Shown here in pieces: positions 1 through 64,000 of a stretch of DNA of 64,000 nucleotides (positions are counted from its first letter, which is position 1; each line of letters opens with the position of its first letter). Source of the stretch: an uncultured Acidobacteriota bacterium (GTDB lineage Bacteria > Acidobacteriota > Vicinamibacteria > Vicinamibacterales > Fen-181); NCBI GenBank assembly GCA_963701315.1, contig OY969603.1, positions 2,896,394-2,960,393 on the forward strand, written 5' to 3'. The translations under genes and the position numbers were made by a program. Below the pieces are notes generated by a model. The model did no database searches. It was not told the origin of the DNA and saw only the letters and a program-made list of their open reading frames with translations.

Positions 1-273
1 GTGTCCCTCGACGGGCACCAGTCGGTGGTGTTTGCCTTCCTCCAGGCCCAGCAACACGGGCGGCCCCAGCCCGCCGTCGCCCTCGACGGCCTGGACCCCA
101 CCGCCGTGTACCGGGTGCAGCCGCTCGACGGCAAGCTGGCCGAGAAGCTCGAGACGGCAAGCGGCGCCTACCTCCGGTCGCACGGCCTGACCTTCGAGCT
201 CACGGGCGACTTCGATAGCACCGCCGTGGTGCTGGAACGTGTGACGGACCTGGCCGGCAAATCGGGCCAGTAG
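1..273 (+). CDS. C-terminal end of a glycoside hydrolase, probably GH36 alpha-galactosidase-like (5' partial at window edge)
   Basis: The ORF runs in from the window edge. The tail ...LDGLDPTAVYRVQPLDG...SGAYLRSHGLTFELTGDFDSTAVVLERV resembles GH36 C-terminal beta-sandwich tails. Family assignment is from memory only. Confidence 0.45.
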   Translation: MSLDGHQSVVFAFLQAQQHGRPQPAVALDGLDPTAVYRVQPLDGKLAEKLETASGAYLRSHGLTFELTGDFDSTAVVLERVTDLAGKSGQ

Positions 274-337
274 GGGGGTCTCCCCGCCGGCACGGCGACG
301 CGGCCGGGAGGAAGGCGAGACGACACGGAGAGTGTTG

Positions 338-1600
338 ATGACCTCGCGCGAGCGCATCCTGGCAACCTGCGCCCACACGGAGCCGGACCGGGTGCCCGTC
401 GATTTCGGCGGCGGGTTCCAGACCGGCATGCATGTCAGCATCGTCTACCAGCTGCGGCAGGCGCTCGGGCTGGACCCGCCCGGCACGCCGGTCAAGGTTG
501 TCGAGACCTACCAGATGCTCGGCGAGATCGCCCCCGACCTGGCGCGTCAGCTGGGTGTCGACACCGTGAGCTTGTGCGGCCCCGGTACGATGTTCGGCTT
601 CCCGCAGCGGGAGTTCAAGGCGTGGCAGATGGCTGACGGCACACCGGTCCTGGTGCCCGTCGAGTTCAACACGACGTACGAGACCGAGGGCGATCTGCTC
701 CAGTGGCCTGGAAACGACCGCCGCGTCCCACCGAGTGGGCGCATGCCGGCCGGCGGGTACTTCTTCGACGGCATCATCCGTCAGGACCCCATCGACGAGA
801 CCCGCCTCGATCCGGCGGACAACATGGAGGAGTTCACGCTCGTCACCGACGATGAACTCGCTCACTACCGGGCGGAGGCGCGGCGCCTGCACACGATGAC
901 CGACCGCGCCCTGTTCTGCACCTTTGGAGGCCTGAGTTTCGGGGATGTCGCGCTCGTGCCGGCGCCGAGCCTCCCGCACCCGAGGGGCATTCGCGACATC
1001 GAGGAGTGGTACGTCAGCACGGTGAGACGGCCGGCCTACATCGAGGCGGTCTTCGAACGGCAGACCGAGGTGGCGCTCCTCAACCTCGCGCGCCTGTACG
1101 AGGCCATTGGCGATACGGCCGCCGTCATCCAGACCAACGGCACGGACTTCGGCACGCAGAACGGGCCGTTCTGCAGCCCAGCCCGCTACCGCCAGCTCTA
1201 CCTGCCCTACCAGCAGCGGGTGAACGGCTGGATCCACGCACATACGCCGTGGAAGACCTTCATGCACTGCTGCGGGGGCGTCGAGCCCCTGCTCGAGAGC
1301 TTCGTGGACGCCGGATTCGACATTCTTAATCCCGTGCAGTGCTCGGCGCGCGGCATGGAGCCGGCGGCACTCAAGCGCCGCTTCGGAGACCGGCTGGTGT
1401 TCTGGGGCGGCGGTGTCAACACGCAGCAGACGTTGCCCTTCGGCACGCCCCGGGAAGTTCGTGACGAGGTTCGGGCCCGGATCGACACCTTCGCGCCGGG
1501 CGGGGGGTTCGTCTTCTGCACGATTCACAACCTCCAGGCCCGGACGCCGATCGGCAACGTCCTCGCGATGTTCGAGGCGCTGGCGGAGTACGGGAGGTAG
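338..1600 (+). CDS. uroporphyrinogen decarboxylase (URO-D)-like family protein
   Basis: 420-aa ORF. GGAG lies 7 nt upstream of the ATG at 338 (GTG 332 is also in frame). The N-terminus SRERILATCAHTEPDRVPVDFGG and the overall length are typical of URO-D/MtaA-like proteins found in sugar loci. Confidence 0.75.
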   Translation: MTSRERILATCAHTEPDRVPVDFGGGFQTGMHVSIVYQLRQALGLDPPGTPVKVVETYQMLGEIAPDLARQLGVDTVSLCGPGTMFGFPQREFKAWQMADGTPVLVPVEFNTTYETEGDLLQWPGNDRRVPPSGRMPAGGYFFDGIIRQDPIDETRLDPADNMEEFTLVTDDELAHYRAEARRLHTMTDRALFCTFGGLSFGDVALVPAPSLPHPRGIRDIEEWYVSTVRRPAYIEAVFERQTEVALLNLARLYEAIGDTAAVIQTNGTDFGTQNGPFCSPARYRQLYLPYQQRVNGWIHAHTPWKTFMHCCGGVEPLLESFVDAGFDILNPVQCSARGMEPAALKRRFGDRLVFWGGGVNTQQTLPFGTPREVRDEVRARIDTFAPGGGFVFCTIHNLQARTPIGNVLAMFEALAEYGR

Positions 1601-1613
1601 CCCCGAGGCGTCC

Positions 1614-3065
1614 ATGAAGGAAACCGACACGGCGCACGTCCACCTGGCCTACCTGTGGACGATCTCTCTCGTCGCGGCGATGGGCGGCCTGCTGTTCGGG
1701 TACGACTGGGTCGTCATTGGCGGCGCCAAGCCATTCTTCGAGGAGCACTTCGCCCTGACGGGTCCCGCACAGGTGGGCTGGGCCAACTCCTGCGCGCTCC
1801 TTGGCTGTCTCCTTGGGTCGCTCGTGACCGGCACGCTCAGCGAGCGATTCGGGCGCCGCACGCTGCTGCTCGCCTCCGCGATCCTCTTTGCGGTGTCCTC
1901 GGTCCTGACGGGCTGGGCGCCGTCCTTTGCGACCTTCGTGGTGTGGCGGATCGGCGGCGGGCTGGCGATTGGCATGGCCTCGAACCTGTCACCGGTGTAC
2001 ATCGCCGAAGTATCGCCGGCGCGCCTGCGCGGCAGGCTCGTGGCGGTCAACCAGCTCACGATTGTGGTGGGCATCCTCCTCGCCCAGATCGTGAACTGGT
2101 GGATCGCCGTCAGGATGCCGTTCGGAGCGGTCGGCGCTGCCGAAACCGTCCGGCACGCCTGGAACGTCACGGTCGGCTGGCGGTGGATGTTCACGGCGGT
2201 CAGCGTGCCGTCTCTGCTGTTCTTCGCCGGGGCGATCTTCGTTCCCGAAAGCCCTCGCTGGCTGGCCGCCCACGGCGGCGCCGATCGCGCTCGGCGAGTC
2301 CTGGAAAGAATCGGTGGTGGCGCCTACGCCGAAGCCGAAACCGTGGCGGTGCTTCGAACACTGAAGGACGAGGCGACGGCGCGGACAACCGTGGCGGCGC
2401 TGACCCAGCCGGGGATGCGGAACATTCTGCTCATAGGCGTCACCCTGGCCGTGTTGCAGCAGTGGAGCGGCATCAACTCGATCTTCAACTACGCGGAGGA
2501 GATCTACCGTTCGGCCGGGTACGCCATCAACGACATCATGTTCAACATCGTGATTACTGGCGCGATCAACCTGGGCTGCACGCTGATCGCCATCGCGACC
2601 GTGGACCGGCTCGGGCGCCGAAAACTGATGCTCGTGGGGTGCGGTGGAATTGCCGTGTCGCACCTCCTCCTCGGTGCGGCGTATGCCGGGGGGCTCCGCG
2701 GCAGTGCCGTTCTCACGCTCACCCTCTCGTCGCTAGGGTGTTACGCCTTGTCGCTGGCCCCGGTCACCTGGGTGCTGATCGCCGAGATCTTCCCCAACCG
2801 CGTTCGGGCTGCGGGAGTATCCGTCGCAGTGTCCGCCCTGTGGGTGGCGTGCTTCGTTCTGACGTTTGCGTTCCCGCTGCTTCAACGCGCAGTCGGAATC
2901 GCCGCGACGTTCTGGACGTATGCGGCGATCTGCCTGGCAGGATTTGTTTTCGTGTGGCGGAGGGTGCCCGAAACGAAAGGTCGGAGCCTGGAACAGATCG
3001 AGCGCGACCTCGGCGTTCTTCCCCCAAGCACCGGCGATGTGGCGAGAACGCGCGGGATCGTGTGA
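1614..3065 (+). CDS. MFS sugar porter (sugar:H+ symporter, XylE/GalP-like)
   Basis: ATG at 1614 follows the upstream stop. Motifs GGLLFGYDWVVIGGA, GRR, PESPRWL and PETKGRSLEQIE are hallmark sugar-porter signatures. Multiple hydrophobic segments are present. Confidence 0.88.
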   Translation: MKETDTAHVHLAYLWTISLVAAMGGLLFGYDWVVIGGAKPFFEEHFALTGPAQVGWANSCALLGCLLGSLVTGTLSERFGRRTLLLASAILFAVSSVLTGWAPSFATFVVWRIGGGLAIGMASNLSPVYIAEVSPARLRGRLVAVNQLTIVVGILLAQIVNWWIAVRMPFGAVGAAETVRHAWNVTVGWRWMFTAVSVPSLLFFAGAIFVPESPRWLAAHGGADRARRVLERIGGGAYAEAETVAVLRTLKDEATARTTVAALTQPGMRNILLIGVTLAVLQQWSGINSIFNYAEEIYRSAGYAINDIMFNIVITGAINLGCTLIAIATVDRLGRRKLMLVGCGGIAVSHLLLGAAYAGGLRGSAVLTLTLSSLGCYALSLAPVTWVLIAEIFPNRVRAAGVSVAVSALWVACFVLTFAFPLLQRAVGIAATFWTYAAICLAGFVFVWRRVPETKGRSLEQIERDLGVLPPSTGDVARTRGIV

Positions 3066-3138
3066 ACCGGCGAGCCGTGCTATAGTCAGAGGTCTGGGAC
3101 CGCTCGGGAACACCACCTTGATTCAGAAGGAGCAGCGC

Positions 3139-3468
3139 ATGAAATCCATCATGCTCGGCGCCCTGGCAGTCGTCCTCGTCCTCGGCCTGGTCGGGTCCGC
3201 GACTGCGGCCGACAAGACGTTGACTGGCAGCATCATGTGCGCGAAATGCGCGCTGAAGAAGGCCGACGCCAAGGTATGCCAGGACGTACTCGTCGTCAAG
3301 GGCGAGGGGGACAAGACCACCGAGTACTACCTCACCAAGAACGCCGTGGCCGAGAAGTTCGGGCATGTGTGCAAGGGTGAAAAGGCGGTGACGGTTACGG
3401 GCGCGGTGTCGGAGAAGGACGGGAAGACCTGGCTCGAGGCGACGAAGATCGAGGAAGCCAAGAAGTAG
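3139..3468 (+). CDS. small secreted Cys-containing protein (DUF6370-like)
   Basis: AAGGAG RBS at 3127-3132. Signal peptide MKSIMLGALAVVLVLGLVGSATA. The mature part has CAKC and C...C pairs. 109 aa. Confidence 0.6.
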   Translation: MKSIMLGALAVVLVLGLVGSATAADKTLTGSIMCAKCALKKADAKVCQDVLVVKGEGDKTTEYYLTKNAVAEKFGHVCKGEKAVTVTGAVSEKDGKTWLEATKIEEAKK

Positions 3469-3487
3469 GGTCGACTCAGGTCGCGGG

Positions 3488-3509
3488 GGCCGGGGCGCAT
3501 TCCCCGGCC
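3488..3509 (+). terminator. GC-rich hairpin downstream of the small secreted protein gene
   Basis: 8-bp perfect stem GGCCGGGG / CCCCGGCC with a 6-nt loop, 20 nt after the stop. There is no U-tract, so it is only terminator-like. Confidence 0.35.
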
Positions 3510-3578
3510 TCGCCGACGATTCTCACAGGGTTTCGGCCGCGATCCCCGTCACGATATACTCAAGCTGCTCGGTTCGGT

Positions 3579-3665
3579 GCCGGAGTGGCGAAACTGGCAG
3601 ACGCGCGGGACTCAAAATTCCGTGTCCGCAAGGACGTGTGGGTTCGATTCCCTCCTCCGGCACCA
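3579..3665 (+). tRNA. tRNA-Leu (anticodon CAA), type II with long variable arm, CCA encoded
   Basis: Folds by hand as GCCGGAG/TG/GCG-AAACTGGCAGA-CGC/G/CGGGA-CTCAAAA-TTCCG/variable arm/GTGGG-TTCGATT-CCCTC/CTCCGGC-A-CCA. There is one T:T mismatch in the T stem. Confidence 0.9.
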
Positions 3666-3746
3666 TATAAACACCAGCTGAACAAGTGTTTCCGGCTGAT
3701 ACCCGTGGACAGGCATGTACCTGACCGCGTTCATGTCTGACACAGA
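3610..3746 (+). repeat. attL-like copy of a 137-bp direct repeat (tRNA-Leu 3' 56 nt plus about 80 nt flank)
   Basis: Repeats at 17055-17191. The tRNA part differs at 1 nt. The first 22 nt of flank (TATAAACACCAGCTGAACAAGT) are identical, then identity is roughly 85-90 percent. Confidence 0.8.
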
Positions 3747-4086
3747 ACTGACACAGTCAGCTCGCCGCAAGGAGTACAGACAGTTGTACTCTCTGTACTT
3801 GTCGGTACCCGCCCCACCGGCACCGGTGGAGCTCCGCGCTGACGCGATCCACGTCGGCCGGCCCGGAGACCGAAACCGCACGCGTCTGCTCCTGGCCTCT
3901 CGTCACGGGCTACGCGTGAGCGAGGTCGTGGCACTGCGCGGTGACTCGGTCGACGTCACGGCCGGGCGCTGGACGTCGTGGGCCTACGAACGAGTGCCGT
4001 CGAGGCATCCGCTGCGGGGCGACGAAGCGCCGGATCCCCGGGTCTCGTCAGAACGGCATCCGGGCATTACCTCGCCGCCCTTGTAG
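3715..4086 (+). pseudogene. 3'-truncated small tyrosine recombinase/integrase (FimB-like)
   Basis: ...RNRTRLLLASRHGLRVSEVVALRGDSVDV...SRHPLRGDE matches the N-terminal half of small integrases (HGLRxSE...W.D.D...HPL). The catalytic C-terminal half is absent and the ORF runs into the antisense of the next gene. Confidence 0.65.
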
Positions 4087-5303
4087 ACTGTCAGGATCTT
4101 GTCCCGCCTGCAGAGCACCCGGATGTCGGCCAAAGGATCGCCGTCAACGACAACAAGGTCCGCCTGTTTGCTGGCCTCCAGCGTGCCGATCTGGTCCTGC
4201 AATCCGAGCACGATGGCATTGTTGCGAGTCGCGCAGACGATGGCTTCCATCGGCGAGAGGCCAATCTTGTTGACATAGGCTAGGATCTCGTCGGCATTCC
4301 GCCCCATCGGCGATGTCGTGTCCCCCACGTAATCGGTGCCGCTGCCGCAGACCACACCAGCCGCGTACGCCTTCTTGAACGACACGATGTGTGCCGCCTG
4401 GACGCTCTCGGCCTTGCGCACTGACGCTTCCAGCACACCGACCTTCCGGCGGTTCTGAACGATCGCATCGACGATCGCGAACGTCGGCACGAGCGTCGTG
4501 CCTCGCTGCACCATCAGCTCGATGACCTCGTCGTCGAGGTAGATGCCATGTTCGATATTGTCCACGCCGGCGAGGACGGCGTTCTTGATCCCGCGCGTCC
4601 CTTGGGCGTGGCTGCCTGTCCGCACACCCGCATTGCGCGCCTCTTGGACGAACGCTTCAATCTCCTCCATGCTGTACTGGCACGAGGTGGGTTTGTCCTT
4701 CTCGGACATCACGCCACCGGTCGTCATGATCTTCAGCATATCGGCGCCTTCGCGAAGCTGTTGGCGGGCCGCCTTCTGCACCTCGGCCACACCATCGGCA
4801 AGCCGACTGATTTCAAGCCGTTCCGCCCATTGGACCGGCGCGAAATGAACATCGCCGTGGCCACCCGTCTGACTCACGGCCCGCCCGGATGCGACGATGC
4901 GCGGCCCGGGCACGCCGCCCTCTTCAATCGCACGCTTAGTGTAGAGCGCGGACATGCCGCCCGCGTCGCGAATGGTGGTGACCTCGGCATCGAGGCAGCG
5001 CCACGCATCCCTGGCTGCGCGGATCGCCCGCACATGCGGTTCTTCGACGATGATCCCGACCTGGTTCAGGGACCTAATGCCGAACAGGTGGAGGTGAGCG
5101 TCAATCAATCCCGGCATCACCGTCTTGCCGGCGACATCCCTGACGGTCGCGCTGGCCGGCACTTTCACCCGACCGGCGGGACCAACGTCCTGAATCCTGC
5201 CCCCGCCGATCAGCACAACGCCGTTAGCGATGGGCGTGGCTCCGGTGCCGTCGATCACGCTGCCACCGACAAGAGCGACGACACTTGCTCCCGGGCCTGC
5301 CAT
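3984..5303 (-). CDS. amidohydrolase family metal-dependent hydrolase (cytoplasmic)
   Basis: Start at MAGPGASVVALVGG with GGAG upstream. Motifs GKTVMPGLIDAHLHL, GGHGD, HAQG and GSGTD are typical amidohydrolase metal ligands. The last roughly 25 aa are non-homologous read-through into the integrase remnant. Confidence 0.85.
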   Translation of the reverse strand: MAGPGASVVALVGGSVIDGTGATPIANGVVLIGGGRIQDVGPAGRVKVPASATVRDVAGKTVMPGLIDAHLHLFGIRSLNQVGIIVEEPHVRAIRAARDAWRCLDAEVTTIRDAGGMSALYTKRAIEEGGVPGPRIVASGRAVSQTGGHGDVHFAPVQWAERLEISRLADGVAEVQKAARQQLREGADMLKIMTTGGVMSEKDKPTSCQYSMEEIEAFVQEARNAGVRTGSHAQGTRGIKNAVLAGVDNIEHGIYLDDEVIELMVQRGTTLVPTFAIVDAIVQNRRKVGVLEASVRKAESVQAAHIVSFKKAYAAGVVCGSGTDYVGDTTSPMGRNADEILAYVNKIGLSPMEAIVCATRNNAIVLGLQDQIGTLEASKQADLVVVDGDPLADIRVLCRRDKILTVYKGGEVMPGCRSDETRGSGASSPRSGCLDGTRS

Positions 5304-5368
5304 GTGGACTCCAGTTCCGAGAAGATGTACCAAGAAGCCTCGCGAACGACCGAACGGACGTCTGTCTA

Positions 5369-6060
5369 TCAGTGGGAGTCGGTGCCGGCCAGCGCTTTCG
5401 CGAACTCGGCCTGCTTCTGCCGGATCTCCTCGTCGTGGACGCCCGGCCGCACGTGATGAACCGACCGCAGGCCCGCCGCGAGGCCGCGCGCCTGGATCGA
5501 GTGATGGTCCTCGTTGTCCATGATCTCCCACTGCACCCGGGCGCTCCGCCAGTGGCGCAGCGCGAACTGCTCTCCGACCCAGGTGACGCCGCTGCCAAAC
5601 CTCAGGAGTGCCGTGAGGGGGTCTTGACCAATTTCCACACGCCCGCAGCAGATGAAGAGATCGGCTTCTCGGTCTTCCGCACCCTGCGTGCAAGGGTGCG
5701 GGGAGTGGGTCGTTCCGCTCCACATGCCGCGACGGTGGATCTTCCCTCGTGGACTCCGCGGGCCGGGCCCGTCGTCGGCGGGCCGGCTCTCTAGCCGTCC
5801 GGAGGAGGGCGGCGTGGCGGGTATCGTTGTGAGGGCAGGCGGGTGGCCCCCGAGTCGTCGTACCTGCGGCCACAGGGTGTGCCAGCGGCTGGGAACATGC
5901 CCGACAGGAGTGTCGGTCGTCGCCGCCACACGGTCGAGACCCTGGCGGTGTCGCGCGAAATGGGTCGACGCGATGTCGCTGGTGTCGAGACTGACGTACA
6001 AGATCGTTCCGGCCCCTTGGCGGCAGCCGGCGGAAAGGGCAGCGGACCACCCGCACCCCC
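5369..6060 (-). pseudogene. degraded or multiply frame-broken ORF, possibly class I glutamine amidotransferase-like
   Basis: The C-terminal part (…DLFICCGRVEIGQDPL…GVHDEEI…) reads well in one frame. Upstream coding signal appears to hop frames, for example at CAG-GTAC near 5860. No clean start codon. Family guess is weak. Confidence 0.25.
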
Positions 6061-6071
6061 GTGTCGCGGGG

Positions 6072-8492
6072 TCAGGTTCCCAGCAGCGACAGCGCGTTGG
6101 CGGTGGCCGCCCTCCGCGCCGGCAGCCACCCGCCGGCCACGAGCACGCCCGCCACGAGGGTACCGACCGCCACATAGACTATCGGATCCGAGGGATCGAC
6201 GTCGTCGAGCATCGCGGACAGGGCGGTGGCCATCGCGCGGGCCAGCATGAGCCCCACGAGGAGTGCGCAGGTGCCGGTGGTGAGCAGACGCGTCAGCGCG
6301 ACGCGCAGGAGCGAGCGGGGCGACGCACCGAGCGCGACGCGAATGCCGAACTCGCGGTAGCGCGTGCGGACCGAATACGCGGCGAACCCGTAGATGCCGA
6401 GGGCCGCGATCGCGAGCGCGAGCGCCGCGAAGGCGGAGAACCACTGTCCCCACAGCACGGGCAGCCACACGAGACGCTGGAGCACGGCCTCGAGCGTCAT
6501 CAGGTCGAAGATCGGCGCGTCGGGCACCTCGCGCTGAAGGGCGGTGCGCAGCGCCGCCGCCACCGCCTGGGGATCACCAGTCGTGCGAACGGCGAGGACC
6601 GGTGATTGCGAGGCGGCGGCGATTCGGGCCATCGGCACGTAGACCTGCGCGTCGGGCCACGCATCGATGCCTTTCAGCTGATAGGGGCGCGCCACGTCCG
6701 ACACGATGCCCGCCACCGTGAGCCAGTCGTCGGCTGACGTACTGCCGGCCGGCCGCATCCGGCGGCCGACAGCCTCCGCTCCCGGCCACAGGCGATGAGC
6801 CAGCGTGCGGCTCACGAGCGCCTGCGCGTCACCCCGTTCGATCTCCTCCTGCCGCAGCCAGCGGCCCGCGACCAACGATAGTCCCAGGACCGCTGGAAAG
6901 TCGCGTGTGCCCGCCATTCGGGACGCCAGCACGCCGGTCGAGCCCGTGCGAGGCTGCCCTTCGGCCTCGAGCAGCAGGGACGCGAACCCGACGCTGCTTG
7001 CCGGCAGCCGGTCGGCCGCGGCGGCTTGCTCGATGCCAGGGATGGACTGGCACCTGGCCAGCAAACGGTCGATGACGGCGAGCCGCTGCAGCACGTCAGG
7101 ATACCGCGCGGCTGGTAGTGAGAGGCGGAGCGTCAGGCAGTGAGCCGTGTCGAGACCGAGCGTGGCACCCCGCGACACGACCGCACTCCGGACGAGCAAC
7201 AGCGCGCCCACGAGCAGCACGATCGAGGCCGTCACCTGGAAACCGAGGAGGGCGTGCCTCAGCCAGGCGCCGCCCGAGCGCCTCTGGCTCTCGCTCTCGC
7301 CGCGTTGCACGGACACGGCATTCACCGTCGACCCGCGCAGCGCTGGCGCGAGGCCGAAAGCGAGGCCGGTGAGCAGGGCGGTGATGGCGATGGCCACGAC
7401 GCTCCGGACATCCATCGAGAGGTCGATCCACCGGGGGACCTGGAACGGCACGATGGCGACGATGGCATCGTCCAGCCACGCGGCCACCAGCAGCCCGAGG
7501 AGGCCGCCGAGCCCTGCCAAGGCCACGGTTTCGACGAGCGTTTCCCTGATCAGCAGTCCGCGCGACGCCCCGAGGGCCGCCCGGATCCCCATCTCCTGTC
7601 GGCGCCCGATGGCGTCGGCCAGGAGGAGGTTCGCGACGTTCGCGCAGACCAGGAGCAGCACCAACAGCACGCTCACCGCCAGGCCGACGAGCCCCGCGCG
7701 GGCCGCGGGCGGCAGCATCTCGTCCCGGAGCGGCCGGACGCACACGCTCCAGTCGCGGTTCGTCTGCGGATAGCGCCCGGCCAGCTGCGAGGCGACCGCC
7801 TGCAGGTCAGTCCGCGCATCGTCGAGCGACCAGCCGGGGCGGAGACGAGCCACGACGCCCAGCCACCGGGCATCGCGGGGCGTATGCCGCACGTCGAGCG
7901 CCAGCGGCGTCCAGATCTCGGTCCATTCCGGGAATTCATAGCGCCGCGGCATGACGCCGACGATGGTGTGCGGTGTGCCGTCGATCCGCAGGTGCCGGCC
8001 GACGATGTGCGGGTCCGCTTGGAAGCGACGCTGCCACAACACGTAGCTGATCACCGCGACGGGAGGCGCGCCGGCGATGTCCTCGCCCTCCTCGAACCCG
8101 CGGCCGAGCAGCGGCGCGCCGCCCAGGACGTGGATGAAGCCCGCCGTGACCCGGGCGCCGGGAACGTGCTCAGGGCGGTCGTCGCCGCCGATGCTGAAGG
8201 GCCGCGGTTCGTAGGCCGCCATCCCCGCCAGTCCCCGGTTGTTGCGCCGCCAGTCGTCGAAGTCGGGCGGCGACACCAGCGCCCAGGTCTTGCCGAGGCG
8301 GGGCTGGGACTCCCAGAGCGACACGATGCGGTTCGGGTCGCCAAACGGCAGCGGCCGCAGCACCATGGCGTCGAGGCTGCCGAACGTGTGGCCGACGACC
8401 CCGATGCCGAGTGCGAGAATGCCGACGATACTGGCCGTGAACAGGGGGTTGCGACGCCAGCGCCGGACGGCCGCGTGCAGGGTGAGAGACAT
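6072..8492 (-). CDS. ADOP-family duplicated FtsX/MacB-like ABC permease
   Basis: 807 aa from MSLTLHAAVRRWRRNPLFTASIVGILALGIG. Two FtsX-type 4-TM modules are separated by large periplasmic domains. The C-terminus ...GWLPARRAATANALSLLGT is typical of the Acidobacterial ADOP family. Confidence 0.85.
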   Translation of the reverse strand: MSLTLHAAVRRWRRNPLFTASIVGILALGIGVVGHTFGSLDAMVLRPLPFGDPNRIVSLWESQPRLGKTWALVSPPDFDDWRRNNRGLAGMAAYEPRPFSIGGDDRPEHVPGARVTAGFIHVLGGAPLLGRGFEEGEDIAGAPPVAVISYVLWQRRFQADPHIVGRHLRIDGTPHTIVGVMPRRYEFPEWTEIWTPLALDVRHTPRDARWLGVVARLRPGWSLDDARTDLQAVASQLAGRYPQTNRDWSVCVRPLRDEMLPPAARAGLVGLAVSVLLVLLLVCANVANLLLADAIGRRQEMGIRAALGASRGLLIRETLVETVALAGLGGLLGLLVAAWLDDAIVAIVPFQVPRWIDLSMDVRSVVAIAITALLTGLAFGLAPALRGSTVNAVSVQRGESESQRRSGGAWLRHALLGFQVTASIVLLVGALLLVRSAVVSRGATLGLDTAHCLTLRLSLPAARYPDVLQRLAVIDRLLARCQSIPGIEQAAAADRLPASSVGFASLLLEAEGQPRTGSTGVLASRMAGTRDFPAVLGLSLVAGRWLRQEEIERGDAQALVSRTLAHRLWPGAEAVGRRMRPAGSTSADDWLTVAGIVSDVARPYQLKGIDAWPDAQVYVPMARIAAASQSPVLAVRTTGDPQAVAAALRTALQREVPDAPIFDLMTLEAVLQRLVWLPVLWGQWFSAFAALALAIAALGIYGFAAYSVRTRYREFGIRVALGASPRSLLRVALTRLLTTGTCALLVGLMLARAMATALSAMLDDVDPSDPIVYVAVGTLVAGVLVAGGWLPARRAATANALSLLGT

Positions 8493-8981
8493 AGTCACAG
8501 ATCGCCCTCGGGTGAAGACTGCACGGCGTCCGTGCAAGGGCCGTTCCCGGCGTCCGTCTGCAGGGATCCGGTGAGCGGCGTTCCGCCCGGCTGGCCGACT
8601 GTCCGTTTCCGGGACGGGTCGATACCGCCCCCGGACGGGTTGCGCGGCGCCCCCGGTCGTCCGCCCACTTGGTGTCGCATCGCACGCGCGAGCTCTCCGA
8701 CTCGCGACACCGGTGCGCGTCTCACCCAGGTGGGAAGGACTCGTTAAGGCGGGGACAATCGACCCACTGGGGCAGGGCGGATGGAAGAACCCGCGGCGGC
8801 CCGCCAATGGATGCTTGATTGGGCCAGGCCTTCCGGAGACGATGGGAGGTTCCCGGGCGGACCCGGGGGCGGTTTTGTCGACACTCGCCGCGGCCCGCGG
8901 GCCGTCGCGGCGTCGGCGTGCTGCCGGGGCCGGTCGGGCGGCCGGTGGGACCGGGAACGCCCGCTTGGAGGAACGAACGTC

Positions 8982-11085
8982 ATGCTGATCCCGTCGAGCA
9001 GCGGATTCCACGGGTGGCGCTGGCGTGCGGCCCTGGGGGCCGCCACGGCCATCGCGTGCACGTGTTTCGTCGTCGCCGGAACCGGTGCCCGGACACAGCT
9101 GCCGTCATTCGCGAGGGGAATCGACCTCGACGGCATGGACCGCGCGGTCCGGCCGGGGGACGACTTCTTTGCGTTCGCCAACGGGACCTGGGTCAAGAAG
9201 ACCCCGATTCCCGCCGACCGAAGCGGTTACGGCATCGACACGCAGGTCGAGGAGGTGACGGCGCAGCGCACGGCCGAGTTGATCACGGCGACGGCGGCCG
9301 GGCAGGCCGCCGCCGGGTCGGAGGCGCAGAAGATCGCCGACTACTACGCCTCCTTCCTGGACGTCGCGGCAATCGACGCCAAGGGCCTCGCGCCGCTCCA
9401 ACCGACGCTGGATCGCATCGCGGCCATCGCGAGCCGGCGTGATCTCGCGCGGTACATCGGCGGCCGCCTGCGGGCGGACGTCGACATCCTCAACGCAACG
9501 AACGTCTACACCGACAACCTGTTCGACCTGTGGATCGCCCAGGACCTCGACAACCCAGCGCGCTACGTGCCCTTCCTGGTCCAGGGCGGGCTCGGCATGC
9601 CCGACCGTGACTACTACCTCGATGCCTCGCCGCGCATGGCGGAGCTGCGCAGCAAGTACGTGACCCACATCGCCGCCGTCTTCGGCCTGGCCGGCATCGC
9701 GGACGCTGGCGCGAGGGCGGAGCGCGTCCTCGGCCTCGAACACCGGATGGCCGAGGTGCACTGGAGCCGCGAGGACACGAACGAGGTGACCAAGGGCAAC
9801 AACCACTGGTCCCGGGCCGATCTGGACGCGCGCGCTCCCGGTCTCGACTGGGCGGCCGCGCTCGAGGCGTGCGGGCTGGGCGGGCAGCAGGCCTTCGTCG
9901 TCTGGCAGCCCAGCGCGATCGTGGGCCTCTCGGCGCTGGCCTCGTCCGAGCCGCTCGAGACGTGGAAGGACTACCTCGTCTTCCACGCGATCGACCACGC
10001 GGCGGCCTACCTGCCCCGCGCGTTCGACAAGGAGGCATTCTCGTTCTACGGCACGGCCCTCTCGGGCGTGCCCGAGCAGCGGGAGCGGTGGAAGCTGGCC
10101 GTGGACGCCACGAGCGCGGCGCTCGGCGACGCGGTCGGGAGGCTGTACGTCGGCAAGTACTTCCCTCCCTCCGAGAAGGCCCGCGTCGAGGCGATGGTGC
10201 GCAACATCCTCGTGGCGTTCCGCGCGCGGATCGAGCGATTGTCCTGGATGGCGCCCGAGACCAAGGCCCGGGCGAAGGCCAAGCTCGACGCGCTGAAGGT
10301 CGGGGTCGGCTACCCGGACCGGTGGGTCGACGACTCGGGACTGCGGATCGTCAGGGGCGACGCGCTCGGGAACATCGAGCGCGTGGAGCGATTCGACCTC
10401 GAGCGGAACCTGCACAAGCTGGGGCAGCCGGTGGACCGGTCCGAGTGGGTGATGACGCCCCAAACGGTCAACGCCGTGAATCTGCCCGTGATGAACGCCC
10501 TCAATTTCCCCGCCGGGATCCTGCAGCCGCCCTACCTTGACCCCGGGCGGCCGGAGGCCATGGACTACGGCGCAACCGGGGCGACGATCGGCCACGAGAT
10601 CAGCCACAGCTTCGACGACCAGGGCGCGCTGTTCGACGCCGCAGGCCGGCTGAGCAACTGGTGGACCGAGGCCGACGGGACCCACTTCCAGGCGTCGGGC
10701 GCGGCGCTCGCGAAGCAGTACGACCTCTACCGCCCGTTCCCCGACGCTGCCGTCAACGGGAGGCAGACGCTCAGCGAGAACATCGCCGACGTGGCCGGGC
10801 TCGCCGCCGCCTACGACGCCTTCGTGGCGTCGCTCAAGGGCAAGCCCGCTCCCGTCGCGCAGGGGCTGAGCGGCGACCAGCAGTTCTTCCTCGCCTTCGC
10901 CCAGAGCTGGCGGTGGAAGGCGCGTGAGGCGGCGTTGCGGCGCCAGCTCATCACCGACGTCCACGCGCCCGAGCAGTACCCGGGCCGACGCCGTCCGGAA
11001 CATCGACGCCTGGTACGGCGCGTTCGACGTGAAGCCGGGCCAGGCCCTCTACCTGGCCCCCGGTGACCGCGTCCGGGTGTGGTGA
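8982..11085 (+). CDS. M13 family zinc metallopeptidase (PepO/neprilysin-like), secreted; apparent 1-nt indel near 10978-10983
   Basis: GGAGGA RBS and an N-terminal hydrophobic anchor. HEISH zinc motif and GENIAD-like SENIAD. After EQY the frame must shift by 1 nt to recover the canonical tail RADAVRNIDAWYGAFDVKPGQALYLAPGDRVRVW*. Confidence 0.85.
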
Positions 11086-11222
11086 GGGCGGCGGGCCGCG
11101 ACTCGCGGGCTCGCCTGGAAACGACCGGTCTCCGGTCCACACGCGCGCGTCCTTCTGGTCCCAGGTGTTTTCCGGGGCGAGGCTCTCGGGCCGCCGCGCT
11201 GACCGGCAGGACACGGTCCCGG

Positions 11223-11605
11223 TCACCGGGACGTTGTGCGCACGGTCATGGCGGACGGGAGCGGATCTCGCCGCTCGCGCGACATCGGGGAGGATGATCT
11301 GCCCTTCCCGTCGCGCGCTCTTGATGACCGCGCTCTTGTCGTCTTCCTCCGACCGGTGCTTGCCACAGCAATCGGTTCGATGCGACCATCGGTGTTGGCC
11401 GCGGCCCGCCAGCGCGCCTCGCCGTCCTGACGGGTGGTCTCCTCGTCGAAACGACCGGCCAGCACCATGATGTCGATGTCGCGCCACTCGTCGGCGCTGC
11501 CCCGACCGTACGAGCCGAACAGCCCGCCCGCGCGGCGAGTCCGAACTCGCTCTGGAGGGTTCGGAGGCACCGCTTGACCGAGGCGACTACTCGCTCATCA
11601 GCCAC
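11223..11605 (-). pseudogene. MNT-type nucleotidyltransferase (minimal NTase, TA-associated), frame-broken at least twice
   Basis: GTG start MADERVVASVKRCLRTLQSEFGLAA. The core LFGSYGRGSADEWRDIDIMVL is in a second frame and EDDKSAVIKSARREGQIIL in a third. Confidence 0.6.
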
Positions 11606-11705
11606 TGGAACACCTCGCTGGCGTTGGTGATCGGCCCGCGCGCCTGTTCCGCGGTCAGCGTCGGTCCCCGGGGTCTCGGGATACCGGCCGGCCTGGTAGA
11701 AGGCA

Positions 11706-11843
11706 ATCAGGCGGGAGAGGGAACGGTGGTGGCGCGGCCGTCGGGATGGCGGTGCTGGGAATCCCGCTGGCGGACCCCGGAGAAACCTACCCGCTCGAGC
11801 ATCGCAACAACTTCACGAGGCTTGAGAACAGGCGGTTTCGTCA
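11706..11843 (-). pseudogene. HicA-like mRNA interferase toxin, interrupted
   Basis: VTKPPVLKPREVVAMLERVGFSGVRQRDSQHRHPDGRATTVP matches the HicA core (…G.H..H.HPDGR..TVP). A premature stop follows, with plausible continuation in other frames. Confidence 0.45.
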
Positions 11844-11846
11844 CGG

Positions 11847-12053
11847 TCAGGCTACCCGGACCGCCTGAATGCCGACGAATTCCGCTTCGGGTACCTGGCC
11901 ATCTTCGAGCAGTATGGAGACAACGTCACGCAGGTTGGCGTTGAGCTCATCGAGGGTTTCAGCCTGGCTGTGGGCGCCAGGCATTCCAGGCACGTATCCG
12001 ACGTACAGGCCCGCGTTCAAGTCGCGCTCGACGACGGCGGTGAACTGCTTCAT
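11847..12053 (-). CDS. HicB-family antitoxin-like protein (short form)
   Basis: MKQFTAVVERDLNAGLYVGYVPGMPGAHSQAETLDELNANLRDVVSILLED is the typical HicB N-terminal domain. It lies directly upstream of the HicA-like ORF. Confidence 0.7.
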   Translation of the reverse strand: MKQFTAVVERDLNAGLYVGYVPGMPGAHSQAETLDELNANLRDVVSILLEDGQVPEAEFVGIQAVRVA

Positions 12054-12799
12054 GAGCGTAACTCCCGTCCCCGTAACATAGCAGGAAACGCGAAGCCGGC
12101 TCCATCAGGTGAACCGGAGCTGCGTCGTCTGCGCTGCGTTCTGAATCACCCGGCCGCGGTCTGGTTCCCGGGCGCAAGGTGGGCGTAGCGCTTGCAGGGT
12201 CGAGGCGAAGGGGCCGCCTACACTCTCGCGTTACAGGTTACGGACGTGAGGGCGCCATGACTGGGGACGCGTGCGTGGGACCGGGCGAACACGTCGTTGG
12301 TGAAGGCGCCGCCCGTGGCGCCCCGTGCGGCAGATGGCGACCGAGCCGTCCGCGAGAACCAGCGGTCCCCGATGCAGAGCGCCCCCCTGTTCAGCACTTT
12401 GAATCGCTCGTGCCGGGTCCCGGCCCGACACCCCCACGGGGTCGATCCTTTACCCGCCTCGTCTGAGCGGTCGTCAGCGTCATCCCGGACGGAGAACTCG
12501 TCGGCCACCTCGTGATCCTGCTTTGTCGACTGACTGGGTGATGGGCTTGTCGACCGGCTTGTCGTTCAACTTGCTGATCGACCGGCGGGGTCCGGGTGGC
12601 GGAGCGTCGGCGGTGGTCATTCGCTGCGCGGTCGCCCCCAGCATCCCGGCAGCGTTGAGGCAGTGCCGTTGGTGAACGATGCCGGCGCATTGGACGGCCG
12701 ACAACCCGTACCGTCGTGCGATCTGCGCGGAGTTCCCCGCGGAGTTCCCCGTTGCCCGGGCGTGCCCCGGGGGCCATAATCCTCAAACAGGGTGAGGAC

Positions 12800-13569
12800 A
12801 TGCATCTTCGCAGCATGAGCGTGTTTCTTCTGGCGGCTGCCGCGACGCTGGCGGCTGCCGACAATCCCTTTGTCGGCAAATGGAAAGAGAATCTCGCTCA
12901 GGACGACTACGTCGACGCCACCGTCAGCTACGAACAGACACCCCCCGGTGAGATGCAGGTGACCGCAGAGGGTCACTCCTACAAGTTCAGGATGGATGGA
13001 AAGGAATACCCCACCGGCTTCGGCTCCCTCGTCGCTTGGAAACAGGTTGATGAGAGCACATGGGAAACGGTCCGCAAGACCAACGGCATCCTGGACTGGG
13101 TAGCCACGACCAGACTCTCGCCCAATGGCAAGACCCTGATGGTGACTGAGAAGGGGAAGCGGTCGGACGGCGAACCCTTTGAGGACAACGAACCTACCAG
13201 CGCGTCGCCGGTGGGCCTGGGCTCGCCGGGAAGTGGAAGCTGACCCAGTGGAGATTCAGTTCCGCCTTTGTGATGGAGATTGCCCCCTACGAGGGTGAGG
13301 GCATCACCTGGAGACTTCCCGGGAACGCCACCGTGAACGCCAAGTTTGACGGCATAGATTACACCGTGACCGGCCCGAGCACGCCCGCCGGCTCCACGGT
13401 GGCGCTGAAAAGGACCGGCCCGCGATCCTTCGACGAGGTCCTGAAGATCAAGGGTAAGGTCGTGTACACGGGCACCGTCACGGCTTCTGCTGACGGCAAG
13501 ACTCTGACTGAGGTCGTGACACCTTCTGGCGCCAACGAGAAGACGAAGACCGTGTACGACCGCCAGTAA
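12800..13569 (+). CDS. secreted lipocalin-like domain protein, apparent 1-nt frame break near 13190-13195
   Basis: Signal peptide MHLRSMSVFLLAAAATLAAA, then NPFVGKWKEN. A second FVG/GKWK-type repeat (LAGKWKLTQ) and the C-terminal half are in the -1 frame (track ORF 13270..13569). Confidence 0.6.
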
Positions 13570-13639
13570 TCGACAGCCCAAGGCCGCTGCCGCCGCCCGC
13601 GCCCCGTGGTCCGGACGCGGACCACGGTCACGCCCACGT

Positions 13640-14035
13640 CGCTCAGCGAGCGCGTCATGCGGCGAGGCGAGAGGCGGGCGCCGAGGGCTAACCGCGCGAA
13701 GCTGACCAGCTCGTCCGCCAGGAAGAAGGCCACTGGTTTCGACCGCATCACGCGCCCCCGCTCGGCATGGAGCGTGAGCTGGCCGGGCGGGATCGCGTGT
13801 TTGGCGATCGTCTCGGCGATGAAGGTCTCCGCCAATTCAGCGCCTTCGCGATGCGCGATCATCCACCCCACGACGTACCGGCTGAAGACGTCCAGGATCA
13901 CGTAGAGATAGAAGTAGGTCCACTTGGCCGGGCCGAGCAGCTTGGTGATGTCCCAGGACCACAGCTGGTTCGGCGCGGTGGCCAGTAACTCGGGTTTCTG
14001 GTACGCCGGATGGACCAGTTGATCGCGCCGCTCGC
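13640..14035 (-). pseudogene. IS3/IS481-type transposase (rve integrase core) fragment
   Basis: Translates to ...PNQLWSWDITKLLGPAKWTYFYLYVILDVFSRYVVGWMIAHRE...LTLHAERG, the DDE/rve core start. Both ends of the gene are missing and no IRs are present. Confidence 0.7.
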
Positions 14036-14069
14036 TCGCTCATGAATACGGGCTATTCCCCCCGACCAT

Positions 14070-15284
14070 TCAAGCTTCCAGCAAGTCGTCAACGGGCCTG
14101 GCTAGGAACTCCTCCAGCGCGATGCCGTTTCCTCCGACGAGCAGCGTGCGCCGCGGCTTGAAAGCCTCCGCAAAGGCGCCTAGCCCGGGAAGCGCGACGG
14201 GCGCACGGCCGCTCTTCACTTCGATCGCGATGACGGTGCGGCCGACACGGACCACGAAGTCCACCTCGCGGTTGCCTTCGCGCCAGTAGAACAGTTCGCA
14301 TGCGCCGCCGGCCGCCGCATTGGCGAGGTGCGCGCCTACAGCGGACTCGACCAGTCGTCCGCGGAATTCTCTGTCGGCCCGTGCCTCGGCGGGCGAGAGG
14401 CCGGATTGCGCGGTCATGAGCGCCGTGTTCAGCACCTGCAGCTTGGGGCTCGACCCGCGCTGGTGCACGGCCTCACCGGCATACTTCTGAAGGCCGGTGA
14501 GCACCCCCGCGCCGCCGAGCAGATCGAGGTAGTGCGCGAGCGTCGTCGAGTTGCCAGCGTCCTGCAGTTGACCGAGCATCTTCGTGTACGAGAGCACCTG
14601 GCCCGAGTAACGGCACCCGAGTTCGAACAACCTCCGCAGGAGCGCGGGCTTGTCCACCCGCGTCATCAGGAGGACGTCGCGCGCGATCGTGGTCTCAATC
14701 AACGCATCGAGGAGGTAACGCCGCCAACGTCGCGGGTCGTGGACGAGCGGTGCAGCTCCGGGATACCCGCCGAAGTACAGATACTGCTCCAACGAGAACC
14801 CGAAGGCCGCACGCATTTCCGCGTACGACCAATGCGGCAGGTGCACCACTTCAAACCGGCCGGCCAGACTGTCTGTCAAGCCCCGCCGCATGAGCAGGGG
14901 CGCCGAGCCGAGCAGCACCACCTTCAGCGGACGGCGGGCCCGCGAGTCCTCGTCCCAGAGCCGCTTCACGGTCTCTGACCAGCCCGGGATCTTCTGCACT
15001 TCGTCGAGGGCCAGCACCGCGCCGGTCCTGCCGGCGTCTGCCGCCGCCATCCGTGCCCGCTCCCACTGGGCGGCGAGCCAGGCAGAGTCACCCAGGGTCG
15101 GCTCGTCGGCGGAGACGAAGACGCTGGCGGCACTCAGTCGGCCCAGCACCTGCTCGACGAGGGTGGTCTTTCCCACTTGGCGGGCGCCCGCCACGATCTG
15201 CAGGAAGCGGCGTGGCTCGCCCAACCTGGCCGCAAGGATGCCGGCTTGGCTGCGCTCGAACGGGGAGCTCGTAGGGGTACTCAT
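14070..15284 (-). CDS. AAA+ ATPase with DUF4143-type C-terminal domain
   Basis: Walker A GARQVGKTTL and Walker B VLALDEVQ. The C-terminal ...ELFYWREGNREVDFVV...AIEVKSG (restriction-endonuclease-like fold) is typical of the AAA_14/DUF4143 family. Confidence 0.85.
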   Translation of the reverse strand: MSTPTSSPFERSQAGILAARLGEPRRFLQIVAGARQVGKTTLVEQVLGRLSAASVFVSADEPTLGDSAWLAAQWERARMAAADAGRTGAVLALDEVQKIPGWSETVKRLWDEDSRARRPLKVVLLGSAPLLMRRGLTDSLAGRFEVVHLPHWSYAEMRAAFGFSLEQYLYFGGYPGAAPLVHDPRRWRRYLLDALIETTIARDVLLMTRVDKPALLRRLFELGCRYSGQVLSYTKMLGQLQDAGNSTTLAHYLDLLGGAGVLTGLQKYAGEAVHQRGSSPKLQVLNTALMTAQSGLSPAEARADREFRGRLVESAVGAHLANAAAGGACELFYWREGNREVDFVVRVGRTVIAIEVKSGRAPVALPGLGAFAEAFKPRRTLLVGGNGIALEEFLARPVDDLLEA

Positions 15285-15695
15285 TGTCGTGAGTAAGTGT
15301 GCTCAACGCTCTGAGTAAAGTCAAGCCGCCGGCACCAGTTCCTGTCATTCGGTGATGACACCCATCAAGAAGGGCTCGAGCGCGAGGCCCGCGGCTCGCC
15401 GGAGGGCGTCGATGATCGGTCGGATGGGGCTGTCAAGCACGCGGGGGAGGCGCATTGGGCCGGCGGCAAGGGCACGACGGCGGGCCGGTCATCTCCCATA
15501 TTCTGACCGCCGGCGCCGAATCTCAAACCTAATATTGCGGAGCTTTCTGCTATGCTTCGGGCTCGCTGCATGGAGTCCTCACCGGGCCAGCGTGGCCACC
15601 GCCGCCGCCTTGTGTTCGGCAGCTGTTCGCGAGCGTCTGAAAGCGCGTGATTTTGGACGGCTGTCGACGGCGGCGTGAGATGGGGGCGGCCACCC

Positions 15696-15845
15696 TTACT
15701 TGGGTGGCCGTTGCTGTCTCTGGTGCGCCTGGGCGTCGCGGCGGCGGTAGCTCTCGCCGTCGATCGCGACGATCTCCGCGTGGTGCGTGAGCCGATCGAT
15801 GAGCGCGACGGCACAGCCGGCGTTGGGAAAGACGCTGTCCCAGTT
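15696..15845 (-). pseudogene. IS21-family IstB helper ATPase, C-terminal fragment only
   Basis: ...[33 protein letters not shown] matches the IstB C-terminus (AxLDRLxHHxxxxxxxGxSYR). Everything upstream is replaced by the antisense of the next gene. Confidence 0.6.
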
Positions 15846-16875
15846 GGTGGCGCGGGCCATCCACCGCGCCTCGGCGCGCGCCCGGCGGGCCTTGATCAAG
15901 GTCAACTGTGCGGCACTTGCGGAAGGGCTCGTCGCCTCGGAGCTGTTCGGTCACGAGAGAGGGGCCTTCACCGGCGCGACAGAAAGGCGCCGGGGGCGGT
16001 TCGAGCTCGCTGACGGTGGAACGATCCTTCTCGACGAGGTCGACGACCTGCCCCACCCCGTGCAGGTGTCCTTGCTGCGCGTCCTTCAGGAAGGCGAGTT
16101 CGAGCGTGTGGGCGGGAGCCAGACCCTCAGGACCGACGCTCGAGTGGTGGCGGCGACCAACCGAAACATCGAGGAAGCGGTGCGCGAGGGGAAGCGTCGG
16201 GAGGACCTCTTCTTTCGACTCAACGTGTTTCCTATCCACTTGCCGCCCCTGCGCGACCGAGTCGACGACATTCCTCTCATTGCCGAGTATTACGCGCACT
16301 TTCACGGACGCAAGATGGGGAAAGCCATCCAGCGGATCGCGCCTGAAGCCATGGCCATGCTTGTACAGTACCCGTGGCCAGGCAACATCCGAGAGCTCCA
16401 GAATGTCGTGGAACGGGCGATCATACTCGCGCGAGGCCACGTCCTCGACGTTTCCGATCTCGAGATCCCGGGCCTCCGCTCCAGCGGGCCCAGGTTGACG
16501 AGACCTCCCGGCGGACCGAACGCGGAGCGTCAGCGGATCGAGGAAGCCCTTTCCGCCAGCCGGGGCAGGGTCTCGGGCCCCGAAGGAGCCGCCGAGGCGC
16601 TCGGGATCCCACCGAGCACGCTCGAATCGCGCATCCACCGCCTAGGGACCCGGCAGGAACTAACGGTCGCCTCAACCAAACTGGTCGCGGGTTCTACACC
16701 GCGACGAGCGTTGGACCTGGCGCCAGAAGGCGGGGCATGCCCGCGGCCGCGTAGACCTTCGGTTCGTCCAGCGTCCCGTGGGCGAGGAACTCGACGACTC
16801 GCATCGAGCTGGTCGCTTCAGGCCGCCGGACGGCGAGACGAGCCGGACGGCCATCGCATCGCTCGGACAGGGTGA
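15787..16875 (+). pseudogene. sigma-54-dependent transcriptional activator, N-terminally truncated and C-terminally fused to foreign sequence
   Basis: Homology starts inside the AAA+ domain ([10 protein letters not shown]...VNCAAL, GAFTGA, ILLDEV, RVVAATN). Walker A and the receiver domain are missing. A Fis-type HTH ([20 protein letters not shown]) is present, and the ORF then reads on into a permease-tail duplicate. Confidence 0.75.
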
Positions 16876-16915
16876 GGGCGCGAACGCCCATCGCCGGCTA
16901 TTCGGGGCCAGCGCT
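16822..16915 (+). repeat. duplicate of the 3' end plus about 40 bp downstream of the APC permease gene (partner at 37342-37430)
   Basis: About 90 bp at roughly 80-85 percent identity by eye, including GGCGCGAACGCCCATCGCC(G/C)GCTATTCGG. The encoded tails [17 protein letters not shown] and AAGRRGEAGGDRIARIG* are alike. Confidence 0.65.
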
Positions 16916-17054
16916 GTGTTGACACAGAACTGACACAGACGAGGAGGCATCAGGCGGCACATGCGGGTACATGGTAGGCAGCGAATCGGCGATTTTCCTT
17001 GGATAAGCGCCTCTTTGTACCCACTGGTACCCACCCGTCCAGCGGGTGCTTCCA

Positions 17055-17191
17055 ACTCAAAATTCCGTGTCCGCAAGGACGTGTGGGTTCGATTCCGTCC
17101 TCCGGCACCATATAAACACCAGCTGAACAAGTAGTTACGGCTGATACCTGTGGCCAGCCATGTACCTGCCCGCGTGCATGTCTGACACGGC
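17055..17191 (+). repeat. attR-like partial tRNA-Leu (3' 56 nt from the anticodon loop) plus flank; direct repeat of 3610-3746
   Basis: ACTCAAAATTCCGTGTCCGCAAGGACGTGTGGGTTCGATTCCGTCCTCCGGCACCA followed by TATAAACACCAGCTGAACAAGT. The 5' half of the tRNA is absent. Confidence 0.8.
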
Positions 17192-17318
17192 AAGACTGGC
17201 GGGCGACGCCATCCACCCCCTAAGCCCCGTTGTCCGGTGAACGCCGGCTGGTATGGCGGCTTCGACTTCAGCTGTTTCTGTACCGGCGCTGACGAGGCGT
17301 GTCTTGTGTCAGCGCAGG

Positions 17319-17342
17319 ATAGCATGATAGCATGCTGGCATG
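17319..17342 (+). promoter_or_regulatory. candidate antitoxin operator: tandem ATAGCATG x2 containing palindrome AGCATGCT, abutting the start codon
   Basis: The sequence GATAGCATGATAGCATGCTGGCATG ends in the ATG of the AbrB-like gene. No separate SD is visible. Confidence 0.35.
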
Positions 17343-17660
17343 AAGCAGACGGCAGCGGCGGTTGACGATCGGGACGATCGGATCGAGATCAAGGTGGTGG
17401 GCAAGAGTGGCCAGATTTCGTTGGGAAAACGCTATGCGGGCAAGACGCTTCGCCTCGAGCGTCGGCAAGACGGGACGGTCGTGCTGACGGCCGTGGCGAT
17501 GGTGCCAGAAAGCCAGCTCTGGACGCTCCAGGAACCGCACCGTTCCCGAATCGAGCGGGCCCTTGCCTGGGCAGCTCAGACAGCAGCCGCGGAAACGGAC
17601 CTCGACGATCTCGTGAAGCCTCGCACCGCGAGAGCCGGACGCAAACGTGCCCGCGTCTGA
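17340..17660 (+). CDS. AbrB/MazE/SpoVT-family antitoxin-like DNA-binding protein
   Basis: ...IEIKVVGKSGQISLGKRYAGKTLRLERRQDGTVVL is a looped-hinge-helix (SpoVT/AbrB) motif. It overlaps the downstream gene by 14 nt. Confidence 0.7.
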   Translation: MKQTAAAVDDRDDRIEIKVVGKSGQISLGKRYAGKTLRLERRQDGTVVLTAVAMVPESQLWTLQEPHRSRIERALAWAAQTAAAETDLDDLVKPRTARAGRKRARV

Positions 17661-17964
17661 GAACCGGCTCCGCCTCGATCTCAACAGTCCGGAGTTTCAG
17701 GACGTCTTCTGTCGTCTGGAACCCGACGATCTGAAGCAGGTCGTGAGCGCGCTCCGTCGCCTGCGCGAGCTGGATTGGAACGGCCTATACCGACATCCGG
17801 GATTCCGGTGGGAAGCGATCGAGCATCTGAAGGCCGGTGGCGGTGGGAAGGTCTACTCGCTCCGTCTCAGTCAGCGCATTCGTGCTGTCGGAGTCCGGGA
17901 TGGAGATCTTCTCCGACTCATTTCCCTCCACCCGGAGCACGATTCCACGTACGAACGTCCGTAA
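17647..17964 (+). CDS. RelE/ParE/HigB-superfamily toxin-like protein
   Basis: C-terminal ...HLKAGGGGKVYSLRLSQRIRAVGVRDGDLLRLISLHPEHDSTY fits the RelE-fold pattern (YS.R...yR..f......i.......H..Y). The gene overlap is typical of a TA pair. Confidence 0.55.
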   Translation: MPASENRLRLDLNSPEFQDVFCRLEPDDLKQVVSALRRLRELDWNGLYRHPGFRWEAIEHLKAGGGGKVYSLRLSQRIRAVGVRDGDLLRLISLHPEHDSTYERP

Positions 17965-18480
17965 GCGGACCGGCGCGAGAACGAAGCTGAGTCCGAGGCA
18001 ACAAGGAGCCAGTGATTTCTTCGTTCACCCCCCAATCGGCCTCAACAGCCAGCCGCAAGCAGCAAGAACGTCACCGTGCGTCGAGCACAACACGATGCGC
18101 CGCGTGCCGTCCGGGGCACGTGCCAAGCGCAGAGGGACGCCGCCAACTGCGAGCCACCACCGCCGCCGGGCGCCGACCGCGTCCCGCCGATCAAGACGAG
18201 AGGTTCAGGCCTGCGAGAACCACAACCCGCGGGGGCTCATGATCCGGGCAGCCGCCGTCGGCTACAGGCTGTGGTGCGGCCGTTGTTATCCCGTCTTCCG
18301 GAGTTTCTTCCCGTACAATCCGCCTAATCGTGTCCGCGTCCACCGGTCTCGCGATCGGCCGAGGTATTTGAGGTGGACCCCAAAGTCTAGACAAATATCG
18401 GGGCCTCTGAAGTTAAGATCTTCTCCCCTGTAACAGGCGCGGAGGCCTCGTCAGAGGCCGACGCGCCCCCCCGTGAACCG

Positions 18481-19287
18481 CTACGCGGCCTTCGCCCCGG
18501 CGTATACCGCCCACGGCGTTCGGTAGCCGAGGGACTGGTGAGGCCGGCGGTCGTTGTAGAACTGAAAGTACCGGGCCAGCTGCCGACGCGCCTCGGGCAC
18601 CGTGCCGTAGTCCTTCAGATAGATCTCTTCGTACTTCACGGAGCGCCAGAGGCGTTCGACGAACACGTTGTCCAGCGCCCGCCCGCGGCCGTCCATGCTC
18701 ACCCGCGCCCCGGCGGCTTCCACGCGGTCCGTGAACGCCGTCGCCGTGAACTGGGCGCCCTGGTCCGTGTTGACGATCTCGGGGCGGCTTCGGCCCAGGG
18801 CAGCCTCGAGCGCGTCGACGCAGAACTGGCCATCGACGGTCACCGACAGCTCCCACGCCAAGACGTCGCGGCTGAACCAGTCCAGGATCGCGACGAGGAA
18901 CACGAAACCGTGGCGCAAGCGCACATCCGTGATGTCGGTGCTCCACACCTGGTCGACCCGCGTGATCGGGACGTCGCGCAACAGATACGGATACACCTTG
19001 TGCCCCGGATGCGGTTCACTCAGGCGCGGTGTCGGGCCGACCGCCTCCAACCCCATTTCCCGCATCAGGCGCTGGACGTGCTTCCGATTCACGGCGTGCC
19101 CCACGCGATCCTGCAAGGCCACCTGCATCCGCCGCGAGCCGTAAAACGGCGTCGCGGTGTACTGCTCGTCGAGCAGGCGCATCACGTCCAGGTCCGCCTC
19201 GCTGACCACCGCCGGCCGGTAATAGAACGAGGACCGCGGCAGCTCCAACAGGGCACACTGCTGCGCGACGCTCAGCCTCGGGTGCAT
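18481..19287 (-). CDS. IS3-family transposase OrfB (DDE/rve integrase core)
   Basis: ...VWSTDITDVRLRHGFVFLVAILDWFSRDVLAWE...NTDQGAQFT...DNVFVERLWRSVKYEEIYL carries the D, D and E motifs. Its frame is open upstream to 19338, overlapping orfA. Confidence 0.9.
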   Translation of the reverse strand: MHPRLSVAQQCALLELPRSSFYYRPAVVSEADLDVMRLLDEQYTATPFYGSRRMQVALQDRVGHAVNRKHVQRLMREMGLEAVGPTPRLSEPHPGHKVYPYLLRDVPITRVDQVWSTDITDVRLRHGFVFLVAILDWFSRDVLAWELSVTVDGQFCVDALEAALGRSRPEIVNTDQGAQFTATAFTDRVEAAGARVSMDGRGRALDNVFVERLWRSVKYEEIYLKDYGTVPEARRQLARYFQFYNDRRPHQSLGYRTPWAVYAGAKAA

Positions 19288-19309
19288 CGGGTCGACGACG
19301 GCGCGTCGG

Positions 19310-19600
19310 TCAGCGGTCGACCAGGTCGTGTTTTTTCTTCAACCAGTCCAGCTCCATCTTGAGCTGGCCAATTTCCTGACAGAGCGCCGCCTTGAGCGTC
19401 TCGTGGTCGTCGACCTCCGTGTCGCGGCGGGTGGCGAAGACCTCGGGCAGGGCCGCCACCGCCTGCTTCTTCCACTTGGCGACCTGAATCGGATGCACCT
19501 CGAAGGCCGACGCCAACTCGCTCAACGTCCGGTCGCCGCGCAACGCCGCCACGGCCACTTTCGCCTTGAACTCCGCACTCTGCAATCGTCGTTTGGCCAT
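19310..19600 (-). CDS. IS3-family transposase OrfA (HTH)
   Basis: MAKRRLQSAEFKAKVAVAALRGDRTLSELASAFEVHPIQVAKWKKQ... is the classic IS3/IS911 OrfA. An A6 run lies near its 3' end (plus-strand T6 at 19331-19336). Confidence 0.9.
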   Translation of the reverse strand: MAKRRLQSAEFKAKVAVAALRGDRTLSELASAFEVHPIQVAKWKKQAVAALPEVFATRRDTEVDDHETLKAALCQEIGQLKMELDWLKKKHDLVDR

Positions 19601-20138
19601 CGTCGAACTCCCTCTCGCGGGGCCGACGATCTTAACTTACGCGGCTGTCCAGTTTTCGGGGTCCACTATAATTCGCGCAAAGCGTCATCGATCATCACGA
19701 GCCCGCCTCGGGACAGACTCCGCGCGGTGAGCGGCCGAAATGGCGTGCACGACAAGCTCGACATACGAGACGACAGGCCCCGGAGTGGCGAACGCGGCAC
19801 GTCGAGGGTGAACGCGCGCGAGATGCGCCGGGCGGCCATCGTGTACCGCCGAAGTTCCCGCCCGGCGACGCCTCGCGGTACCTCGATCAGCGGTGAACGG
19901 CCTTGCAGCCGTAGGCGCGGATTCACGCAGGGCTGGCAGCCGATGTTCCGATCGTCCAGTCTGCAGGCGGGGCCCGTCCCGGACTCGGCTACTACAGTCG
20001 CGTCCTTCCTCCCAAGACGCACTTCACCGAACGGATACTTCCAAGTAAGATGGCTTCTCTGGTTCAGTGCTCAGGTTCGCAACCCGCTTTGAGGGCTGAC
20101 CCACTTCAGTCAAATAGACACCAACACGAAGAGCCACC

Positions 20139-22910
20139 ATGAAACCGGCCCCAACTCAAACTGCCCCCCCCTCAACCCAACGCCAAAAAGCAGTCATCGG
20201 GGCTTCTCTGATTTTGGCCGGGTTACTCCTTTGTCGTTCCCTTGCTGCACCCGCCGCCTCTCCCGTTGCAACGGACTCCCATTCGCGAGCAATCGCCGAT
20301 TTCGGCGCCTATTACAGCAGTTTGAACACGGGAGCGGACTGGGAAGCCTACTCGCGAACCGGCCCGTTTGCCGACATCGTCGTGCGGCTTCCCGACGTCG
20401 GGGGGCAACTGGTCTTTTGGCGGGGTAACAGTTACTTGCCTTATTGGAAGACCGGTCAGGGCCAGTGGAACCTGACCGAAATCGTCTCGCGCAGGGGCGA
20501 TGGCACCCAGTCCATGCCGGACCGCGTCAATGCCTATTCCCATGCTGAGATCATCGAGAGCACACCGAGCGTGGTGAGGGTCCACTGGCGTTATTGCCCC
20601 ACTTTCACCGGCGACAATCCAAACGGTGGGGTGAGCCCGGATGACTTTGTCGAAGAATTGTTCACCATCACCCCCGGCGGGCGGGTGCAACGGGAAGTCC
20701 GGCAAGGAACCGAGCGATTTGATGACTGGATGGATCCGTTGAACCGGACCCGGCAAGTGCTGCAGTTGGGCGAACACGGTGTAGTCCAAGTCAGCCTTGA
20801 AGGTTCGAAACATTCTGTTGTGACCAAGGCAGTCAAAGGTGCGCCCGTCAAGAAGGCCGGCCCGGTCGCGCCGGTCTTCTGGTTCACATTTGACGAGGGC
20901 CAGGGCGATGAAGCCCAGGAAGCAATCACCAAGTCATGGGCACCGGTTGCGGGTCAGAAGACATTTTGGAAGCGAGGCGTGTCTGGCACGGCGCTGGAGT
21001 TCGACGGCTATAACACCGCTGTCGCGGTTCCAGCCGCCAAGGCGCCGGCGCTTTCCGGGGGCAGTCTGACGCTGGAGGGCTGGTTTGCGCTGGGCGCTTA
21101 TCCATGGAACTGGGCGCCCATTGTGCAACAAGGCGACAATGACGGTTATTTCCTCGGCGTGGACAGCCATGGCTATCCTGGGTTTATGGTGAAGGTTGAC
21201 GGCGTCTGGCAAGAGCTCGGCGTCTCCAACCAACCTCCTTATACCGATGCCAACCATCTGGCGTTGTTCCGGTGGTACCACGCGGTGGGCACCTACAACA
21301 AAGGCGATGGCATGATGCGGCTATACATCGACGGAAGGGAGATCGCCTCCAGGTCAATTGGGAGAGGCGGGCTGCAGACGGTCCTGGCCGATGTCAAGGT
21401 CGGGAAGGCCGGCGTGCGGAGAGTGCCGACCGAAGCCATCCATGACACGCATCCCAGTGAATTCGGCATTGATGGGTTGATTGATGAAGTGAAGATCTAC
21501 AACGTGGCGTTGACCGGCAGTGAGGTTTCACAATCCTACGCCAATGACAACCCGGGACCCGCGTTCATCTCGGCGCCCGACATGCAGCGGCGCCATTTTC
21601 CCGTTCCCGCAACTGCCGGGAAGTTCGGGGCGGTGTACACGCATTTGCCGTATTACGAGACCTGGGATGATCTCTGGCGGTTTGGCGACTACGCGGATGT
21701 CGTGGTTGGATTCGATGGGTCGCCGGCACACTTTGTCTTCTGGCGGGGCGTCAGTTATGTTCCCATGATGGTGAACGAAGCCAACCAATGGTTCACTGAG
21801 GAATTCAATGAGACCGGCTGGACCACCACTGCGCCGGGAGACAATGAGCCGATGTCGGACAAGGCCTGCTGGGACTCTCATGTCAGAGTCATTGAAAACA
21901 ACGGCGCGCGGGTGGTCGTCCACTGGCGCTACCGTTTGGAAAACCCCGACCATCACTGGGCAAACTATGACGCCAACGGCTGGGGTGACATCGCTGACTG
22001 GTATTACTACATCTATCCCGACGGGGTGGCGGCCAAGATCATGCGCTGCTATTCCTCAGCGCCGGAGGCCTGGCATGAGTGGGACGAGCAGATCACCGTT
22101 TTGAGCGAGGGACAGCACCCCGAAAGCGTGCTTGGAAAATCCCCCGTAATGACGTTGGTGGACCTCTCCGGCAAAGCCACGAATTACGATTGGAACCCGA
22201 ATCCGCCCAAACCCCAATACCAGGGACAGGTGATTCAGAAGATATGGCTCACGGGACAGTATGATCCCTTCGCCATTCAGAATTTCGACGACGGCGATGT
22301 CATTCTGACCGAACGCACTTGGTATTCGGTGTTTCCCACCTGGAACCATTGGCCGACCGCGCAGGTAAATTCGTCCGGTCGGAACGCAAGTTTTCCGGAC
22401 CGGGCGGCGCATTGTTCCACTTCCCATTTCTTCCTGCCGCTGAGTTCGGAGCAGCGGGGAAAAGTCCCCTTTCAGGAGAAGATCTTAATGGAAGGCATGA
22501 CCAGCCAGCCGGCCGCCTCGCTGGCCGGTCTGGCCCGGTCATGGTTAAGCGCCCCGCCGGTCACCCAGGTATCCGGCGGAACCAGTCAGGGTTACCATCA
22601 GTCCCGCCGGGCCTACGCCTTCAGTTGGGCGCAGACGCCGCCGCTGCGCTTTCAAATCGCCGCCGACGCCTTCCATCCCATCCACCACTTGTGCTTCGAG
22701 GTCAAGAACTGGCCAGGGCGCATGGCCAAGGCACAGTTGGAAATCAACCACGTTACCCAGGCGGCCGGGCCGGACTTCCGGCAGGGCGTCAATCTTGACA
22801 GCGATGGAACCTATACCTTGATCGTCTGGGTTGGCCTGTCCGCCACCACCTCGCAGGAGTTCGTGATCGCCGCGACCCCGCGCAGCGTCATCTCTCCGTC
22901 GGTAAGATGA
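20139..22910 (+). CDS. large secreted LamG/concanavalin-like domain protein with duplicated flanking domain of unknown function
   Basis: Signal or anchor segment AVIGASLILAGLLLC. The central LamG signature is LTLEGWF...WYHAVGTYNKGDGMMRLYIDG...IDEVKIYNVALTGSEV. Composition is visibly AT-richer than the surroundings. Confidence 0.8.
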   Translation: MKPAPTQTAPPSTQRQKAVIGASLILAGLLLCRSLAAPAASPVATDSHSRAIADFGAYYSSLNTGADWEAYSRTGPFADIVVRLPDVGGQLVFWRGNSYLPYWKTGQGQWNLTEIVSRRGDGTQSMPDRVNAYSHAEIIESTPSVVRVHWRYCPTFTGDNPNGGVSPDDFVEELFTITPGGRVQREVRQGTERFDDWMDPLNRTRQVLQLGEHGVVQVSLEGSKHSVVTKAVKGAPVKKAGPVAPVFWFTFDEGQGDEAQEAITKSWAPVAGQKTFWKRGVSGTALEFDGYNTAVAVPAAKAPALSGGSLTLEGWFALGAYPWNWAPIVQQGDNDGYFLGVDSHGYPGFMVKVDGVWQELGVSNQPPYTDANHLALFRWYHAVGTYNKGDGMMRLYIDGREIASRSIGRGGLQTVLADVKVGKAGVRRVPTEAIHDTHPSEFGIDGLIDEVKIYNVALTGSEVSQSYANDNPGPAFISAPDMQRRHFPVPATAGKFGAVYTHLPYYETWDDLWRFGDYADVVVGFDGSPAHFVFWRGVSYVPMMVNEANQWFTEEFNETGWTTTAPGDNEPMSDKACWDSHVRVIENNGARVVVHWRYRLENPDHHWANYDANGWGDIADWYYYIYPDGVAAKIMRCYSSAPEAWHEWDEQITVLSEGQHPESVLGKSPVMTLVDLSGKATNYDWNPNPPKPQYQGQVIQKIWLTGQYDPFAIQNFDDGDVILTERTWYSVFPTWNHWPTAQVNSSGRNASFPDRAAHCSTSHFFLPLSSEQRGKVPFQEKILMEGMTSQPAASLAGLARSWLSAPPVTQVSGGTSQGYHQSRRAYAFSWAQTPPLRFQIAADAFHPIHHLCFEVKNWPGRMAKAQLEINHVTQAAGPDFRQGVNLDSDGTYTLIVWVGLSATTSQEFVIAATPRSVISPSVR

Positions 22911-23360
22911 TTCTGGGCCCGGCCGAGAGACCCGATCACGCCTCGACGAACGCGACACGATGTGTGCCCGCATGGCCCCACGCCACGGCCCGGCTGGATC
23001 GCCATCAGCGGCGAAGATCACTCGGACCCACCGACTATTTTAGTCGCGTTCGCCATCAGTATCAGTGGCCTGCGGCCGACGGTCTGACCCCGACCCGATA
23101 ACAGCGCGCCGCTTCGGTGGTCGATCTCGCCGATCATCGTCATCCTAGGGCGTTCGACGAGGGGCAGCACGTCCGTAGGAGGGTGCCACTCCTCTCCCCC
23201 CGCGGCGGGCAGGCCAAGTCCGGGACTCCCGGAATGCTGTGGAGTTCTGAGGTCCGTTGATTCGGGATCTGCTTAACGTGCCGGGGCCGACGCCAGGACC
23301 AGCTGTCGCAGGACCTTGCCTCCCGCGTCATGGGTGGTCTCACATGGTCACGTCGTGCAA

Positions 23361-24047
23361 TCAACGGCTGGTCGTCTCCGACTTCCGGAGTTCGACGGCG
23401 TACTGCCAGAGGAGGTGCCCCGAGTAATCCACGTGCTGTCGAACAACCTGCTCGGCACGATCGCCGTCGCGAGCGCCGATGGCATCGACTAAGGCGCGAT
23501 GCTCCTGCTGCGAGCGCGGAAGGTACGACGGGAGAAAGCGAACTGTTCGAAGCCGGCAGGTCTTCCCGAGCAACCCCATGGCCATCGAACGCAGCGACGA
23601 ATATGGGCAGGCGCGGAAGGTCGCCGCGTGAAACTGGTAGTTGAGTTCCGGATAGCCCAGCTCATCGGCTGCTGCGGCGGCATCCATGCGGTCAAGGAGT
23701 TCTCGGAGCTCGGTGAGGGCATCGGACCCAATATGGATGGCCGAGATCCGGACCGCCACTCCCTCCACGGCTGCCCGGATGATGGACGTCTCAAGGATCT
23801 CTTCGGGAGACAGGTCGGGAACGACCGCGCCTATGTGAGCCCTTGCCTGAAGCCAGCCCTCGCCGATGAGGCGGTCAACTGCGCCGCGCACGGGAAGCTT
23901 GCTGACGCCAAGTTGACTGGCGACCTGGTCAACGACGATGCGGGTGCCAGGTCCGTACCGACCGGCGAGAATCTCCTTGCGGAGCACGTCGTAGACCAGG
24001 TCAGTCTTGGTCCGGTAGCCGGCCAACGACCTAGGTGAGAGACCCAT
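23361..24047 (-). CDS. GntR-family transcriptional regulator (FadR/FCD subfamily)
   Basis: GGAGAGGAG RBS. Winged-HTH LVYDVLRKEILAGRYGPGTRIVVDQVASQLGVSKLPVRGAVDRLIGEGWL followed by an all-helical FCD-like domain. Confidence 0.85.
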   Translation of the reverse strand: MGLSPRSLAGYRTKTDLVYDVLRKEILAGRYGPGTRIVVDQVASQLGVSKLPVRGAVDRLIGEGWLQARAHIGAVVPDLSPEEILETSIIRAAVEGVAVRISAIHIGSDALTELRELLDRMDAAAAADELGYPELNYQFHAATFRACPYSSLRSMAMGLLGKTCRLRTVRFLPSYLPRSQQEHRALVDAIGARDGDRAEQVVRQHVDYSGHLLWQYAVELRKSETTSR

Positions 24048-24487
24048 TCGTGAACTCCTCTCCAAGCCAATCGTATCAGATGTCCGAGATCGCGCTGGAC
24101 GAATCGGCCGCCAACGTCGACCGCTGATTCGGTGACCCACTGCGCGGCTTCGGGCGGCGGCGGCGTGTCCGTCGGCCTTCGACGCAACCCCTGCGCTCGC
24201 AGCGTAGTGCCAGGCAGTGCGGCGCGGCGAATCGCCCGCGCGCTATGCGCTGCATGGGCAACATCGAGTGCGGCGTGTCGCGCCCCACCTTCCCGACGGG
24301 TTCGCAACTTGAGGTCCAGAGGCCTTCAACAACAAGGGGGTACGCACAATCTGGGCCCGCACGAGCCGCGGACGCGCGCGCACGACGAGCGTCGACGATA
24401 GGCCTGTGGCGAGCGTGGAGGTGGCGGCGACTCAGGTCTCTTGGTGAGTGCACCGGACCGCGGCGTCCGCCCAGCCTGACCATTGAG

Positions 24488-24579
24488 GAGACGTCCAACC
24501 GCGCGTGGAACGGCCCGTATAGCAGCACCGCCACTTCGCCCCATTCGCCCGAGACGTCCAACCGCGCGTGGAACGGCCC
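24488..24579 (+). repeat. two perfect 29-bp direct repeats separated by a 34-bp spacer (CRISPR-like geometry, only 2 units)
   Basis: GAGACGTCCAACCGCGCGTGGAACGGCCC occurs at 24488-24516 and 24551-24579. No third unit and no cas genes are in the window. Confidence 0.6.
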
Positions 24580-24753
24580 CTCGATTGCGCTTCAGCAGAA
24601 GATGAGCCTCAAGCTTAAACCGAATCCGATATACGACTTGCATTCAGCGCCGGATCGCGTTCACCTCCAGTCTTGCTTAATGAAAACTCATCCATGTGTG
24701 AACGAGGTCGGGGCACCGGACAACGGCCCGGGACAACGGTAGGAAGAACGGGA

Positions 24754-24782
24754 TTGACAGGAAGGCTGGGCCGTTCTATATT
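24754..24782 (+). promoter_or_regulatory. near-consensus sigma-70 promoter (TTGACA-17 nt-TATATT)
   Basis: TTGACA at 24754-24759, a 17-nt spacer, and TATATT at 24777-24782. It points toward the BNR/sortilin gene about 200 nt downstream. Confidence 0.6.
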
Positions 24783-24790
24783 CCACCGCT

Positions 24791-24820
24791 ATCAGATATC
24801 GGATACGATATCCGGATTGT
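24791..24820 (+). promoter_or_regulatory. candidate operator: tandem GATATC(C)GGAT motifs just downstream of the -10
   Basis: GATATCGGAT at 24795-24804 and GATATCCGGAT at 24807-24817. An inverted copy ATCCGATAT lies at 24624-24632. Assignment to the GntR regulator is inference. Confidence 0.4.
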
Positions 24821-24985
24821 GACGCTCCACAATGAGGGGCGGACAGGCTCCGAAGGCTGGAAACGACGCCCGGGCGCGACATGGCGCAGTGCGGAATCGG
24901 GGATCTGGCCGACCTTCAGGGCCAGCCCTTTCAGCCTCGGACGCCGGTCAGGTCGGCGCTGGTCTCTGAGAACTCGAGGCCACCA

Positions 24986-27900
24986 ATGATCTCAAACAGC
25001 GGAATCCGTACGGTGCTTGGCGTCATGTTCGCGATCGGCCTGGTCGCCGCCGTCGGTGGCGGAAGCGCGCCTCAGCCGCCACCCGACCAGGGGATCTCGG
25101 CAACGGTCTTTGGCAACTTGCGCTACCGGCAGATCGGCCCACCCGGAAACCGCGTGTCTGCCGTTGTGGGCGTTCCCGGCGACCCGAACGTCCTCTACGT
25201 TGGGGCGGCCTCCGGCGGCGTCTGGAAATCGGTGGACGCAGGCACTCACTGGCAGCCGATCTTCGACCAGCAGCCGGCGCAGTCGATCGGGGCGATCGCC
25301 ATCGCGCCGTCGCACGCGAACACGGTCTGGGTTGGCACCGGCGAGACTTTCATCCGCAGCAACATCTCGATCGGCAACGGTATCTACAAGTCCACCGACG
25401 GAGGTACGACATGGCGCCATATGGGGCTCGACAAGACCGGTCGGATCGGTCGCATTGTCGTCGACCCCCGCGACGCGAACATCGTCTTCGCGGCAGCTTT
25501 GGGCCACTGCTACGGTCCGCAGCAAGAGCGCGGTGTGTATCGCAGCCGGGACGGCGGCAGAACCTGGGAGCGGGTTCTCTTCGTCGACGAGAACACTGGG
25601 GCCTCTGAGATTGCCATGGATCCGAGAAGTCCGGACGTCCTCTTCGCAGGAATGTGGCAGGTCGACATCAAGACGTGGGGGCGGACCAGCGGAGGACCAG
25701 GCAGCGGCCTCTACGTGTCGCGCGATGGCGGCACGACCTGGACCCGCTTGAACGGCCGAGGCCTGCCCGATCCCCCGCTCGGCAAGGTCGCGGTCGCTAT
25801 TGCCCCGAGCGATAGCTCACGAGTCTACGCCCTGATCGAGACAGGGCAGCGCGGTTCTCTCTGGCGATCCGACAACGGTGGCCTCGTGTGGCGGCTCGTC
25901 AATCCGAGCCGTTTGCTGAACGAGCGCCCGCACTACTACTCGCGGATGGCCGTGTCGCCGATCGACGAGAACGAGCTCTACTTTCTCTCCAATAGCGTAA
26001 GCGTCAGCTATGACGGCGGCGAGACAGCAGAACAGCTGCGCTGGGGCGGCGACGACCACGACATGTGGATCGACTCGACCAACGCCGACCGGATGATGAT
26101 CGGCGACGACGGCGGCGCGTTGATCTCAACGACGCACGGGAAGGAGTGGGCGCGGGTCCTGCTTCCAATCGCCCAGATGTACCACGTGGCCGTCGACAAC
26201 CAGACACCGTACTTCGTCTACGGCAACAGGCAGGACGGCCAGTCGTACCGTGGCCCGAGCAACAGCCTCGACGCCCCCATCACGCCGACGGCGGGGGCGG
26301 CTATCCCACGCGGCAGTCGGCTCAGCTCGAGCGAGTGGATCAACGTGGCAGGCTGCGAGTCGGGTTTCGCGGTGCCGGACCCCGTGGACAACAACATCGT
26401 CTGGGGAAGCTGCTTCAATGGCGGCCTCGACGTCTTCGATCTCCGGACGCGTCACATGCGGTCCGTGCGTGTCTGGCCGCGCTCTGCGCGAGGTGCTGCG
26501 GCCAAGGACATGAGGTACCGCTTCAACTGGACGTTCCCGATCGCCATCTCCCCGCACGATCACAACGTCGTTTACGTCGGCAGCCAGCATGTCCACAAGA
26601 CGACGGACGGCGGCCAGAGCTGGACCGTGATCAGTCCGGACTTGAGCACCAACGATCCGAGCAAGTTGGGCGACTCCGGTGGCCTGACCGTCGACAATCT
26701 CGGCGTCGAGTACGGCGAGGTCGTCTTCGCCATTGCCGAATCGCCGGTCCAGAAGGGACTCATCTGGGCGGGAACCAACGACGGACAGGTACAGGTGACA
26801 CGCGATGGCGGCGGTCACTGGACCAATGTGACGGGCAGCATTCCGGAACTTCCGGCTTGGGGAACGATCAGCAACGTCGAACCGTCGCGCTTCGATGCCG
26901 GCACCGCCTACGTCACGGTCGACCTCCACCAGGAAAACAACCGCGACCCGTACGTCTACAAGACGTCGGACTTCGGGAAGACGTGGAAATCCATCAGCTC
27001 CAACCTGCCGCGTGACGTCTTCAGCTATGCCCACTGTGTTCGTGAGGATCCGGTTCGCAAGGGTCTGCTCTACCTGGGCACCGAGAACGGGCTGTACGTC
27101 TCGCTCGACGATGGTGCCCGCTGGGTGCCGCTGCAGCTCAATTTGCCGCACGCGCCGGTGTACTGGCTGGCGATCCAGGAGCACTTCTCCGATCTCGTCG
27201 TCGCCACATACGGCCGGGGCTTCTGGATCCTCGACGACATCACACCCCTACGCCAGCTCTCGCCAGAGGTGCTGGCCAAAGACACGTACCTGTTTGGTCC
27301 GCGCGCGACGTACCGCTTTCAACGCGTGCGCGAAAAGCAGACCGCTCCGAATGACCAGAGCACCGGCGAGAACCCACCCGATGGGGCGCCCATCGCCTAT
27401 TACTTGAAGTCCGCGCAGCCTGACGGTGTGACGGTGCAGATCGTCGACGCAGCCGGTCAGGTCGTTCGTACGCTGCGCGGTCCGGGCCGGCAGGGAATGA
27501 ACCGGATCTGGTGGGACCTCCGGCACGAAGCGCCGCCGCGACCCAAGCTGCGCGTCCGACCACCTGGGAATCCAACCGTCTGGGACGAGAAGCGCTTCGC
27601 CAGCTACGCGATGCTCGGCTGGCGGCCGCTCGTTGTCCGGGTGATCAACGGCGGGCTCGACGGGCCGCAGGCGGTCCCGGGGACGTACACCGTCCGCCTG
27701 AAGGTGGGCGCAAACGACGTGCGCGAGCCCCTCCTGATCAAGAAGGACACGCACAGCGCCGGCACTGAAGACGACATCCGGATGCAGGTCCGCACGGTGC
27801 TCGACATCCAAGCGGACTTCCGGACGGTTGTGCACGCGATCGATCGGATTGAGTGGCTGCGCAAGCAGGTGCAGGACCTGCGCGAGATGGCCTCCGAGAC

Positions 27901-28237
27901 CCAGCGGCTCGCGCCGGTAGGCGCCGCCGCGAACGCAGTGGACGAGCGGCTGGCCAAGGTCGAGGCCCTCTTCTTCCAGCCGGTTCTCGCCGAAGCGGAC
28001 GACAAGTCGTTCCGCGCCCTGCCGAAGTTGTTTACCAACTTCGCTGAACTCGCCGGGGACGTGATGTCGGCAGACTTCAAGCCCACGAACCAGCAGCTCC
28101 AGGTACACCAGGAGCTCAAGGGCGAATTGTCGGCCGCCGAGAACCAGCTGAAGCAGGCACTCGAGCGTGACCTTCCGGCGTTCAACAAGGTGCTCGCTGA
28201 GCATGGATTGGCCGGCATCAACTCGGTCGCGCAATAG
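24986..28237 (+). CDS. secreted BNR/Asp-box repeat, sortilin/VPS10-like beta-propeller protein
   Basis: Signal peptide MISNSGIRTVLGVMFAIGLVAAVGG. Repeated S-x-D-x-G-x-T-W boxes (SVDAGTHW, STDGGTTW, SRDGGRTW, SRDGGTTW, TTDGGQSW, TRDGGGHW, TSDFGKTW). About 1080 aa. An in-frame ATG at 24881 is less likely. Confidence 0.85.
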   Translation: MISNSGIRTVLGVMFAIGLVAAVGGGSAPQPPPDQGISATVFGNLRYRQIGPPGNRVSAVVGVPGDPNVLYVGAASGGVWKSVDAGTHWQPIFDQQPAQSIGAIAIAPSHANTVWVGTGETFIRSNISIGNGIYKSTDGGTTWRHMGLDKTGRIGRIVVDPRDANIVFAAALGHCYGPQQERGVYRSRDGGRTWERVLFVDENTGASEIAMDPRSPDVLFAGMWQVDIKTWGRTSGGPGSGLYVSRDGGTTWTRLNGRGLPDPPLGKVAVAIAPSDSSRVYALIETGQRGSLWRSDNGGLVWRLVNPSRLLNERPHYYSRMAVSPIDENELYFLSNSVSVSYDGGETAEQLRWGGDDHDMWIDSTNADRMMIGDDGGALISTTHGKEWARVLLPIAQMYHVAVDNQTPYFVYGNRQDGQSYRGPSNSLDAPITPTAGAAIPRGSRLSSSEWINVAGCESGFAVPDPVDNNIVWGSCFNGGLDVFDLRTRHMRSVRVWPRSARGAAAKDMRYRFNWTFPIAISPHDHNVVYVGSQHVHKTTDGGQSWTVISPDLSTNDPSKLGDSGGLTVDNLGVEYGEVVFAIAESPVQKGLIWAGTNDGQVQVTRDGGGHWTNVTGSIPELPAWGTISNVEPSRFDAGTAYVTVDLHQENNRDPYVYKTSDFGKTWKSISSNLPRDVFSYAHCVREDPVRKGLLYLGTENGLYVSLDDGARWVPLQLNLPHAPVYWLAIQEHFSDLVVATYGRGFWILDDITPLRQLSPEVLAKDTYLFGPRATYRFQRVREKQTAPNDQSTGENPPDGAPIAYYLKSAQPDGVTVQIVDAAGQVVRTLRGPGRQGMNRIWWDLRHEAPPRPKLRVRPPGNPTVWDEKRFASYAMLGWRPLVVRVINGGLDGPQAVPGTYTVRLKVGANDVREPLLIKKDTHSAGTEDDIRMQVRTVLDIQADFRTVVHAIDRIEWLRKQVQDLREMASETQRLAPVGAAANAVDERLAKVEALFFQPVLAEADDKSFRALPKLFTNFAELAGDVMSADFKPTNQQLQVHQELKGELSAAENQLKQALERDLPAFNKVLAEHGLAGINSVAQ

Positions 28238-28291
28238 GGACGCACAGCACTCATGCAGGCGGGCGCCCAGGAACACACCGGGAGGTGAACC

Positions 28292-29888
28292 GTGTCACGC
28301 AACGTCGTAGTGGTCATGCTCGACACGCTACAGTTCAACTACCTCGGTTGCTACGGCAACGCGTGGATCCACACGCCTCATATCGATCGGTTTTCCAAGC
28401 AGGGCGTGCTCTTCGAGAACGCGTACACCGAGGGACTTCCTACCATCCCGTGCCGGCGCGCCATGTTCACCGGTCGCTACACGCTGCCCGTGAAAGGTTG
28501 GTCGCAGCTCGACATCGACGACACGACCATTGCCGACCTGTGCTGGGGCCACCCTATCGACACCGCGCTGGTGGGCGACGCCGGACCCCTTCGCCTTCCG
28601 AAGTTCGGCTACTCACGCGGCTTCGATAAGGTCCATTTTATCCACGGTCACGAAACCGACCACCAGGTACCTACGCCCAGGACGAGCTTGCCGGCCTCCG
28701 GGCGGAAGACTACTTCGAGGACCACGTCATGGAGAGCGCGGACACGATCCTCGGCGAGACGGTCGTCCGTCCGCTCATGAACCAGGTGGAATGCCACCTG
28801 AAGGAGCGCCAGGTACCTGGAAGTCGGACGACGACCAGCACGCCGCGCAGGTGATGAAGGCCGCTTCGCGCTACCTGGAGAGCGCCGACCGCAACAAGTC
28901 GTTCTTCCTGTGGGTGGACTGCTTCGATCCCCACGAGCCCTGGGACCCGCCCTCGGTCTACGACCGAACCCTGCGATGTCCGTACGACCCGGACTACCAG
29001 GGCAAGGACATGTTCCTGCCGATCCAGGGGCACGTGCGGGGCCTTTACACGGAGCCAGAGCTGCACCACATCCGGATGCTCTATGCCGAAAAGGTCACGA
29101 TGGTTGACAAGTGGTTCGGCTGGTTGATGGACAGGATCCGGGCGCTCGGCCTGGAAGAGAACACGCTGGTGCTACTCGTGTCGGATCATGGCTGCCCCAT
29201 GGGCAACGGTGAGCACGGCCACGGGATCATGCGCAAATGCCGTCCGTGGCCGTACGAGGAACTCGCGCACATTCCGATGATTGTTCGCGGTCCCGGCCTG
29301 CCGCACGACGCGCGCGTGTCTGGTTTCGTGCAGTCCTGCGACGTCGCGCCGACCGTCGTCGACTGGCTCGGGATCGGCGTTCATCCCTCGATGCAGGGCA
29401 AGAGCCTGCTGCCTCTCGCGAAGGGCGAGGTCGAACGGCTGAGGGACTTCGCCCTCGCGGGGTACTTCCGCTACTCCTGGTCGCTCATCACGCCGGACTG
29501 GTCCTTCATCCACTGGCTCAAGGACGAGGAGAAGACCGTCGCCGATTCGCGGTTCGGCATGTACGGCCGCGAACTAGCGCAATCCACGGCGCACCTGCTC
29601 CAAACGAGGAGGCTGAATGCGGTGGAGGATCGAGACACGGCCTTCTACACGAGAGCGTACGAGGAATACAAGAAAGCCGCAACCCTCGATGGCGAGGACC
29701 AGTGGACGTGCACGGCGGCCAGTTCCGGAGAGGTGCCGGCACGCGACGAGTTGTACCACCGGGTAGCGGATCCGTTCCAGCTGAGGAACGTCGCAGCGGA
29801 GAAGTCGGACGTCGCCCGTGACCTGTTCGAGCGGCTTCGCCTCTTCATGGCTGAGCTGCGGGCGTCGGACAGCGGTGCTCTGTTGTGA
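28292..29888 (+). CDS. cytoplasmic sulfatase-family (alkaline-phosphatase superfamily) enzyme with Thr at the FGly position; two apparent -1 frame breaks
   Basis: No signal peptide. Motifs VVVMLDTLQ..., LPTIPCRRAMFTGRY (T-x-P-x-R-x4-TG), FFLWVDCFDPHEPW and LLVSDHG. Coding signal moves frame 2 to 1 at 28666 and frame 1 to 0 at 28812. Confidence 0.8.
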
Positions 29889-30241
29889 CCGCAGGGAGGG
29901 CGGCGCCAGTGGCCGAGAACATCAGGCTTCTCACGACGGACACGTTCGCTGATCACATCGCCACCGGCCTGAATCGGGTCGTGCTCGTGTTTCGGCAGCG
30001 CTGCCCCAATTGTCAGGTCTTGATGGCGGTCATCGACAAGTGTCGCGGGGCCTGGCCGGATCTCGACGTCGCCGGCATCGACGCAGACGAAAGCCCGGCC
30101 CTGCTCGAGCAAATGGGGGTCAGCAAGGTTCCAACCGTCCTCGTCTTCCGAAACGGCGAGTTGTCCGCGCGCAGGACCGGGGTGATGAGCCCGTCAGAGC
30201 TGCGGCGTCTGATTGCGTCGGCAGCAGCTCCACACCCATGA
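29885..30241 (+). CDS. thioredoxin-fold protein with CPNC active-site motif
   Basis: GTG start overlaps the sulfatase stop (GTGA). Motifs VLVFRQRCPNCQ and ...VSKVPTVLVFRNGE match a thioredoxin fold (WCGPC replaced by RCPNC; cis-Pro region VPT). Confidence 0.8.
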   Translation: MTAGRAAPVAENIRLLTTDTFADHIATGLNRVVLVFRQRCPNCQVLMAVIDKCRGAWPDLDVAGIDADESPALLEQMGVSKVPTVLVFRNGELSARRTGVMSPSELRRLIASAAAPHP

Positions 30242-31158
30242 GCGAGTCCGAGCGTGACCTGATCGTCGTCGGCGGGGGGATTGCAGGCATGACGGCCGCG
30301 ATCTATGCGGCGCGCGCGGGCCTCGACCTCCTGTTGCTCGAGAAGGCGACGTGCGGAGGGGTCGCAAACGCCAGTTGCAGCGTCGAGAACTTCCCGTCCT
30401 ACCGAGCCATCGGCGGCATGGAGCTGATGCAGAGAATCAAGAGCCACGTCCGCTCGTTGGGCGTTCCCATCGAGGAACTGACCGAGGTCGAACATGTCGA
30501 CCTCGAATCCAGGACGAAGACGATCACGACGGCCGACGGCCGATACGGGGCGAGGACGCTGATCATCGCGACGGGCAGTGCGCCGAACCAACTTCCGATC
30601 GAAGCCGCCTGCGACGAGCGGGTCCATTACTGCGCGCTCTGTGACGGCCCTGCCTACAAGGGAAAGGACGTGGTGGTCGTCGGTGGAGGGAATACCGGGT
30701 TCGACGAGAGCCTGTATCTCGTCAGTCTGGGCGTGCGATCGGTCGTGCTTCTGGAGTGCCTGGAGACCTGCGGCGCCGCGCAGGCCATTCAGCAAAGAGC
30801 CGAGTCCACCGGGAGAATCACGGTGAGGACGAGTTGCCGCGTTCGCGCCCTCGTTCCCGACAACGAGCGGGTACACCTAGCCGTCGACGACGCTCGAAGG
30901 GGCTCGAGCGACGCGGTCATCGCGGACGGCGTGTTCGTGTACATCGGGCACACGCCAAACAGCGCGATCGTCGCGGGGAAGCTGGATCTCGATCCGTTCG
31001 GCTCCATCGTGGCCGACGCCTTGATGCACACCAGTCGTCCCGGCGTCTTTGCGGCTGGCGACGTGGTTGCCAAGAGATACAGGCAACTGACGACTGCGAT
31101 GGCGGATGGAACGATCGCCGCCCTAGAGGCGGCGAGATACGTGCGCGAGTGCGCGTGA
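30238..31158 (+). CDS. thioredoxin reductase-like FAD/NAD(P)H disulfide oxidoreductase (TrxB-like)
   Basis: ATG overlaps the upstream stop (ATGA). Motifs VVGGGIAGMTAA (FAD), HYCALCDG (redox CxxC, compare CATCDG), VVGGGNTGFDESLYL (NADPH) and FAAGDV. Confidence 0.85.
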   Translation: MSESERDLIVVGGGIAGMTAAIYAARAGLDLLLLEKATCGGVANASCSVENFPSYRAIGGMELMQRIKSHVRSLGVPIEELTEVEHVDLESRTKTITTADGRYGARTLIIATGSAPNQLPIEAACDERVHYCALCDGPAYKGKDVVVVGGGNTGFDESLYLVSLGVRSVVLLECLETCGAAQAIQQRAESTGRITVRTSCRVRALVPDNERVHLAVDDARRGSSDAVIADGVFVYIGHTPNSAIVAGKLDLDPFGSIVADALMHTSRPGVFAAGDVVAKRYRQLTTAMADGTIAALEAARYVRECA

Positions 31159-31375
31159 GCGGAACGGTCGGGCGCTGGCTGACCGGCAGCCGCCGAGGGC
31201 ATCGATGAGGCAACGGTTGAAGCACGGGCACGGAGAGCAGACGCACGGGAGGATCAACAGCCAGGAAGCCAGTATGAGGGGCAAGCGCCAGCAACGGTGT
31301 TTGACGACGTGTCTGCCCCGGACTGAAGCACCGGGGCCAACGACGCATGTTCAGAAGCACAGTCAGGAGGTCGCG

Positions 31376-34192
31376 ATGAAAGGTGTCATAGGGCGCCCAC
31401 TTGCCGGCGCAGTATGCGTGTTGGTCTTGTTGGCGGCGACGGCAGCGGCCCAGACCGCAACAGGGACGATCGCGGGCACCGTCACGGACTCGACGGGGGG
31501 AGTGCTGCCCGGCGTCGCCGTCTCGCTTTCCGGCGAGCGATTGCTCGGCGGCATCCAGACAGAGACCACCGACGTCAAAGGCGTGTTCCGCTTCGACCGC
31601 CTCCCGCCAGGTCTCTACGACGTGAAGTTCGAGATGCAGGGCTTCAAGACGGTTCAGCGGAGCGGGGTCCGAATCAGTGCCGGGTTCACTGCCACTGTCA
31701 ACGTGCCTCTCGAGGTCGGACAGGTCGCGGAGACCGTGACGGTCACGGGGGCGTCGCCCACGGTGGACACCAAGTCCACCCTGCAACAGACGGTCATGTC
31801 CCAGGAGATTCTCGAGGGCGTGCCGACCGGCCGCGACCCGTGGTCGCTGGCCAAGATCATCCCGGGCGTTCAGGTCTCCACGTACGACGTCGGGGGGACG
31901 CAGAGCATGAATTCGAGCAACCTCAGCTCCCACGGCTCCAGCACTGACGACGTCGTCTACGCCATCGACGGGATGAACACCAACTTCGTGGGAAGCAACG
32001 GCGGCGGTAACGCCATTTACTTCGACCAGGGGATGTTCGACGAGGTCGACTACCAGACGTCCGCCCTGCCGGCGGAGAACTCCATCGGTGGCGTGTTCAT
32101 CAACATGGTAACGAAGCAGGGCGGAAACAAGCTTACCGGTGATCTCAGGGTGAACTACTCGAATCAGAGCCTGCAGGGCAATAATTGGAGCACTCCCGAA
32201 CTCCAGAAATACGGCTTCGCCGGCGGAAACCCGGTGACCAAGCTGTACGACGTCAACCTGACGGCCGGCGGCCCGATCAAGAAGGACCGTGTCTGGTGGT
32301 TCGGTTCGTACCGCCGCTGGGCGGTCACCCAGCTCACGTTGGGGGCGAGGAACCCGGATGGCAGCTACGCCATCGACGACAGCTGGATCACGAACGGCTC
32401 AGGCAAGGCCACCTGGCAGCTCACCTCGCGCCACAGAATCAACGTGCTGGTCAACTTCGATCAGAAGCGCAGGCCTCACCGGATTGATTCGGACACAGGC
32501 ATTGGCATCCCTGCCTCGTACGTCCCGAACATCGCCACCCAAAACCAGACGAGCAATCACTGGCAGGGTGGGCCGCAGTACACGGGTATCTTCGGCAACG
32601 CGGTGTTCGAGTCCCGACTCAGCATTCGGGAGGGCACCGGTTACTTCACGTACCAGGACGGCGTGAACGGCGCGATTCGCGTCCAGGATCTCGCGCTCAG
32701 CACGGCTGCCGCGGCCGGACCCTGGAACATCACGAGGCCGAACGGGCTCGAGAACTGGGAGAACAGCTTAGCGTACCACGTGCCGTCGTGGGCCGGAGAG
32801 CACAACTTCAAGGGCGGCGTCCAGATTACGTGGCAGCAATGGGAAGAGGACTATCAGATCAACGGAGACGAGTACCTCATCTACAACAACGGCGTTCCCA
32901 ACGAGGTGGTGCTCTTCAACACGCCGACCAGCGTGCGGGCCTACGAACATCAGATCGGCATCTTCATCCAAGACACCTGGACGCCCGCCAGCAGGCTCTC
33001 CGTGAACATCGGCGCTCGCTATGATCACCTGGTCGGCGGATGGCCGACATACGACGTGCCGGCCGGTACTTGGGTCCCCGACCGTCAACTGACTGCGGCC
33101 GAGCCGGTCCATCAACAGATCGGCGTCTGGCGCCTGGGCGTCATCTGGGACGTCATGGGGAACGGCAAGACGGCGCTCAAGGCGAGTGCCAGCCGCTACG
33201 GCTCCAGCGTGGGGATCCAGCGCGTGACGGCCGTGGAACCGCTGACCTACCAGAGTGGCACGAGATCGTGGACAGATCTCAACCATGATGGCATGGCCGA
33301 GCCCAACGAGCTCGGCCCCTTTTCGGGTTTCTCTGCGGCCAACGTCCGATATGCGGACGCGAACGGCGGTCCGTGGCCCTACTCGGATGAATACACGGCC
33401 GGCGTGGAGCACGAGCTGCGCAAGGACCTTCGCGTTGCGTTGATGTACTACCATCGTACGAATCGCGACGCGGTCGGGACGCGCAACATGGCGGTGCCGA
33501 CGTCGGCCTATGTTCCGGCGACTGTAACCGTGCCCGGAGCTCCACAAGGGCCAGGCGGAACCGTTACGTTCTACAACCTGCTGCCGGCGTACTTCGGTCT
33601 GCAGCAGACCGTGCTCAACGCCGACCCGCTGCTCAACACCACCTACAACGGGTTGGAATTGACCGCCGCAAAGCGACTCTCCAATCGGTGGCAGCTGGTG
33701 GCCGGCCTGACGCTGAGCAGCAACAAGGGCGGCCTGAACTTCGGGGACCTGAACGACCCGAACAATCTGATCAACCAGCAGGGGACGGTTGGCGACCACT
33801 CCAAGTATTCGGCCAAGGCCTCCGGCAGCTACATGGCGCCCTGGGGTTTCAACGTCAGCGGGGCCTTTCTCTACAACAACGGCTATCCATACCAGTCCAA
33901 GTACACGATCACGCGGTCTGCGTTCCCCGGACTCACCCGGGCGAACCAGGTGGTCTACCTGACCGAGCGTGGCACCGAACGGATGCCAAACGTCGCCATG
34001 CTCGACCTGCGGATCTCGCGTCCGATTAAGCTCGGGGGCGGCCGCCAGCTGACCCCGCAGGTCGAACTCTTCAACATCGGGAACTCGTCGGCGATCACGG
34101 CGCTGACTACAGGCGTCGGTGGGCACTACCTGTATCCATCGCAGATTCTCGGGCCGCGCATGGTGCGTTTCGGTTTCGACCTGCAGTTCTGA
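31376..34192 (+). CDS. TonB-dependent outer-membrane receptor with N-terminal CarboxypepD_reg-like domain (Oar-like)
   Basis: AGGAGG RBS and signal peptide ...LLAATAAAQTATG. Motifs TIAGTVTDSTGGVLPGVAVSL...GVFRFDRLPPGLYDV (Cna/CarboxypepD_reg). The C-terminal beta-barrel ends ...RMVRFGFDLQF (terminal aromatic). Confidence 0.85.
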   Translation: MKGVIGRPLAGAVCVLVLLAATAAAQTATGTIAGTVTDSTGGVLPGVAVSLSGERLLGGIQTETTDVKGVFRFDRLPPGLYDVKFEMQGFKTVQRSGVRISAGFTATVNVPLEVGQVAETVTVTGASPTVDTKSTLQQTVMSQEILEGVPTGRDPWSLAKIIPGVQVSTYDVGGTQSMNSSNLSSHGSSTDDVVYAIDGMNTNFVGSNGGGNAIYFDQGMFDEVDYQTSALPAENSIGGVFINMVTKQGGNKLTGDLRVNYSNQSLQGNNWSTPELQKYGFAGGNPVTKLYDVNLTAGGPIKKDRVWWFGSYRRWAVTQLTLGARNPDGSYAIDDSWITNGSGKATWQLTSRHRINVLVNFDQKRRPHRIDSDTGIGIPASYVPNIATQNQTSNHWQGGPQYTGIFGNAVFESRLSIREGTGYFTYQDGVNGAIRVQDLALSTAAAAGPWNITRPNGLENWENSLAYHVPSWAGEHNFKGGVQITWQQWEEDYQINGDEYLIYNNGVPNEVVLFNTPTSVRAYEHQIGIFIQDTWTPASRLSVNIGARYDHLVGGWPTYDVPAGTWVPDRQLTAAEPVHQQIGVWRLGVIWDVMGNGKTALKASASRYGSSVGIQRVTAVEPLTYQSGTRSWTDLNHDGMAEPNELGPFSGFSAANVRYADANGGPWPYSDEYTAGVEHELRKDLRVALMYYHRTNRDAVGTRNMAVPTSAYVPATVTVPGAPQGPGGTVTFYNLLPAYFGLQQTVLNADPLLNTTYNGLELTAAKRLSNRWQLVAGLTLSSNKGGLNFGDLNDPNNLINQQGTVGDHSKYSAKASGSYMAPWGFNVSGAFLYNNGYPYQSKYTITRSAFPGLTRANQVVYLTERGTERMPNVAMLDLRISRPIKLGGGRQLTPQVELFNIGNSSAITALTTGVGGHYLYPSQILGPRMVRFGFDLQF

Positions 34193-34226
34193 TGTGGATC
34201 AGCCGGCTCCGACAAAGGAGGCTCGC

Positions 34227-35987
34227 ATGTCCCGTCGGCTCGCGTGTTCGTTGCTGGCAGTCGCGCTCATCGTTGCACTTACGGCGACCGGCTGGGCACA
34301 GGAGAGGGCCAAGTCCCCGGCCGAGCGTCAGTGGCGATGGCCGACGACGGTTGAGCCGGCGCCGGATCGCCGGGCCGGCGAAGGGGAGGGCCCGTTTGAC
34401 CGCCTGATCATCCGGGGGGCGACGATGATCGACGGCACCGGCGCCCCGGCGGAAGGGCCGGTCGACATCGTCATCGAGAAGAACCGGATCGCGGACATTC
34501 GGGTGGTGGGCGTGCCAGGCGTCCCGATTCGCCCGGCGAATCGGCCGGGAGGGGCGACGCGGGAGATCGATGCGATCGGTATGTACGTGCTGCCCGGTTT
34601 CATCGATCTCCACGCGCACATCGGGCGCGCCGAAACGGGCGCGCCCGCCGAGTTCGTGTACAAACTCTGGCTCGCGCACGGCGTAACGACGATCCGCGAG
34701 GCGGGGTCGTTCAACGGCATCGACTGGACGCTCCGTGAACGCGACCGGAGCGCGAAGAACGCGATCGTCGCCCCGCGCATCTTCGTCTACATCGAACCTT
34801 CCGTAGGCCAAGTGCCCAAGGGGGAGGGCCTGGCGGGTGCCGCGCCGTCTTTCCTGGCATCAGCACGCGCAGGGGTGGTAGCGGCGGAAACGCAGAGAGG
34901 CAACGTACCGCCGCCATTGTCCCCCGAGGGAATGGCGCGCTACGTCAGTTGGGTGGCTGAGAAGGGCGTGGACGGATTCAAGCTGCTGACCACACTGGAT
35001 CCGGAGATCGTGGCGCCACTGCTCGAAGAGGCGAACAAGCACCATCTGGGCAGCATGGCGCACCTTGCGCAGATGGGCGTCTCGCGGATGAACGCGGTCA
35101 TCGCCGCGAGGCTCGGGCTCGGCTCGCTGGAGCATTGCTACGGGCTGCCCGAGGCGCTCTTCGAGGATCAGACGATCCAGGCATTTCCCGCCGACTTCAA
35201 CTACGGCGACGAGTCGCAGCGGTTTGCGCAGTTCGGCCGGGCGTGGAAGCAGGCGGCCCGGCCCGGAAGCGAGAAATGGAACGAGGTCATCAAGGAGCTG
35301 ATCGCGCGGCACTTCGTCCTCGATCCGACGATGACCGTCTACGAGAAGGCCCGTGACGTGAGCAGGGCCATGCACCTCGAGTGGCTCGACACCTACGCGC
35401 TGCCATCGCAGTGGCAGTCCTGGATGCCGAACCGCGAGCTACACGGCACCTACTTCGTGAACTGGACGACGGCCGACGAGATCGCGTGGAAGCAGAACTT
35501 CCGCCTCTGGATGGCCTTCCTGAACGAGTACAAGAACCGGGGCGGGCGCGTGACGACGGGCTCGGACTCAGCAGGGCCGTTTGAGGAGTTCGGCTTCCAG
35601 TACGTGCGCGAGTTGGAGTTGCTGCAGGAAGCGGGCTTTACCCCCCTCGAGGTGGTTCGTGCGGCCACGATGCTGGGCGCTCAGACGCTGGTCGAACCCA
35701 AGGGCAAACCGATTGAGTTCGGCATCCTCCGGCCTGGGCTGCTTGCGGATCTAGTGATCGTTCCGCTGAATCCTCTGGCGAACTTCAAGGTGCTGTACGG
35801 CACCGGCGCAATGCGGCTGAACGATCAGACGGGCGAGATCGAGCGTGTCGGGGGCGTCAAATATGTGATCAAGGACGGCATTCTCTACGACGCGAAGAAG
35901 CTGCTCGCTGACGTGGCGGGCATGGTCCGGGAAGCGAAGAAGAAGACGGCCGCGAAGTCGCCCTCCCCGACGGGGGCAGGACAGTGA
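34227..35987 (+). CDS. secreted amidohydrolase family protein
   Basis: AAGGAGG RBS and signal peptide MSRRLACSLLAVALIVALTATGWAQ. Motifs LIIRGATMIDGTGAP, LPGFIDLHAHI and TGSDS. Confidence 0.8.
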   Translation: MSRRLACSLLAVALIVALTATGWAQERAKSPAERQWRWPTTVEPAPDRRAGEGEGPFDRLIIRGATMIDGTGAPAEGPVDIVIEKNRIADIRVVGVPGVPIRPANRPGGATREIDAIGMYVLPGFIDLHAHIGRAETGAPAEFVYKLWLAHGVTTIREAGSFNGIDWTLRERDRSAKNAIVAPRIFVYIEPSVGQVPKGEGLAGAAPSFLASARAGVVAAETQRGNVPPPLSPEGMARYVSWVAEKGVDGFKLLTTLDPEIVAPLLEEANKHHLGSMAHLAQMGVSRMNAVIAARLGLGSLEHCYGLPEALFEDQTIQAFPADFNYGDESQRFAQFGRAWKQAARPGSEKWNEVIKELIARHFVLDPTMTVYEKARDVSRAMHLEWLDTYALPSQWQSWMPNRELHGTYFVNWTTADEIAWKQNFRLWMAFLNEYKNRGGRVTTGSDSAGPFEEFGFQYVRELELLQEAGFTPLEVVRAATMLGAQTLVEPKGKPIEFGILRPGLLADLVIVPLNPLANFKVLYGTGAMRLNDQTGEIERVGGVKYVIKDGILYDAKKLLADVAGMVREAKKKTAAKSPSPTGAGQ

Positions 35988-37393
35988 AGGAGATCGCTGC
36001 CTCGGGGTCCGGAGCCCTTAGCGAGTCTGGCGAGGCAGGGGGCCCCGGGGCAGCGAGCGAAGCGCTGTCCCGTGAGCAAGGCTCCACGCTCAAGCGCGAA
36101 CTGGGCCGCTGGGACCTGACCGCGATGGGCATCAACATCGTGATCGGCGGCGGCATCTTCTTGGTGCCCGCCCAAGCCGCTCGCGATGTCGGTCCGTGGG
36201 CGCCGCTCGTTTACCTGTTCCTGGGGTTCACTGGCCTCATCGTCGGCCTATGCTTCGCCGAAGTCGGTAGCCGATTCGTCGGGACCGGTGGACCCTACCT
36301 CTATACACGGGTCGCCTTTGGCAGATTCGCGGCGTTCGAAGTGGGATGGATGGCGTGGTTCACCAGGGCCGCAGCACAGGCATCGGTGGTGAACGGCCTC
36401 GTGCTTGCTCTCGGCTTCTACTGGCCGGCCGTTCGGGAACCTCTTGAGCGAACGCTCATACTCGTCGGGCTCACCAGCTTCTTGGCCTGGATCAATGTCC
36501 GTGGTATCAAGCTGTCTGCGTGGATGATCAACTTCCTGACTATCGGGAAGCTCGTTCCCTTGGCCACGTTCGGTGTGGTTGGTCTGTTCTTCGTGGACAC
36601 GGGACGGCTGGCGCCGTCGGGTCACGTCGGCTGGTCGGAACTCTCCAGCACTGCGCTCCTACTGCTCTTCGTCTCTAGCGGCTACGAGGTGATTGCGGTT
36701 CCGGCCGGCGAAGTCAAGAACCCGCGCACAGTCGTGCCCTTTGCCATCTTTGCGACAGTCGCCGTGATGACCGCCATCAATACGCTGGTCCAGATGTCGG
36801 CGGAGGGGACGTTGCCGTCGCTGGCGTCGTCCCAGACGCCACTGGCGGATGCGGCGTCCATCTTCATGGGGAGGCCTGGCGCGCTGCTGATCGGCGTCGG
36901 TTCCGTCCTTTCAATGATCGGCGCCAACGCGGGACAGATTCTGACCGGATCGCGGCTCTTGTACGCGTTGGGTGAGAACCGTGACCTGCCTAGATTCTTC
37001 GCCAGAGTACACCCACGGTTCCGTACACCGTCGAATGCGGTCCTGTTCTCCTCTGCCGTCACCCTGGTGCTCGCACTGTCCGGGTCCTTCGCGGCGCTTG
37101 CTGCGGCCACAGCGGTCGCTCGCCTCATCACGCACCTTGGCGTTTCTGCGGCGACCTTGCGACTTCGCCATCCGAAATTCGACAATGTCGTCCGGCCTGC
37201 GACCTTTGTCACGCCTTTCGGGCCGGTCATTCCGGTGTTGGCAATGCTGTTATCGGCTGGGATTTTGGCCGGAGTGTCTCAACAGCAGGTTGTTGCAGGC
37301 GTGCTGGCGCTGATTGGCGGCGCCGTCCTCTTTTTGATCGCGGCCGGCCGGCGAGGCGAGGCGGGTGGCGATCGCATCGCGCGGATAGGCTGA
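35984..37393 (+). CDS. APC-superfamily amino acid/polyamine permease
   Basis: GTG start overlaps the amidohydrolase stop. The motif ...LKRELGRWDLTAMGINIVIGGGIFLVPAQAA and about 12 hydrophobic segments are typical of the APC family. Confidence 0.85.
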   Translation: MKEIAASGSGALSESGEAGGPGAASEALSREQGSTLKRELGRWDLTAMGINIVIGGGIFLVPAQAARDVGPWAPLVYLFLGFTGLIVGLCFAEVGSRFVGTGGPYLYTRVAFGRFAAFEVGWMAWFTRAAAQASVVNGLVLALGFYWPAVREPLERTLILVGLTSFLAWINVRGIKLSAWMINFLTIGKLVPLATFGVVGLFFVDTGRLAPSGHVGWSELSSTALLLLFVSSGYEVIAVPAGEVKNPRTVVPFAIFATVAVMTAINTLVQMSAEGTLPSLASSQTPLADAASIFMGRPGALLIGVGSVLSMIGANAGQILTGSRLLYALGENRDLPRFFARVHPRFRTPSNAVLFSSAVTLVLALSGSFAALAAATAVARLITHLGVSAATLRLRHPKFDNVVRPATFVTPFGPVIPVLAMLLSAGILAGVSQQQVVAGVLALIGGAVLFLIAAGRRGEAGGDRIARIG

Positions 37394-37724
37394 GGCGCGA
37401 ACGCCCATCGCCCGCTATTCGGAGCAGCGCCGGTAGAGTCGAGGAAGCGCGCGGTGACGTGCAGGTCCGGCGGCGCCGAGTGCGAGCGACGTCTTTCGTT
37501 GCCACCCTCGCCGAGAAGACCATCGGTCCGTTTCGCCTCTCCGCTCATCGAACTGGACGTGCGGATTTCCCGCATCCAGCTCTCGGACGGGTTTCACGTC
37601 AAGGCATGCACGCGCGGCGCCGCGGGCCAGAGACTGGAGAGAGAATGCCCGCGGCTCGGGCTCACGTCCGACCGTCTCCGCGGTGCCGCCGTTCTGAAGA
37701 AGATGCCCGCAGCCTGCGCCGTGG

Positions 37725-37922
37725 ATGCTCCGCTTCGACCGTCAGACGCTGTACGAGGAGATTTGGTCGGAGCCAGCCGAGAAAGTGGCCGCTCGATACG
37801 GCGTCTCCGGGTTCGCGAATTCCAAGGTCTGCCGATGTCTCCGGATTCCCAAGCCGCCGCGCGGCTACTGGGCCATGAAGGCAGCCGGTTACCGCACAGC
37901 GCCACATCCCAAGCTTCCGTAG
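37725..37922 (+). pseudogene. N-terminal fragment (65 aa) of a conserved hypothetical protein
   Basis: MLRFDRQTLYEEIWSEPAEKVAARYGVSGFANSKVCRCLRIPKPPRGYWAMKAAG resembles the N-terminus of longer proteins (…LYEEVW..P…A..YGVS…K.C..L.IP.P.RGYW.K). It stops after 65 aa. Assignment is from memory only. Confidence 0.4.
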
Positions 37923-38188
37923 GTCGACGACCTGAAGCCCTCTGAGAAGCACCGATCGCGCTGACCCTGTCGGGCTGGAAACCAGCTTCGCGGTCCGGAG
38001 TGCAGATCGTCTCTGCCCTATGCACATCGTGCCGTGGAACACGAATCGGCGGTCGGCGCTGACACGCGCGAGCTTGCGTAGCCTACCTGCGCGACGTACT
38101 GCGGGCGGACGCGGTAGTGGGGCCAGGACGCGGGCGGGCAGGAACCACAGCCCGATTGTGGTGGAGCTGACCGACTGACCTCATCAGT

Positions 38189-38815
38189 TCATGACTCCGG
38201 ACGCACGCGTCCAGTGATCAGGAACACTGGATAGTCGCGGCCGTTCCGATGGTGGGTGAACGCCGTGGTATCCGCCAGTTCGTCGAAACCAGCTGCGGCC
38301 AGCAGGGTCTTCAATTCGTGGCGGTCGAAGCCCAGATGGAACACGTCGGTCGCGTCCGGTGTGTGGAACGTACCGTCTTCCCGGTCGAGGTCGGCCAGCG
38401 CTACCTGCCCGCCCGGTCGGAGGTGCGCGTGGAAACGGGCAAACAGCGAGGCGAGATCCGAGACATGGTGCAGGGACATGCTGCTGACGATCAAATCGTA
38501 GACTCCGGAGAGCGCGTAGCCATCGTCCGGCCGGAGGAACAGCGTCGTCACGGAGTTCAAGTTCCGCTCGCGCAGCTTGCCTGCCAGTACGTCGAGCATG
38601 CCCTGCGATGTGTCCGCCCCGGTCACCCGACGGACGAACGGTTGCACGGCCAGTGTCAGCAGGCCGGTGCCGCACCCGACATCCAGCACGTCCATCGCCA
38701 GGGTCAGCCCGATCTGGCGTGCGATGGCCTCGCCCACGGCGTTGGCCAGGCGTACGCGGGCGGTGTCGGCGTCCCAGGTGGACGCCATCTGATCGAACCG
38801 GCGAGTGTCAGTCAT
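38189..38815 (-). CDS. class I SAM-dependent methyltransferase (small-molecule type)
   Basis: VLDVGCGTGLLT (motif I), then DLIVSSMSLHHV and LRPGGQVAL. 208 aa. Confidence 0.85.
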   Translation of the reverse strand: MTDTRRFDQMASTWDADTARVRLANAVGEAIARQIGLTLAMDVLDVGCGTGLLTLAVQPFVRRVTGADTSQGMLDVLAGKLRERNLNSVTTLFLRPDDGYALSGVYDLIVSSMSLHHVSDLASLFARFHAHLRPGGQVALADLDREDGTFHTPDATDVFHLGFDRHELKTLLAAAGFDELADTTAFTHHRNGRDYPVFLITGRVRPES

Positions 38816-38952
38816 GGGAAGGGTCGGTCGATCGATGCGCTGACCGCTTCTTGTCTGATGCTACCATGCGGCGGGAAGGCAGTCAGGGCGGGGCCATCCG
38901 CTCTTCCGATTCGCGTGTTTGTCTGACCGCTTCGCATCGACGTTTCCACGCG

Positions 38953-38998
38953 CCTGTTAACCGGAGGGTTAGAGGTTCGAGTCCCACCTGAGGAGCCA
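38953..38998 (+). other. tRNA-Asn(GTT)-like 3' fragment (anticodon loop to CCA), not a functional tRNA
   Basis: CTGTTAACCGGAGGGTTAGAGGTTCGAGTCCCACCTGAGGAGCCA aligns base-for-base with the 3' half of bacterial tRNA-Asn (…CTGTTAA…GGTTCGAGTCC…GAGGAGCCA). There is no matching 5' acceptor strand upstream, and the 5' side of the T stem is disrupted. Confidence 0.7.
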
Positions 38999-39175
38999 AG
39001 CACATCGAACGCTCGAATCCCCAGGTTCAGCGGGGCGCGGAATACCAATACATGAGGATATTGCAAACCGAACTCCGCTGGTGATATACGTTGGCCGCCG
39101 ACCGATTCCGTCCTTCTTCGTGCCGGAAGGAACGTGGAAGATGGTGTTCGTTCGGCGATCGGAAGGAGATCGGCC

Positions 39176-40702
39176 ATGGGCTCGATTCGCAAGTGGATTC
39201 TCTTCTCATCTTCTCTCGGACTGATTGGCGCCGCAGCCTGCACGCAGAACCCCGAGCAGCAGGCAGGACAAAAGGCGCAGCCCGACGTGAAAGCCACCGT
39301 CAAATGGGACAAAACCATCGTCGTTTCGAAATCGACGCCCACGTTGCAGGTGGTCGTCAACCCTCCGCTGGAGCATGGCCAGCCGATGCAAATCGGCGCC
39401 TACGCGGCTTTGAAAGACCTGGGTGCGGACTACGTGCGCTATGTGCCTTGGCTGCCGTATCCCAAGCTGGCCGTGGCCGAGCTCGAGCCGCCGACCAAGG
39501 ACAAGACATCGTGGGACTTTTCTCTCATCGATCCCATGACCAAGGATTTTCTCGCCGCCCAGGAAGGGCACTCGACAGTGATGAACTTCTCCACGATTCC
39601 GCAGTGGATGTTCAAGACCGACAAGCCCATCGCGTATCCTGCCGACCCCGACCGGGTGACGTGGGACTACGAGAAAGGCACGGAGCTGCGCGACCCCAGC
39701 ATGAAGGAGCTGGGCGACTACTACAACCGCCTAGTGAGCTGGTACGTGAATGGCGGATTCAAGGACGAGAACGGCGTGCAGCACACCTCGGGCTACCACT
39801 ACAAGTTCCCGGTGTGGGAAGTGCTGAACGAAGTTGAGTCGGAGCATACGACCACGCCTGAAATGTACACGAGGGAATACGATGCCATCGTGGACGGCAT
39901 TCGCCGCGCCAGCCCCAGCACCAAGTTCATGGGCATGGCGCTGGGAGGGCCGAGCGATCATCCGGACTTTGTGGAGTATTTCCTCGACCCCAAGCATCAC
40001 AAGGCCGGCATCCCGCTCGACTTCATCTCCTACCACTTCTACGCGACGCCTACGCGCCGGCAGACCATCGACCAGTGGCAGTACACGTTCTTCGACCAGG
40101 CGGACGGATTCCTGCACACGGTGCGCTACATCGAGGGCATCCGCAAGCGCCTGTCGCCACCGACCAAGACGGATACCGATGAGTTGGGCGTGATTCTGCC
40201 CACCGACAACACCGATGCGGACAAAGTGGCTCCGCCACCGGAGTACTGGAACCTGGCCGGGTCGCTCTACGCCTACCTCTACATGCAGCTCTCGCGGCAG
40301 GGGATCGACATCATCGGCGAGTCGCAGCTAGTTGGATACCCGACGCAGTTTCCCAGCGTGAGCATGATGAACTGGGCGGACAACAAGCCCAACGCGCGCT
40401 TTTGGGTACTGAAGCTGATCAAGGACAACTTCCATGCGGGCGACAAGCTGGTGGATGGGAGCCTTGACGGAGCGAACTCGTCGGATGTGGAGGGGCAGGC
40501 GTTTATCACGTCGAGCGGCCGCAAGGCGCTGCTCGCCAACAAGCGCAACCAGACGATCAGCGTGGTTCTCCCAGAGGCCGACAAGGCAACCGCGGTTACG
40601 GTGGACCTGCAGACCGGCGACGGCCCGGCGCGCAGCGTGTCGGTGACCGATGGCAAAATCAAACTCGAGCCCTTTGCCGTGACGGTCGTGAGCTGGCAAT
40701 GA
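39176..40702 (+). CDS. lipoprotein glycoside hydrolase, clan GH-A (GH39-like)
   Basis: AGGAGA RBS and lipobox LIGAAAC. Motifs WEVLNEVE (acid/base NE motif) and FISYHFY. The family call is approximate. Confidence 0.7.
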   Translation: MGSIRKWILFSSSLGLIGAAACTQNPEQQAGQKAQPDVKATVKWDKTIVVSKSTPTLQVVVNPPLEHGQPMQIGAYAALKDLGADYVRYVPWLPYPKLAVAELEPPTKDKTSWDFSLIDPMTKDFLAAQEGHSTVMNFSTIPQWMFKTDKPIAYPADPDRVTWDYEKGTELRDPSMKELGDYYNRLVSWYVNGGFKDENGVQHTSGYHYKFPVWEVLNEVESEHTTTPEMYTREYDAIVDGIRRASPSTKFMGMALGGPSDHPDFVEYFLDPKHHKAGIPLDFISYHFYATPTRRQTIDQWQYTFFDQADGFLHTVRYIEGIRKRLSPPTKTDTDELGVILPTDNTDADKVAPPPEYWNLAGSLYAYLYMQLSRQGIDIIGESQLVGYPTQFPSVSMMNWADNKPNARFWVLKLIKDNFHAGDKLVDGSLDGANSSDVEGQAFITSSGRKALLANKRNQTISVVLPEADKATAVTVDLQTGDGPARSVSVTDGKIKLEPFAVTVVSWQ

Positions 40703-41055
40703 CAACTCCTCAAATGCAATCCGCCGAAGGCGAGCCGCCGAAGCGGTTTGCCTTCATCCTGCGGCTCAATCCCGGCGTGGGCGACGAGTATGACAAGGCC
40801 CACGCCGCTGTGTGGCCGGAGATGCTGGAACTGCTGAAGAGCGCAGGCATCCACGAGTATTCGATCTTCCGGCGCGACGAACTGCTGTTCCTTACGTTCA
40901 AGGCGGTGGATTTCGAGGCGACGTGGAGCCGGCTCGAAAATCACCCGGTGAACCTGCGCTGGCAGGAGTACATGGCGCCCAAGTTTGCGCCGCACGAGGG
41001 GTTGCGCCCCGGCGAGCGCTTCCCGATGATGGAAGAGGTTTTCTACATGCCGTGA
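40699..41055 (+). CDS. rhaM: L-rhamnose mutarotase
   Basis: ATGA start/stop overlap with the GH gene. Motifs RFAFILRLNPGVGDEYDKAHAAVWPEMLELLKSAGIHEYSIF... and ...NLRWQEYM are typical of the RhaM/YiiL family. Confidence 0.85.
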   Translation: MTTPQMQSAEGEPPKRFAFILRLNPGVGDEYDKAHAAVWPEMLELLKSAGIHEYSIFRRDELLFLTFKAVDFEATWSRLENHPVNLRWQEYMAPKFAPHEGLRPGERFPMMEEVFYMP

Positions 41056-41086
41056 GCGTGTATCCCGCTCGAGCCGCAAGAGGTAA

Positions 41087-42568
41087 ATGCCCAGGGAGGG
41101 TCGAGGACAGAGTTTCGATTTGGGGGGACGAGTGACGACCACGGAGAAGCGGCCGCTCCGCGTGGGCCTGTGCGGAATCGGTCTCGACGCTTACTGGCCG
41201 CAATTCGCGGGACTTGAAGGGCGGCTCAAAGGTTACGTGGCGCAAGTGGCGGCGCGGCTGGAGCGGCCCGGCGTTGAAGTGGTGAATCTGGGCCTGATCG
41301 ATACGCCGCACCGATCGCGCGACGCCGGGCACCAGTGCCGCCGCGAAGACATCGACGTGCTGTTCCTCTACGTCACCACCTACGCGCTCTCCAACACCGT
41401 GCTGCCGCTCGTGCAGCGCGCCGGCGTGCCCGTGATCGTGCTCAATCTACAGCCGGGCGCCGCGATCGACTACGACGCGTTCAACGAGCTCGAAGATCGC
41501 ACGGCGATGACCGGCGCCTGGCTCGCCTACTGCTCGGCATGCCCGGTTCCCGAGATCGCCAACGTCATGTCGCGCGCGGGAATCGCCTTCCACCAGGTAA
41601 CCGGCGTGCTCGATGGAGAGGCGACGCGGGCTCAGATCGAGCAGTGGCTGGCGGCGGCGCGGGTGCGCTCGGCGCTGTCGTCGGCGCGGCTCGGCCTGAT
41701 GGGCCACTACTACAGCGGCATGCTCGACATCATGACCGACGTGACGCTGGTCTCCATCGCCTTCGGCATGCATACGGAGATCGTCGAGGTCGACGAGCTC
41801 AGTGCGCTCGTGGCCGAGGTCGACTCGGCCGCCATCGATCGCCGCGTCGCCGAGTTCCACGACAGCTTCGACGTGCAACCCGACTGCCCCGCCGATGAGT
41901 TGCGCCGGGCAGCGCGCACATCCGTGGCGCTCGATGCCTTTGTCGCGCAGCACGAGCTCGACGCCATGGCCTATTACTATGAGGGCTCGGGCGTGCCGGC
42001 GAACGAAGACACCATGAGCTCCATCATCCTCGGCACTTCCCTGCTGACGGCGCGGCACATTCCTGTGGCCGGCGAGTACGAAGTGAAGAACGCGCTGGCC
42101 ATGAAGATCATGGACTGCCTTGGCGCCGGCGGCTCGTTCACCGAGTGCTACGCGATGGACTTCAACGACGACCTTGTGCTGATGGGTCACGACGGACCCG
42201 GCCACATCGCCATTGCCGAAGGCAAGACCAAGGTCCGCCCGTTGCACGTCTATCACGGCAAGGTGGGGCGCGGGCTTTCGGTGGAGATGAGCGTGAAGTA
42301 TGGGCCGGTCACGCTGCTCTCGGTGGTCGAAGACGCGAAGTCGCGGTTCAAGCTGCTGGCCGCCGAAGGCGAGTGTGTCGCTGGCCCGATCTTGGAGATC
42401 GGCAACACCAACAGCCGCTACCGTTTCCCGCTGGGCGCGCGCGGATTCGTGAACGCGTGGAACGCGCAGGGACCGGCGCATCATTGCGCTGTGGGCGTGG
42501 GGCATGTGGCGGCAACGCTGCAAAAAGTCGCGGCCATCATGGGCATTGGCTTCCAGCGCGTGTGCTGA
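41087..42568 (+). CDS. L-arabinose/L-fucose isomerase family sugar isomerase
   Basis: ...LRVGLCGIGLDAYWPQFAGL..., GHDGPGH and a length of about 480-490 aa. The start may instead be GTG at 41132, which is preceded by a G-rich RBS. Confidence 0.75.
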   Translation: MPREGRGQSFDLGGRVTTTEKRPLRVGLCGIGLDAYWPQFAGLEGRLKGYVAQVAARLERPGVEVVNLGLIDTPHRSRDAGHQCRREDIDVLFLYVTTYALSNTVLPLVQRAGVPVIVLNLQPGAAIDYDAFNELEDRTAMTGAWLAYCSACPVPEIANVMSRAGIAFHQVTGVLDGEATRAQIEQWLAAARVRSALSSARLGLMGHYYSGMLDIMTDVTLVSIAFGMHTEIVEVDELSALVAEVDSAAIDRRVAEFHDSFDVQPDCPADELRRAARTSVALDAFVAQHELDAMAYYYEGSGVPANEDTMSSIILGTSLLTARHIPVAGEYEVKNALAMKIMDCLGAGGSFTECYAMDFNDDLVLMGHDGPGHIAIAEGKTKVRPLHVYHGKVGRGLSVEMSVKYGPVTLLSVVEDAKSRFKLLAAEGECVAGPILEIGNTNSRYRFPLGARGFVNAWNAQGPAHHCAVGVGHVAATLQKVAAIMGIGFQRVC

Positions 42569-42580
42569 GGCGGCGGCGAA

Positions 42581-42904
42581 TCATTCGGGCGCGTCGGGAC
42601 CCAGCTTTTGCGGCGTGATCTCATCGCTGACAGCGGGTTTGTGCAGCGGCTTGGTGCTGTGGAGCTCTTGGAACATGGCCCGGGCCTCTTGCTGCGCCTC
42701 CCGGTTACCTGTGGCGCGCTCAGCCTGCGAGAGGCGGTACCAGGCCACTTCGTCGCCCGGATCCAACCGCGACTGGATGCTCTGGCTGCTCGCGGTGGCC
42801 AACCAGTATCGCATCGTCCCTGCGCCTACGATCTCCGGGACGACCCCAGACTCCATGACCTCGCCCGTCGCGTCGGCATCCCTCGCGTCTGACCAGCTAA
42901 TCAA
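42581..42904 (-). CDS. hypothetical protein, possibly the truncated C-terminus of a TPR-like protein
   Basis: 107-aa ORF with reasonable codon bias. No recognisable motif and no clear RBS. It sits between the sugar cluster and the IS1182 end. Confidence 0.3.
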   Translation of the reverse strand: MISWSDARDADATGEVMESGVVPEIVGAGTMRYWLATASSQSIQSRLDPGDEVAWYRLSQAERATGNREAQQEARAMFQELHSTKPLHKPAVSDEITPQKLGPDAPE

Positions 42905-43364
42905 CTAAGGATCATTTTAGGGGTCTTCACCGTTCCTTGTTGGTTGCACATCAAGAGAAGACACCATGGGATAGCCAACGGCCGGCACCTCCGCCGTGGG
43001 GAACCGGGCCCCGGGCGGGCCGTTCGGTCCAGCGGGATGTGGCGAACAGTCGGTGCGATGGCAACCCACGGGGCGGCGCGCGCCGACTTCCAGGACCAGT
43101 ACCCGGGAAGCCCAGGCGGGTTGCGCCCGGTGTCGGCGTTAGTTCGGTTCATTCTCCACCGGCGACGGGCGCGGGTCGTCTAGAGAAAAGCGCTAGGAGC
43201 GCGTCCGAGTATTGGCCGACGCGCTCCTCAGGAGCGTGTCCGAGCCAGTGACGGGCGTGCTCATGATTCTCGTCATCCTCGCGCGGCCTGCGATCGCGTC
43301 GCCGAGGGCGGTGACGGGCCCCGCGTCCGTGAATGACTGCTAGCCACGCGTGGCTCGCCGCTGC

Positions 43365-43943
43365 TCAGCAGGCCTGCAGGAGTCCGTGGATCTTGAGCAC
43401 GGTGTGACCGAGGCACACAAGCGCCCATTCTCGCTGGACCTTCTCGAGTCCGCGCAAGACGAATTGGCGGAAACCGCGTCCATGCTTCGTCTGACCGAAG
43501 ACCGGTTCCACGATCGCCTTGCGCCACCGATAGACGTCATGGCCGCGCTTCGTCTGCAGCTTCCGCCTCATGCGATCGGTCAGCGTCGCCGCCTTCGGCA
43601 AGGGCCCGCGGGGGCATCGCACCGGCTGCTGATCGTGGGGCTGCCGACCGGTGGCCACGTAGCCGTCGATCCCCGCACTGGCCAGGTACGCCAAGTTCGC
43701 GTCGGAGCAGTAGCCGCTGTCCGCCAAGACCTCGGCCGGCCGCTCGCCAAATTGCGTCTCGATCACCTCGACCATCGGCTGCAGTTGTTGCTTGTCGTTC
43801 GGCTCCTGCGTCACCGCCTGCCCGACGATCAGTTGGCTGACGGGCTCCACGGCGATTTGCGCGTTGTACGCGTGCACAAACCCGTCGGGCCCCGTCATGA
43901 TGCGCGACTCGGGGTCGGTGAAGTTGTACTGCGCCTTCGGATT
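43365..43943 (-). pseudogene. IS1182-family transposase, C-terminal part (DDE domain)
   Basis: …PKAQYNFTDPESRIMTGPDGFVHAYNAQIAVE…ADSGYCS…KAIVEPVFGQTKHGRGFRQFVLRGLEKVQREWALVC… is the typical IS1182/IS5-like C-terminus. Confidence 0.85.
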
Positions 43944-44121
43944 ATGGAGAGCTCTCCATAACGAAGATTATGGTGAGTGCCGCGTTATGCTGCGCGCGGG
44001 CGATGCTCGACGGAATCACGGCCATGTTAGAGGCCGTCGTCCGTTGATCTTCTTTCCATAATCCGGTCTCGGGTGCATTGTCGTTCCTCCACCAGCAGAA
44101 AGGAGGAGCGATGTTTTCGAC

Positions 44122-45360
44122 GTGGTATCCGGCGACGCGCGCGGCCGCTATCGACGCTCCCCACACAAAGCCAGGATCGATCGGATCGGCAGCAGGCTTC
44201 GCCAGCAGCAGTATCTCGATGACGCGATCCGGCATCATCTCCACGAGTGGCTGCGATTCACTCAGTACCTGGATCAACGCGGCGTGACTCGCCCGACGAG
44301 TATCGCTGATGAGTGCGTGCGCCGGTACGTGGCGCGGCGCACGCGAGGTACGAGCGGGAGCCACGGCCGGTTTGTCCGCGCATCCGTCCGTCTCTTCATT
44401 GAGGCGGACGATGACGGTCACTGCCGGCGCCGCGTCGGGACCGCCTCATGGGTGGCGCCGGGCTGGTTTGGCGAGATCCTGACCCGCTACCTCGACTTCG
44501 TTCAGCGACATCGCGGCCTTGCCCGTCGCACGGTGAGTCAGTATGCGCGCAAGCTATCGGTGTTTGCCCAGTACCTGGAGCAGGCGAAGTGCACGCGGCT
44601 CGAGGCGATCGCGCCCCGGCACGTGCGTGCATTCTACGAAAACGCCGACGGCGACCGGCCACGTCGCTCCTACAGCTCGAGCCTCCGTGCGTTCTTCCGG
44701 TGGGCGGCGACACAAGACTTGGTCTCCGCGGTGCTGAGTGATGCGGTTCCCCGTCCGCGACACTATCGGTTAGCGACGCTCCCGGACGTGCTCACCGACG
44801 AGGACGTCGAGCGCATTGTCGCGACCGTGGACCGATCCACGCCGGTGGGGCGACGCGATTGTGCGGTCTTGCTCCTGGCCGCACGGTACGGGCTGCGGCC
44901 GTGCGATATTCGTCAGCTGACGCTTGATCACCTCGATTGGCGCCAGGCATGTATTGAGATCCGGCAGGCCAAAACGGGCCGGCCGCTGGTATTGCCGCTG
45001 CTTCCGGATGTCGCCGATGCCCTCAGTACGTACATCCGGGACGGCCGTCCGCCCTCTCTCAGTCGTGCCATCTTCATCAGGCATCGAGCGCCCTTTGAGC
45101 CGTTTGTCGCTGAAAACAATCTCTCGACCATCATGCGCGCGGCGCTGCACCGAGCGGGTCTGGCTGATCGACCTGGGCGCCGCGGCCTCTACCTGTTCCG
45201 GCACACTCTCGCCACGCGTCTGCTGGCCGCCGGCCATCCGATAAAGACGATCGCCGACGTCCTGGGGCACGCCTCCACTGACACGACGTACGGCTACGCG
45301 CGGATCGAGCTCTCAAATCTCCGCACGGTCGCCATCGCGGAAGCGGAGGTGGATGCATGA
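44122..45360 (+). CDS. ritA: tyrosine recombinase, first of trio (RitA-like)
   Basis: SAM-like N-domain plus catalytic domain: ...LLAARYGLRPCDIRQLTLDHLDW...IRQAKTGRPLVLPL...FRHTLATRLLAAGHPIKTIADVLGHASTDTTYGYARI (R..H-x-x-R..Y). The start is uncertain. Confidence 0.8.
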   Translation: MVSGDARGRYRRSPHKARIDRIGSRLRQQQYLDDAIRHHLHEWLRFTQYLDQRGVTRPTSIADECVRRYVARRTRGTSGSHGRFVRASVRLFIEADDDGHCRRRVGTASWVAPGWFGEILTRYLDFVQRHRGLARRTVSQYARKLSVFAQYLEQAKCTRLEAIAPRHVRAFYENADGDRPRRSYSSSLRAFFRWAATQDLVSAVLSDAVPRPRHYRLATLPDVLTDEDVERIVATVDRSTPVGRRDCAVLLLAARYGLRPCDIRQLTLDHLDWRQACIEIRQAKTGRPLVLPLLPDVADALSTYIRDGRPPSLSRAIFIRHRAPFEPFVAENNLSTIMRAALHRAGLADRPGRRGLYLFRHTLATRLLAAGHPIKTIADVLGHASTDTTYGYARIELSNLRTVAIAEAEVDA

Positions 45361-46358
45361 CGGCTTCCGCCTACGCCACGACGTTCGGTTCGCCGCTCGC
45401 GTCGCAGCTCGAGCGATTCCTGGCGCTCAAGCGCGCGATGGGCTATCGCTACCGCGATGAATCGCGGTTGCTCCGTGAGTTGGATCATTTCCTCACGGCA
45501 CGCCTGGCGTCGATGTCTGATCCGGTTCTCACACTGGCGGTCGCGCGCGACTATGTCGCCCGTCGCGGGAAGGAATCCGATGCGACCCGCGCCCATCGTC
45601 TCACGATCATCAGAGAAGTCAGCCGATTCCTGCGGCTGGAAGACCCGCGCACGGAGGTTCCAGGGCCGAGATTCCTCGCGATTGCACGGCACACGTTTGT
45701 GCCGCGGGTGCTCAGTCGCGAGGAGGGCCGCCGGTTCCTTCAGGCCTGCGACCACCTATCCCAAGACCCCCGATCGCCGATCCGGCACGTGGTGCTGGGC
45801 ACGGCCCTGCGGCTGTTGTATCTCACCGGGCTGCGCCGCGGCGAGGTCCTCCGGCTCACGCTGGCCGACGTCGATCCGAATGCCGGCGTCTTGCAGATTC
45901 ACCACACCAAGTTTGGCAAGTCGCGCCTGGTTCCGGTCGCTCCAGATCTCGCCCGACGCCTTACAGAATGTCGACGCGTCGTCCAAGCGCGCCTCGGACC
46001 CCGTGATCCGGAGACGCCGTTCTTTCCGCGGTCCACCGGTCGTCGGTACGGACCCTCCGCACTTCGCCGGGCATTTCATCAGACTCTGGATCTCGCAGGA
46101 ATTCCTCGTGTGCGCGGTGGCCGCCGTCTCCGCCTCCACGACCTTCGGCATTCCTGGGCAGTGCTGCGCCTCACGTTGTGGTGTGAGCAGAATGTCGACC
46201 TTGGGGCGAAGCTGCCACTCCTCGCGACGTACCTCGGTCATGTCGACTTGACCAGCTCCCAGCGGTATCTGCAGCTGACGCAAGACCTCGTCGCCGAGGT
46301 GACCCGTCGCCATCAAGCGCGCTTCGGCCATCTCATTTGCGAAGGGAGGGCCTCGTGA
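45357..46358 (+). CDS. ritB: tyrosine recombinase, second of trio (RitB-like)
   Basis: ATGA overlap with ritA. ...LLYLTGLRRGEVLRLTLADVD...HHTKFGKSRLVPV...LHDLRHSWAV...YLGHVDLTSSQRYL. Confidence 0.8.
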   Translation: MTASAYATTFGSPLASQLERFLALKRAMGYRYRDESRLLRELDHFLTARLASMSDPVLTLAVARDYVARRGKESDATRAHRLTIIREVSRFLRLEDPRTEVPGPRFLAIARHTFVPRVLSREEGRRFLQACDHLSQDPRSPIRHVVLGTALRLLYLTGLRRGEVLRLTLADVDPNAGVLQIHHTKFGKSRLVPVAPDLARRLTECRRVVQARLGPRDPETPFFPRSTGRRYGPSALRRAFHQTLDLAGIPRVRGGRRLRLHDLRHSWAVLRLTLWCEQNVDLGAKLPLLATYLGHVDLTSSQRYLQLTQDLVAEVTRRHQARFGHLICEGRAS

Positions 46359-47359
46359 GGCTGCCGATGCTCTCCGCCTTGATCACCGACTTCTTTGTTC
46401 GCCATCTGGCGTCCGAGCGAAATGTCAGCGCTCACACGACGATCGCCTATCGCGATGCCGTGAAACTCTTCCTTCGCTTCGCCTCGATGCGCTGCCACCG
46501 GGAGATCGACGAGCTCACGATCAGCGACCTCAGCGCCGATGCCGTGCTGGAGTTCCTCGCCGACCTTGAGACGCATCGCGGCAATGCCGTGCGGACCCGC
46601 AACGCTCGCCTGGCAGCCCTGCAGACCTTCTTTCGGTACGTCGCGACACGCGAGCCGGTGCTGGCCAGCCACTGCCATCCGATTTTCGCGATTCCAACCA
46701 AGAAGACGAGCCGCCCCGTCCTCGGCTACCTGAGCGAACAGGAGCTGGCGCATCTCCTCGCACAAGTCGACCGCTCCGGTGTCAATGGCGAACGCGACTA
46801 CGTGCTGCTCGCCGTGCTGTACGACACCGGCGCTCGCATTCAAGAGGTCCTCGACCTCGTCCCTCAGGACTTTCACTTCGACGCTCCGGCCTATGTGCGC
46901 GTCCGCGGGAAGGGACGTCGCGAACGACTCTGCCCGCTCCTTCCGCAGACCGCCCGTCTCATCCGACGATTTCTGACCGCGCAGCGGCGGACTCCCGGAG
47001 ACGCACGCCCGTTGCTGCAAAATCGGCGAGGCGCCCGATTGACCCGACACGGTGCGCGGTACTTGCTGCTGAAGCACCTCCATCGCGCCGCCGCTTCGAT
47101 GCCGAGTCTCGCTCGGCCCAAGATCAGCCCGCATACGCTTCGCCACACCAAAGCGATGCACCTGCTACAGTCAGGCGTCCCGCTCATCACCGTCAAAGAC
47201 TTCCTCGGTCACGTCGACCTGACGTCGACCGAGGTGTACGTCCAAGCCGACCTGGAGATGAAACGACAGGCGCTCGCAGGCGCAGGCGGGCCCCATGCGG
47301 TCCCCGGTCGACGCCTGCGCTTGCCGTCAGGCCTCATCGCCTGGCTCGAGTCGCTATAG
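46355..47359 (+). CDS. ritC: tyrosine recombinase, third of trio (RitC-like)
   Basis: GTGA overlap with ritB (an in-frame ATG at 46337 is also possible). ...VLYDTGARIQEVLDL...VRGKGRRERLCPL...PHTLRHTKAMHLLQSGVPLITVKDFLGHVDLTSTEVYV. Confidence 0.8.
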   Translation: MRLPMLSALITDFFVRHLASERNVSAHTTIAYRDAVKLFLRFASMRCHREIDELTISDLSADAVLEFLADLETHRGNAVRTRNARLAALQTFFRYVATREPVLASHCHPIFAIPTKKTSRPVLGYLSEQELAHLLAQVDRSGVNGERDYVLLAVLYDTGARIQEVLDLVPQDFHFDAPAYVRVRGKGRRERLCPLLPQTARLIRRFLTAQRRTPGDARPLLQNRRGARLTRHGARYLLLKHLHRAAASMPSLARPKISPHTLRHTKAMHLLQSGVPLITVKDFLGHVDLTSTEVYVQADLEMKRQALAGAGGPHAVPGRRLRLPSGLIAWLESL

Positions 47360-47457
47360 TCCGATATGGGAAGCCGGCGATCGCCCCTGCCAGCAGATCG
47401 TTCCGGAAGATCACGATCTCCGCCGCAGCTTCCCATAACGCGGCACTCACCATAATT

Positions 47458-48177
47458 CGGATCGGGAACCGCGTCCGATTGCTCGGCCGGGGCGGCCTCG
47501 GCTTTCGCGCGCGCCTCCAAGACCCGCTTCGCTTCGCGGATCCGCGCCAGTCGAGTCTCTCGGCGCTGCAGCTCCGGGGGCAGCTCGTCCCCGCGACGAT
47601 CGCGCCCGTGCGTCGCGTCCTCTTGCGCGTCGGTCGCCTCCGCCTGGGTCAGCAGATGATGGACCTCGGTGGCCAACGTCGCTTCGCGTTCCTGCATCCG
47701 CCCGTAACTCATCGCCTGGTGTTTCGAGGCGTTCGCCTTCACCTTACTGCCGTCGATCGCGACGCGCCCGACGCTGACGGCGCCCGCTTCCCGCGCCATC
47801 TGCAAGACCTGAACGAACAGGCCTTCCAACGCGGCCAGATGGATCTTCCGAAAGTCCGCGATCGTGCGAAAGTCAGGCGTGTTGCCGGCGGCCAACACGC
47901 GAAACGCCACATCGTCCACCAAGCGGCGCGCGATCCTGCGCGACGAGAAGACCCCGGTGCAATAGCCGTACACCAGCACCTTCGTCATCATCGCCGGGTG
48001 ATAGGGCGGCTGGCCCCGATCGTCACGCTCGTAGACCGACGTGATCGCCGACAAATCCAAGACGTCCACCAGGTCGCTCACGAAGAACGCAAGATGATCG
48101 TCGGGCAGCCACTCGCGCAGGCTCGGCGGCAACAACAAGCTCTGTTCGGGCAGATACGTCTTGTACGACTTCGCCAT
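47458..48177 (-). pseudogene. IS1182-family transposase, N-terminal part
   Basis: MAKSYKTYLPEQSLLLPPSLREWLPDDHLAFFVSDLVDVLDLS...GQPPYHPAMMTKVLVYGYCTGVFSSRRIA... is the typical IS1182 N-terminus. The track ORF reads on into the RIT terminal repeat. Confidence 0.85.
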
Positions 48178-48242
48178 CTCTCTAATCCAAGATCCGATCG
48201 ATCGCTGTCAAGGCTGAGATGGCGGAATTCTCGGACACGCTC

Positions 48243-48596
48243 CTAGTGGGCGCGACGGGTTGCGGCTGGACGGCCGCCGCGGCGGCCGTTCCGGCGGGCG
48301 GCTGCCGCTTTCCGCGCTGAGCGCTGATGCCCTAGCAACGCCGCCGGGCCGACGATGGCGACGCTGGATCGCCCGCGCGACGTTGTCACCCGAGCAACCT
48401 TCACGCCGGTCTGCGGTTCGGGCAGAGTGAGGCCACGCGCCTGTCGGTCCTCGACGTAGAGCGCGAGCAGTTCGCGCACGGCGTCCTCGGCCTCGTCTGA
48501 AGTGTCGGCGGCGGCGTACACGGGAAGCCCCGGCACATATGCGCTCACGGCCCCGCTGTCTTCGGCCTCGAAGACGATAGGATACCTTGTCGTCAT
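48243..48596 (-). CDS. hicB: HicB-family antitoxin
   Basis: MTTRYPIVFEAEDSGAVSAYVPGLPVYAAADTSDEAEDAVRELLALYVED is the HicB N-domain, followed by a basic C-terminal tail. It overlaps hicA by 4 nt, and its stop codon lies inside the IS1182 terminal repeat. Confidence 0.8.
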   Translation of the reverse strand: MTTRYPIVFEAEDSGAVSAYVPGLPVYAAADTSDEAEDAVRELLALYVEDRQARGLTLPEPQTGVKVARVTTSRGRSSVAIVGPAALLGHQRSARKAAAARRNGRRGGRPAATRRAH

Positions 48597-48778
48597 TCCA
48601 ACCCCGCATCCTTCAATATGCGACGGGCGAGCCGCCCAACGTCCTTCTTGGTGTGAACGGACACCCAGACTTCCTTCTTCGTGAGGGGGTGCACAAACCT
48701 CCGGTGACTGCCCCTGCCGATCCGCTCCTCGACGAAACCCGCAGACCGAAGGCGACGGATGAGTTCTGCCCAGGTCAT
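48593..48778 (-). CDS. hicA: HicA-family mRNA interferase toxin
   Basis: MTWAELIRRLRSAGFVEERIGRGSHRRFVHPLTKKEVWVSVHTKKDVGRLARRILKDAGLE is a full-length HicA pattern (G.H....HP......V..H...D.....L..IL.DAGL). Confidence 0.85.
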   Translation of the reverse strand: MTWAELIRRLRSAGFVEERIGRGSHRRFVHPLTKKEVWVSVHTKKDVGRLARRILKDAGLE

Positions 48779-49074
48779 CGCCGATAGTATAACCGATCGC
48801 TGGGTTTATCGCGGGCGGGCCGAATCTCCTAAGAGGTCACCATCGGAAGACCAGCCTGGCGGCAGGGTGCCAAGAGATGTCGTATGCGCCTTTTGGCTGC
48901 CAGCAGAATTACCGTCACTCGCCTCGGTGTCACCAATCCGACGACCTGTCGCTGATGATGGACGGGCGCACGCCGCATAGATGGGCTAATCCGGCCCACG
49001 GGCCTTCGACACGTTCTGCACGCTGAGCTAGAATCCGCTTGCGACCGCGGCATGGACCTTCGCGGGAGGCCGTC

Positions 49075-49608
49075 ATGGCGGACCAGGACGCGCCGGCGGA
49101 CACCACGGGCGACAGCAGCCGGCTCAACGGCGTCCAACAGTTCTTCCTCCTGGCGTTCGGCCTGTTCGGATGCCTCGTCGTGTGGGGGGCGACGACCGAA
49201 TTCGTCGACGACGTCAGACTGCGGCTCTTCGGCCGTGAAACCGTGGGCGTCGTCGTCGAGCACGAATGGTCCAGCAGCACGACGATGACGCGGGGGCTGA
49301 GCGGCCCGGGGTCGACGATCACGTTCAGCCCGATCGTGGCCATCGACACACCGGACGGCAAGGCAAAGATTCGCGGGAAGGTGTTCCGTGCCCTGACGGA
49401 CGTCGCGCCGATCGGCACGAAGGTAGGGGTGCTCTATCTCGTCGGCCGTCCGGCCGACGGGGCGATCAAGAGCGAGGTCGACCTGGCCTGGATCTCCATC
49501 CTGACCGGCCTTCTGGGCTTCGCAATGGTCGCCGCCGTGGTCGCCGTCATGGTCGCCACGGGCACGTGGAAGCTGCCCAGGCGTTCGCCCCTCCGCGGCA
49601 GTCCCTGA
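49075..49608 (+). CDS. DUF3592-like membrane protein
   Basis: An N-terminal TM (FFLLAFGLFGCLVVWG), a beta-rich middle (…GVVVEHEW…ITFSPIVAIDTPDG…VGVLY…) and a C-terminal TM match the DUF3592 architecture. Confidence 0.6.
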   Translation: MADQDAPADTTGDSSRLNGVQQFFLLAFGLFGCLVVWGATTEFVDDVRLRLFGRETVGVVVEHEWSSSTTMTRGLSGPGSTITFSPIVAIDTPDGKAKIRGKVFRALTDVAPIGTKVGVLYLVGRPADGAIKSEVDLAWISILTGLLGFAMVAAVVAVMVATGTWKLPRRSPLRGSP

Positions 49609-49969
49609 GCCGTCCGGGGTTCACGCGCTTCTGCCTGACGAGAGATCGCCACTTCACGTGGCCCGGTGTCACGCTGCTGCGAGGCTCGGCCGCAACTCGC
49701 CACTCTCCTAGTCGTTACGAGTGGCTGGTTCTTTGAAGGGTGTCGAGTAACGGTGACAGGGACGGTGAAACGGTCCCCCCGCGTCAGCGCCTCCAGCCAG
49801 TCAGCGATGGCCAGCGGCTCCCACGTCCCGGCATAGCCGCGTACGCGCAGCATGTCGTGCAGCCGCGTGGCCGCAGCCGTGGATACCGCGCGAGCGCGTC
49901 GCGGATGACGGGCAAGGACGGACCGAGGGCCGTCGGGCAACAGACGCGACGGGACCAGGCTGGGAGCCG

Positions 49970-50227
49970 ATGTGCGCTCGACGAACGTCGAGAATCAGTC
50001 AGTTTCGCGCGCTCGCCGGCAATACCGTCGTCCGCTGTCACAGCCGGGCGTTCGCCCGCGCCTGGCGCTGGAAGTTCCGGTCCCGCCAAGGCCGGCCCGC
50101 CCTCGACGCCGACGTTGGGGCACTGATCCGGCAGATGCACGCCGCCAATCCGCTCTGGGGCCCTCCGCGGATTCATGACGAGATCGAGTACGTGTTCCGG
50201 TCGCCACAGATCAACAAGCGGCGATGA
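49970..50227 (+). pseudogene. transposase N-terminal fragment (IS481/IS3-type HTH region)
   Basis: ...GRPALDADVGALIRQMHAANPLWGPPRIHDEI matches the …RP.ID.EV.ALIRRMA.ENP.WGAPRIHGEL… region of integrase-type transposases. No catalytic domain follows. Confidence 0.5.
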
Positions 50228-50291
50228 GTGAGGACGGCGTGGGTGACCTGTCCATCGAACTGGATCTATCCCGCCCCCGCGTGCTGACGCC

Positions 50292-51194
50292 TCAGCCTAG
50301 CGGACCGTCGGTACCGGGACAGGTCGCGCCCCGCGCCACCTGCTGCGTCGTCGACCCGAAGAGCGCCAGTGCTGCACCGCCGCGGCCCTGGGCACCCATG
50401 ACGATCAGATCGGCGCCTTCCTCCGCCGCGATGTGGAGAATACCGTGATACGCGCGGCCGACCACGACCACGGTTCTGACGCCTCGGTTGAGTCGGGGTT
50501 CCCCTGAGACGAGGCTCTCGAGCCGCTGCCGAGCGTCCTTGAGCAGGTACGTTCGAAACTCCGGGACGTTGAAATGCGCGTACTCAAGTGGTTCTTCTTC
50601 TGCCAGGAATTCGATCGCGTGAACCAGGACGACAGACGCGTCGAAGCGGCGCGCGAGATCGAGGGCGAACCCGAATGCCTCCAACGCGGCGGACGAGAAG
50701 TCAATCGGACAGAGGATGGTTCGGAGCGTGATTTCGGACGGCGGGGTGGCGGGCGCGTGCGGCGGCACGGTCAATACCGGACACGGCGCTTTCCGCAGCA
50801 CCTTCTCGGTCACAGCCCCGAGAAAGAACCGGTCGAACCCGCTGCGGCCGTGCGTTCCCATCACCAGGAGGTCAGCACGCATCGCAAGAGCCTGGTCCAC
50901 AATTGTGGCCGCTGGTTCGCCGGCTTCGGCCATCAAGGCGACAGGGCTCGCGCCCAGGCCCGCGGCGGCCACCGTCTGCCGCAGCGCTTCGAGCACCTGG
51001 TCCCTTAGGACGGGATACACCATGCTGACAGGCTCGACGCCAGTCCGGACGTCCATCGGCGTGAACGAAGGCACCACGTGCAAGGTGGTTAGGTGGGCCT
51101 CGTACCACTTCGCGATTGCGCCGGCATAGGCGAGGGTCCGGACCGATAGTTCGCTCAAATCAACCGGACAGAGGATGCGTTTGAATTCGACCAC
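50292..51194 (-). CDS. tandem-domain universal stress protein (UspA family)
   Basis: Two USP domains: FKRILCPVDLSELS...GTHGRSG...CPVLTV and ILCPIDFSSA...GAQGRGG...ATCP. The final residues look frame-shifted at GGTACC (50310-50315). The alternative frame gives the canonical ...CPVPTVR* ending at 50297. Confidence 0.85.
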   Translation of the reverse strand: MVEFKRILCPVDLSELSVRTLAYAGAIAKWYEAHLTTLHVVPSFTPMDVRTGVEPVSMVYPVLRDQVLEALRQTVAAAGLGASPVALMAEAGEPAATIVDQALAMRADLLVMGTHGRSGFDRFFLGAVTEKVLRKAPCPVLTVPPHAPATPPSEITLRTILCPIDFSSAALEAFGFALDLARRFDASVVLVHAIEFLAEEEPLEYAHFNVPEFRTYLLKDARQRLESLVSGEPRLNRGVRTVVVVGRAYHGILHIAAEEGADLIVMGAQGRGGAALALFGSTTQQVARGATCPGTDGPLG

Positions 51195-51483
51195 GGGCCA
51201 CCTCCTTCAAGGCAACACGTGCGACCGCCGGAGACGTCTGAACCGTAGTGGGAATATCGAAGAGTGGTTTCCGTAAGTGCCAGTCCTCTGCCGAGGCGCT
51301 GATCATACGCTGCCTCGAACTCTCGGAGACGCGGCGAGGCTGGCCAGAGTGACCCGACCCGGGCCGCGGCGGACCTCCGGGGACCGGTCGGGTCGCACGT
51401 CAGGCACCCTGGCCAGCGGGGTGAGCCTCGCGCTGGGAGAGGAGGCAGCGCCGCGATTGCCATGCTCGTCCTGAAACGGGTCG

Positions 51484-51861
51484 TCAGCCCTTAAGCAGTT
51501 GGGTCTTGGCTTCCTCCCCACCTGCCTTGATGGGCACCTTCACTGCATCTTCCATCGGATCCTTGAAGGGCACCTCGATTCGCAACAACCCGTTCTCGTA
51601 GGTCGCTTCGGCCTTCTCAGGCTTTACCGGCCAACCCAACGCCAGCGCCGACACGTACTCGATGTCCCTGGCTGGCGCCAACAGGTAGACGCTGTCTTCG
51701 AGGATCTTCACATCGACGGTCGCCGTCGGTGCTCCTGGTATGGCGAATTCCACTATGAGCTTGTGGTGCTCACCGTCGGCATACGCAACGGTATCGGGCG
51801 CGACTTTCATCCGCTCTACCTGCATCTCGGCACCCTCCTTTACCCGATCTGTCCCGTTCAT
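51484..51861 (-). CDS. Hsp20/alpha-crystallin family small heat-shock protein
   Basis: ...HKLIVEFAIPGAPTATVDVKILEDSVYLLA...AEATYENGLLRIEVPFK is an alpha-crystallin domain. The start may be the internal MQVERM. Confidence 0.8.
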   Translation of the reverse strand: MNGTDRVKEGAEMQVERMKVAPDTVAYADGEHHKLIVEFAIPGAPTATVDVKILEDSVYLLAPARDIEYVSALALGWPVKPEKAEATYENGLLRIEVPFKDPMEDAVKVPIKAGGEEAKTQLLKG

Positions 51862-51932
51862 CCGCCACCTGGATGCGATGCCTCAGTCACCTGCCAGCCG
51901 CGACGAGGCGTGTCTGTTCAACGGTGGGAATG

Positions 51933-52139
51933 TCAGGCGATGACGGTTCCTCCCGTCATCAGGTGAATTGTTCCGACTCGTCCTCGAACTCCACCGGATT
52001 GCTCGCCGTCCGATCCGGGGGAAATCGGGATGAGGCCGCGCCGTATCGTGGCCCAAACCTGACGCGCCTGCTGACGCCGCCGCAGGCCGGCCTTCCGCAG
52101 CCGCTGGAATCTCGCCCTGTCGCCGTTCAGTTTCGACAT
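51933..52139 (-). CDS. small basic hypothetical protein
   Basis: MSKLNGDRARFQRLRKAGLRRRQQARQVW... resembles small Arg-rich proteins recurrent in Acidobacteria (from memory). 68 aa. Confidence 0.4.
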   Translation of the reverse strand: MSKLNGDRARFQRLRKAGLRRRQQARQVWATIRRGLIPISPGSDGEQSGGVRGRVGTIHLMTGGTVIA

Positions 52140-52328
52140 GGTGACCTCTGCTCTTCACAACAGCGCGTGTGTTCCGGTGCCCCAATGATAGGGGCCACGA
52201 CGCCCGGCGTCTGTGCACTTGAGCACACCACGCGTATCACAGGCCCTGTCGACCTCGGCCAGAGTCCTACGCCGATCGCGGTTTAAGTCTCTTACCGGCC
52301 GCCCGCGCACCAGCCAAGGGTGTCATCG

Positions 52329-52415
52329 GGGACGTGGCGGCTCGTGTCGCAGCCTGCTCAAAGAAACATCGAGAAGTCCCGCCTCGTGTGAGTTCGGGTC
52401 TCACCCCCGGCACCA
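52329..52415 (+). other. decayed tRNA-Leu-like pseudo-tRNA (3' half intact, 5' half not foldable)
   Basis: ...GTGGCGG...CTCAAAG...GTGAG-TTCGGGT-CTCAC-CCCCGGC-A-CCA. The T arm is perfect and an acceptor 3' strand with CCA is present. The anticodon stem and acceptor 5' strand do not pair. Confidence 0.6.
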
Positions 52416-53147
52416 TAGAGTCAATCGCCTACAGGCCGGACCACGCCCATCAAGGCCGTGCATCCTCGAGCGCCTACTGGACCGGCGACAGCCATCCGTC
52501 TGCGGTTCGGCGCGTTCGCAAGCGGGATTCCACGGACCGTGAGGGCCACGGAGGATCTCGACCTCCTCATCCGGGCAACACCGGATAATATGGAATGGTT
52601 GCGCGCGGCGTTGCGTCAGGTCACTCGTACGCCCTCGAGCGAAGAAGAGGTCGCCGGTCGGCGGGTGGTCGCGGACTGCCAGGGAGTCTCCAGTAGAATC
52701 GGCCGAGGGCCACTTCGAGACGGTTGAATCGGAGACACCTGCGCAGCGGCGTTGCGCGATCGGTTGAACCTGTGGGACGAGCGCAGACATGCGAGTGCAG
52801 AAGTTTCGCTCCGTCGAGGAGATGGACCGCGCTCCGGAGATCCGGCCGGCGGATTTCGAGCGCTTCCTACGCCACTGCGCCCGCACCGCGCGCTGACCTG
52901 CTGTCCCGGCGCCTGTCAGAGACCGAGTTGCCAGCCGAGTCTGACCGAGTACTGGAAGAGGAACGAGCACGTCAACTCGGAGCAGAGAGTGTCGTGATCG
53001 GGATGGTGCACCCGGTCCGACTGCTGGTCTGCCCAAGCCGGTGCCGCATCCCACGCTCACCACTAAAGGAAGCGGTCAGATCATGTACTCCCTACACCTG
53101 TGATCCACGCCCTTGACCGGAGCACGATGCCGCTCTACCCTGCCGTC

Positions 53148-53369
53148 ATGAGCCCCACACAATCGCCAACGGTGTCCCGCAGTCCCGACGTCATGAGCGG
53201 TACGCCGGTGTTCACGGGCACCCGGGTACCGGTCCAGACGCTACTCGACTATCTCGAGGGCGGAGAGTCGATCGACGATTTTATCGAGGGGTTCCCGTCG
53301 GTCACGCGCGAACAGGCAATCGCCTTCCTTGAAGAAGCCAAGGCGCTGCTTGTCGCCAAGGTGTCATGA
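53148..53369 (+). CDS. DUF433-domain protein (antitoxin-like HTH)
   Basis: …SRSPDVMSGTPVFTGTRVPVQTLLDYLEGGESIDDFIEGFPSVTREQAIAFLE is the DUF433 signature (GxPxxxGTRxxV…). The start could be an upstream ATG at 53100 or 53127. Confidence 0.75.
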   Translation: MSPTQSPTVSRSPDVMSGTPVFTGTRVPVQTLLDYLEGGESIDDFIEGFPSVTREQAIAFLEEAKALLVAKVS

Positions 53370-53685
53370 GATCCTGCTCGACGAGTGCGTGGATTGGCGC
53401 CTGTCGCGCGACCTCGTGGAACATGATGTCAAAACGGCGCGTCAGATGGGCTGGGCGACGATCAAGAACGGCGAGTTGCTCGCGCTGGCGTCCCAAACCT
53501 TCGAGGTGTTCGTCACCGTCGATCGCAAGTTGCCCGCTCAACAGAACTTGAGCACGCTCGCGATTGCGGTTGTCGTGTCGGTGGGGCGCACGAATCGACT
53601 GGCAGACCTCCGGCCACTCGTACCGACCTTGCTGTCCGTCCTGCCTTATGCGAAACCCGGGACTGCTGCCGTAGTCGGGCCGTAG
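53329..53685 (+). CDS. DUF5615-family PIN-like protein (putative toxin partner of DUF433)
   Basis: …EILLDECVDWRLSRDL…NGELLALASQTFEVFVTVDRKL fits DUF5615 (ILLDEN…D..LL..A….vlvT.D.D). It overlaps the DUF433 gene, and the true start (TTG 53350?) is uncertain. Confidence 0.65.
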   Translation: MKKPRRCLSPRCHEILLDECVDWRLSRDLVEHDVKTARQMGWATIKNGELLALASQTFEVFVTVDRKLPAQQNLSTLAIAVVVSVGRTNRLADLRPLVPTLLSVLPYAKPGTAAVVGP

Positions 53686-53859
53686 CGTGTGCGGAACGAG
53701 GGACGCCGCCGGGGCGCCTGCGTCGCTTTGTCTGACAGGGAACGTCCGGATTGGTGCGGTCACCGCTTGAAATGGCTCGTCGGCCGCTGGGCGAAGTCCT
53801 TCAGGAGACCGCCGGATCGCGCCGGAACCGACCGAATCCGAAAACCCGATCAAGAGCCC

Positions 53860-53912
53860 ACAATCCCGTCCCCTTCACGGGGAGTATGGGTTCAATCCCT
53901 CCTCCTACACCA
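53860..53912 (+). other. tRNA-like 3' fragment (variable-arm-like hairpin, T-loop, acceptor 3' strand, CCA)
   Basis: TCCCCTTCACGGGGA hairpin, then GGGTTCAATCCCTCCTCCTACACCA. The latter parallels GGGTTCGATTCCCTCCTCCGGCACCA of the intact tRNA-Leu. There is no complementary 5' acceptor upstream. Confidence 0.5.
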
Positions 53913-54211
53913 TCTCAATCACAAAAACTGATCATAGGTTAGCGCGATACAGGCCCCTGCTCTGACCGCTCCAGGAACGTCGTGTCCGCATCGCCCCGGG
54001 AGCCCCCCCAACCGTCCCAGTCTGGAGGCGCCGGATGCGTCGGGCACGGCCGCCCGTGCCGCCAGAACCGACTACGACCACTATCACCTCCGCCTGTTCC
54101 GGGCGATGCTCGACCGCGCCAACCGTGCGAACGTCACGTTCTATTCGCTCGATCCGCGCGGCCTGCCGACCTTCGACTCGCAGAGCGGCCCGGAGCGCGC
54201 GCCAACCGGTC

Positions 54212-55181
54212 TCAGGGAACCGGCCTGACGCTGTGGTCGGGGGCCCCGCCGGGTCGTTGGCCCGGACGTTTCGTCAAGTCGCCGCTCACGCGCAGGTACT
54301 GCTTCTTCGTGGCGTCCCACCGGTAGACTTCTTGGTAGCGCTCACGACGCTCCTTGGGGGCCACGCCATCGCAGTCGCGTGTGTACTCCTTCGGCGCCCT
54401 CACGACGTCGACGACGGCGACGAGATCCGGCAGCTCGCGGTCCTTCGCAGGAACCGTCTTCCACGACAGCTTCTCGGTGGCAGCCCCGTTGCACCCGTCG
54501 CCCACCGTGCTGTAGGTGAAGATCTGGGCGATCCGGCGGAGCCGACCGTCGCGGAGGTGGAAGATCGAGGTGATCGCGTACTCCTCGCCGGCGTTCAGAT
54601 GCGTGTTGAGGACGGTGAAGCTGTCGTCCGGGCCCAGCTGCGGAGTCCCCTCCGTACCGAGGTAGGTTTCTCGGTCGAGCCTGACCTCGGCGACGTCGGT
54701 CGGCTCGGCGCTCCCCTCGGGGAATACGGCCAGCACCGAGATCTCTTCACCGAATCCGCCGTCCTCCGACGGTTCCGGGCGCATGCCACCCCACATCAGG
54801 AGCGTGAAGCGGCGACCCTCGGCGCGAACGGCGCCAACCGACGGCGCATGCAGATGCGTGCCTACCGGAAGCTCGGCCCGCTCCTTGCTCGTGCCGGGCA
54901 TCCGCAACTGCTTATCGACAGCGAGCACGTACCTCGTCACCGGCGAGCTGGCCGCCCGGGAAGATGCGTTTCGCGCCGTCCACAGCGGTGTAGCCCGGCG
55001 CCAGTCGGGTCGCCCAGCCTGACGAATCGGCGGCGCCACCTGGCACGGGACACACGACCACGGCAAGCAGACTGGCGATCAGCAGGCGTCGTCGCTGGTG
55101 TCCTCGCGGCTCGGAGGAGGCGTGGCGGAACCCTCCGGGGGGTGATTTACTGAGGCCGACGGCGTTCACGGGTCCTCCCAT
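54212..55181 (-). CDS. secreted hypothetical protein, apparent 1-nt frame break at about 54930
   Basis: The N-terminal frame (RRRLLIASLLAVVVCPVPGGAAD…FPGGQLAGDE) carries a signal or lipoprotein-like segment. The body (YVLAVDKQLRMPGTS…) continues in another frame. No family was recognised. Confidence 0.5.
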
Positions 55182-55361
55182 CGACAGTGATTTCGCGCCG
55201 GGCCGCGCACGCGAAAGACGGGCGTCGACGCGTCACACGATGACGGGCGCCCGCTGGCTGATGACACTGCCACCCGCGACTCCGCCCGCCTGCCAGACGT
55301 TTGGCGACGTCCGTTCGAGAGAATAGCAGGTTCCGGCGCAGTTGTTGAGTCGCTGCGGCCG

Positions 55362-55781
55362 TTGACGCCTGACCGTCGGGCCCTCCGAGAGACGGGACCC
55401 CGCACGGGCCGGCGCGCCCGGCATTCACGATCGCGCGGTGCGTCCACCCATGGCTGGCGCTCACGGTGGGATGCGGACGTGGTCCTCGACCCATCCCGCC
55501 TTCACGACACTCCGGACCTCGTCGCCGCGTTGACCTCCGCCGGCTTCGCGAGAGGCCGTCGGGTGGGTGCGTGGACTGTCGAAAGGGACGTTGACGGGGC
55601 CCAGGTGACCATCGACATCGACCTGATGGTGCCGGAAGCGGTAGGTGGGGCTGGCCGTCGCGCTGCTCCCCTCCGTGATCATTGGGACAGACGGCCAGGA
55701 AAGCGCGTGCGTACCCGGCTTCCGCACTCTGCGGATGGACGTGGAAACGATGGCCTCCGCCCCCGCCGCGGCTCGACGCTG
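55362..55781 (+). pseudogene. nucleotidyltransferase-like fragment (AbiEii-like?), frame-broken and truncated
   Basis: …WDADVVLDPSRLHDTPDLVAALTSAGF…VTIDIDLMVPEAVGGAGRRAAPL resembles NTase-fold toxin cores. The frame changes at GTACCCGG (55711-55718), with an early stop before the converging gene. Confidence 0.4.
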
Positions 55782-55795
55782 ATCCGGCCGTTCTG

Positions 55796-57577
55796 TCAGT
55801 CCGTGCCGCTCAAGCCCAGCCGTTGTGTGGGCAGTGTGAGTGGTTCCTCGTAGACCAGAGCCTCGCACGCACGCACACGCCGTTCTCTCCAGATCGCCAG
55901 ACCGACAACGAGTAGACCGACGAGGCCGACGGCGACCCGCGCGCGGCCTGGCGACTTGAGCCCCCAGCACTCGAGGTTCCCAAGGACGGCGGTTGCCAGT
56001 ACGACGAACGTGGCGGTTCTGAAGACCAACGCACGAAACTGTGTCGCATCAGCCGAACACGTGAACGGCACGAAGCGCAGGTCGCGAAACAACCACTCGA
56101 CGGCGACCACGGACGCGAGCAGGCCGAACATCAAATGCACCGTCGCCAAGGGCAGGCCCCACGCATGGGCGTGAACGGGTAGGAGGACGCTCAGCAGCAC
56201 GGTTGCCGCCACGAAGGCGGCGCGGCGCACGCCAGCCACAGCGGGGCGCGGTTCCCGGACCAGCGCAACCCGGAACGTCCAATTCGCGCGCAGCTCGGCC
56301 GGTACGACCGCGACGAGCCGCAATGTCCCCGCGAGGGTGCAGACCAGGAATGTCTGGAGCGAGATCAAGCCCAGGACGGGTTCTGCGGAGGAACGCAGCA
56401 GACCGCCAAGGCCTCCCCCTGGAAGCAACACGACCAGACCGGCGCATCCCATGGCGAGCCCGGTGGCCAGGTACAGGCGTTGCGAGGGCGCGCGAACCAG
56501 CGTCTGGAGGGTGAAAAAGAACGTGGCGCGGGCCAGTGGATGCCGAACGACCACGGTTTCTGCCAGACCGGCTGCATACCGTGTCAGCCAGTGCGGCGCC
56601 AACCGAGTCGGCTCGACCCGAAGGGCCGCCCGGCGCAATTCAACCGCATATCCGAAAACTGCCAGCACGGTCACCACCGCGAAAGCGAGTCCGCCGGTAC
56701 GCGCCAGCCGTTCGAACTCTGCCAGGTGGGCCAGATAGCGGCGCCTATTGCCCTCTGCGTCAATCGGGACGACCCGTATCTTCCCGAGCGGTGCCACGGG
56801 CGCATCGAGGACGACCCAGTTGGTCAGCACCTCATGAAGCCCGAGGAACCACCCGGCCGGTCCAAGCCAAGGCAGGCCGGTCTCCGAGGTGCTCGCGGCT
56901 TTGGAGACTCCTGGAAGAGTGGGCAGGAGTAAGAACGCCGTCACCAGCGCCAGCAGCAGAGTCGACTGCAGCACGGCTGACAGACGACGGGCCAGCGCCG
57001 AACCCAGGATCATCGACGTCGTCTGGCGGCAGGCGAGTACGGCAAAGAACCCAAACATCCCGGCCCCGGCCGAAACCAGGGCGCGAGCAACCACCAGCCA
57101 AGCGATCCGAGCAACGCTGACTTGCAGCGTACCAAGGAGGATCGGAGGGAACAACACGCTCGGGATCAGGTTGACCGCCACCAGCACCGTCCCCACGAAC
57201 GCTCCGATGGCCTGCAATTTCGAGGTGACCAGCGCCCGTCGTGTCACCGGCAGCGGCCCGAGCACCGCGACGTCACGCGCGTCGAGCGTCAACGAATCCC
57301 ACGACAGGACCGTGGCCATTGCTGTGACGATCAGGGAAATCGACAGACCCAGCACGGTGTCGTCGAGCGCGCGCAGGAGGCGACCACCGGGCGAGAGGTA
57401 CGGGTTCATGTACTTGAGGAGGAGCGGGGCCGTAACCAAGAGTCCCGGGACCATCAGCCCGGCGTAGAGGAGGCCGACCTTCTGCTCGCCGCCGCCGCTG
57501 GGCGCGACGAGGTCATTGTCGAAGAATCTCCGGAAGAACAGCTGCCTGAGCAGCCGGACATCGGTCGTCTGGTCCAC
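55796..57577 (-). CDS. large polytopic membrane protein, putative permease partner of the adjacent ABC ATPase
   Basis: 593 aa with at least 12 long hydrophobic segments. It lies 15 nt downstream of the ATPase stop on the same strand. No soluble domain was recognised. Confidence 0.7.
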   Translation of the reverse strand: MDQTTDVRLLRQLFFRRFFDNDLVAPSGGGEQKVGLLYAGLMVPGLLVTAPLLLKYMNPYLSPGGRLLRALDDTVLGLSISLIVTAMATVLSWDSLTLDARDVAVLGPLPVTRRALVTSKLQAIGAFVGTVLVAVNLIPSVLFPPILLGTLQVSVARIAWLVVARALVSAGAGMFGFFAVLACRQTTSMILGSALARRLSAVLQSTLLLALVTAFLLLPTLPGVSKAASTSETGLPWLGPAGWFLGLHEVLTNWVVLDAPVAPLGKIRVVPIDAEGNRRRYLAHLAEFERLARTGGLAFAVVTVLAVFGYAVELRRAALRVEPTRLAPHWLTRYAAGLAETVVVRHPLARATFFFTLQTLVRAPSQRLYLATGLAMGCAGLVVLLPGGGLGGLLRSSAEPVLGLISLQTFLVCTLAGTLRLVAVVPAELRANWTFRVALVREPRPAVAGVRRAAFVAATVLLSVLLPVHAHAWGLPLATVHLMFGLLASVVAVEWLFRDLRFVPFTCSADATQFRALVFRTATFVVLATAVLGNLECWGLKSPGRARVAVGLVGLLVVGLAIWRERRVRACEALVYEEPLTLPTQRLGLSGTD

Positions 57578-57591
57578 GATGGCCTCTCGGG

Positions 57592-58356
57592 TCAGCGGCG
57601 GGCAACGTCGGCGATGTCCCTGGCGATCCGTTCGGGGTCCTCCTGGCGAACCAGCTCACCGAACACCTCCTCGAGTGAGGAGCGGGCCATCATCTCGCGG
57701 AGGTGACGGACCGAATCGTCCGCCACGACGGCCCCCCGGTGCAACACGACCACTCGCGTGCAGATTCGCTCGACGACGTCGAGGACATGCGAGCTGAAGA
57801 GGATGGTCTTCCCTTGGGCAGCCAGCGTGCCAACGAGGTGCCTGAATACCGCCGCACTCGTCACGTCGAGGCCGGACAGCGGTTCGTCGAACACCAGCAC
57901 GGCGGGGTCGTGGATCAGGGCGGCCGCGATCAGCACCTTCTGTCGCATCCCCTTCGAGTACCAGCCGAGAGCCTGGTCGCCGTCATTCCCCAGGCCGAAG
58001 AGCTGTAGAAACGCATCGATGCGTCGCTCGATCGTCGCCGCGTGGAGGTGGCGGAGCCGTCCCACCAATTGCAGATACTCGCGGCCGGACAGAAACGGGT
58101 AGAGGTTCGGCTCCTCCGGCACATAGCCGAGGCGACGTCGGAAGGCCACCAGGTCGGTCTGGACTTGCGACCCGTCGAACAGGACCTCACCGGCGGTGGG
58201 CTCGAGGAGTCCGACGATCATGTTCACGGTCGTCGACTTGCCCGACCCGTTGGGGCCCAGATAGCCGAGCACCTCGCCGGGCCGAATGGTGAAGCTCACA
58301 TCCTTTACGGCCGGTACCCCGGAGAATCGCTTCGTCAGATGGCGCACTTCAAGCAT
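57592..58356 (-). CDS. ABC transporter ATP-binding protein (ABC-2/NatA-like)
   Basis: Walker A GPNGSGKST, Q-loop, signature YSKGMRQKV, Walker B VLVFDEPLSGLD and an H-loop SSH. Confidence 0.9.
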   Translation of the reverse strand: MLEVRHLTKRFSGVPAVKDVSFTIRPGEVLGYLGPNGSGKSTTVNMIVGLLEPTAGEVLFDGSQVQTDLVAFRRRLGYVPEEPNLYPFLSGREYLQLVGRLRHLHAATIERRIDAFLQLFGLGNDGDQALGWYSKGMRQKVLIAAALIHDPAVLVFDEPLSGLDVTSAAVFRHLVGTLAAQGKTILFSSHVLDVVERICTRVVVLHRGAVVADDSVRHLREMMARSSLEEVFGELVRQEDPERIARDIADVARR

Positions 58357-58378
58357 GGGGCGGTCCTCGGTCTTTCCG

Positions 58379-61036
58379 TCACTCGCAGCGGAGCGTCACG
58401 GTCGGATCCAGCCGGGAGGCCTGGCGGGCCGGAAACCATCCGGCGGCCACGGTCGCCAACGCGAGCGCCGCGATGGAGGCGCCCAACGTCCACGGATCGG
58501 TTGGAGCCACCTCGAAGAGGAACTGGCGGACGGCCCGCCCGCTGACCCACCACAGACCGGCCCCGGCAAGCGTACCGATGCCGACCAGTCCGTACACGCG
58601 GCCGGTGATGTCCCAGCGGACCCGACGAGGCGTCGCGCCAATCGCGATGCGAATGCCAATCTCCCGGGTCCGCTGACCCACCGTGTGCGCGAGCAGGCCG
58701 TAGAGGCCAAGGACCGCCAGCGCCAGGGCCACGCCGGTGAAGAGGGCGACGACCAGGGCACACCAGCGCGTCTCTGCGCCAGCGGCCGCCACGCGCTCCT
58801 CCAGCGAAGCGGGCTGACGGAGCGCGAGTTGGGGGTCGAGCGCCCGGAGTCGTCGGCCGACCGCTGCGAGCGCCTCGGCGCGTGTCAGCGTCGTTCGCAC
58901 GAGCAGGTAACTCCTGACAGGGTCGGCGGTACCCAACGGTAGGTAGGCAGCGGGTAGGGTGAGGCGCTGCAGGCCTGGCCGTCGAATCACCCTGCCAGTG
59001 ACGGCACCCACCTCGGTGACGTCGCCCACCACCCCGACAATCTGCCTCCATTCGTCGTCAACCTGCACGTGCTGTCCGAGAACGTTCGACGGCCCCAGAC
59101 GGCGAGCGAGCGTCTCGTTGACAAGCACCACGTGACGATCCCCGACGTCCGCCGCCGTCAGGGGTCGGCCCTGGCGGAGCGGCATCCGAAGCAGCGAGAG
59201 GTACGTCTCGTCGACCTCGCTCACGACGCACCGATGCGTGACGTGATCCCTTCCCGTCATGGCGTCGAGGAGACCCCAGGTGAACGGTAGCTCGGACCCG
59301 ATGCTGGCCGCCTGAACGCCTGGTACGACACGAATCGTCTCGAGAACCCGTCGCTCGAGTGCCACCCGCGAACCAGGCCCGCCTGGTCGGTCAGGCATCA
59401 CGAGCGCGCCCGCCAGCACGCCGGACGGGTCGAATCCCCTCGGCGCCTGGTTCAGGCGCCACGTGCTCTGCCCAACCAGGCTGGCCACGCCGAGCAGGGC
59501 CAGCATGAGGGTGGCCTCGAGGGCGACCAGAACGTCTTTGACGAGCCATCGACGTCCTGTAGCAGTCAGCGTCGGACGAAGGTGGTCCCACGCGCCACGC
59601 GGGCGGGAGGCAAGCAACGCGGGGACGATCGCGACGACCACTGCGACGAATCCCGTGGCCGCTATCGCAACGACCAAGGCGGTCACATCCACCGTCGCTG
59701 ATTCGATGCGGGGGATCGACACGGGCGCGAGGCGCACCAGAACGGGCGTCAACCACAGCGCCAGCACCACGCCCCAGGCACCTCCAGCCCCCGTCATAAC
59801 GAGGTGCTCGAGCAGGAGTTGACGACACAGGCGCCACCGCGAGCATCCGAGCGCGAGCCGGGTGGCCATCTCCGGTGCGCGCCGGAGGCCGGCCGCGAGC
59901 AGCAGGTTGCCCACGTTGATCGACCCGATGGCCAACAGCACCAGCGCCGCGGCAGCGAGCACCAGAAAGACGGGGCGGGTGCGTCCGACGAGTTCCTCGT
60001 GCAAGGGGGCGACTCGAACCCCGGTGTTCGAGAACGGGAGGCCTGGGTGCGCGCGCGAGTTGGACAGAAGCACGCGCGTAATCTCCGCCACAGCCCCGGC
60101 CAGCGTAGCCGACGGCGTCGCACGGACGATGGTGAAGAAGGTCGGCGACGACCGGCCTTCATCCGTCCGGTCGGAAGGCCTGATCGTTCGCGGGAGGAAC
60201 AGGTCGGCCTTCAGGGACTTCGGGTAAAAGAACTCGAGCTCGGGAGCGACGACGCCGACGATCTCGTAGGCCTCAGGCGGCGCATCGCCAGTATCCTCGG
60301 CCTTCAACCAGAGGCGGCGGCCGACGATGCCGCGATCTGCCCCAAGGGCCCGGTGCCAGAACGCCTCGGTGAGGACGACGACGTGATCGTGGCCGGGTTG
60401 CTCCTCGTCGGGCCGAAACGTCCGCCCCAGCACCGCGCGCACGCCGAGCAGATCGAAGAGATTGGGGGTGACCCGAAAGGCGTCCGCCCACTGCGTGACG
60501 CCGGCGGTCGTCACCACAAAGCCGTCACGCACAAGGCCAGCGACGCTGGCAAGCGTCGTCGTCCGTTCTCGAAGCTCGTACAGGTCCGCGACTGCCAGCG
60601 GGGCGAAGTCCACGTCCTCAAGGGTGCGCCACACGGACAGCAGTCGGTCCGGCTGGTGGTATGGCAACGGGCGAAGCAGGACCGCTGCCGCGACCGAGTA
60701 GACCGTAGTCGCCAGTCCGACGGCGAGCCCGATGGTGAGGACCGTGGAGGCCGTGACGGCCAGGTCGCGCCGAAACCACCGGCCAGCGTGGCTCAGGTCG
60801 TGAACGACGGCATCGAGCCAAGTGGCGCGCTGGTCTCTGATGGATTCACGGGTCTGGTCGACACCCCCAAGGTCGCGAAGCGCGCACCGCCTCGCCTCGG
60901 CTGGAGTCATCCCGCGGTCAAGGTTTTCGCGCGTTTCCATCTCGACGTGGAACAGGAGTTCCTCGTCGACTTCGTGCTCGACCTCACGACGCGTGAGCAG
61001 GTTCCGCAGCCAGCCAATGATTCGACCGGACATCAC
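58379..61036 (-). CDS. ADOP-family duplicated FtsX/MacB-like ABC permease
   Basis: The N-terminus MMSGRIIGWLRNLLTRREVEHEVDEELLFHVEMETRENLDRGMTPAEARRCALRDLGG is diagnostic of PadR-linked ADOP permeases. Two FtsX modules; 885 aa. Confidence 0.9.
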   Translation of the reverse strand: MMSGRIIGWLRNLLTRREVEHEVDEELLFHVEMETRENLDRGMTPAEARRCALRDLGGVDQTRESIRDQRATWLDAVVHDLSHAGRWFRRDLAVTASTVLTIGLAVGLATTVYSVAAAVLLRPLPYHQPDRLLSVWRTLEDVDFAPLAVADLYELRERTTTLASVAGLVRDGFVVTTAGVTQWADAFRVTPNLFDLLGVRAVLGRTFRPDEEQPGHDHVVVLTEAFWHRALGADRGIVGRRLWLKAEDTGDAPPEAYEIVGVVAPELEFFYPKSLKADLFLPRTIRPSDRTDEGRSSPTFFTIVRATPSATLAGAVAEITRVLLSNSRAHPGLPFSNTGVRVAPLHEELVGRTRPVFLVLAAAALVLLAIGSINVGNLLLAAGLRRAPEMATRLALGCSRWRLCRQLLLEHLVMTGAGGAWGVVLALWLTPVLVRLAPVSIPRIESATVDVTALVVAIAATGFVAVVVAIVPALLASRPRGAWDHLRPTLTATGRRWLVKDVLVALEATLMLALLGVASLVGQSTWRLNQAPRGFDPSGVLAGALVMPDRPGGPGSRVALERRVLETIRVVPGVQAASIGSELPFTWGLLDAMTGRDHVTHRCVVSEVDETYLSLLRMPLRQGRPLTAADVGDRHVVLVNETLARRLGPSNVLGQHVQVDDEWRQIVGVVGDVTEVGAVTGRVIRRPGLQRLTLPAAYLPLGTADPVRSYLLVRTTLTRAEALAAVGRRLRALDPQLALRQPASLEERVAAAGAETRWCALVVALFTGVALALAVLGLYGLLAHTVGQRTREIGIRIAIGATPRRVRWDITGRVYGLVGIGTLAGAGLWWVSGRAVRQFLFEVAPTDPWTLGASIAALALATVAAGWFPARQASRLDPTVTLRCE

Positions 61037-61054
61037 CGACCCCCGCGTGGCCCG

Positions 61055-61381
61055 TCAGGTGTGCTGCAGGATCCGTCCCATCGACACCACGAACTGCTCC
61101 CAGCTCGCCGTCTCACGCTCGAGGTGCCGGCGCCCGGCCGCGGTCAGGGTGTAGACGCGGGCGCGGCGGTTGTGTTCGGAAGGGACCATCTCGGACTTCA
61201 GGAAGCCCTTGAGCTCAAGCCGGTGCAGGGCCGGATAGAGCGACCCTTGACTGGCGTCCAATGCCTCCAGGGACATCTGGCGGATTCGCTGGGAGATGCC
61301 CCACCCGTGGTTTGGCCCGAGGGCGAGGACCTTGAGCACCACGACGTCGAGGGTGCCTTGCAACAACTCGGCTTTCTGCAC
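61055..61381 (-). CDS. PadR-family transcriptional regulator
   Basis: GTG start with a GAGGAG RBS. LLQGTLDVVVLKVLALGPNHGWGISQRIRQMS...GSLYPALHRLELKGFL is the PadR winged helix. Confidence 0.9.
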   Translation of the reverse strand: MQKAELLQGTLDVVVLKVLALGPNHGWGISQRIRQMSLEALDASQGSLYPALHRLELKGFLKSEMVPSEHNRRARVYTLTAAGRRHLERETASWEQFVVSMGRILQHT

Positions 61382-61388
61382 GACATCT

Positions 61389-61407
61389 CCTCTCGTATGC
61401 CGAGAGG
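61389..61407 (-). promoter_or_regulatory. perfect 7-bp inverted repeat (CCTCTCG-N5-CGAGAGG) overlapping the PadR Shine-Dalgarno
   Basis: On the mRNA strand it reads CCTCTCG GCATA CGAGAGG AGATGTC GTG. The 3' arm contains the SD purines. Confidence 0.4.
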
Positions 61408-61717
61408 AATGTATACGCGCGCGGTGACCCTGTCAAGTCACTACGGAGCGGTGCATCGGACCGCACCGACGTACTCGACGCTGACCCTGCGCTCGACTGT
61501 CGTAAGTGCGACTCACATCGCGGAGTTGCGGACCGCGCTGCAGGCCGTCTGGTAGGCGCCGCGGCCGTCAGCTCCCGGTCGATCTTCAACCAACACCCGG
61601 CTTGGAACCGTGAAACCAGATGCGTGGGGGAACCCACAGGCCGGAATGTCACGCCGCTCGTTCGCGTCAATTCCCGACCGGTGGCGACAGCACGGACGAG
61701 GGTGGCCGAGGTCGGTC

Positions 61718-63271
61718 CTAGCGACGGGGTGCGCTCCGGCCTTCCCGTTTGTAGGTGTCGAGCAGGGCCTGCAGTTCCCGGACGATGTCGGGCCGCTTCT
61801 CCCAGAAGTCGTTCCGCTCCGCCGGGTCGTCGACCAGGTTGTAGAGCTGCCCGGGCGTCCCGGGCTGGGGCGGAGTGCCGGCGGGTGCCATCCATCCGCC
61901 GGACGTCTTGTTGTCGAGGACGAGTTTCCAGGCGCCGCGCCGAATGGCAAAGGTGCCGTTCTCCGAGTGCAGGACGAGCGCCTCGCGGATGGGCGTCGCC
62001 CGTCGCGCGCCGAGGAGCGCAGGCGAGATGTCGTAGCTGTCCGGCCCGGCGCTTGGAGGGAGCTGTACGCCGAGGAGGGAGGCGAAGGTGGCCATCAGGT
62101 CGACGAGGCACACGGGCTCGTTGGTCATGCCCGCGGACGGGATTCTCGACGGCCACTTGGCGATAAAGGGTACGCGGTGCCCGCCCTCCCAAATCTGCGA
62201 CTTCAGGCCGCGTAGCGGTCCGGCCGACAGATGGCCGTTGGTTCCCGGATGGGGGCCGTTGTCGCTCGTGAAGATGATCAGCGTGTTCCTCGACAGTCCG
62301 AGCCGCTCGACGGCGCCGACAATCTCGCCAACGCACCAGTCGGCAAGCACCACGAGATCGCCCCGGGGACCGTCCTGGCTCTTCCCCGTCACGAAACTCG
62401 GAGGCAGCCACGGCGTGTGCGGCGCGGACAGGCAGAGGTCAACGAAGAAGGGGGCCTGCGGAGCCACCTTCTGGTGGTTCTCCATGAAGGCGACCGCTTT
62501 CCGCGTGAACTCCAAATCGACCTCTTCGAGCTTGAAGCCGGGTGCAATCCACCCCGGGCGAGGGCTGCCTTCCTCGCCTTTCGTCATGTCGTAGAACTCG
62601 GAGACGTGACGGTTGGGCACGCCGACAGCCTTGTTCTTGTCGATGTAGACGAACGGGCCGTCCATCGTCGAGCACGCAGCGGTAAAGTACGCCTCGTCGA
62701 ATCCGTGATCGGCCGGACCGCCGGTGACCGGCTGGCGGAAGTCGGCATTGAGCCCGGTCGCGGGGTCGGCGTCCTGCCAAGAGCCAGGCCACAGGCGCTC
62801 CGCGTCGCGCCAGGTCGGTGTGAATCCGTTCGTGCGGGTCCAGCCAAGACCGAGGTGCCATTTCCCGAAGAAGCCCGTCGCATAGCCCTCGGCCTTCAAC
62901 GTGGACGCAATCGTGGCGCGACCGGGGTCAAGCAATGGAGGCGTGTACCCACCCACCACGCCGCGCTGCAGCCAGGTTCGCCAACAGTAGCGCCCGGTCA
63001 GTACGCCGTAGCGGGTCGGTGTGCAGACGGCCGACGGGGAGTGCGCGTCGGTGAACCGGATCCCGGCGGCTGCCAGCTTGTCCACATTGGGGGTCGGAAT
63101 TCTGGAGGCGGGATTGAAGCACCCCGGGTCGCCATAGCCGAGGTCGTCGGTGAGGATCAGAACGATGTTCGGCCGTGCCGGGGAATCCCGCGGAAGGCGG
63201 GCCGCGGTCGCGATGCCTGCGGCGCCTAGGGCCGCGGTTTCCAGGAAGTCGCGTCGGCTGATCTGGGTCAT
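61718..63271 (-). CDS. Tat-exported arylsulfatase (formylglycine-dependent type I sulfatase)
   Basis: Twin-arginine signal MTQISRRDFLETAALGAAGIATA. Motifs NIVLILTDDLGYGD, CTPTRYGVLTGRY (C-x-P-x-R), GKWHLG and FTSDNGP. Confidence 0.9.
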   Translation of the reverse strand: MTQISRRDFLETAALGAAGIATAARLPRDSPARPNIVLILTDDLGYGDPGCFNPASRIPTPNVDKLAAAGIRFTDAHSPSAVCTPTRYGVLTGRYCWRTWLQRGVVGGYTPPLLDPGRATIASTLKAEGYATGFFGKWHLGLGWTRTNGFTPTWRDAERLWPGSWQDADPATGLNADFRQPVTGGPADHGFDEAYFTAACSTMDGPFVYIDKNKAVGVPNRHVSEFYDMTKGEEGSPRPGWIAPGFKLEEVDLEFTRKAVAFMENHQKVAPQAPFFVDLCLSAPHTPWLPPSFVTGKSQDGPRGDLVVLADWCVGEIVGAVERLGLSRNTLIIFTSDNGPHPGTNGHLSAGPLRGLKSQIWEGGHRVPFIAKWPSRIPSAGMTNEPVCLVDLMATFASLLGVQLPPSAGPDSYDISPALLGARRATPIREALVLHSENGTFAIRRGAWKLVLDNKTSGGWMAPAGTPPQPGTPGQLYNLVDDPAERNDFWEKRPDIVRELQALLDTYKREGRSAPRR

Positions 63272-63583
63272 GGTCCGAACTCTCAAGGACGGTCGCGCGA
63301 GAGCGTCGGCAGAGATTGTATCCACATTGCGTGCACAGACAAGCTCGGACATCGCGGTGGGAACGGAACCGGAAGGGCGTCCAAGATTACGCTTGACCGA
63401 CTCTCCCACGTTGGACGTCGATCCCCGCGGGCGGAGGCGCTGACGGCAATGGAACGTTCGGGATCGGTCGAATTCGGAGATCGCTTCGAAACGTCGCAAT
63501 CGAAATCACCGGGGCAGACGCCCGCAAGCGTCCTGATCGACCAACACCGGAAACCCTCTCACGAGCTCAAGCTCCCGTGGGGT

Positions 63584-63862
63584 TCACACCCCGCGGGGTC
63601 CCGCGCGCAGAGAGGCCCGCGGGGCAACCGTGGGGCAATTCGTGGGTGCGTCATCCTCGTCGTGGCGAAGCACCGGGAGCCCGACCTGGTGGGCCAGTGC
63701 GGCGACCACTGAGAACACATGGGCAACGCCCCCGATAGGCGTCTTCCAAATGTCGAGTCCGCGCGATCCTGCGACGTCGGGTGGTGGGTGTTGTTTACTG
63801 GAGTGAATTTGTCCTGATTGGCCCATCGGCCCCGCTCCAGGGGCTTGGACCTGAGGGGCCAC
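63584..63862 (-). pseudogene. possible PIN-domain (VapC-like) remnant
   Basis: Only …VFSVVAALAHQVGLPVLRHDEDD resembles the C-terminal PIN motif (D..IAA.A...G..L.T.D.DF). The rest is unconvincing. Confidence 0.2.
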
Positions 63863-64000
63863 GGGCCGCCGATACGGTCATCAGCTCAGCGGTTGTGATC
63901 GGACGGCGGGCAGCGTAGTATTTGCCCAAACACGTCCAACCGTCGTCCCGGAGACCACGTCACTCGCGAGGGAGGCAGCCATGCGTTGTCCACCCGCCGG

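Follow-up and report, generated by a model that had tools for sequence, protein, structure and literature searches.

The interval from 3.6 to 17.2 kb of the window (the whole 64,000-nucleotide stretch of DNA from an uncultured Acidobacteriota bacterium that was analysed) is probably what is left of an integrative element that became fixed and then decayed; we put the likelihood at roughly 60%. As an immobilised genomic-island remnant of a known kind, the finding itself is ordinary. The evidence comprises a long direct repeat with its edge at the anticodon loop of a tRNA gene, a truncated recombinase gene and a fragmentary interior (Table 1). A tRNA-anchored island had been proposed in the sequence-only reading of this DNA. 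That proposal gained support from a displaced, same-orientation tRNA fragment 13.4 kb away and from the truncated recombinase, while the accompanying view of a repeated 18-mer as arm-type integrase sites was weakened.

The anticodon loop is a frequent crossover site for tyrosine integrases that target tRNA genes. Since the 5' border of this loop is where the repeat begins, the best reading is an island made by an integrase, with the tRNA regenerated and a tRNA fragment displaced. A tyrosine integrase would have inserted the element into tRNA-Leu(CAA) by crossover at the anticodon loop. The attP of the element would have brought its own copy of the last 56 nt of the tRNA plus at least 22 nt of trailer, and this copy would regenerate a working tRNA at the left end. 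The original 3' part would thereby have been displaced by 13.4 kb, to drift as a pseudo-fragment. At a later stage, a deletion or rearrangement would have severed the recombinase gene near codon 105 and left it tail to tail with an amidohydrolase gene. The right third of the interior is a patchwork of gene fragments. The element would no longer be able to excise itself.

Table 1. Features of the tRNA-Leu(CAA) region, with positions counted from the first nucleotide of the window.
Feature	Position	Strand	Evidence or remark
tRNA-Leu(CAA), intact, encoded CCA	3579-3665	+	ARAGORN; Rfam tRNA, 50.9 bits; putative regenerated integration target, attL side
Direct repeat, left copy, 137 nt	3610-3746	+	56 nt of tRNA (anticodon loop to CCA) plus 80-nt trailer
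Conserved trailer module	3666-3745	+	ends in heptamer GACACAG; holds recombinase starts 3715 and 3733
FimB/FimE-type tyrosine recombinase ORF, truncated	3715-4086	+	homology to about nt 4027 (...HPLRGDE)
18-mer, left copy	3739-3756	+	two GACACAG heptamers 11 nt apart; overlaps recombinase codons 3-8
Amidohydrolase (Xaa-Pro dipeptidase-like), cargo	3984-5303	-	Pfam Amidohydro_1, 2e-50; NCBIfam; start codon
Junction: recombinase homology ends, convergent amidohydrolase 3' end begins	4027-4065	.	alignment ends at residue 104; NCBIfam/Pfam amidohydrolase match ends at residues 411-412 of the 3984-5300(-) translation
ADOP-family duplicated permease (MacB_PCD/FtsX x2), cargo, typical acidobacterial	6072-8492	-	TIGR03434, 702 bits (cut-off 622); Pfam; start codon
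M13 (PepO-like) metallopeptidase, cargo	8982-11066	+	Pfam Peptidase_M13_N, 5e-111, and Peptidase_M13; start codon
IS3-family transposase fragment (rve core, partial)	13359-13901	-	Pfam rve, 29-89 only; NCBIfam transpos_IS3, 237-297/369
AAA_14/DUF4143 ATPase	14070-15284	-	Pfam
Sigma-54 enhancer-binding protein, 5'-truncated, AAA+ and HTH_8 only	15787-16875	+	Pfam Sigma54_activat from position 36; NCBIfam from NifA position 233
Permease-end copy, 93 nt, ~85%	16822-16914	+	covers the final 17 codons and stop of the amino-acid permease gene 35984-37393 and about 40 nt beyond
18-mer, right copy	16921-16938	+	117 nt before the displaced fragment
Displaced tRNA-Leu(CAA) 3' fragment, attR side	17055-17110	+	no ARAGORN call
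Trailer, right copy	17111-17191	+	ends GACACGG; then unrelated DNA
AbrB-like/RelE-like pair	17340-17964		after right trailer copy
IS3	18481-19600		after right trailer copy; LamG protein follows

The tRNA-Leu(CAA) gene and its displaced 3' fragment

A single tRNA was detected in the whole window by ARAGORN, with Rfam in agreement, and the 3' part of this tRNA-Leu(CAA) gene recurs together with its downstream flank in the same orientation at 17055-17191. The longest direct repeat of the window pairs 3610-3743 with 17055-17188 (93% identity, ungapped). Mismatches number one in the 56 nt of the tRNA part (position 3652), none in the 22 nt directly after it and ten in the last 59 nt, which agrees with the 137-bp repeat as it had been described from the sequence. 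This uneven spread (1/78, then 10/59; Fisher p = 0.001) indicates separate histories for the two parts of the repeat, the first probably an attP/attB identity block and the second homologous arms of greater age.

Identity starts at A3610, the final base on the 5' side of the anticodon stem, one base before the 7-nt loop. The edge of the fragment thus lies at one of the canonical crossover sublocations, which are the anticodon loop and the T-loop/acceptor junction. Beyond the repeat, identity between the two loci drops to the random level of 25-30% (30% on the upstream side), so the right copy lacks the tRNA 5' half and does not represent another tRNA gene. With this half absent and no ARAGORN call, the alternative raised in the sequence-only reading, that an independent full tRNA gene had been misread, was ruled out. 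The fragment matches the gene at 55 of 56 positions. Its single substitution (C3652 to G) places G opposite G and breaks a T-stem pair in a cloverleaf read by eye, as expected for an unselected fragment.

It is an accepted principle that a tRNA 3' fragment starting at the anticodon loop marks insertion by a tyrosine integrase, and Islander maps islands by a regenerated target together with a displaced fragment (PMC4383910). An anticodon-centred attP was assigned to 2083 of the 3919 Islander islands (PMC4383910). The region described here resembles such islands in its intact tRNA at one end and same-orientation, anticodon-loop 3' fragment at the other end of the interval on the same replicon, in the tyrosine recombinase beside the tRNA and in its typical length of ~13 kb. 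It differs from them in that the recombinase is half a gene that scores below the Pfam threshold, other mobility genes are lacking and the repeat extends 80 nt beyond the tRNA end.

The truncated recombinase gene and the interior

Directly 3' of the tRNA, in the same orientation, lies an ORF that covers only the N-terminal ~105 codons of what would be an enzyme of ~200 aa of the FimB/FimE type. The ORF matched Pfam Phage_integrase (PF00589) at profile positions 23-57 only (E = 0.004; 17.3 bits, cut-off 27.1) and the NCBIfam 'tyrosine-type DNA invertase' PRK09871 at positions 16-80 of 198 (E = 3e-6), the latter scoring far under the 222-bit cut-off on account of the truncation. Its relatives in phmmer searches, which place it in this family, are ~190-215 aa long, consist of the catalytic domain alone and have the motifs RHGLRVSE and HPLRGDE in common with it. 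The alignment stops at HPLRGDE (~codon 104), and the HxLRH and Tyr motifs are missing. The ORF is thus a family member without the complete catalytic set (R, HxxR, Y), and no C-terminal half was found nearby by tblastn. These results bear out two earlier claims: a FimB-like tyrosine recombinase fragment adjoins the intact tRNA, as both NCBIfam and the relatives indicate, and the integrase is dead. The gene beside the tRNA is a pseudogene, with the junction at 4027-4065 as the probable site of the deletion or rearrangement that inactivated it. The only possible start codons lie inside the trailer (Table 1).

Known FimB/FimE-type invertases flip a promoter segment between short inverted repeats, and FimB-type enzymes work on short sites without arms. 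The ORF is like the invertases (PRK09871) in its best family match, the size of its relatives and the two motifs. It differs from them in its truncation, in abutting a tRNA and in being linked to direct repeats, which lie 13 kb apart. Short inverted repeats that might bound an invertible segment were sought among the 25 longest inverted pairs, none of which reaches the recombinase locus. In 52 viral loci, none of the closer relatives adjoins a tRNA gene or tRNA fragment, and a tRNA gene is present in the locus of just two distant relatives (33-43% identity). This result counts against the island reading, as does the invertase type of the recombinase, which has no arm-binding domain. We infer that the FimB-type enzyme itself, not a lost integrase, made the insertion.

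The interior consists of ordinary acidobacterial genes and gene fragments. Apart from the recombinase and IS3 fragments it contains no mobility genes, and no excisionase, replication, transfer or phage genes were found in it. The ADOP permease and the M13 peptidase have GC3 values of 0.85-0.91; the cargo looks like native acidobacterial DNA. Both this and the absence of excisionase, replication, transfer and phage genes count against the island reading. The partial IS3 transposase, the cut sigma-54 activator and the copied permease end are signs of decay. The activator ORF runs on into this copied 3' end, and near 37.4 kb, where the permease gene ends, no similarity to the att region was found beyond the 93-nt copy.

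The 18-mers, the trailer and the right-hand flank

The 18-mer GACACAGAACTGACACAG occurs exactly at two positions of the window, both on the plus strand (0.07 expected by chance), and a search of the window revealed no further copies within three mismatches. Numbered from the ATG at 3733, its left copy codes for recombinase residues 3-8. The right copy precedes the repeat start by ~117-134 nt and the left copy follows it by ~130-147 nt, a placement about the core that would be compatible with attP arms. An additional weak motif is common to 3789-3821 and 17011-17043 (p about 0.02). Arm sites are recognised by an N-terminal arm-binding domain of the integrase (PMC8138268). With a repeated motif in both arms at ~±120-150 nt of the core and in direct orientation, the region resembles lambda-type systems. 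It differs in that the catalytic domain starts at ~residue 35, which leaves too few residues for an arm-binding domain, and full-length relatives measure 190-215 aa. The exact pair on both sides agrees with the proposal of arm-type sites, which is weakened because this type of recombinase has no arm-binding domain. The two 18-mers were presumably protein-binding sites of the old attP arms.

A third copy of the trailer was found in the nearest relative (L083), whose flank proteins are about 79% identical (MFS) and whose sequence reaches 247 nt past the tRNA. There it follows the same tRNA in a syntenic order (URO-D/MFS/DUF6370/tRNA-Leu(CAA)) with 84% identity, ungapped, and its end is again the heptamer GACAC(A/G)G. 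Left and right copies agree at 71 of 80 positions, and each agrees with L083 (12086-12165) at 67 of 80, all ungapped. Upstream of the tRNA, the intergenic DNA shows 61% identity to that of L083, with many gaps. Downstream of the heptamer the DNA differs among all three copies, and no similarity was detected between the DNA after the right trailer and that after the L083 trailer. Since a relative as distant as this one also has it behind that tRNA, the trailer may be native flank, not element DNA, a further point against the island reading. It yielded no Rfam family, no covariation (RNAalifold) and no promoter- or terminator-like feature. A search of genome contigs with the MFS transporter gave at least 80 loci (best listed identity 73%, the source genome not being listed), none of those listed with the tRNA or trailer, and the same held for the 80 loci returned from metagenomes. 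Among the MFS/DUF6370 relatives examined the tRNA synteny was present in L083 only, the others having no tRNA at this position. A metagenome pattern scan for the trailer gave no match, nor did scans of viral sequences for the trailer or the 3' part of the tRNA, and plasmid and phage BLAST with the trailer plus recombinase fragment returned nothing useful.

The DNA to the right of the second copy is typical island cargo, with a toxin-antitoxin-like pair, an IS3 and a low-GC LamG gene. The 47 kb downstream contain no third tRNA fragment and no second FimB-type recombinase. Like a tandem array formed by accretion at one tRNA, the region has island-like cargo here and trailer homology (84% over the last 58 nt) of the kind that an older related element would leave, and the trailer after the right copy presumably belongs to such an element. 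It differs from an array in having one fragment and no second integrase. A second, integrase-less tandem element, as suggested in the sequence-only reading, agrees with the homology past the tRNA end and with the cargo; it is plausible but unproven because no third tRNA fragment follows.

Competing explanations and implications

If the 80-nt module were the chromosomal flank of tRNA-Leu(CAA), the DNA from the right copy onward would be original chromosome and a single island, without a tandem element, would suffice; the element would have imported a diverged tRNA 3' half plus trailer, for example from another host. We consider this unlikely. The syntenic position of the module in L083, its ungapped conservation there compared with the gapped upstream DNA, and the lack of a third tRNA fragment and second integrase downstream all speak for it. 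Yet the module holds the sole possible recombinase starts, which ties it to element function, no RNA family, covariation or promoter- or terminator-like feature points to a native role, and typical island cargo follows the second copy. Moreover, the three trailer copies are nearly equidistant; the right copy is therefore not clearly an ortholog of the L083 module.

The common end of the trailers suggests another possibility, that the heptamer or 18-mer is the true recombination site. The FimB-type recombinase would then act at TGACACAG at the trailer end, and the element would be the 13.2 kb between the 18-mers (3739-16938), the right tRNA fragment and trailer being a relic of an earlier, nearly all-deleted insertion. 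All three known trailers diverge at this heptamer, as at a reused junction, identical copies of the 18-mer in direct orientation lie at the two ends, the recombinase ORF begins at the heptamer, and short armless sites suit FimB-type enzymes according to family knowledge and the domain layout. This explanation is nevertheless very unlikely: it needs an extra, otherwise unsupported earlier event to account for the tRNA fragment that lies 117 nt beyond, the chromosome would have to provide the recombinase start codon, and the anticodon-loop edge of the large repeat is left unrelated to the element. In addition, tyrosine recombinases use inverted half-sites around a spacer, and the heptamer repeat is direct. 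Equally little credence is given to an origin without any site-specific event, by segmental duplication or ectopic (for example IS-mediated) homologous recombination with later loss of the 5' part. The window is rich in IS and mobile DNA (IS3, the IS fragment in the interval, a recombinase-in-trio element) and the interior is native-looking in composition, but the copy is in direct orientation and begins exactly at the anticodon loop, where a random breakpoint would seldom fall, a recombinase gene lies at the tRNA, and no IS end is present at either repeat boundary.

For annotation, the finding marks a variable region linked to a tRNA gene, in an acidobacterial lineage that has been poorly sampled. 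That a distant relative has the trailer conserved behind the same tRNA is a new point, and the 80-nt module after tRNA-Leu(CAA), with its sharp heptamer edge common across genera, is a lead. It might belong to an island family of Vicinamibacterales-like Acidobacteriota in which a minimal, armless FimB-type recombinase serves as tRNA-Leu(CAA) integrase, and in which the trailer carries the recombinase start and ends in a GACACAG heptamer that is a reused recombination junction for the exchange of different DNA; this is a speculative idea with a low probability. If the trailer does function as an attachment arm or attachment site for enzymes of the FimB type, invertase-type recombinases would act as island integrases.

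Direct repeat at the tRNA-Leu(CAA) gene

The tRNA-Leu(CAA) gene (3579-3665, + strand) is the sole tRNA gene that ARAGORN detected in the 64-kb window, and Rfam agrees. The longest direct repeat of the window, 3610-3743 versus 17055-17188 (93% identity, ungapped), originates within it. The sequence-only reading had described a 137-bp repeat with one tRNA mismatch, 22 identical nucleotides and subsequent drift. This was confirmed by base-by-base counts: the left and right copies differ at one position in the 56-nt tRNA part, at none in the next 22 nt and at 10 in the last 59 nt. The uneven spread of mismatches is significant (Fisher p = 0.001). In the flanks beyond the repeat, identity between both loci drops to the random level of 25-30%.

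Identity starts with the final base of the 5' anticodon stem (A3610) and spans the loop CTCAAAA (anticodon 3613-3615) up to the encoded CCA. That the right copy is a second tRNA gene was ruled out because the tRNA 5' half is absent. The only difference in the tRNA part, C3652 to G in the right copy, places G opposite G in the T-stem of the manually read cloverleaf, which would fit an unselected fragment. A regenerated tRNA gene accompanied by a displaced 3' fragment in the same orientation is the accepted mark of tyrosine-integrase insertion. Among the islands mapped by Islander, 2083 of 3919 have an anticodon-centred attP site (PMC4383910).

Recombinase fragment, 18-mer and interior of the interval

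ORF 3715-4086 matches Pfam Phage_integrase at profile positions 23-57 only, and the NCBIfam 'tyrosine-type DNA invertase' at positions 16-80 of 198. A HMMER search of 1.84 billion representatives yielded 383 relatives, mostly of 100-240 aa; complete relatives comprise 190-215 aa and carry the FimB/FimE-like C-terminus HPHMLRH…GH.NI..TV.YT. The alignable part of the window ORF extends from its N-terminus to HPLRGDE (residue 104, about nt 4027), where homology ceases; tblastn with a full-length relative as query found no C-terminal half anywhere nearby. The integrase fragment beside the intact tRNA gene is thus dead, as had been proposed. Since recombinase homology ends at about nt 4027 and the family match of the convergent amidohydrolase at about nt 4065, the junction that killed the recombinase falls within 4027-4065. 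In 52 viral loci encoding relatives, none of the closer relatives had a tRNA gene, or a T-loop fragment of one, as its neighbour; a tRNA gene was in the locus for just two distant relatives (33-43% identity).

The 18-mer GACACAGAACTGACACAG, composed of two GACACAG heptamers, is present in the window in exactly two copies (3739-3756 and 16921-16938, both + strand), close to the left and right boundaries as previously noted. No further matches with up to three mismatches were found in the window (0.07 expected by chance). Arm sites are read by the arm-binding domain of the integrase (PMC8138268). The proposal that the 18-mers are arm-type sites holds as far as the presence of both copies is concerned but conflicts with the enzyme type, in which the catalytic domain begins at about residue 35 and so leaves an arm-binding domain no space.

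Features of the interval between the two repeat copies (window coordinates)
Feature	Position	Strand	Remark
Amidohydrolase	3984-5303	-	family match
ADOP-family permease	6072-8492	-	exceeds NCBIfam cut-off
M13 peptidase	8982-11066	+	
Stretch without family match	~11.1-13.3 kb		holds split secreted-protein ORF pair (12716-13569)
IS3 transposase fragment	13359-13901	-	
AAA_14/DUF4143 ATPase	14070-15284	-	
Sigma-54 activator	15787-16875	+	without N-terminal part
93-nt copy of permease gene 3' end	16822-16914	+	gene at 35984-37393

The interval lacks excisionase, replication, transfer and phage genes, and GC3 of its large genes (0.83-0.91) matches that of the left flank; the interior thus amounts to cargo of native appearance and debris. 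The 93-nt repeat (~85% identity to 37340-37430) comprises the last 17 codons, the stop codon and ~40 nt downstream of the amino-acid permease gene. The truncated sigma-54 activator ORF takes its C-terminus and stop codon from this copied end, which finishes 6 nt short of the right 18-mer. ORFs 12716-13243, with a signal-peptide-like N-terminus, and 13270-13569, both without family match, resemble the two parts of a single secreted protein that a frameshift or stop has divided.

Elsewhere in the window, at 43216-48258, an IS transposase gene (- strand; DUF772 N-part 47209-48177, DDE_Tnp_1 C-part 43365-43898), with candidate IS inverted repeats at 43216-43244 and 48230-48258, is interrupted by a 'recombinase in trio'-like element. 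The latter consists of three consecutive tyrosine recombinase genes (44122-45360, 45357-46358, 46337-47359) flanked by perfect 23-nt inverted repeats (43967-43989, 47434-47456). A perfect 29-nt direct repeat (24488-24516 and 24551-24579, spaced 63 nt), unreported by Tandem Repeats Finder, lies just upstream of a large BNR/sortilin-like gene (24881-28237). The sulfatase-family ORF 28530-29888 may be 5'-truncated, as its Pfam match begins at profile position 142; an intact sulfatase that carries a TAT signal is encoded at 61718-63499. The DUF433/DUF5615 gene pair at 53100-53685 has an arrangement that is generally considered a toxin-antitoxin-like module.

Trailer downstream of the tRNA gene

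The closest relative of the flank genes, on a 44-kb JGI contig (L083; 3300035696, Ga0374055_0011375), shows only 79% identity, with the gene order URO-D / MFS / DUF6370 / tRNA-Leu(CAA) conserved. Its trailer, the 80 nt directly after the tRNA (12086-12165), is identical to each window copy at 67 of 80 positions (84%, ungapped), as against 61% with many gaps for the intergenic stretch upstream of the tRNA. The three trailer copies terminate in the same heptamer (GACACAG, GACACGG, GAAACAG), past which they share no similarity. The trailer is therefore either under functional constraint or shared horizontally. It contains no RNA-family match, covariation, or promoter- or terminator-like site, and the only codons at which the recombinase ORF could start (3715, 3733) fall inside it. 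The L083 contig ends 247 nt past the tRNA; assembly contigs often break at variable regions. No other fetched relative locus contained the tRNA or the trailer.

The genes of the window, among them the ADOP permease and CarboxypepD_reg TonB receptors, and best matches labelled Vicinamibacterales indicate an acidobacterial source (Acidobacteriota), probably Vicinamibacterales-like. Two short contigs (L081, L082) in the Logan assembly of run ERR11594402 code for identical copies of two window proteins, the AAA_14 ATPase and the MFS transporter. This run therefore contains the strain itself or a near-identical one and is a possible source of junction reads.

Origin of the interval

We favor, with a probability of about 0.6, the interpretation that 3.6-17.2 kb is an island which an integrase made at an anticodon-loop site and which is now dead and decayed. 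The block of 78 near-identical nt would then represent the former attP/attB identity, and the 84%-identical rest of the repeat would be older homology, possibly from an arm of an earlier related element. The latter follows the proposal of a second, tandem element, and the DNA after the right copy, with a small-ORF pair, an IS3 element and a lower-GC LamG gene, does look like island cargo. The two overlapping small ORFs (17340-17964; 106 and 105 aa) resemble, by eye, AbrB/MazE-type antitoxin and RelE/ParE-type toxin, and have no Pfam or NCBIfam match. The usual test for a tandem island array asks for a fragment and an integrase for each member. As neither a third tRNA fragment nor a second integrase was found, the tandem idea fails it.

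That the older homology is instead a conserved native trailer appears unlikely. The sharp boundary common to the trailer copies would be accounted for if the heptamer or the 18-mer were the actual recombination site of a FimB-type enzyme, but this reading requires additional events and seems very improbable. Equally improbable is a duplication lacking site-specificity, which is disfavored by the boundary in the anticodon loop. As an integrase-made island, the locus is a degraded new example of a very well known kind, unusual only in that the recombinase next to the tRNA is of the invertase type and that a conserved trailer ends at a heptamer boundary, both points being based on three sequence copies. 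The reading that FimB-type enzymes act as island integrases would gain support from intact recombinase genes of ~200 aa that begin at ATGTCTGAC in several genomes.

Follow-up and report, generated by a model that had tools for sequence, protein, structure and literature searches.

The window examined here, a 64-kb stretch of DNA from an uncultured Acidobacteriota bacterium, contains conserved genes whose protein sequence passes from one reading frame to another. The initial annotation placed seven such breaks on GTAC flanked by a G or C run and read them as motif-linked indels. The question is whether these breaks are mutations of the genome or errors of its consensus sequence, and what ties them to GTAC. 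Comparison with relatives confirmed four of the seven (10975, 28665, 28811, and 50310), and a fifth (54929) is backed by coding potential; the remaining two, at 5860 and 55711, found no support (Table 1).

Table 1. Genes and GTAC-linked sites in the window (positions from the first nucleotide of the window).
Feature	Position	Strand	Observation
Cited GTACC site	5860..5864	+	Frame break not substantiated
M13 metallopeptidase gene	8982..11085	+	MLIPSSS start to true RVW* stop; two frames in assembly
M13 lesion GTACCC	10976..10981	+	+1 nt, a single spurious C 3' of GTAC
Sulfatase gene	28292..29888	+	Three frames in assembly; Pfam Sulfatase split 1-121 / 142-301 over two ORFs
Sulfatase lesion 1	28665..28672	+	AGGTACCT vs AGTACT in close relatives; spurious G 5' and C 3' of GTAC, +2 nt
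Sulfatase lesion 2	28811..28818	+	AGGTACCT vs AGTACT or AATACT in close relatives; spurious G 5' and C 3', +2 nt
Tandem universal stress protein (USP) gene	50297..51194	-	Pfam Usp twice; true stop 50297-50299
USP lesion GGTACC	50310..50315	+	Closest relatives AGTAC-; spurious C at 50315, A>G at 50310
Hypothetical secreted or lipoprotein-like gene	54212..55181	-	Two frames in assembly; coding-potential frame switch ~54925-54940
Probable lesion GTACC	54929..54933	+	+1 nt, a probable spurious C 3' of GTAC; coding potential only
Cited GTACCC site	55711..55716	+	In degenerate nucleotidyltransferase-like ORF; frame break not substantiated

Frame breaks in conserved genes

Repairs were scored by the gain in a codon model over edits of the GTAC flanks, and a separate scan covered all positions. 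The M13 metallopeptidase gene matches Pfam Peptidase_M13_N and Peptidase_M13, the latter match ending early (173/205). After repair, the protein is matched through residue 700 by all 80 relatives. All 11 relatives with translated C-termini read ..EYR[AT][DE]..W* where the window has CAGTACCCGGGCC, and the DNA at the site is GAGTACCGGGCCGAC in relative L092 vs CAGTACCCGGGCCGAC in the window. The codon-model gain on deletion of one C is 10.1, and the proposal of one C too many in this gene is borne out, with the extra base right after GTAC.

The sulfatase gene carries two lesions. Once repaired, it encodes a 530-aa protein that aligns with relatives over its full length, with identities of up to 93% (93% for L005). 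The sites were read in 11 short-read metagenome relatives with 81-93% amino acid identity. At the first site, all 11 have a single Tyr/Phe codon (CAG/CAA-TAC/TAT/TTC-TAC/TAT) where the window reads CAG-G-TAC-C-TAC; L005, L008, and L014 have CAG-TAC-TAC/TAT, encoding H-Q-Y-Y-A. At the second, relatives (L005-L014 and L080) have CAG/CAA-TAC-TGG, encoding R-Q-Y-W-K, and the window has CAG-G-TAC-C-TGG. Removal of both bases yields a gain of 12.6 at each site. The single-run indels proposed for this gene are thus replaced by the addition of 2 nt at each site, one on either side of GTAC. A local census over 9 kb aligned to the short-read contig L005 (28280-37357) found these four GTAC-flanking bases as the only uncompensated indels of a length not divisible by three.

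In the assembly, the last seven codons of the USP gene are shifted to another frame, which carries the ORF on to 50292. More than 30 relatives (77-92% identity) are 298 aa long, which is exactly the length of the repaired protein, and all 10 retrieved end in CPVLTVR. In gene sense, relatives read CCC-GTAC-TGAC or CCC-GTCC-TGAC, and the window reads CCCG-GTAC-CGAC. The predicted extra base at GTAC is therefore present, but it is accompanied by a flanking substitution, so that the expected ending CPVPTVR is not the one found in relatives; the resulting Leu>Pro change occurs in none of the 10 retrieved. DNA alignment with L002, L003, and L004 shows this lesion as the sole indel in the coding sequence.

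The three sites without relatives to confirm them differ in support. At 54929, deletion of the C joins a signal-peptide-like N-terminus (RRRLLIASLLAVVVC) to the protein body in one 322-aa ORF, with a gain of 9.4 that is fourth best of 117 GTAC-flank edits and near the confirmed-site values; the all-position scan also flags 54925-54960. No homologue or family match was found for this product. At 5860, coding signal is weak or absent over 5650-5900, and repair neither brings a gain nor yields an ORF with a family match. At 55711, the repair gain is 0.0, the ORF has no Pfam or NCBIfam match, and the nearest signal of the all-position scan lies 60-130 nt downstream.

Association of the lesions with GTAC

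The window has 187 GTAC sites (about one per 342 nt), compared with 198 expected from trinucleotide composition, so the motif is not depleted. Bases within 5 nt of GTAC make up 4.0% of the window, in agreement with the earlier estimate of a few percent, and inter-base positions touching GTAC make up 0.58%. All four relative-confirmed lesions and the one backed by coding potential touch GTAC, which is co-localization far above chance. Among the 117 possible GTAC-flank deletions scanned, the top four gains are at 28813, 28667, 10976, and 54929. That random long-read homopolymer errors or pseudogene lesions merely happened to fall near a frequent 4-mer has next to no credibility in our assessment. 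GTAC is indeed frequent, and at the resolution of stop-bounded intervals (~50 nt) finding it in 4 of ~12 is unremarkable (estimated p ~0.07). At base resolution, however, four of four confirmed lesions touch the motif, and at least 4 of ~12 breaks directly adjoining it has a chance probability of ~6e-7; in addition, the pattern recurs in relatives (below) and the non-GTAC breaks of the window are of another type.

The confirmed lesions are all insertions, with G or C added directly beside GTAC, and the GTAC core is kept in every lesion. The confirmed genes have no indels other than those adjoining GTAC, and their frames 3' of the lesions are open, with 90-93% protein identity to intact relatives. 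The initial annotation held that the effect appears only where GTAC touches a homopolymer. This does not hold: at three of the four confirmed sites (the two in the sulfatase gene and the one in the USP gene), the insertion itself created the G/C runs, and the pre-error sequences are AGTACT, AGTACT, and AGTACG, respectively. Only the M13 site, with pre-error sequence AGTACC, already had one genuine C 3' of GTAC. The earlier observation that many GTAC sites are intact stands, with ~180 of the 187 unaffected, including AGTACT and CAGTAC in closely similar contexts (e.g., 40243 and 52949). Because most sites are intact, some of them in such contexts, the error would be either stochastic or dependent on something that sequence context does not capture.

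Ordinary homopolymer-type breaks are also present, as had been noted, in the G-run of the MNT gene (~11520) and at 13190. The non-GTAC breaks of the window are -1 events; the G-run was read in detail at one of these sites, in the MNT gene. The IS3 element at 18481-19600 has a genuine programmed -1 frameshift at an A-run, and the window also holds truly decayed genes and mobile-element remnants.

Recurrence in relatives and lineage specificity

Three same-lineage relatives (L004, L165, and L166) are ENA assemblies with Flye-style contig_N names. The MFD*.bin relatives with contig_N names come from a nanopore-only project that used R10.4.1, Guppy SUP, Flye, and Medaka (PMC12313526). Part of the window is matched at 100% identity by a single contig, of 1.7 kb, from Logan (ERR11594402), and one of the protein matches, an exact one, sits on a contig of over 1 Mb. 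L165 and L166 belong to two independent assemblies of one sister species and are 99.3-99.6% identical over 20 kb. In well-conserved sequence, they differ by only two single-base indels, AA-GTACC / AAG-GTACC and GAGTACCA / GAGTA-CG. Both flank GTAC (p ~2e-5 by chance), and one breaks a gene in one assembly only. The two long-read assemblies disagree precisely beside this motif. L004 has a frameshift a few nucleotides from GTAC in a hydrogenase maturation protease gene, and after repair TIGR00072 spans the junction. The bias sought beyond the window thus recurs in other long-read loci of the same lineage.

The raw scan gave 7 hits at 263 GTAC sites in same-lineage long-read loci (the window, L004, L165, and L166), 1 at 665 in 14 loci from nanopore MAGs of other lineages, and 2 at 765 in short-read loci, a lineage contrast (Fisher p = 1.6e-4) whose raw counts contain gene-boundary effects in both groups. 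Curation covered two of the three background hits and traced both to such effects (L005:734, and L151:11935 inside an intact M13 match); the third is L104:12691. After curation, the same-lineage loci retain five scan-detected frameshifts, to which other approaches add two lesions, in USP and at L165:8614. No genuine GTAC frameshift occurs in about 60 kb of short-read contigs from this lineage with 207 GTAC sites, the sole scan hit (L005:734) being intergenic. At the confirmed sites, the short-read relatives L002, L003, and L005-L014, which are relatives from samples other than that of the window, have unbroken sequence.

These comparisons bear on whether the indels are real, through pseudogenization or phase-variation-like switching, e.g., by a GTAC-specific nuclease or nickase with error-prone repair. 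We consider this very unlikely, even though the differences beside GTAC between L165 and L166, which were assembled from different samples, could be population polymorphism, and even though truly decayed genes and mobile-element remnants occur in the window. Paired non-contiguous insertions (AGTACT to AGGTACCT) are found twice in one gene, a pattern with no simple mutational explanation. The GTAC core is never lost, the downstream frames are not decayed (93% amino acid identity, no stop codons), the affected genes include conserved housekeeping-type enzymes, and the same-lineage short-read contigs are free of such lesions. A version in which the insertions recur throughout an acidobacterial-type lineage, a GTAC-directed enzyme (nickase, restriction, or modification) and error-prone repair producing switchable frameshifts in many genes and the L165/L166 differences being population polymorphism, is in our opinion even less probable. 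Simple pseudogene decay was rejected, as there are no further disabling mutations and no relaxed constraint 3' of the lesions.

A bias of base caller or polisher at GTAC-containing k-mers, acting with no DNA modification, is an unlikely but more serious alternative. In its favour, the lesions share a stereotyped form (+C 3' of GTAC), few sites are affected, as a borderline consensus decision would give, and no DNA methyltransferase was found among the window ORFs scanned. Against it, the 14 nanopore MAG loci of other lineages, named as in the same project and including six loci of 66-72% GC, have no genuine GTAC-linked frameshift at 665 sites, their single hit being the gene boundary in the M13 match, and several such frameshifts occur in the window and the three long-read relatives of its lineage.

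Candidate trigger and known systems

Modification-induced, strand-specific errors are known in R10.4.1 reads (PMC11610603; PMC11610573), and GTAC-specific m6A and m4C methyltransferases have been described (PMC2588503). With a probability of roughly 0.8, the frame breaks are nanopore consensus errors (R10.4.1, Flye, Medaka type) at GTAC sites that are presumably modified in this lineage. The earlier proposal of motif-linked, long-read consensus artefacts is well founded in this respect: the G/C insertions are symmetric, the downstream frames are conserved, and the breaks are absent from short-read relatives. The window assembly most likely derives from Oxford Nanopore R10.4.1 reads, built with Flye and polished with Medaka. 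Because the effect is confined to this lineage among the nanopore MAG loci compared, we infer that the trigger is most likely a lineage-specific base modification (DNA methylation) of GTAC.

Under such a mechanism, the base caller would tend to add a C directly 3' of GTAC, or to call the base at that position wrongly as C. Because GTAC is palindromic, opposite-strand reads would show this error as an extra G directly 5' of it. Strand-specific read errors could thereby give rise to the different lesion types, according to which strand error survives polishing: +C (M13 and 54929), +C with a base change on the opposite flank (USP), or +G and +C (AGTACT to AGGTACCT, twice in the sulfatase gene). 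Each event would shift the frame of an otherwise intact gene. Candidate marks that may distort the pore signal are m4C, the type made by M.RsaI, or m6A, the type made by M.HpyAXII and M.PabI. No DNA methyltransferase was found among the window ORFs scanned against Pfam, which include a Methyltransf_23-type small-molecule protein at 38189-38815.

Several known systems resemble these lesions in part. Published nanopore modification errors (Dam/Dcm-type; PMC11610603, PMC11610573) also involve a short, organism-specific motif, survive Medaka-type polishing, differ between independent assemblies, and are absent from short-read data, and strand-specific errors in the reads would be expected to leave a symmetric lesion on a palindromic motif. 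However, published R10.4.1 errors are mainly substitutions (PMC11610603) inside the motif, whereas here C or G is inserted just outside GTAC with an occasional flank substitution; the papers searched yielded no +C/+G insertion signature at GTAC. The GTAC errors are visible as frameshifts because their signature is an inserted C or G. Residual homopolymer indels of long-read-only assemblies likewise are single-base errors in G/C-run length that cause apparent frameshifts in intact genes, but the GTAC events are insertions that turn a single base into a two-base run beside a fixed motif, and the ordinary events of the window are -1.

GTAC restriction-modification systems (RsaI/MjaV, m4C; HpyAXII/PabI/CviQI, m6A; PMC2588503) recognize the same 4-bp palindrome, would modify both strands, and are the kind of trigger proposed here, although the window shows no gene of this kind and no depletion of GTAC. 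Programmed frameshifts and phase-variable contingency loci also divide a gene between two frames near a short sequence. The GTAC sites, in contrast, lack a slippery heptamer or long repeat tract, the two-frame layout is kept in no relative, and the sulfatase gene would need two +2 events. A programmed frameshift or phase-variable repeat was rejected: every relative examined has a single frame, and the GG/CC runs are just 2-3 bases long.

This is an artefact of a known kind, which involves no new biological mechanism; its biological interest is low, but it has consequences for annotation. False frameshifts occur about once per 13 kb of the window, and the same rate genome-wide would give hundreds per MAG of this lineage. 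At that rate, annotation would list them as pseudogenes or split genes, and estimates of metabolic potential and pseudogene load would be distorted. The pattern also suggests that assembly errors alone may at times reveal a methylation motif. The lesions are regular enough that they can be found and repaired even where reads are lacking, by testing deletion of C 3' or G 5' of GTAC and by screening for AGGTACCT as a replacement of AGTACT.

Frame breaks beside GTAC in conserved genes

Two frame switches in the sulfatase gene (+ strand) were placed exactly at 28666/7 and 28812/3 by a codon-usage hidden Markov model trained on long Pfam-supported open reading frames (ORFs). At both junctions a Gln codon is separated from the next conserved one by the 5 nt GTACC in the window, but by just one Tyr in the protein representative P0209 (80% identity in the alignment). 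A scan of metagenomes yielded 80 loci. DNA was read for 11 relatives, and in each of them either junction holds just one codon for Tyr or Phe. The closest relatives read CAG-TAC-TAC at the first junction and CAG/CAA-TAC-TGG at the second, while the window reads CAG-G-TAC-C-TAC and CAG-G-TAC-C-TGG. Each junction has an extra G and an extra C compared to the codons of relatives, and each break is therefore a +2 event. The change at both sites is from AGTACT to AGGTACCT, by gain of a G on the 5' side of GTAC and of a C on its 3' side. After repair (removal of the extra GTAC-flanking bases), the protein of the short-read contig L005 is 93% identical over all 530 residues. These four bases are the only uncompensated indels of non-triplet length in 9 kb aligned to L005.

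A genome scan gave 80 relatives of the M13 peptidase (+ strand), and each matches the repaired protein through its last residue; 11 translated relatives end in HAP.EYR[AT][DE]...VW* or a close variant. Comparison with the locus L092 (GAGTACCGGGCCGAC, against CAGTACCCGGGCCGAC in the window) shows one C added after GTAC.

The repaired universal stress protein (USP; - strand) has more than 30 relatives at 77-92% identity, each 298 aa long, and all 10 relatives retrieved have the C-terminus CPVLTVR. The window's CCCG-GTAC-CGAC (gene sense) corresponds to CCC-GTAC-TGAC or CCC-GTCC-TGAC in three related contigs. The lesion thus combines one added base with a T>C change (gene sense), which replaces Leu with Pro and is absent from all ten relatives; the coding sequence has no other indel. 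On the + strand, position 50310 is G in the window and A in the two closest contigs (L002 and L003), which makes Pro of an otherwise invariant Leu. GTAC-adjacent substitutions, invisible as frameshifts, may accordingly occur elsewhere too.

At 54925-54940 the coding potential also changes frame, and deletion of the C after GTAC at 54929 gives one 322-aa ORF with a signal-peptide-like N-terminus. This gene had no family match, and no homologue was found with concatenated queries, in a search that appears to favor proteins of similar length. The initial annotation listed seven GTAC breaks; the observation holds for four to five of them and is highly non-random. The breaks at 5860 and 55711 were not substantiated, as repair gave neither a gain in coding potential nor a family match at either site.

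Frequency of the lesions and recurrence in related assemblies

All 117 possible edits that remove a C 3' and/or a G 5' of a GTAC were scanned, and the four best codon-model gains were at 28813, 28667, 10976, and 54929. The scan is blind to the USP lesion, whose tail is too short to register. Inter-base positions touching a GTAC make up 0.58% of the window, and the probability that at least 4 of about 12 breaks touch one is about 6e-7. GTAC itself is not depleted (187 sites observed, 198 expected from trinucleotide frequencies).

Intact sites form the majority of GTAC sites and include close sequence look-alikes of the affected ones. The error is therefore a matter of probability, which is what a consensus call close to its threshold would give at moderate coverage. 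Contact of GTAC with a homopolymer had been proposed as a requirement, but of the four confirmed sites three contradict this: their runs consist of the inserted bases themselves. Longer motifs (CAGTAC, CCAGTACT, and AGTACT) were rejected as separators of affected from intact sites since each has intact counter-examples, and the alternative motif CCWGG (Dcm-like) matches the sulfatase sites only. Neither a general excess of GTACC/GGTAC in long-read versus short-read loci nor flank substitutions at GTAC relative to L005 gave a clear signal, and numbers in both comparisons were small.

Through a truncated USP relative, two contigs of more than 1 Mb were found (L165 and L166, both long-read), each from its own ENA assembly of the same sister species; over 20 kb their identity is 99.3-99.6%. 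When divergent or repeated stretches are set aside, they differ by only two single-base indels, and both flank GTAC. The first is AA-GTACC versus AAG-GTACC; because of the second, GAGTACCA versus GAGTA-CG, a 379-aa gene is split in one assembly but not in the other. The truncated USP was considered as a further GTAC frameshift and rejected; it is a genuine 5' replacement common to both assemblies. Differences unrelated to GTAC also exist between these assemblies: one copy of an 18-nt tandem unit (GGGATCGGGGGCTGCGCAGA-like; L165 position 5276) and a 4-nt indel at 3553. In L004, a long-read contig of the same lineage, a hydrogenase maturation protease has a frameshift within a few nt of GTAC, and the TIGR00072 match of the repaired protein spans the junction.

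The same scan gave 1 raw match among 665 GTAC sites in 14 MFD-named nanopore metagenome-assembled genome (MAG) loci of other lineages, and 2 among 765 sites in 19 short-read loci. Two of these background matches, L151:11935 (inside an intact M13 match) and L005:734 (intergenic), are gene-boundary effects; the third is L104:12691. The window and three long-read relatives gave 7 raw matches among 263 sites (Fisher p = 1.6e-4), of which L165/L166:7696 and L166:2181 look like boundary effects too, although L166:2181 is nonetheless a real discordance between assemblies. These rates indicate a lineage-specific effect, which argues for DNA modification over a general k-mer bias.

Source of the extra bases

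No simple mutational origin accounts for paired, symmetric single-base insertions around a palindrome that occur twice in one gene and leave the GTAC core untouched. Downstream of the sulfatase lesions, the frame is still 93% identical to relatives. The suggestion that the breaks are motif-linked artifacts holds up, given the form of the lesions, the L165/L166 indels at GTAC, and the low background rates, and a long-read artifact is well supported. GTAC methylation, as we infer, is the probable cause of the errors. The form of the lesions is what one would expect if reads of both strands share one error, GTAC misread as GTACC in the 5'-to-3' direction, and polishing retains it from one strand or from both, leaving a one- or two-sided insertion. 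The true sequences would then be AGTACT at both sulfatase sites, CAGTACCGGG in the M13 gene, and GTACT in the USP gene (gene sense).

MFD long-read MAGs were generated from native DNA on R10.4.1 flow cells with Guppy SUP base-calling, Flye assembly, and one Medaka polish, without short reads (PMC12313526). Strand-specific errors of R10.4.1 reads have been traced to bacterial modifications (PMC11610603), which also leave errors in assemblies after polishing (PMC11610573). Known GTAC methyltransferases produce m6A (HpyAXII, PabI, and CviQI) or m4C (RsaI and MjaV) (PMC2588503). No report of a GTAC-linked insertion signature was found in the literature searched. As a finding, the GTAC breaks concern data quality and belong to a type already known in general; they are not a biological feature.

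Other breaks, gene content, and mobile elements

An all-position scan identified the remaining intragenic breaks as -1 events (11336-11419, 11508-11543, 11716-11752, and 13181-13242). Without any GTAC link, an MNT-type nucleotidyltransferase has two -1-type breaks (~11520, in a G-run, and ~11370), a HicA-like gene possibly has one at 11716-11752, and a two-domain lipocalin-like protein has one at ~13190-13220. The cluster at 11200-13570 may stem from homopolymer deletions of the ordinary sort, or else the toxin-antitoxin/mobile-element region may truly be decaying. The two ORFs of the IS3-family element join at GAAGAAAAAAC (A-run ~19325) by programmed -1 ribosomal frameshifting, as is typical of IS3 transposases; this is not an error. 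Plain homopolymers had been proposed for the breaks outside GTAC; such runs lie at the IS3 site (A-run) and at ~11520 in the MNT gene (G-run).

The 64-kb window (65.6% G+C) encodes a TonB-dependent receptor with a CarboxypepD_reg domain, MacB/FtsX permeases, sulfatases, an M13 peptidase, tandem USP, toxin-antitoxin pairs, and IS remnants. This content points to a soil Acidobacteriota-like organism, and the nearest relatives found are MAGs labeled Acidobacteriota or Thermoanaerobaculia. Positions 13928-15673 are 100% identical to a Logan contig from run ERR11594402. One protein of the window has an exact match on a contig of more than 1 Mb, whereas exact searches with the TonB receptor, an isomerase-like protein, the USP, and an ABC ATPase gave no match.

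Mobile elements, remnants, and RNA features in the window
Feature	Position	Remark
tRNA gene	3579-3662	Rfam, 50.9 bits; in 600-nt gap between DUF6370 and amidohydrolase genes
IS3-type integrase fragment, IstB-like fragment (- strand), sigma-54 activator lacking N-terminal part	13362-14039 and 15699-16872	
IS3-family element (- strand)	18481-19600	two ORFs
Group II intron match (- strand)	37433-37584	Rfam, 44.3 bits (gathering threshold 40)
IS1182/IS5-like transposase, C-terminal part	43365-43967	DDE_Tnp_1
Three tandem tyrosine recombinase genes	44122-45360, 45357-46358, 46337-47359	between the transposase halves
IS1182/IS5-like transposase, N-terminal part	47209-48207	DUF772

In contrast to the genes broken at GTAC, the integrase, IstB-like, and sigma-54 activator remnants are apparently true pseudogenes. 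The group II intron match may be a fragment; no intron-encoded reverse transcriptase ORF was noticed near it. The region from 43365 to 48207 resembles an IS1182/IS5-like IS interrupted by the insertion of a "recombinase in trio" element. Positions 42900-43370 (~470 nt) have no convincing reading frame on either strand, and CAGTACCCGGG, the 11-mer of the M13 error site, recurs within them at 43099.

Follow-up and report, generated by a model that had tools for sequence, protein, structure and literature searches.

The two frame breaks in the sulfatase-family gene described here are probably consensus errors at a misread palindrome and not biology, and the gene itself is probably intact and ordinary, with 530 codons under strong purifying selection. 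It lies in a 64,000-nucleotide stretch of DNA, here called the window, and the following features were distinguished (L055 is a contig from an independent assembly, described below):

28292–29888, plus strand: sulfatase-family gene of the alkaline-phosphatase superfamily, with two interruptions in the assembly; assigned from Pfam, homologues and neighbours
28292–28666, plus strand: segment 1, residues 1–125, ending in ...HGHETDHQ; from translation and alignment to 16 homologues
28663–28672, plus strand: site 1, CCAGGTACCT; homologues have CCAGTACT, L055 has CCGGTCCT
28672–28808, plus strand: segment 2, about 46 codons, YAQDEL...CHLKER, between sites 1 and 2; in native orientation and colinear with homologues
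28809–28818, plus strand: site 2, CCAGGTACCT within the 12-bp palindrome CCAGGTACCTGG; homologues have CCA(G/A)TACTGG, L055 has CCAGGACCT
28819–29888, plus strand: segment 3, from WKSDDDQH... to the stop, the C-terminal two thirds; from translation and alignment

As assembled, the gene is read in the frame of position 28292 through the CAG codon at 28664–28666, one frame back over 28666–28812, and another frame back from 28812 to the stop at 29888. The ORF from 28292 is stopped at 28780, the remaining protein up to 29888 is encoded by another ORF, which is open from 28530, and in the stretch between the sites the third frame is the sole open frame. The original prediction had placed two frame breaks at one and the same decamer within a single sulfatase-like gene, and this description was confirmed. 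Copies of CCAGGTACCT stand at 28663–28672 and 28809–28818, 146 bp apart, and the frame changes at each. Site 2 lies within the palindrome CCAGGTACCTGG, and for this reason alone the minus strand has a third match at 28811–28820. Dinucleotide-preserving shuffles gave an expectation of 0.03 matches, and at least three matches occurred in 0 of 100 shuffles. The sequence facts on the two frame breaks are correct and lie far beyond chance. Also as predicted, the decamer lacks a slippery heptamer, with both sites reading C CAG GTA.

The joined translation of the three segments matched the Pfam Sulfatase profile (PF00884) over residues 3–362, spanning both break sites, with 130.3 bits against a profile cut-off of 25 bits (E 1.2e-37), which places the joined product in this family. 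It had 1827 homologues, the closest of which (P0001) was 92% identical over 100% of the length, and the best 120 of these 1827 were mostly full-length single ORFs. In a 17-sequence alignment, comprising the window and 16 homologues, segments 1–3 were colinear with the homologues, in keeping with the earlier remark that all three look like genuine sulfatase-family sequence. Gene neighbours are also shared with relatives, namely a Sortilin/BNR protein upstream (locus L001) and a thioredoxin and an oxidoreductase downstream (locus L003).

The homologues carry a different sequence at the breaks. The residue at both sites is Tyr or Phe in 16 of the 16 aligned homologues. At the DNA level, about 30 homologous loci from different lineages (those with anchorable flanking motifs, the closest relative included) read CA(G/A)-TA(C/T)-T, or TT(C/T) for Phe, at both sites, and GGTACC is present in none of them. 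At site 1, CACCAG-GTACC-TACGC in the window stands against CACCAG-TAC-TACGC in the three closest loci; at site 2, CGCCAG-GTACC-TGGAA in the window stands against CG(C/T)CA(G/A)-TAC-TGGAA in those loci. Since the homologues have CAG-TAC-T, the window has a 2-nt excess at each site and not one missing G. Where the homologues have AGTACT the window has AGGTACCT, the extra G and C being placed symmetrically.

These comparisons bear on how the gene should be repaired. The earlier proposal was to restore CAG GGT ACC at both sites, and re-reading the G at each does yield an open frame of 532 codons. The repair itself did not hold up: relative to the 16 homologues, the 532-codon protein has a one-residue insertion per site, and the conserved Tyr/Phe is replaced. 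At site 1 it reads ...DHQ-GT-YAQ... where the homologues have ...DHQ-Y-YAQ..., and at site 2 ...KERQ-GT-WKS... where they have ...KERQ-Y-WKS.... When GTACC was instead changed to TAC at both sites, the gene measured 1593 nt, equal to the genes of the two closest homologues (P0001 and P0002), and no other stops or shifts were found in the gene after removal of 2 nt per site. Judged from these alignments, the correct repair is most likely Gln-Tyr at both sites and not Gln-Gly-Thr, and dropping the G and the C would be the parsimonious way to reach it. In the repaired gene, dN/dS relative to L001 was 0.035, 0.08 and 0.10 for segments 1, 2 and 3, respectively (0.079 overall), and 0.094 relative to L003. 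Neither relaxed constraint nor further lesions, as would mark a decaying pseudogene, were observed in it.

A second source of evidence was an exact-protein look-up, which returned three Logan contigs, all from run ERR11594402; the same look-up with six further window proteins gave no match. The contigs correspond to the window as follows:

23800–29630: Logan contig L055, ERR11594402
13928–15673: Logan contig L056, ERR11594402
43962–47462: Logan contig L057, ERR11594402

The contigs appear to come from the same organism as the window. Across their combined 11,075 nt, the sole differences from the window are at sites 1 and 2, where L055 reads CCGGTCCT and CCAGGACCT, respectively. Between the two sites L055 equals the window, as do the 812 nt 3' of site 2, and the GGTACC at 26514, inside L055, is the same in both assemblies. 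As the assemblies differ only at the two sites, the underlying reads therefore disagree at exactly those positions. The two alternative versions are related: GGTCCT at site 1 of L055 is the exact reverse complement of AGGACC at site 2, and AGGTCCT overlaid on AGGACCT, with both central letters kept, gives AGGTACCT, which is the window version and the expected outcome of a pile-up consensus over forward and reverse reads. The mirror images suggest that each DNA strand is read differently at the palindrome. Each strand read 5' to 3' would thus give the same distortion, and a strand-agnostic k-mer assembler would pick one strand. The original prediction was to be abandoned if GG were confirmed at both sites and homologues were similarly split; we found that L055 lacks the decamer at both sites and that the homologues are unsplit.

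The best explanation of these observations is a reading artefact, to which we give somewhat better than even credence. Both sites would truly read AGTACT, the ancestral palindrome, within YAGTACTR, and encode Gln-Tyr (CAG-TAC-T). Single-molecule reads would be strand-dependent here, probably owing to a DNA modification at the site, so that one strand would come out approximately as (A)GGTCCT and the other as its mirror AGGACC(T). A long-read assembler that kept both central letters would then arrive at AGGTACCT, with two additional bases per site, and the k-mer assembler used on ERR11594402 would take one strand's version at each site. In this scheme we infer the long-read platform, the modification and its motif, ERR11594402 as the source of the window's reads, and AGTACT as the true sequence.

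A partial precedent has been described for nanopore R10.4.1 data, in which strand-specific basecalling errors at modified bacterial motifs reach assemblies (PMC11610603; related: 10.1101/2022.05.20.492776). As in our case, those errors occur at short specific motifs, differ between forward and reverse reads, and survive into the consensus while the remaining sequence is unaffected. In contrast, the published modification-induced errors are mainly single substitutions, C to T and G to A (PMC11610603), whereas here an insertion plus a substitution per strand and a 2-nt excess have to be accounted for, and the platform, modification and motif are ones that we infer and do not observe.

Several findings stand against a reading artefact. 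It requires the combination of insertion and substitution on each strand, and if AGGTACCT were true, an A lost from GGTACC would explain L055 more simply. A Pfam scan of 29 window proteins found no methyltransferase or restriction gene within the 64-kb window of the 7.04-Mb contig. In addition, 47 GATC sites and the GGTACC at 26514, all inside L055, show no disagreement between the assemblies.

The distribution of related motifs constrains any modification that might be involved. Unaltered AGTACT is present at four sites in the window (3323, 10156, 40242 and 52948), two of which are CCAGTACT on the minus strand. GGTACC occurs at twelve further positions, of which three (6159, 11890 and 53225) are GGGTACC. 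Given the intact AGTACT and the other GGTACC sites, simple 6- or 8-mer rules fail. A universal conversion of AGTACT to AGGTACCT was rejected on account of the four AGTACT sites that stay intact, and a universal undercall of GGGTACC as GGTACC on account of the three intact GGGTACC sites. The motif Y-AGTACT-R, itself palindromic, fits the ancestral form of both affected sites and none of the four unaffected AGTACT sites, and it does not occur in the window as assembled. This rule was fitted after the fact to the same six sites and is only suggestive. No Logan contig was found over the four intact AGTACT sites.

AGTACT is a ScaI-type and GGTACC a KpnI-type restriction-modification motif, and no enzyme is known for the 8-bp motif YAGTACTR. 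Both hexamers are palindromes around GTAC, and both recur at the sites at issue, AGTACT in the ancestral form and GGTACC within the assembled one. The sites at issue differ in that the four AGTACT and twelve GGTACC elsewhere are normal, a plain 6-bp motif does not fit, and the window holds no restriction-modification gene.

The main alternative is a correctly assembled window, in which case two identical symmetric 2-bp insertions into AGTACT would have inactivated the gene very recently and left a pseudogene with a truncated product of 162 residues; we consider this unlikely while still giving it some weight. The other assembly may in that case have lost the A (or T) of GGTACC, e.g. through N6-adenine methylation. 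All versions in both assemblies retain GG and CC, the window version is the same at both sites, and the change from AGGTACCT to AGGTCCT amounts to deleting one base on each strand, so that the read error would be simpler than if AGTACT is true. Weighing against real insertions, an unprecedented symmetric mutation adding G and C would have to have happened twice, plus a read problem at the same two positions, and neither fill-in of staggered cuts, target-site duplication nor slippage yields AGGTACCT from AGTACT. Moreover, the two insertions leave a net gain of 4 nt instead of cancelling out, dN/dS is 0.08 in a gene that is otherwise free of lesions, and the GGTACC at 26514 in L055 is identical in both assemblies. 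An artefact at AGTACT was weighted above a real AGGTACCT because one cause suffices for it, as against an unexplained double mutation at hard-to-read spots.

If AGGTACCT is truly genomic, a site-specific process would have added G and C symmetrically to two copies of YAGTACTR within 146 bp, and the resulting scars would be hard to sequence as well; this we regard as distinctly improbable. Such a process might involve a dimeric enzyme that nicks or modifies the site, with repair synthesis afterwards, or a bulky hypermodification installed only in part at the 8-bp palindrome. Either would amount to a targeted mechanism of mutation or modification not described before.

A genuine heterogeneity among cells or molecules at both palindromes, produced by a site-targeted nuclease with error-prone repair or by bulky partial hypermodification, would account for agreement over 11 kb with disagreement at exactly these sites and in three versions, each assembly having drawn on different real variants. 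We hold it to be a slim prospect. Mirror-image variants are predicted by strand-specific reading and not by independent mutations, and every variant is out of frame or replaces conserved residues while the 11 kb are otherwise invariant.

That a GGG lost one G per site through homopolymer undercalling, the true sequence being CAG-GGT-ACC, would deliver the open 532-codon frame, but we consider it highly improbable. It brings in an extra residue per site, turning the conserved Tyr/Phe into Gly-Thr twice, the extra codon occurs in no homologue (about 30 loci), L055 lacks the extra G, and GGGTACC at 6159, 11890 and 53225 is called with three Gs.

Programmed recoding at the CCAGGTACCT sites, whether by a -1 frameshift, a +2 hop or bypass, would give a full-length enzyme and would fit the use of one decamer at both breaks and the good conservation of the three segments; we give it next to no credence, and programmed frameshifting at both sites is very unlikely. 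An X XXY YYZ heptamer is absent, as C CAG GTA at both sites contains no homopolymeric triplet, the 80 nt downstream fold no better than shuffles (z -0.59 at site 1 and -0.43 at site 2), and the decamer is absent from L055, the independent assembly. No shared shift was seen in the 16 aligned homologues, the about 30 loci have in-frame CAR-TAY/TTY, and neither junction had a match in JGI metagenome contigs. The likeness to bacterial -1 programmed ribosomal frameshifting, as in dnaX and IS3-family transposases, is that the gene continues in the -1 frame past a defined short sequence. Unlike in those systems, slippery heptamer, stimulatory structure and conservation are lacking, two consecutive shifts would be required, and the site is not reproduced between assemblies.

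Three further ideas were discarded: the 146-bp repeat unit as an inserted element, since its deletion leaves the wrong frame and the segment is colinear with homologues; an inversion between the palindromes, as both assemblies have the native orientation; and a staggered-cut fill-in or transposon footprint, as AGGTACCT cannot be reached from AGTACT by duplicating any dinucleotide in tandem.

Frameshifts in two homologous loci were rejected as parallels, being unrelated to palindromes. A Desulfarculaceae MAG (L048; OY776512.1, 388976–402160) has a second sulfatase copy that is N-terminally truncated, with a 1-nt deletion near codon 145, and is a genuine decayed paralogue. In the MAG MFD09964.bin.2.242 (L046; CAVOLI010000004.1), the only frameshift lies near codon 495 and resembles an ordinary indel error.

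The sulfatase protein is unusually conserved: genes from a Bilophila wadsworthia isolate and from MAGs of Desulfovibrio, Desulfarculaceae and SAR324 are 79–82% identical to it. In gene content the window looks Acidobacteria-like, with TonB receptors with a CarboxypepD_reg domain and a MacB/FtsX duplicated permease. Set against this content, the conservation in distant lineages suggests, from sequence comparison, that the sulfatase gene may have spread horizontally. The conserved Cys of the protein sits in ...PCRRAM..., which presumably does not fit the classical C-x-P-x-R formylglycine motif.

Mobile elements are also visible in the window. The stretch 43962–47462, which equals L057, holds three consecutive tyrosine-recombinase genes (412, 333 and 334 aa) with Phage_integrase domains in a 3.5-kb unit, whose ends are roughly 16-bp imperfect inverted repeats (GATTATGGTGAGTGC... 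and ...GCACTCACCATAAT). As L057 starts and ends exactly at these repeats, a multi-copy 'recombinase-in-trio'-like mobile element is suggested. By eye, the unit apparently lies inside a minus-strand transposase gene, with the N-terminal part at 47209–48177 and the C-terminal part at 43365–43898. The regions 13359–13901, 15799–16875 and 18481–19585 are rich in mobile-element debris, including an rve integrase fragment; a sigma-54 activator there lacks its N-terminal part, with the profile match starting from position 36 of 168. An apparent IS3-family transposase pair was recognized by eye on the minus strand, a 268-aa ORF with a 91-aa ORF just upstream. If this assignment is correct, the pair would be a usual location for a genuine -1 programmed frameshift.

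Elsewhere in the window, codon usage gave a weak signal or none in 11100–13300, 16900–18400 and 51200–54000, where long ORFs are lacking too, and the rest is densely coded. The one further frameshift suspected in the window, at 5300–5450 from codon usage and a GC3 frame plot, was dismissed, as Pfam indicated a later-starting amidohydrolase and a separate small ORF. The 64 kb contain 426 GATC sites, compared with ~200 predicted from base composition, an excess of about twofold. GATC was considered as a cause of Logan contig ends, both ends of L055 falling in GATC, and rejected, as 47 internal GATC sites are clean.

If the breaks are reading artefacts, the interrupted gene has no biological importance of its own. 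They would serve as a warning that, in MAGs built from long reads, paired breaks that share one palindrome can be mistaken for recoding or pseudogenisation, and that naive repair then leads to a wrong protein. They would also hint indirectly that this organism may modify the 8-bp palindrome YAGTACTR. If instead the insertions are real, they would be evidence for a symmetric, site-specific mutational process.

Follow-up and report, generated by a model that had tools for sequence, protein, structure and literature searches.

Gene organization of the locus

The window analysed here is a stretch of 64,000 nucleotides from an uncultured Acidobacteriota bacterium, and three consecutive genes on its forward strand were found as they had been described before, namely a PF00884 sulfatase-family gene, a thioredoxin-fold gene and a gene for a TrxB-like flavoprotein. 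The sulfatase-family gene starts with GTG at 28292, has the SD sequence GGAGG 6 nt upstream of this start, and stops with TGA at 29886-29888. The second gene (29909..30241, + strand) encodes a desulfothioredoxin-like, Trx3-type thioredoxin of 110 aa, which matches PF00085 and carries C-P-N-C at 30002-30013. The third one (30238..31158, + strand) encodes a TR3-type low-molecular-weight thioredoxin reductase of 306 aa (Pyr_redox_2, E=2.8e-46), with the motifs V-H-Y-C-A-L-C-D-G-P-A-Y at 30622-30657 and GGGNTG at 30682-30699, and with Leu-Leu-Glu for His-Arg-Arg within 30742-30765. All three motifs named in the preliminary description are thus located, i.e. T-I-P-C-R-R at 28442-28459, CPNC, and VHYCALCDG at 30622-30648.

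It had also been proposed that the three genes are chained by start/stop overlaps. For the thioredoxin and reductase genes this is correct, as their ATGA overlap (30238-30241) does exist and is shared by a close relative (L085). As for the GTGA at 29885-29888, the letters and an in-frame GTG at 29885 do exist, but this GTG is probably not the true thioredoxin start; the recorded gene call (110 aa), the homologues and an SD sequence GGGAGG (29895-29900) favour GTG 29909, so that the gene more likely begins there, 21 nt past the sulfatase stop. Upstream of the module, a gene for a GntR/FCD regulator (23361..24140, - strand), syntenic in the close relative, is a possible candidate for its regulator. 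Such a GntR/FCD gene recurs beside the module in other genomes.

Frameshifts in the sulfatase-like gene

The sulfatase-like gene is not the single intact ORF it had been taken for: the interval 28292-29888 comprises 1597 nt, which is no multiple of 3, and the gene is split over three frames (2, 1 and 0) by two identical lesions on the + strand, each reading CAGGTACCT (28664..28672 and 28810..28818). At both of them CAG-TAC-T becomes CAG-GTACC-T (28664 and 28810), where homologues have CAG-TAC-T (Gln125-Tyr126) and CAR-TAC-T (Gln173-Tyr174), respectively. Compared with these homologues the inserted bases are 28667 (G) and 28671 (C) at the first junction and 28813 and 28817 at the second, an extra G and an extra C flanking the Tyr codon each time. 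Lesion 1 moves the frame from 2 to 1 and lesion 2 from 1 to 0, which leaves three segments, all on the + strand. The N-terminal segment (28292..28666, codons 1-125, frame 2; PF00884, E=4.8e-17) holds Asp11 (28322-28324), Cys20 and Thr51-Ile-Pro-Cys54-Arg-Arg (28442-28459). The middle segment (28669..28812, residues ~126-173) is read in frame 1 only, where the translation YAQDELAGLRAEDYFEDHVMES...KERQ agrees with the homologues. The C-terminal segment (28812..29888, frame 0) matches PF00884 (E=4.5e-18) and SGSH_C and contains DPHEPW at 28926-28943, S-D297-H298-G at 29181-29192, RK314 at 29229-29249 and the invariant Q-W-T-Cys472-T at 29700-29714, with the Cys codon at 29709-29711. If unshifted, frame 2 ends at the stop 28778-28780 and gives a product of 162 aa; a 162-aa truncated product is recorded for the same 7.04-Mb public contig, therefore the lesion is present in the public assembly. 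In close relatives the enzyme gene is intact and encodes 530 residues.

As assembled, two 2-nt insertions inactivate the enzyme gene, which points to either a recent death of the module or an assembly error at both sites. That the module is a dead remnant in this organism, comprising a fresh sulfatase-like pseudogene and a Trx3/TR3 pair left over or serving another client, has in our view a chance not far from even. In its favour, both frame-breaking insertions, which lie within 146 nt of each other, occur in the public assembly, the alignment of about 9 kb with a relative reveals no further uncompensated indel, and the same 8-mers stand intact elsewhere in the window, so that a sequencing error simply tied to the motif is disfavoured. 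On the other hand, once the four bases are set aside the gene appears to be under full selection, with 106 synonymous against 38 non-synonymous codon differences and a substitution pattern that is equal before and after the lesions. Moreover, a technical artefact seems to explain two identical complex changes at identical 7-mers better than independent mutations do. The 9-mer CAGGTACCT is found only at the two lesions, with 0.14 occurrences expected by chance. The dead-remnant reading bears on the window copy only and not on the nature of the module; for this genome the lesson is more modest, i.e. the enzyme gene is annotated in fragments and a read-level check is needed.

Enzyme fold and the formylglycine position

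The enzyme matches PF00884 on both halves (Pfam), and its profile finds relatives in the PDB with E=3e-29. Foldseek gave S1 sulfatases and phosphonate monoester hydrolases (PMH) as the best relatives (E ~1e-23, TM 0.6-0.69). The suggestion that T-I-P-C-R corresponds to the C/S-x-P-x-R site of formylglycine (FGly) sulfatases, which a non-homologous alignment would have overturned, is borne out by the profile alignment, where Thr51 falls on the FGly serine of BT4656 (5g2v). Thr occupies this position in 93/93 family members. Since it replaces the convertible Cys or Ser at this site, FGly cannot form; Thr oxidation would yield a ketone, which was never shown (PMC5066984). No recurrent radical-SAM or FGE neighbour was found among the clustered ORFs of 77 loci when a maturase (FGE/anSME) was looked for. 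Thr at the nucleophile position is however no trait specific to the module, as cytosolic sulfatase-like proteins with T-x-P-x-R form a much larger set that lacks any thioredoxin pair.

Compared with the S1 sulfatases and PMH (4UPH, 5G2V, EfAS 9KOQ), the enzyme shares PF00884 and keeps the register x-x-P-x-R-x-x-x-x-T-G-R. D11, D297 and H298 are invariant metal ligands, the Asp/Asp-His set with a fourth-ligand His being of the PMH/EfAS type, and His213 (DPHEP) and Lys314 (RK) align with His-B and Lys of the sulfate pocket. The substrate would be a sulfate ester rather than a phosph(on)ate ester. Unlike those enzymes, it has Thr for Cys/Ser, is cytosolic, shows 16-21% identity to them, and does not recognisably keep GKWH (Lys/His-A), whose positions in the sequence alignment are taken by Asp96/Gly98; invariant Arg101/Lys104 lie in a family-specific stretch. 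It further differs by an extra C-terminal segment with an invariant Cys and by a linked dedicated thioredoxin system. In the AF2 model Thr51 caps the helix 52-60. As noted earlier, a signal peptide is absent from the enzyme: strand beta-1, with the metal ligand Asp11, stands at the very start of the protein, and in its 530 aa there is neither a hydrophobic N-terminal domain nor a multi-pass membrane one.

Identity of the thioredoxin system

The Trx3/TR3 system of Desulfovibrio vulgaris Hildenborough (DvH) was reportedly described by Pieulle in 2011 and by Garcin in 2012, and is treated further by Valette in 2017 (PMC5627308); the window pair belongs to this type. It had been supposed to be a dedicated pair rather than a housekeeping one, which holds: the thioredoxin scores 46.7 against TIGR01068 (cut-off 96.8) and the reductase 252 bits against TIGR01292 (cut-off 343), both below the NCBIfam cut-offs, the thioredoxin active site reads CPxC in place of WCGPC, and HRR is missing from the reductase. 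Among solved structures the window thioredoxin is closest to D. vulgaris Trx3 (2L6C), and the active sites of 28 neighbouring thioredoxins read CPHC (21), CPNC (4), CPYC (2) and CPFC (1). When the reductase is aligned to 4zn0, L-L-E stands at H-R-R; the Glu, at the end of an NAD-domain strand, is conserved in 29/29 neighbour reductases. This Glu and the motif GGGN(S/T)G are the sequence features that bear on a preference for NADH. The TR3 signatures listed in PMC5627308 are His for Ser in the V-S-Y before CxxC, loss of the Phe-Phe residues for thioredoxin docking and lack of the HRR 2'-phosphate motif. The window reductase bears the signature V-H-Y-CALC-DG-P-A, while its C-x-Q motif is only approximate (C-D-E-R), and its identity to the TR3-like protein from a D. 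vulgaris relative amounts to 45% (thioredoxin, 29%).

Accordingly, the window shares with the D. vulgaris system the C-P-x-C site, adjacent trx/trxR genes, V-H-Y-CxxC, Pro for Phe-Phe and the lack of HRR; it differs from it (DVU0378, PDB 2L6C) in having CPNC and not CPHC, in that the genes directly follow the enzyme with no Crp-type regulator between, and in its host, a high-GC, non-Desulfobacterota genome. For DvTR3, a preference for NADH and a strict specificity for Trx3 are reported; Trx3 itself is without general disulfide reductase activity (insulin), has a reported isomerase activity instead and is positively charged around the active site (PMC5627308). According to a preprint, mutants of the trx3 operon in DvH show a lag on sulfate and on thiosulfate, from which sulfite or cysteine rescues them, and Trx3 shows no oxidative-stress response in DvH. 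In D. alaskensis G20, Trx3 homologues have been connected with the reduction of U(VI) and Cr(VI). What Trx3/TR3 do physiologically is described in the literature as unknown (PMC5627308), and the published Trx3 interactome names other partners, the word "sulfatase" being absent from that paper. The gene combination had earlier been called unrecognised. This does not hold for the pair itself, which is the published Trx3/TR3, but it does for the link with a sulfatase-like enzyme, for which no paper was found in the literature examined.

Distribution of the gene cluster

Conservation of the triad across genomes, which the preliminary description proposed to examine, was found in several phyla: Desulfobacterota (including Bilophila), Chloroflexota, Phycisphaerae, SAR324 and this high-GC genome. 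Both Trx3 and TR3 genes accompany 29/77 enzyme loci, usually 18-250 bp downstream, and trx3-trxR3 are adjacent and co-oriented in the window, in L085, where the triad is intact, and at about 30 other loci. The reverse search from Dtrx or TR3 homologues recovers this enzyme family in four hosts, a D. vulgaris relative, Halodesulfovibrio, Desulfopila and Desulfofustis; in the first two Trx3/TR3 share the cluster with the Thr-type enzyme. Minimal clusters consist of transporter, enzyme, Trx3 and TR3, sometimes with a small protein, and TRAP, TTT or other anion transporters usually accompany the clusters. The hosts are mostly sulfate or sulfite reducers, with many paralogues in Mailhella; in Mailhella-type genomes most paralogues have no adjacent pair (3/34 with one).

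A C-terminal cysteine linked to the pair

The suggested redox gating through the Cys that follows Thr by three residues is disfavoured, since Cys54 is not conserved. When the family is restricted to the 54 members flanked on either side by at least 3 kb, 15 carry the pair within 3 kb, and in 10 of these Val or Ala replaces the cysteine. By contrast, Cys472 of the C-terminal motif Q-W-T-C is invariant in 95/95 family members, and the Trx-linked feature is this cysteine, not Cys54. The thioredoxin pair stands at 8/17 loci of the W-T-Cys472 subfamily versus 0/63 of the other Thr-type relatives (p=8e-7), an association that is confounded with clade membership. Residues 437-480, with Cys472 among them, are of low confidence in the AF2 model, and the family-specific C-terminal segment is probably flexible. 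The Cys472 subfamily is 60-92% identical across phyla, with more than 10 copies in Mailhella and at least 2 in Bilophila.

Possible mechanism and alternative explanations

We regard it as plausible, although somewhat short of an even chance, that the module combines a cytosolic, metal-dependent, Thr-type sulfatase-fold enzyme with Trx3 and its cognate TR3 in an NADH-driven thiol step on imported organosulfates. An anionic organosulfate would be imported, and the metal-bound Thr51 would accept the sulfuryl group; because a Thr adduct is not eliminable like FGly-sulfate, it would need another exit. Cys472, or Trx3, might offer a thiol that takes or attacks the sulfuryl group to give a thiosulfonate, which Trx3 would resolve with sulfite being freed, as in PAPS reductase, and the NADH-preferring TR3 would then recycle Trx3. 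The other option raised in the preliminary description, a reductive step on a sulfur-containing substrate, appears plausible. The sharper claim, that the Cys472 subfamily is an FGly-free, Trx-dependent "sulfate-ester reductase" passing the group from Thr51 to a thiol and yielding sulfite rather than sulfate, is put forward tentatively and appears unlikely to us at present.

Possible release of sulfite from an organosulfate follows the analogy of known enzymes. In PAPS/APS reductase CysH, a thiosulfonate forms on the Cys of a flexible C-terminal motif, and thioredoxin resolves it with release of sulfite; ArsC is a thioredoxin-coupled arsenate reductase that evolved from a phosphatase fold. Both carry out the Trx-dependent two-electron reduction of a tetrahedral oxyanion via an enzyme-Cys adduct. 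The module has no sequence or fold kinship with them, and the likeness is drawn from the linkage of the genes, the position of an invariant Cys within a segment of low confidence and the sulfur metabolism of the hosts. As to the Thr adduct, LtaS, EptA/MCR-1 and OpgB share with the enzyme PF00884 and a metal-bound Thr nucleophile, and since it is not water that accepts the group from their covalent adduct, they lend support to the idea that the Thr adduct here calls for a non-water acceptor too; they differ in being membrane-anchored, periplasm-facing phospho-transferases of the T-x-N-x-E type, without P-x-R and without a thioredoxin partner. Energetically, the sulfate/sulfite couple lies at -516 mV, hydrolysis yields ~ -37 kJ/mol, and the conversion of an alkyl sulfate to alcohol and sulfite would lie near -320 mV. 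The potential of Dtrx, which we take to be rather oxidising at ~ -180 mV, therefore means that the reduction would need very low sulfite, or aryl or other activated esters.

A different role of the pair, which we consider possible but rather improbable, is redox switching or repair: the enzyme would be an ordinary Thr51 hydrolase whose Cys472, perhaps paired with Cys20, is kept reduced by Trx3/TR3. The enzyme would then be turned on, or reactivated after oxidation. The large Thr-type group without the pair, presumably hydrolytic, the many paralogues that lack an adjacent pair and the position of Cys472 in a low-confidence, probably mobile segment all agree with such a role, as do the reported isomerase rather than reductase activity of Trx3 and its relatively oxidising character. 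Desulfovibrio moreover offers a precedent of a disulfide-protected enzyme, PFOR with Trx1, as cited in PMC5627308. Against it, a dedicated, NADH-driven, strictly partner-specific reductase system that at least five phyla, most of their hosts strict anaerobes, keep in the same operon would be a heavy investment for a switch, Trx3 in DvH does not respond to oxidative stress, and minimal operons hold nothing else that needs the pair.

Still less probable is that the enzyme only strips the ester group and the pair acts on a substrate or product, e.g. an imported disulfide, thiosulfonate or sulfoxide compound, or a product that has to be reduced. The positive surface around the Trx3 active site would suit anionic small molecules, and anion transporters accompany the clusters; yet what the pair follows is an enzyme subfamily defined by an invariant Cys, and neither a type of transporter nor an accessory gene of catabolism, and the substrate-side contexts differ widely, including the proline-racemase family, aldehyde dehydrogenase, SDR and MttB. 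Finally, chance adjacency of a housekeeping Trx/TrxB pair, to which the general similarity to TrxA/TrxB is the only pointer, is ruled out with hardly any doubt by sub-equivalog scores, the CPxC and TR3 signatures, synteny in many phyla and in both search directions, and the skew towards the Cys472 subfamily.

Significance and genomic context

Trx3/TR3 has been without a known physiological client since 2011, and one concrete candidate, encoded alongside it in many phyla, can now be named; at the same time a sulfatase-fold subfamily barred from formylglycine chemistry is defined. If the enzyme is a sulfate-ester reductase, the orphan Trx3/TR3 would gain a physiological client, and sulfite respirers such as Bilophila wadsworthia, as well as sulfate reducers, would gain direct, ATP-free access to organosulfates of host or environment. 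Mailhella and Bilophila, the latter a gut pathobiont, are gut Desulfovibrionaceae relevant to intestinal H2S production, and release of sulfite, if true, would open a new path by which sulfated compounds of the host are turned into sulfide and would represent new enzyme chemistry. Even a merely redox-switched hydrolase would be a maturase-independent type of sulfatase, which is of practical interest.

The orthologs of the window enzyme, of which those in Bilophila, Desulfopila and Desulfofustis show an identity of at least 74%, have proline-racemase-family and amino-acid genes for neighbours, and a sulfated hydroxy-amino-acid-like compound might perhaps be the substrate. The Phycisphaerae cluster includes an SdsA-type alkylsulfatase.

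Conserved linkage of a Thr-type sulfatase-like enzyme with the Trx3/TR3 pair

The sulfatase-family gene lies on the plus strand at 28292-29888 (start GTG 28292, with GGAGG six nt upstream; stop TGA 29886-29888), and is followed on the same strand by a thioredoxin-fold gene and then by a TrxB-like flavoprotein gene, the last of the three, which ends at 31158. The motifs quoted in the preliminary description were all found in these genes, namely T-I-P-C-R-R at 28442-28459 in the sulfatase gene, C-P-N-C at 30002-30013 in the thioredoxin gene and V-H-Y-C-A-L-C-D-G, with its CALCDG stretch, at 30622-30648 in the reductase gene. Two start/stop overlaps had also been proposed. The ATGA overlap of thioredoxin stop and reductase start (30238-30241) is real and is retained in the closest relative. 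For the GTGA overlap at 29885 the letters are present, as the most upstream in-frame GTG, but the true thioredoxin start is more likely GTG 29909, because three lines agree on it: the 110-aa product of the gene call recorded for the source contig matches this start exactly, the start annotated in the closest relative (locus L085) is the same, and the N-termini of 30 thioredoxin homologues concur, a GGGAGG box preceding this GTG by 9 nt. This start is 21 nt past the sulfatase stop, and the module genes remain co-oriented and tightly packed.

Both the thioredoxin and the reductase score far under the NCBIfam TrxA/TrxB cut-offs, which, together with the recurrent linkage to the enzyme, rules out a housekeeping TrxA/TrxB pair. 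The best solved relative of the window thioredoxin is 2L6C, given in a 2024 preprint as Desulfovibrio vulgaris Trx3 (DVU0378). Across the neighbourhood homologues compared (30 thioredoxins and 29 reductases), the thioredoxin active site is C-P-[H/N/Y/F]-C, and that of the reductase is [V/I/M]-H-[Y/H/F]-CxxC-DG, after which come Pro or small residues; the NAD(P)H motifs are GGGN(S/T)(G/A) and a conserved Glu in place of the TrxB His-Arg-Arg. These are the same features as Valette et al. 2017 give for TR3. According to the same authors (PMC5627308), the TR3 of D. vulgaris uses NADH by preference and has Trx3 as its only partner, and Trx3 does not act as a general disulfide reductase; they gave the function of this system as unknown. 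The 'mre operon' work on D. alaskensis G20 is reported to connect U(VI)/Cr(VI) reduction with a thioredoxin of the Trx3 type.

Taking one genome per species, 582 relatives of the enzyme were found. The best 77 of these 582 loci are mostly from Desulfovibrionaceae, with Maridesulfovibrio, Halodesulfovibrio and others, at least two enzyme copies in Bilophila wadsworthia and more than ten in Mailhella MAGs; the other hosts are further Desulfobacterota, Chloroflexota, Phycisphaerae, SAR324 and one Asgard MAG. In 29 of these best 77 loci there are homologues of the window's own thioredoxin and reductase, usually located downstream of the enzyme at a distance of 18-250 bp. In the closest relative (L085/L086), whose enzyme gene is intact with 530 aa and whose reductase is 82% identical, the wider synteny is that of the window: GntR, Sortilin/BNR, enzyme, thioredoxin, reductase, TonB-type OMP, amidohydrolase and amino-acid permease. 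An IS66-family transposase (L085:9050-10480) stands there between the reductase and TonB-type OMP genes, a gap of 47 nt in the window.

The synteny of sulfatase, thioredoxin and reductase, whose conservation it had been proposed to test, was reached from the enzyme and from the thioredoxin/reductase side alike. The reverse search from desulfothioredoxin (Dtrx) led to Halodesulfovibrio aestuarii and to a D. vulgaris relative whose Trx3 is 90% identical, both with the order NhaC-type transporter, sulfatase, Crp regulator, Trx3, TR3 and a small protein; this sulfatase carries G-L-P-T-I-P-V-R-R and W-T-C, and has about 46% (BLASTP) or 50% (aligned MAFFT columns) identity to that of the window. The reverse search from two reductase homologues of isolates, Desulfopila and Desulfofustis, again found a Trx3-like protein, reductase and enzyme together, the enzyme being 74-75% identical to the window enzyme. 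The smallest clusters consist of the enzyme, its Trx3/TR3 pair and a transporter of the TRAP, TTT or another type, and nothing else except, in many cases, an 83-99-aa protein of weak thioredoxin-fold similarity with the motif I-x-I-W-D ... E-P-P-S ... R-[LV]-P-[VA]-L-E-I-x-G and no CxxC. This protein stands beside the module in about 15 loci (L006:6704-6976; L043:11350-11655; L083:7727-7978; L084:7685-7939; L087:8255-8521; L090:7903-8202; others) and is absent from the window; family and structure searches with it gave no significant match, Thioredoxin_3/GST_N appearing only below threshold.

In multi-copy Desulfovibrionaceae/Mailhella genomes most of the paralogues have no adjacent thioredoxin pair. 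More than ten Thr-type paralogues can occur in a single genome, often in tandem and near sigma-54 activators and TRAP transporters (L013, L020, L026, L032, L033, L042, L053, L081 of Mailhella sp. EPI_MAG_00058, and CAZJOG/CAZPTC MAG loci).

In a wider search of 1.84 billion representatives, the thioredoxin-linked enzymes fell into no more than two or three clusters at 50% identity, every one with a W-T-C motif; cytosolic sulfatase-like proteins that have T-x-P-x-R but lack W-T-C follow below them in large number. When 80 metagenome loci fetched by the wider profile were compared by Fisher tests, the pair accompanied 8 of 17 W-T-C enzymes and 0 of 63 other Thr-type enzymes (p = 8e-7), and, with at least 2.5 kb of flank on both sides, 4/4 and 0/26 respectively (p = 4e-5). 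The pair therefore accompanies a clade whose distinctive invariant Cys is Cys472, a correlation which is confounded with phylogeny. A Thr in the nucleophile position is thus frequent and does not in itself require a thioredoxin. The group without W-T-C (P0269-P0412; L092-L171) is apparently uncharacterised, and a few of its close relatives are Cys-type (C-M-P-A-R).

Family and key residues of the enzyme

With residues numbered on the repaired 530-aa enzyme, the S1 sulfatase / phosphonate-monoester-hydrolase fold was assigned by Pfam, by PDB profile search and by Foldseek on an AF2 model (pLDDT 82.6, pTM 0.86), the identity to solved structures being only 16-21%. No signal peptide was found, as previously noted. 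In the profile alignment Thr51 stands opposite the Ser of S-G-P-S-R in BT4656 with an exact P-x-R-x-x-x-x-T-G-R register, so that the Thr reported at the C/S-x-P-x-R site is indeed at the homologous position; the classical GKWH Lys/His-A motif was not recognisable in this alignment. In the retrieved loci, which yielded 96 family members, position 51 is Thr in 93/93, position 472 (Q-W-T-C) is Cys in 95/95, position 20 is Cys in 86 and Ala in 5, and position 54 is Cys in 65, Val in 25, Ala in 3 and Thr in 1; Asp11, Asp297-His298, His213 and Lys314 are invariant. Formylglycine (FGly) maturation is impossible, as had been argued, for FGly has no origin from Thr; the SulfAtlas authors remark that Thr oxidation would yield a ketone, which was never shown (PMC5066984).

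In the AF2 model Thr51 caps helix 52-60, which would place residue 54 one helical turn off, and residues 437-480, Cys472 included, have pLDDT below 50. Redox gating through the Cys three residues past the Thr, as initially suggested, is disfavoured: Cys54 is dispensable and is not the thioredoxin target, being replaced by Val or Ala in members with the pair next door.

Proposed mechanism

By analogy with known chemistry, Trx3/TR3 may be a catalytic reductant in the cycle of the enzyme, which we regard as possible rather than probable. The metal-bound Thr would accept a sulfuryl (or phosphoryl) group and, unlike the FGly gem-diol, could not release it by elimination. Electrons would pass from NADH to TR3 and Trx3, and Trx3 would resolve an S-sulfo-Cys472 (or S-sulfo-Trx3) intermediate to give the alcohol and sulfite. 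LtaS and EptA, single-metal Thr enzymes of the same superfamily, hand the group to a non-water acceptor; PAPS reductase forms its thiosulfonate at a Cys of a flexible C-terminal motif and sets sulfite free. A Thr adduct without elimination, together with these two precedents, favours the sulfite-releasing route. ArsC likewise performs thioredoxin-dependent reduction through a Cys adduct, and to our knowledge reduction by way of such an adduct is the sole well-precedented thioredoxin-dependent chemistry on groups of this type. The main rival, that the pair is a redox switch or a repair system of a hydrolytic enzyme, seems somewhat unlikely to us. Energetically, Dtrx has a fairly oxidising potential, about -180 mV, whereas alkyl-sulfate/sulfite is expected near -320 mV, so activated esters or very low sulfite would be required for the reductive route.

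As supporting context, module hosts are mostly sulfite/sulfate respirers, and in Phycisphaerae bacterium SM23_30 (L054) the cluster of Thr-type enzyme, Trx3, TR3 and TRAP transporter also includes two SDR genes and an alkylsulfatase of the SdsA type, a metallo-beta-lactamase (L054:1709-3613). Mutants of the trx3 operon in D. vulgaris Hildenborough show a lag on sulfate and thiosulfate which sulfite or cysteine rescues (2024 preprint).

The module parts belong to known families and the Trx3/TR3 pair is already published. Full-text literature searches, with the key primary Dtrx papers outside them, returned no sulfatase linked to Trx3/TR3 and no description of a reductive, Thr-type or thioredoxin-dependent sulfatase. 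Were the reductive reading true, the module would represent new enzyme chemistry, an outcome that we consider improbable.

Orthologs of the window enzyme, taken at 74% identity or more, keep gene company that varies between genomes. In Bilophila, Desulfopila and Desulfofustis the ortholog lies beside TctABC, a proline-racemase-family gene and GntR, with an additional OCD/mu-crystallin gene in Desulfopila (L006:3513-4520; L090:1112-2167 and 114-1103; L091:437-1492). L006 is the locus of B. wadsworthia ATCC 49260. RidA and a D-Ser-dehydratase-like gene accompany the ortholog in L083; its neighbours in L084 are an ABC transporter and MttB genes, and in the window an amidohydrolase and an amino-acid permease. 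This company weakly suggests an esterified hydroxy-amino-acid-like compound as substrate, with sulfated hydroxyproline-like amino acids as candidates.

Frameshift lesions in the enzyme gene

The enzyme had been read as one gene, but in the window it is broken, its 1597 nt (28292-29888) being spread over three frames. At the two junctions the full-length homologues, which have 515-530 aa and reach 92% identity, show ...DHQ-Y-YA... and ...KERQ-Y-WKS.... DNA alignment with L001 (89% identity) and L085 (86%) reveals the same change at both, CAG/CAA-TAC-T to CAG-GTACC-T, by a G added before the Tyr codon and a C after it (28667, 28671, 28813 and 28817). Within the window CAGGTACCT is confined to the two lesions (expected 0.14). 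Each lesion (28664-28672, 28810-28818) generates AGGTACCT, a KpnI site, and their spacing is 146 nt.

Without the four added bases the gene measures exactly 1593 nt and holds 530 codons. The repaired gene differs from that of L085 at the third position in 118 of 161 changes, with 106 synonymous against 38 non-synonymous codons, and this bias is equal upstream and downstream of the lesions. The clean repair, the synonymous bias and its uniformity are evidence at the sequence level that the gene was probably functional until very recently. Across about 9 kb aligned to L085 no other uncompensated indel was found.

The lesions may be an assembly artefact, or else mark a fresh pseudogene. A 162-aa shortened product is present in a public collection for the source contig, hence the lesion was already in the deposited assembly. 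Two independent, identical complex mutations are unlikely. A simple motif-linked basecalling error is also unlikely, because AGTACT is intact at 4 other sites, CCAGTACT at 2 (minus strand) and CAGTAC at 24, and none of the remaining GGTACC sites in the window acts as a lesion; these intact copies rule out a blanket sequencing error at AGTACT/CCAGTACT as a simple explanation. Programmed frameshifting was rejected, there being no slippery heptamer and no such lesions in relatives at 86-89% DNA identity; so were a single +1 shift, which would leave the conserved middle segment out of frame, a removable insert, since excising the 146-nt repeat-bounded unit leaves the frame broken, and recurrent truncation elsewhere, the partial homologues P0038, P0042, P0062, P0068 and P0083 coming from chimeric or adapter-terminated contigs and bearing no relation to the two lesion sites.

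The 8-mers identical to those at the lesions stay intact elsewhere in the window. Relative to dinucleotide shuffles, GGTACC (14 against 7.8 expected), AGGTACC (7 against 2.2) and CAGTAC (24 against 11) are over-represented in the window. Another enzyme copy, L083:8001-9570 on the long-read-style contig_8707 (241 kb), is frameshifted at a different place, around residues 354-379, and has no thioredoxin pair within 8 kb. An IS3-type integrase ORF (rve, HTH_21) is located on the minus strand at 18481-19287, about 9 kb upstream of the module.
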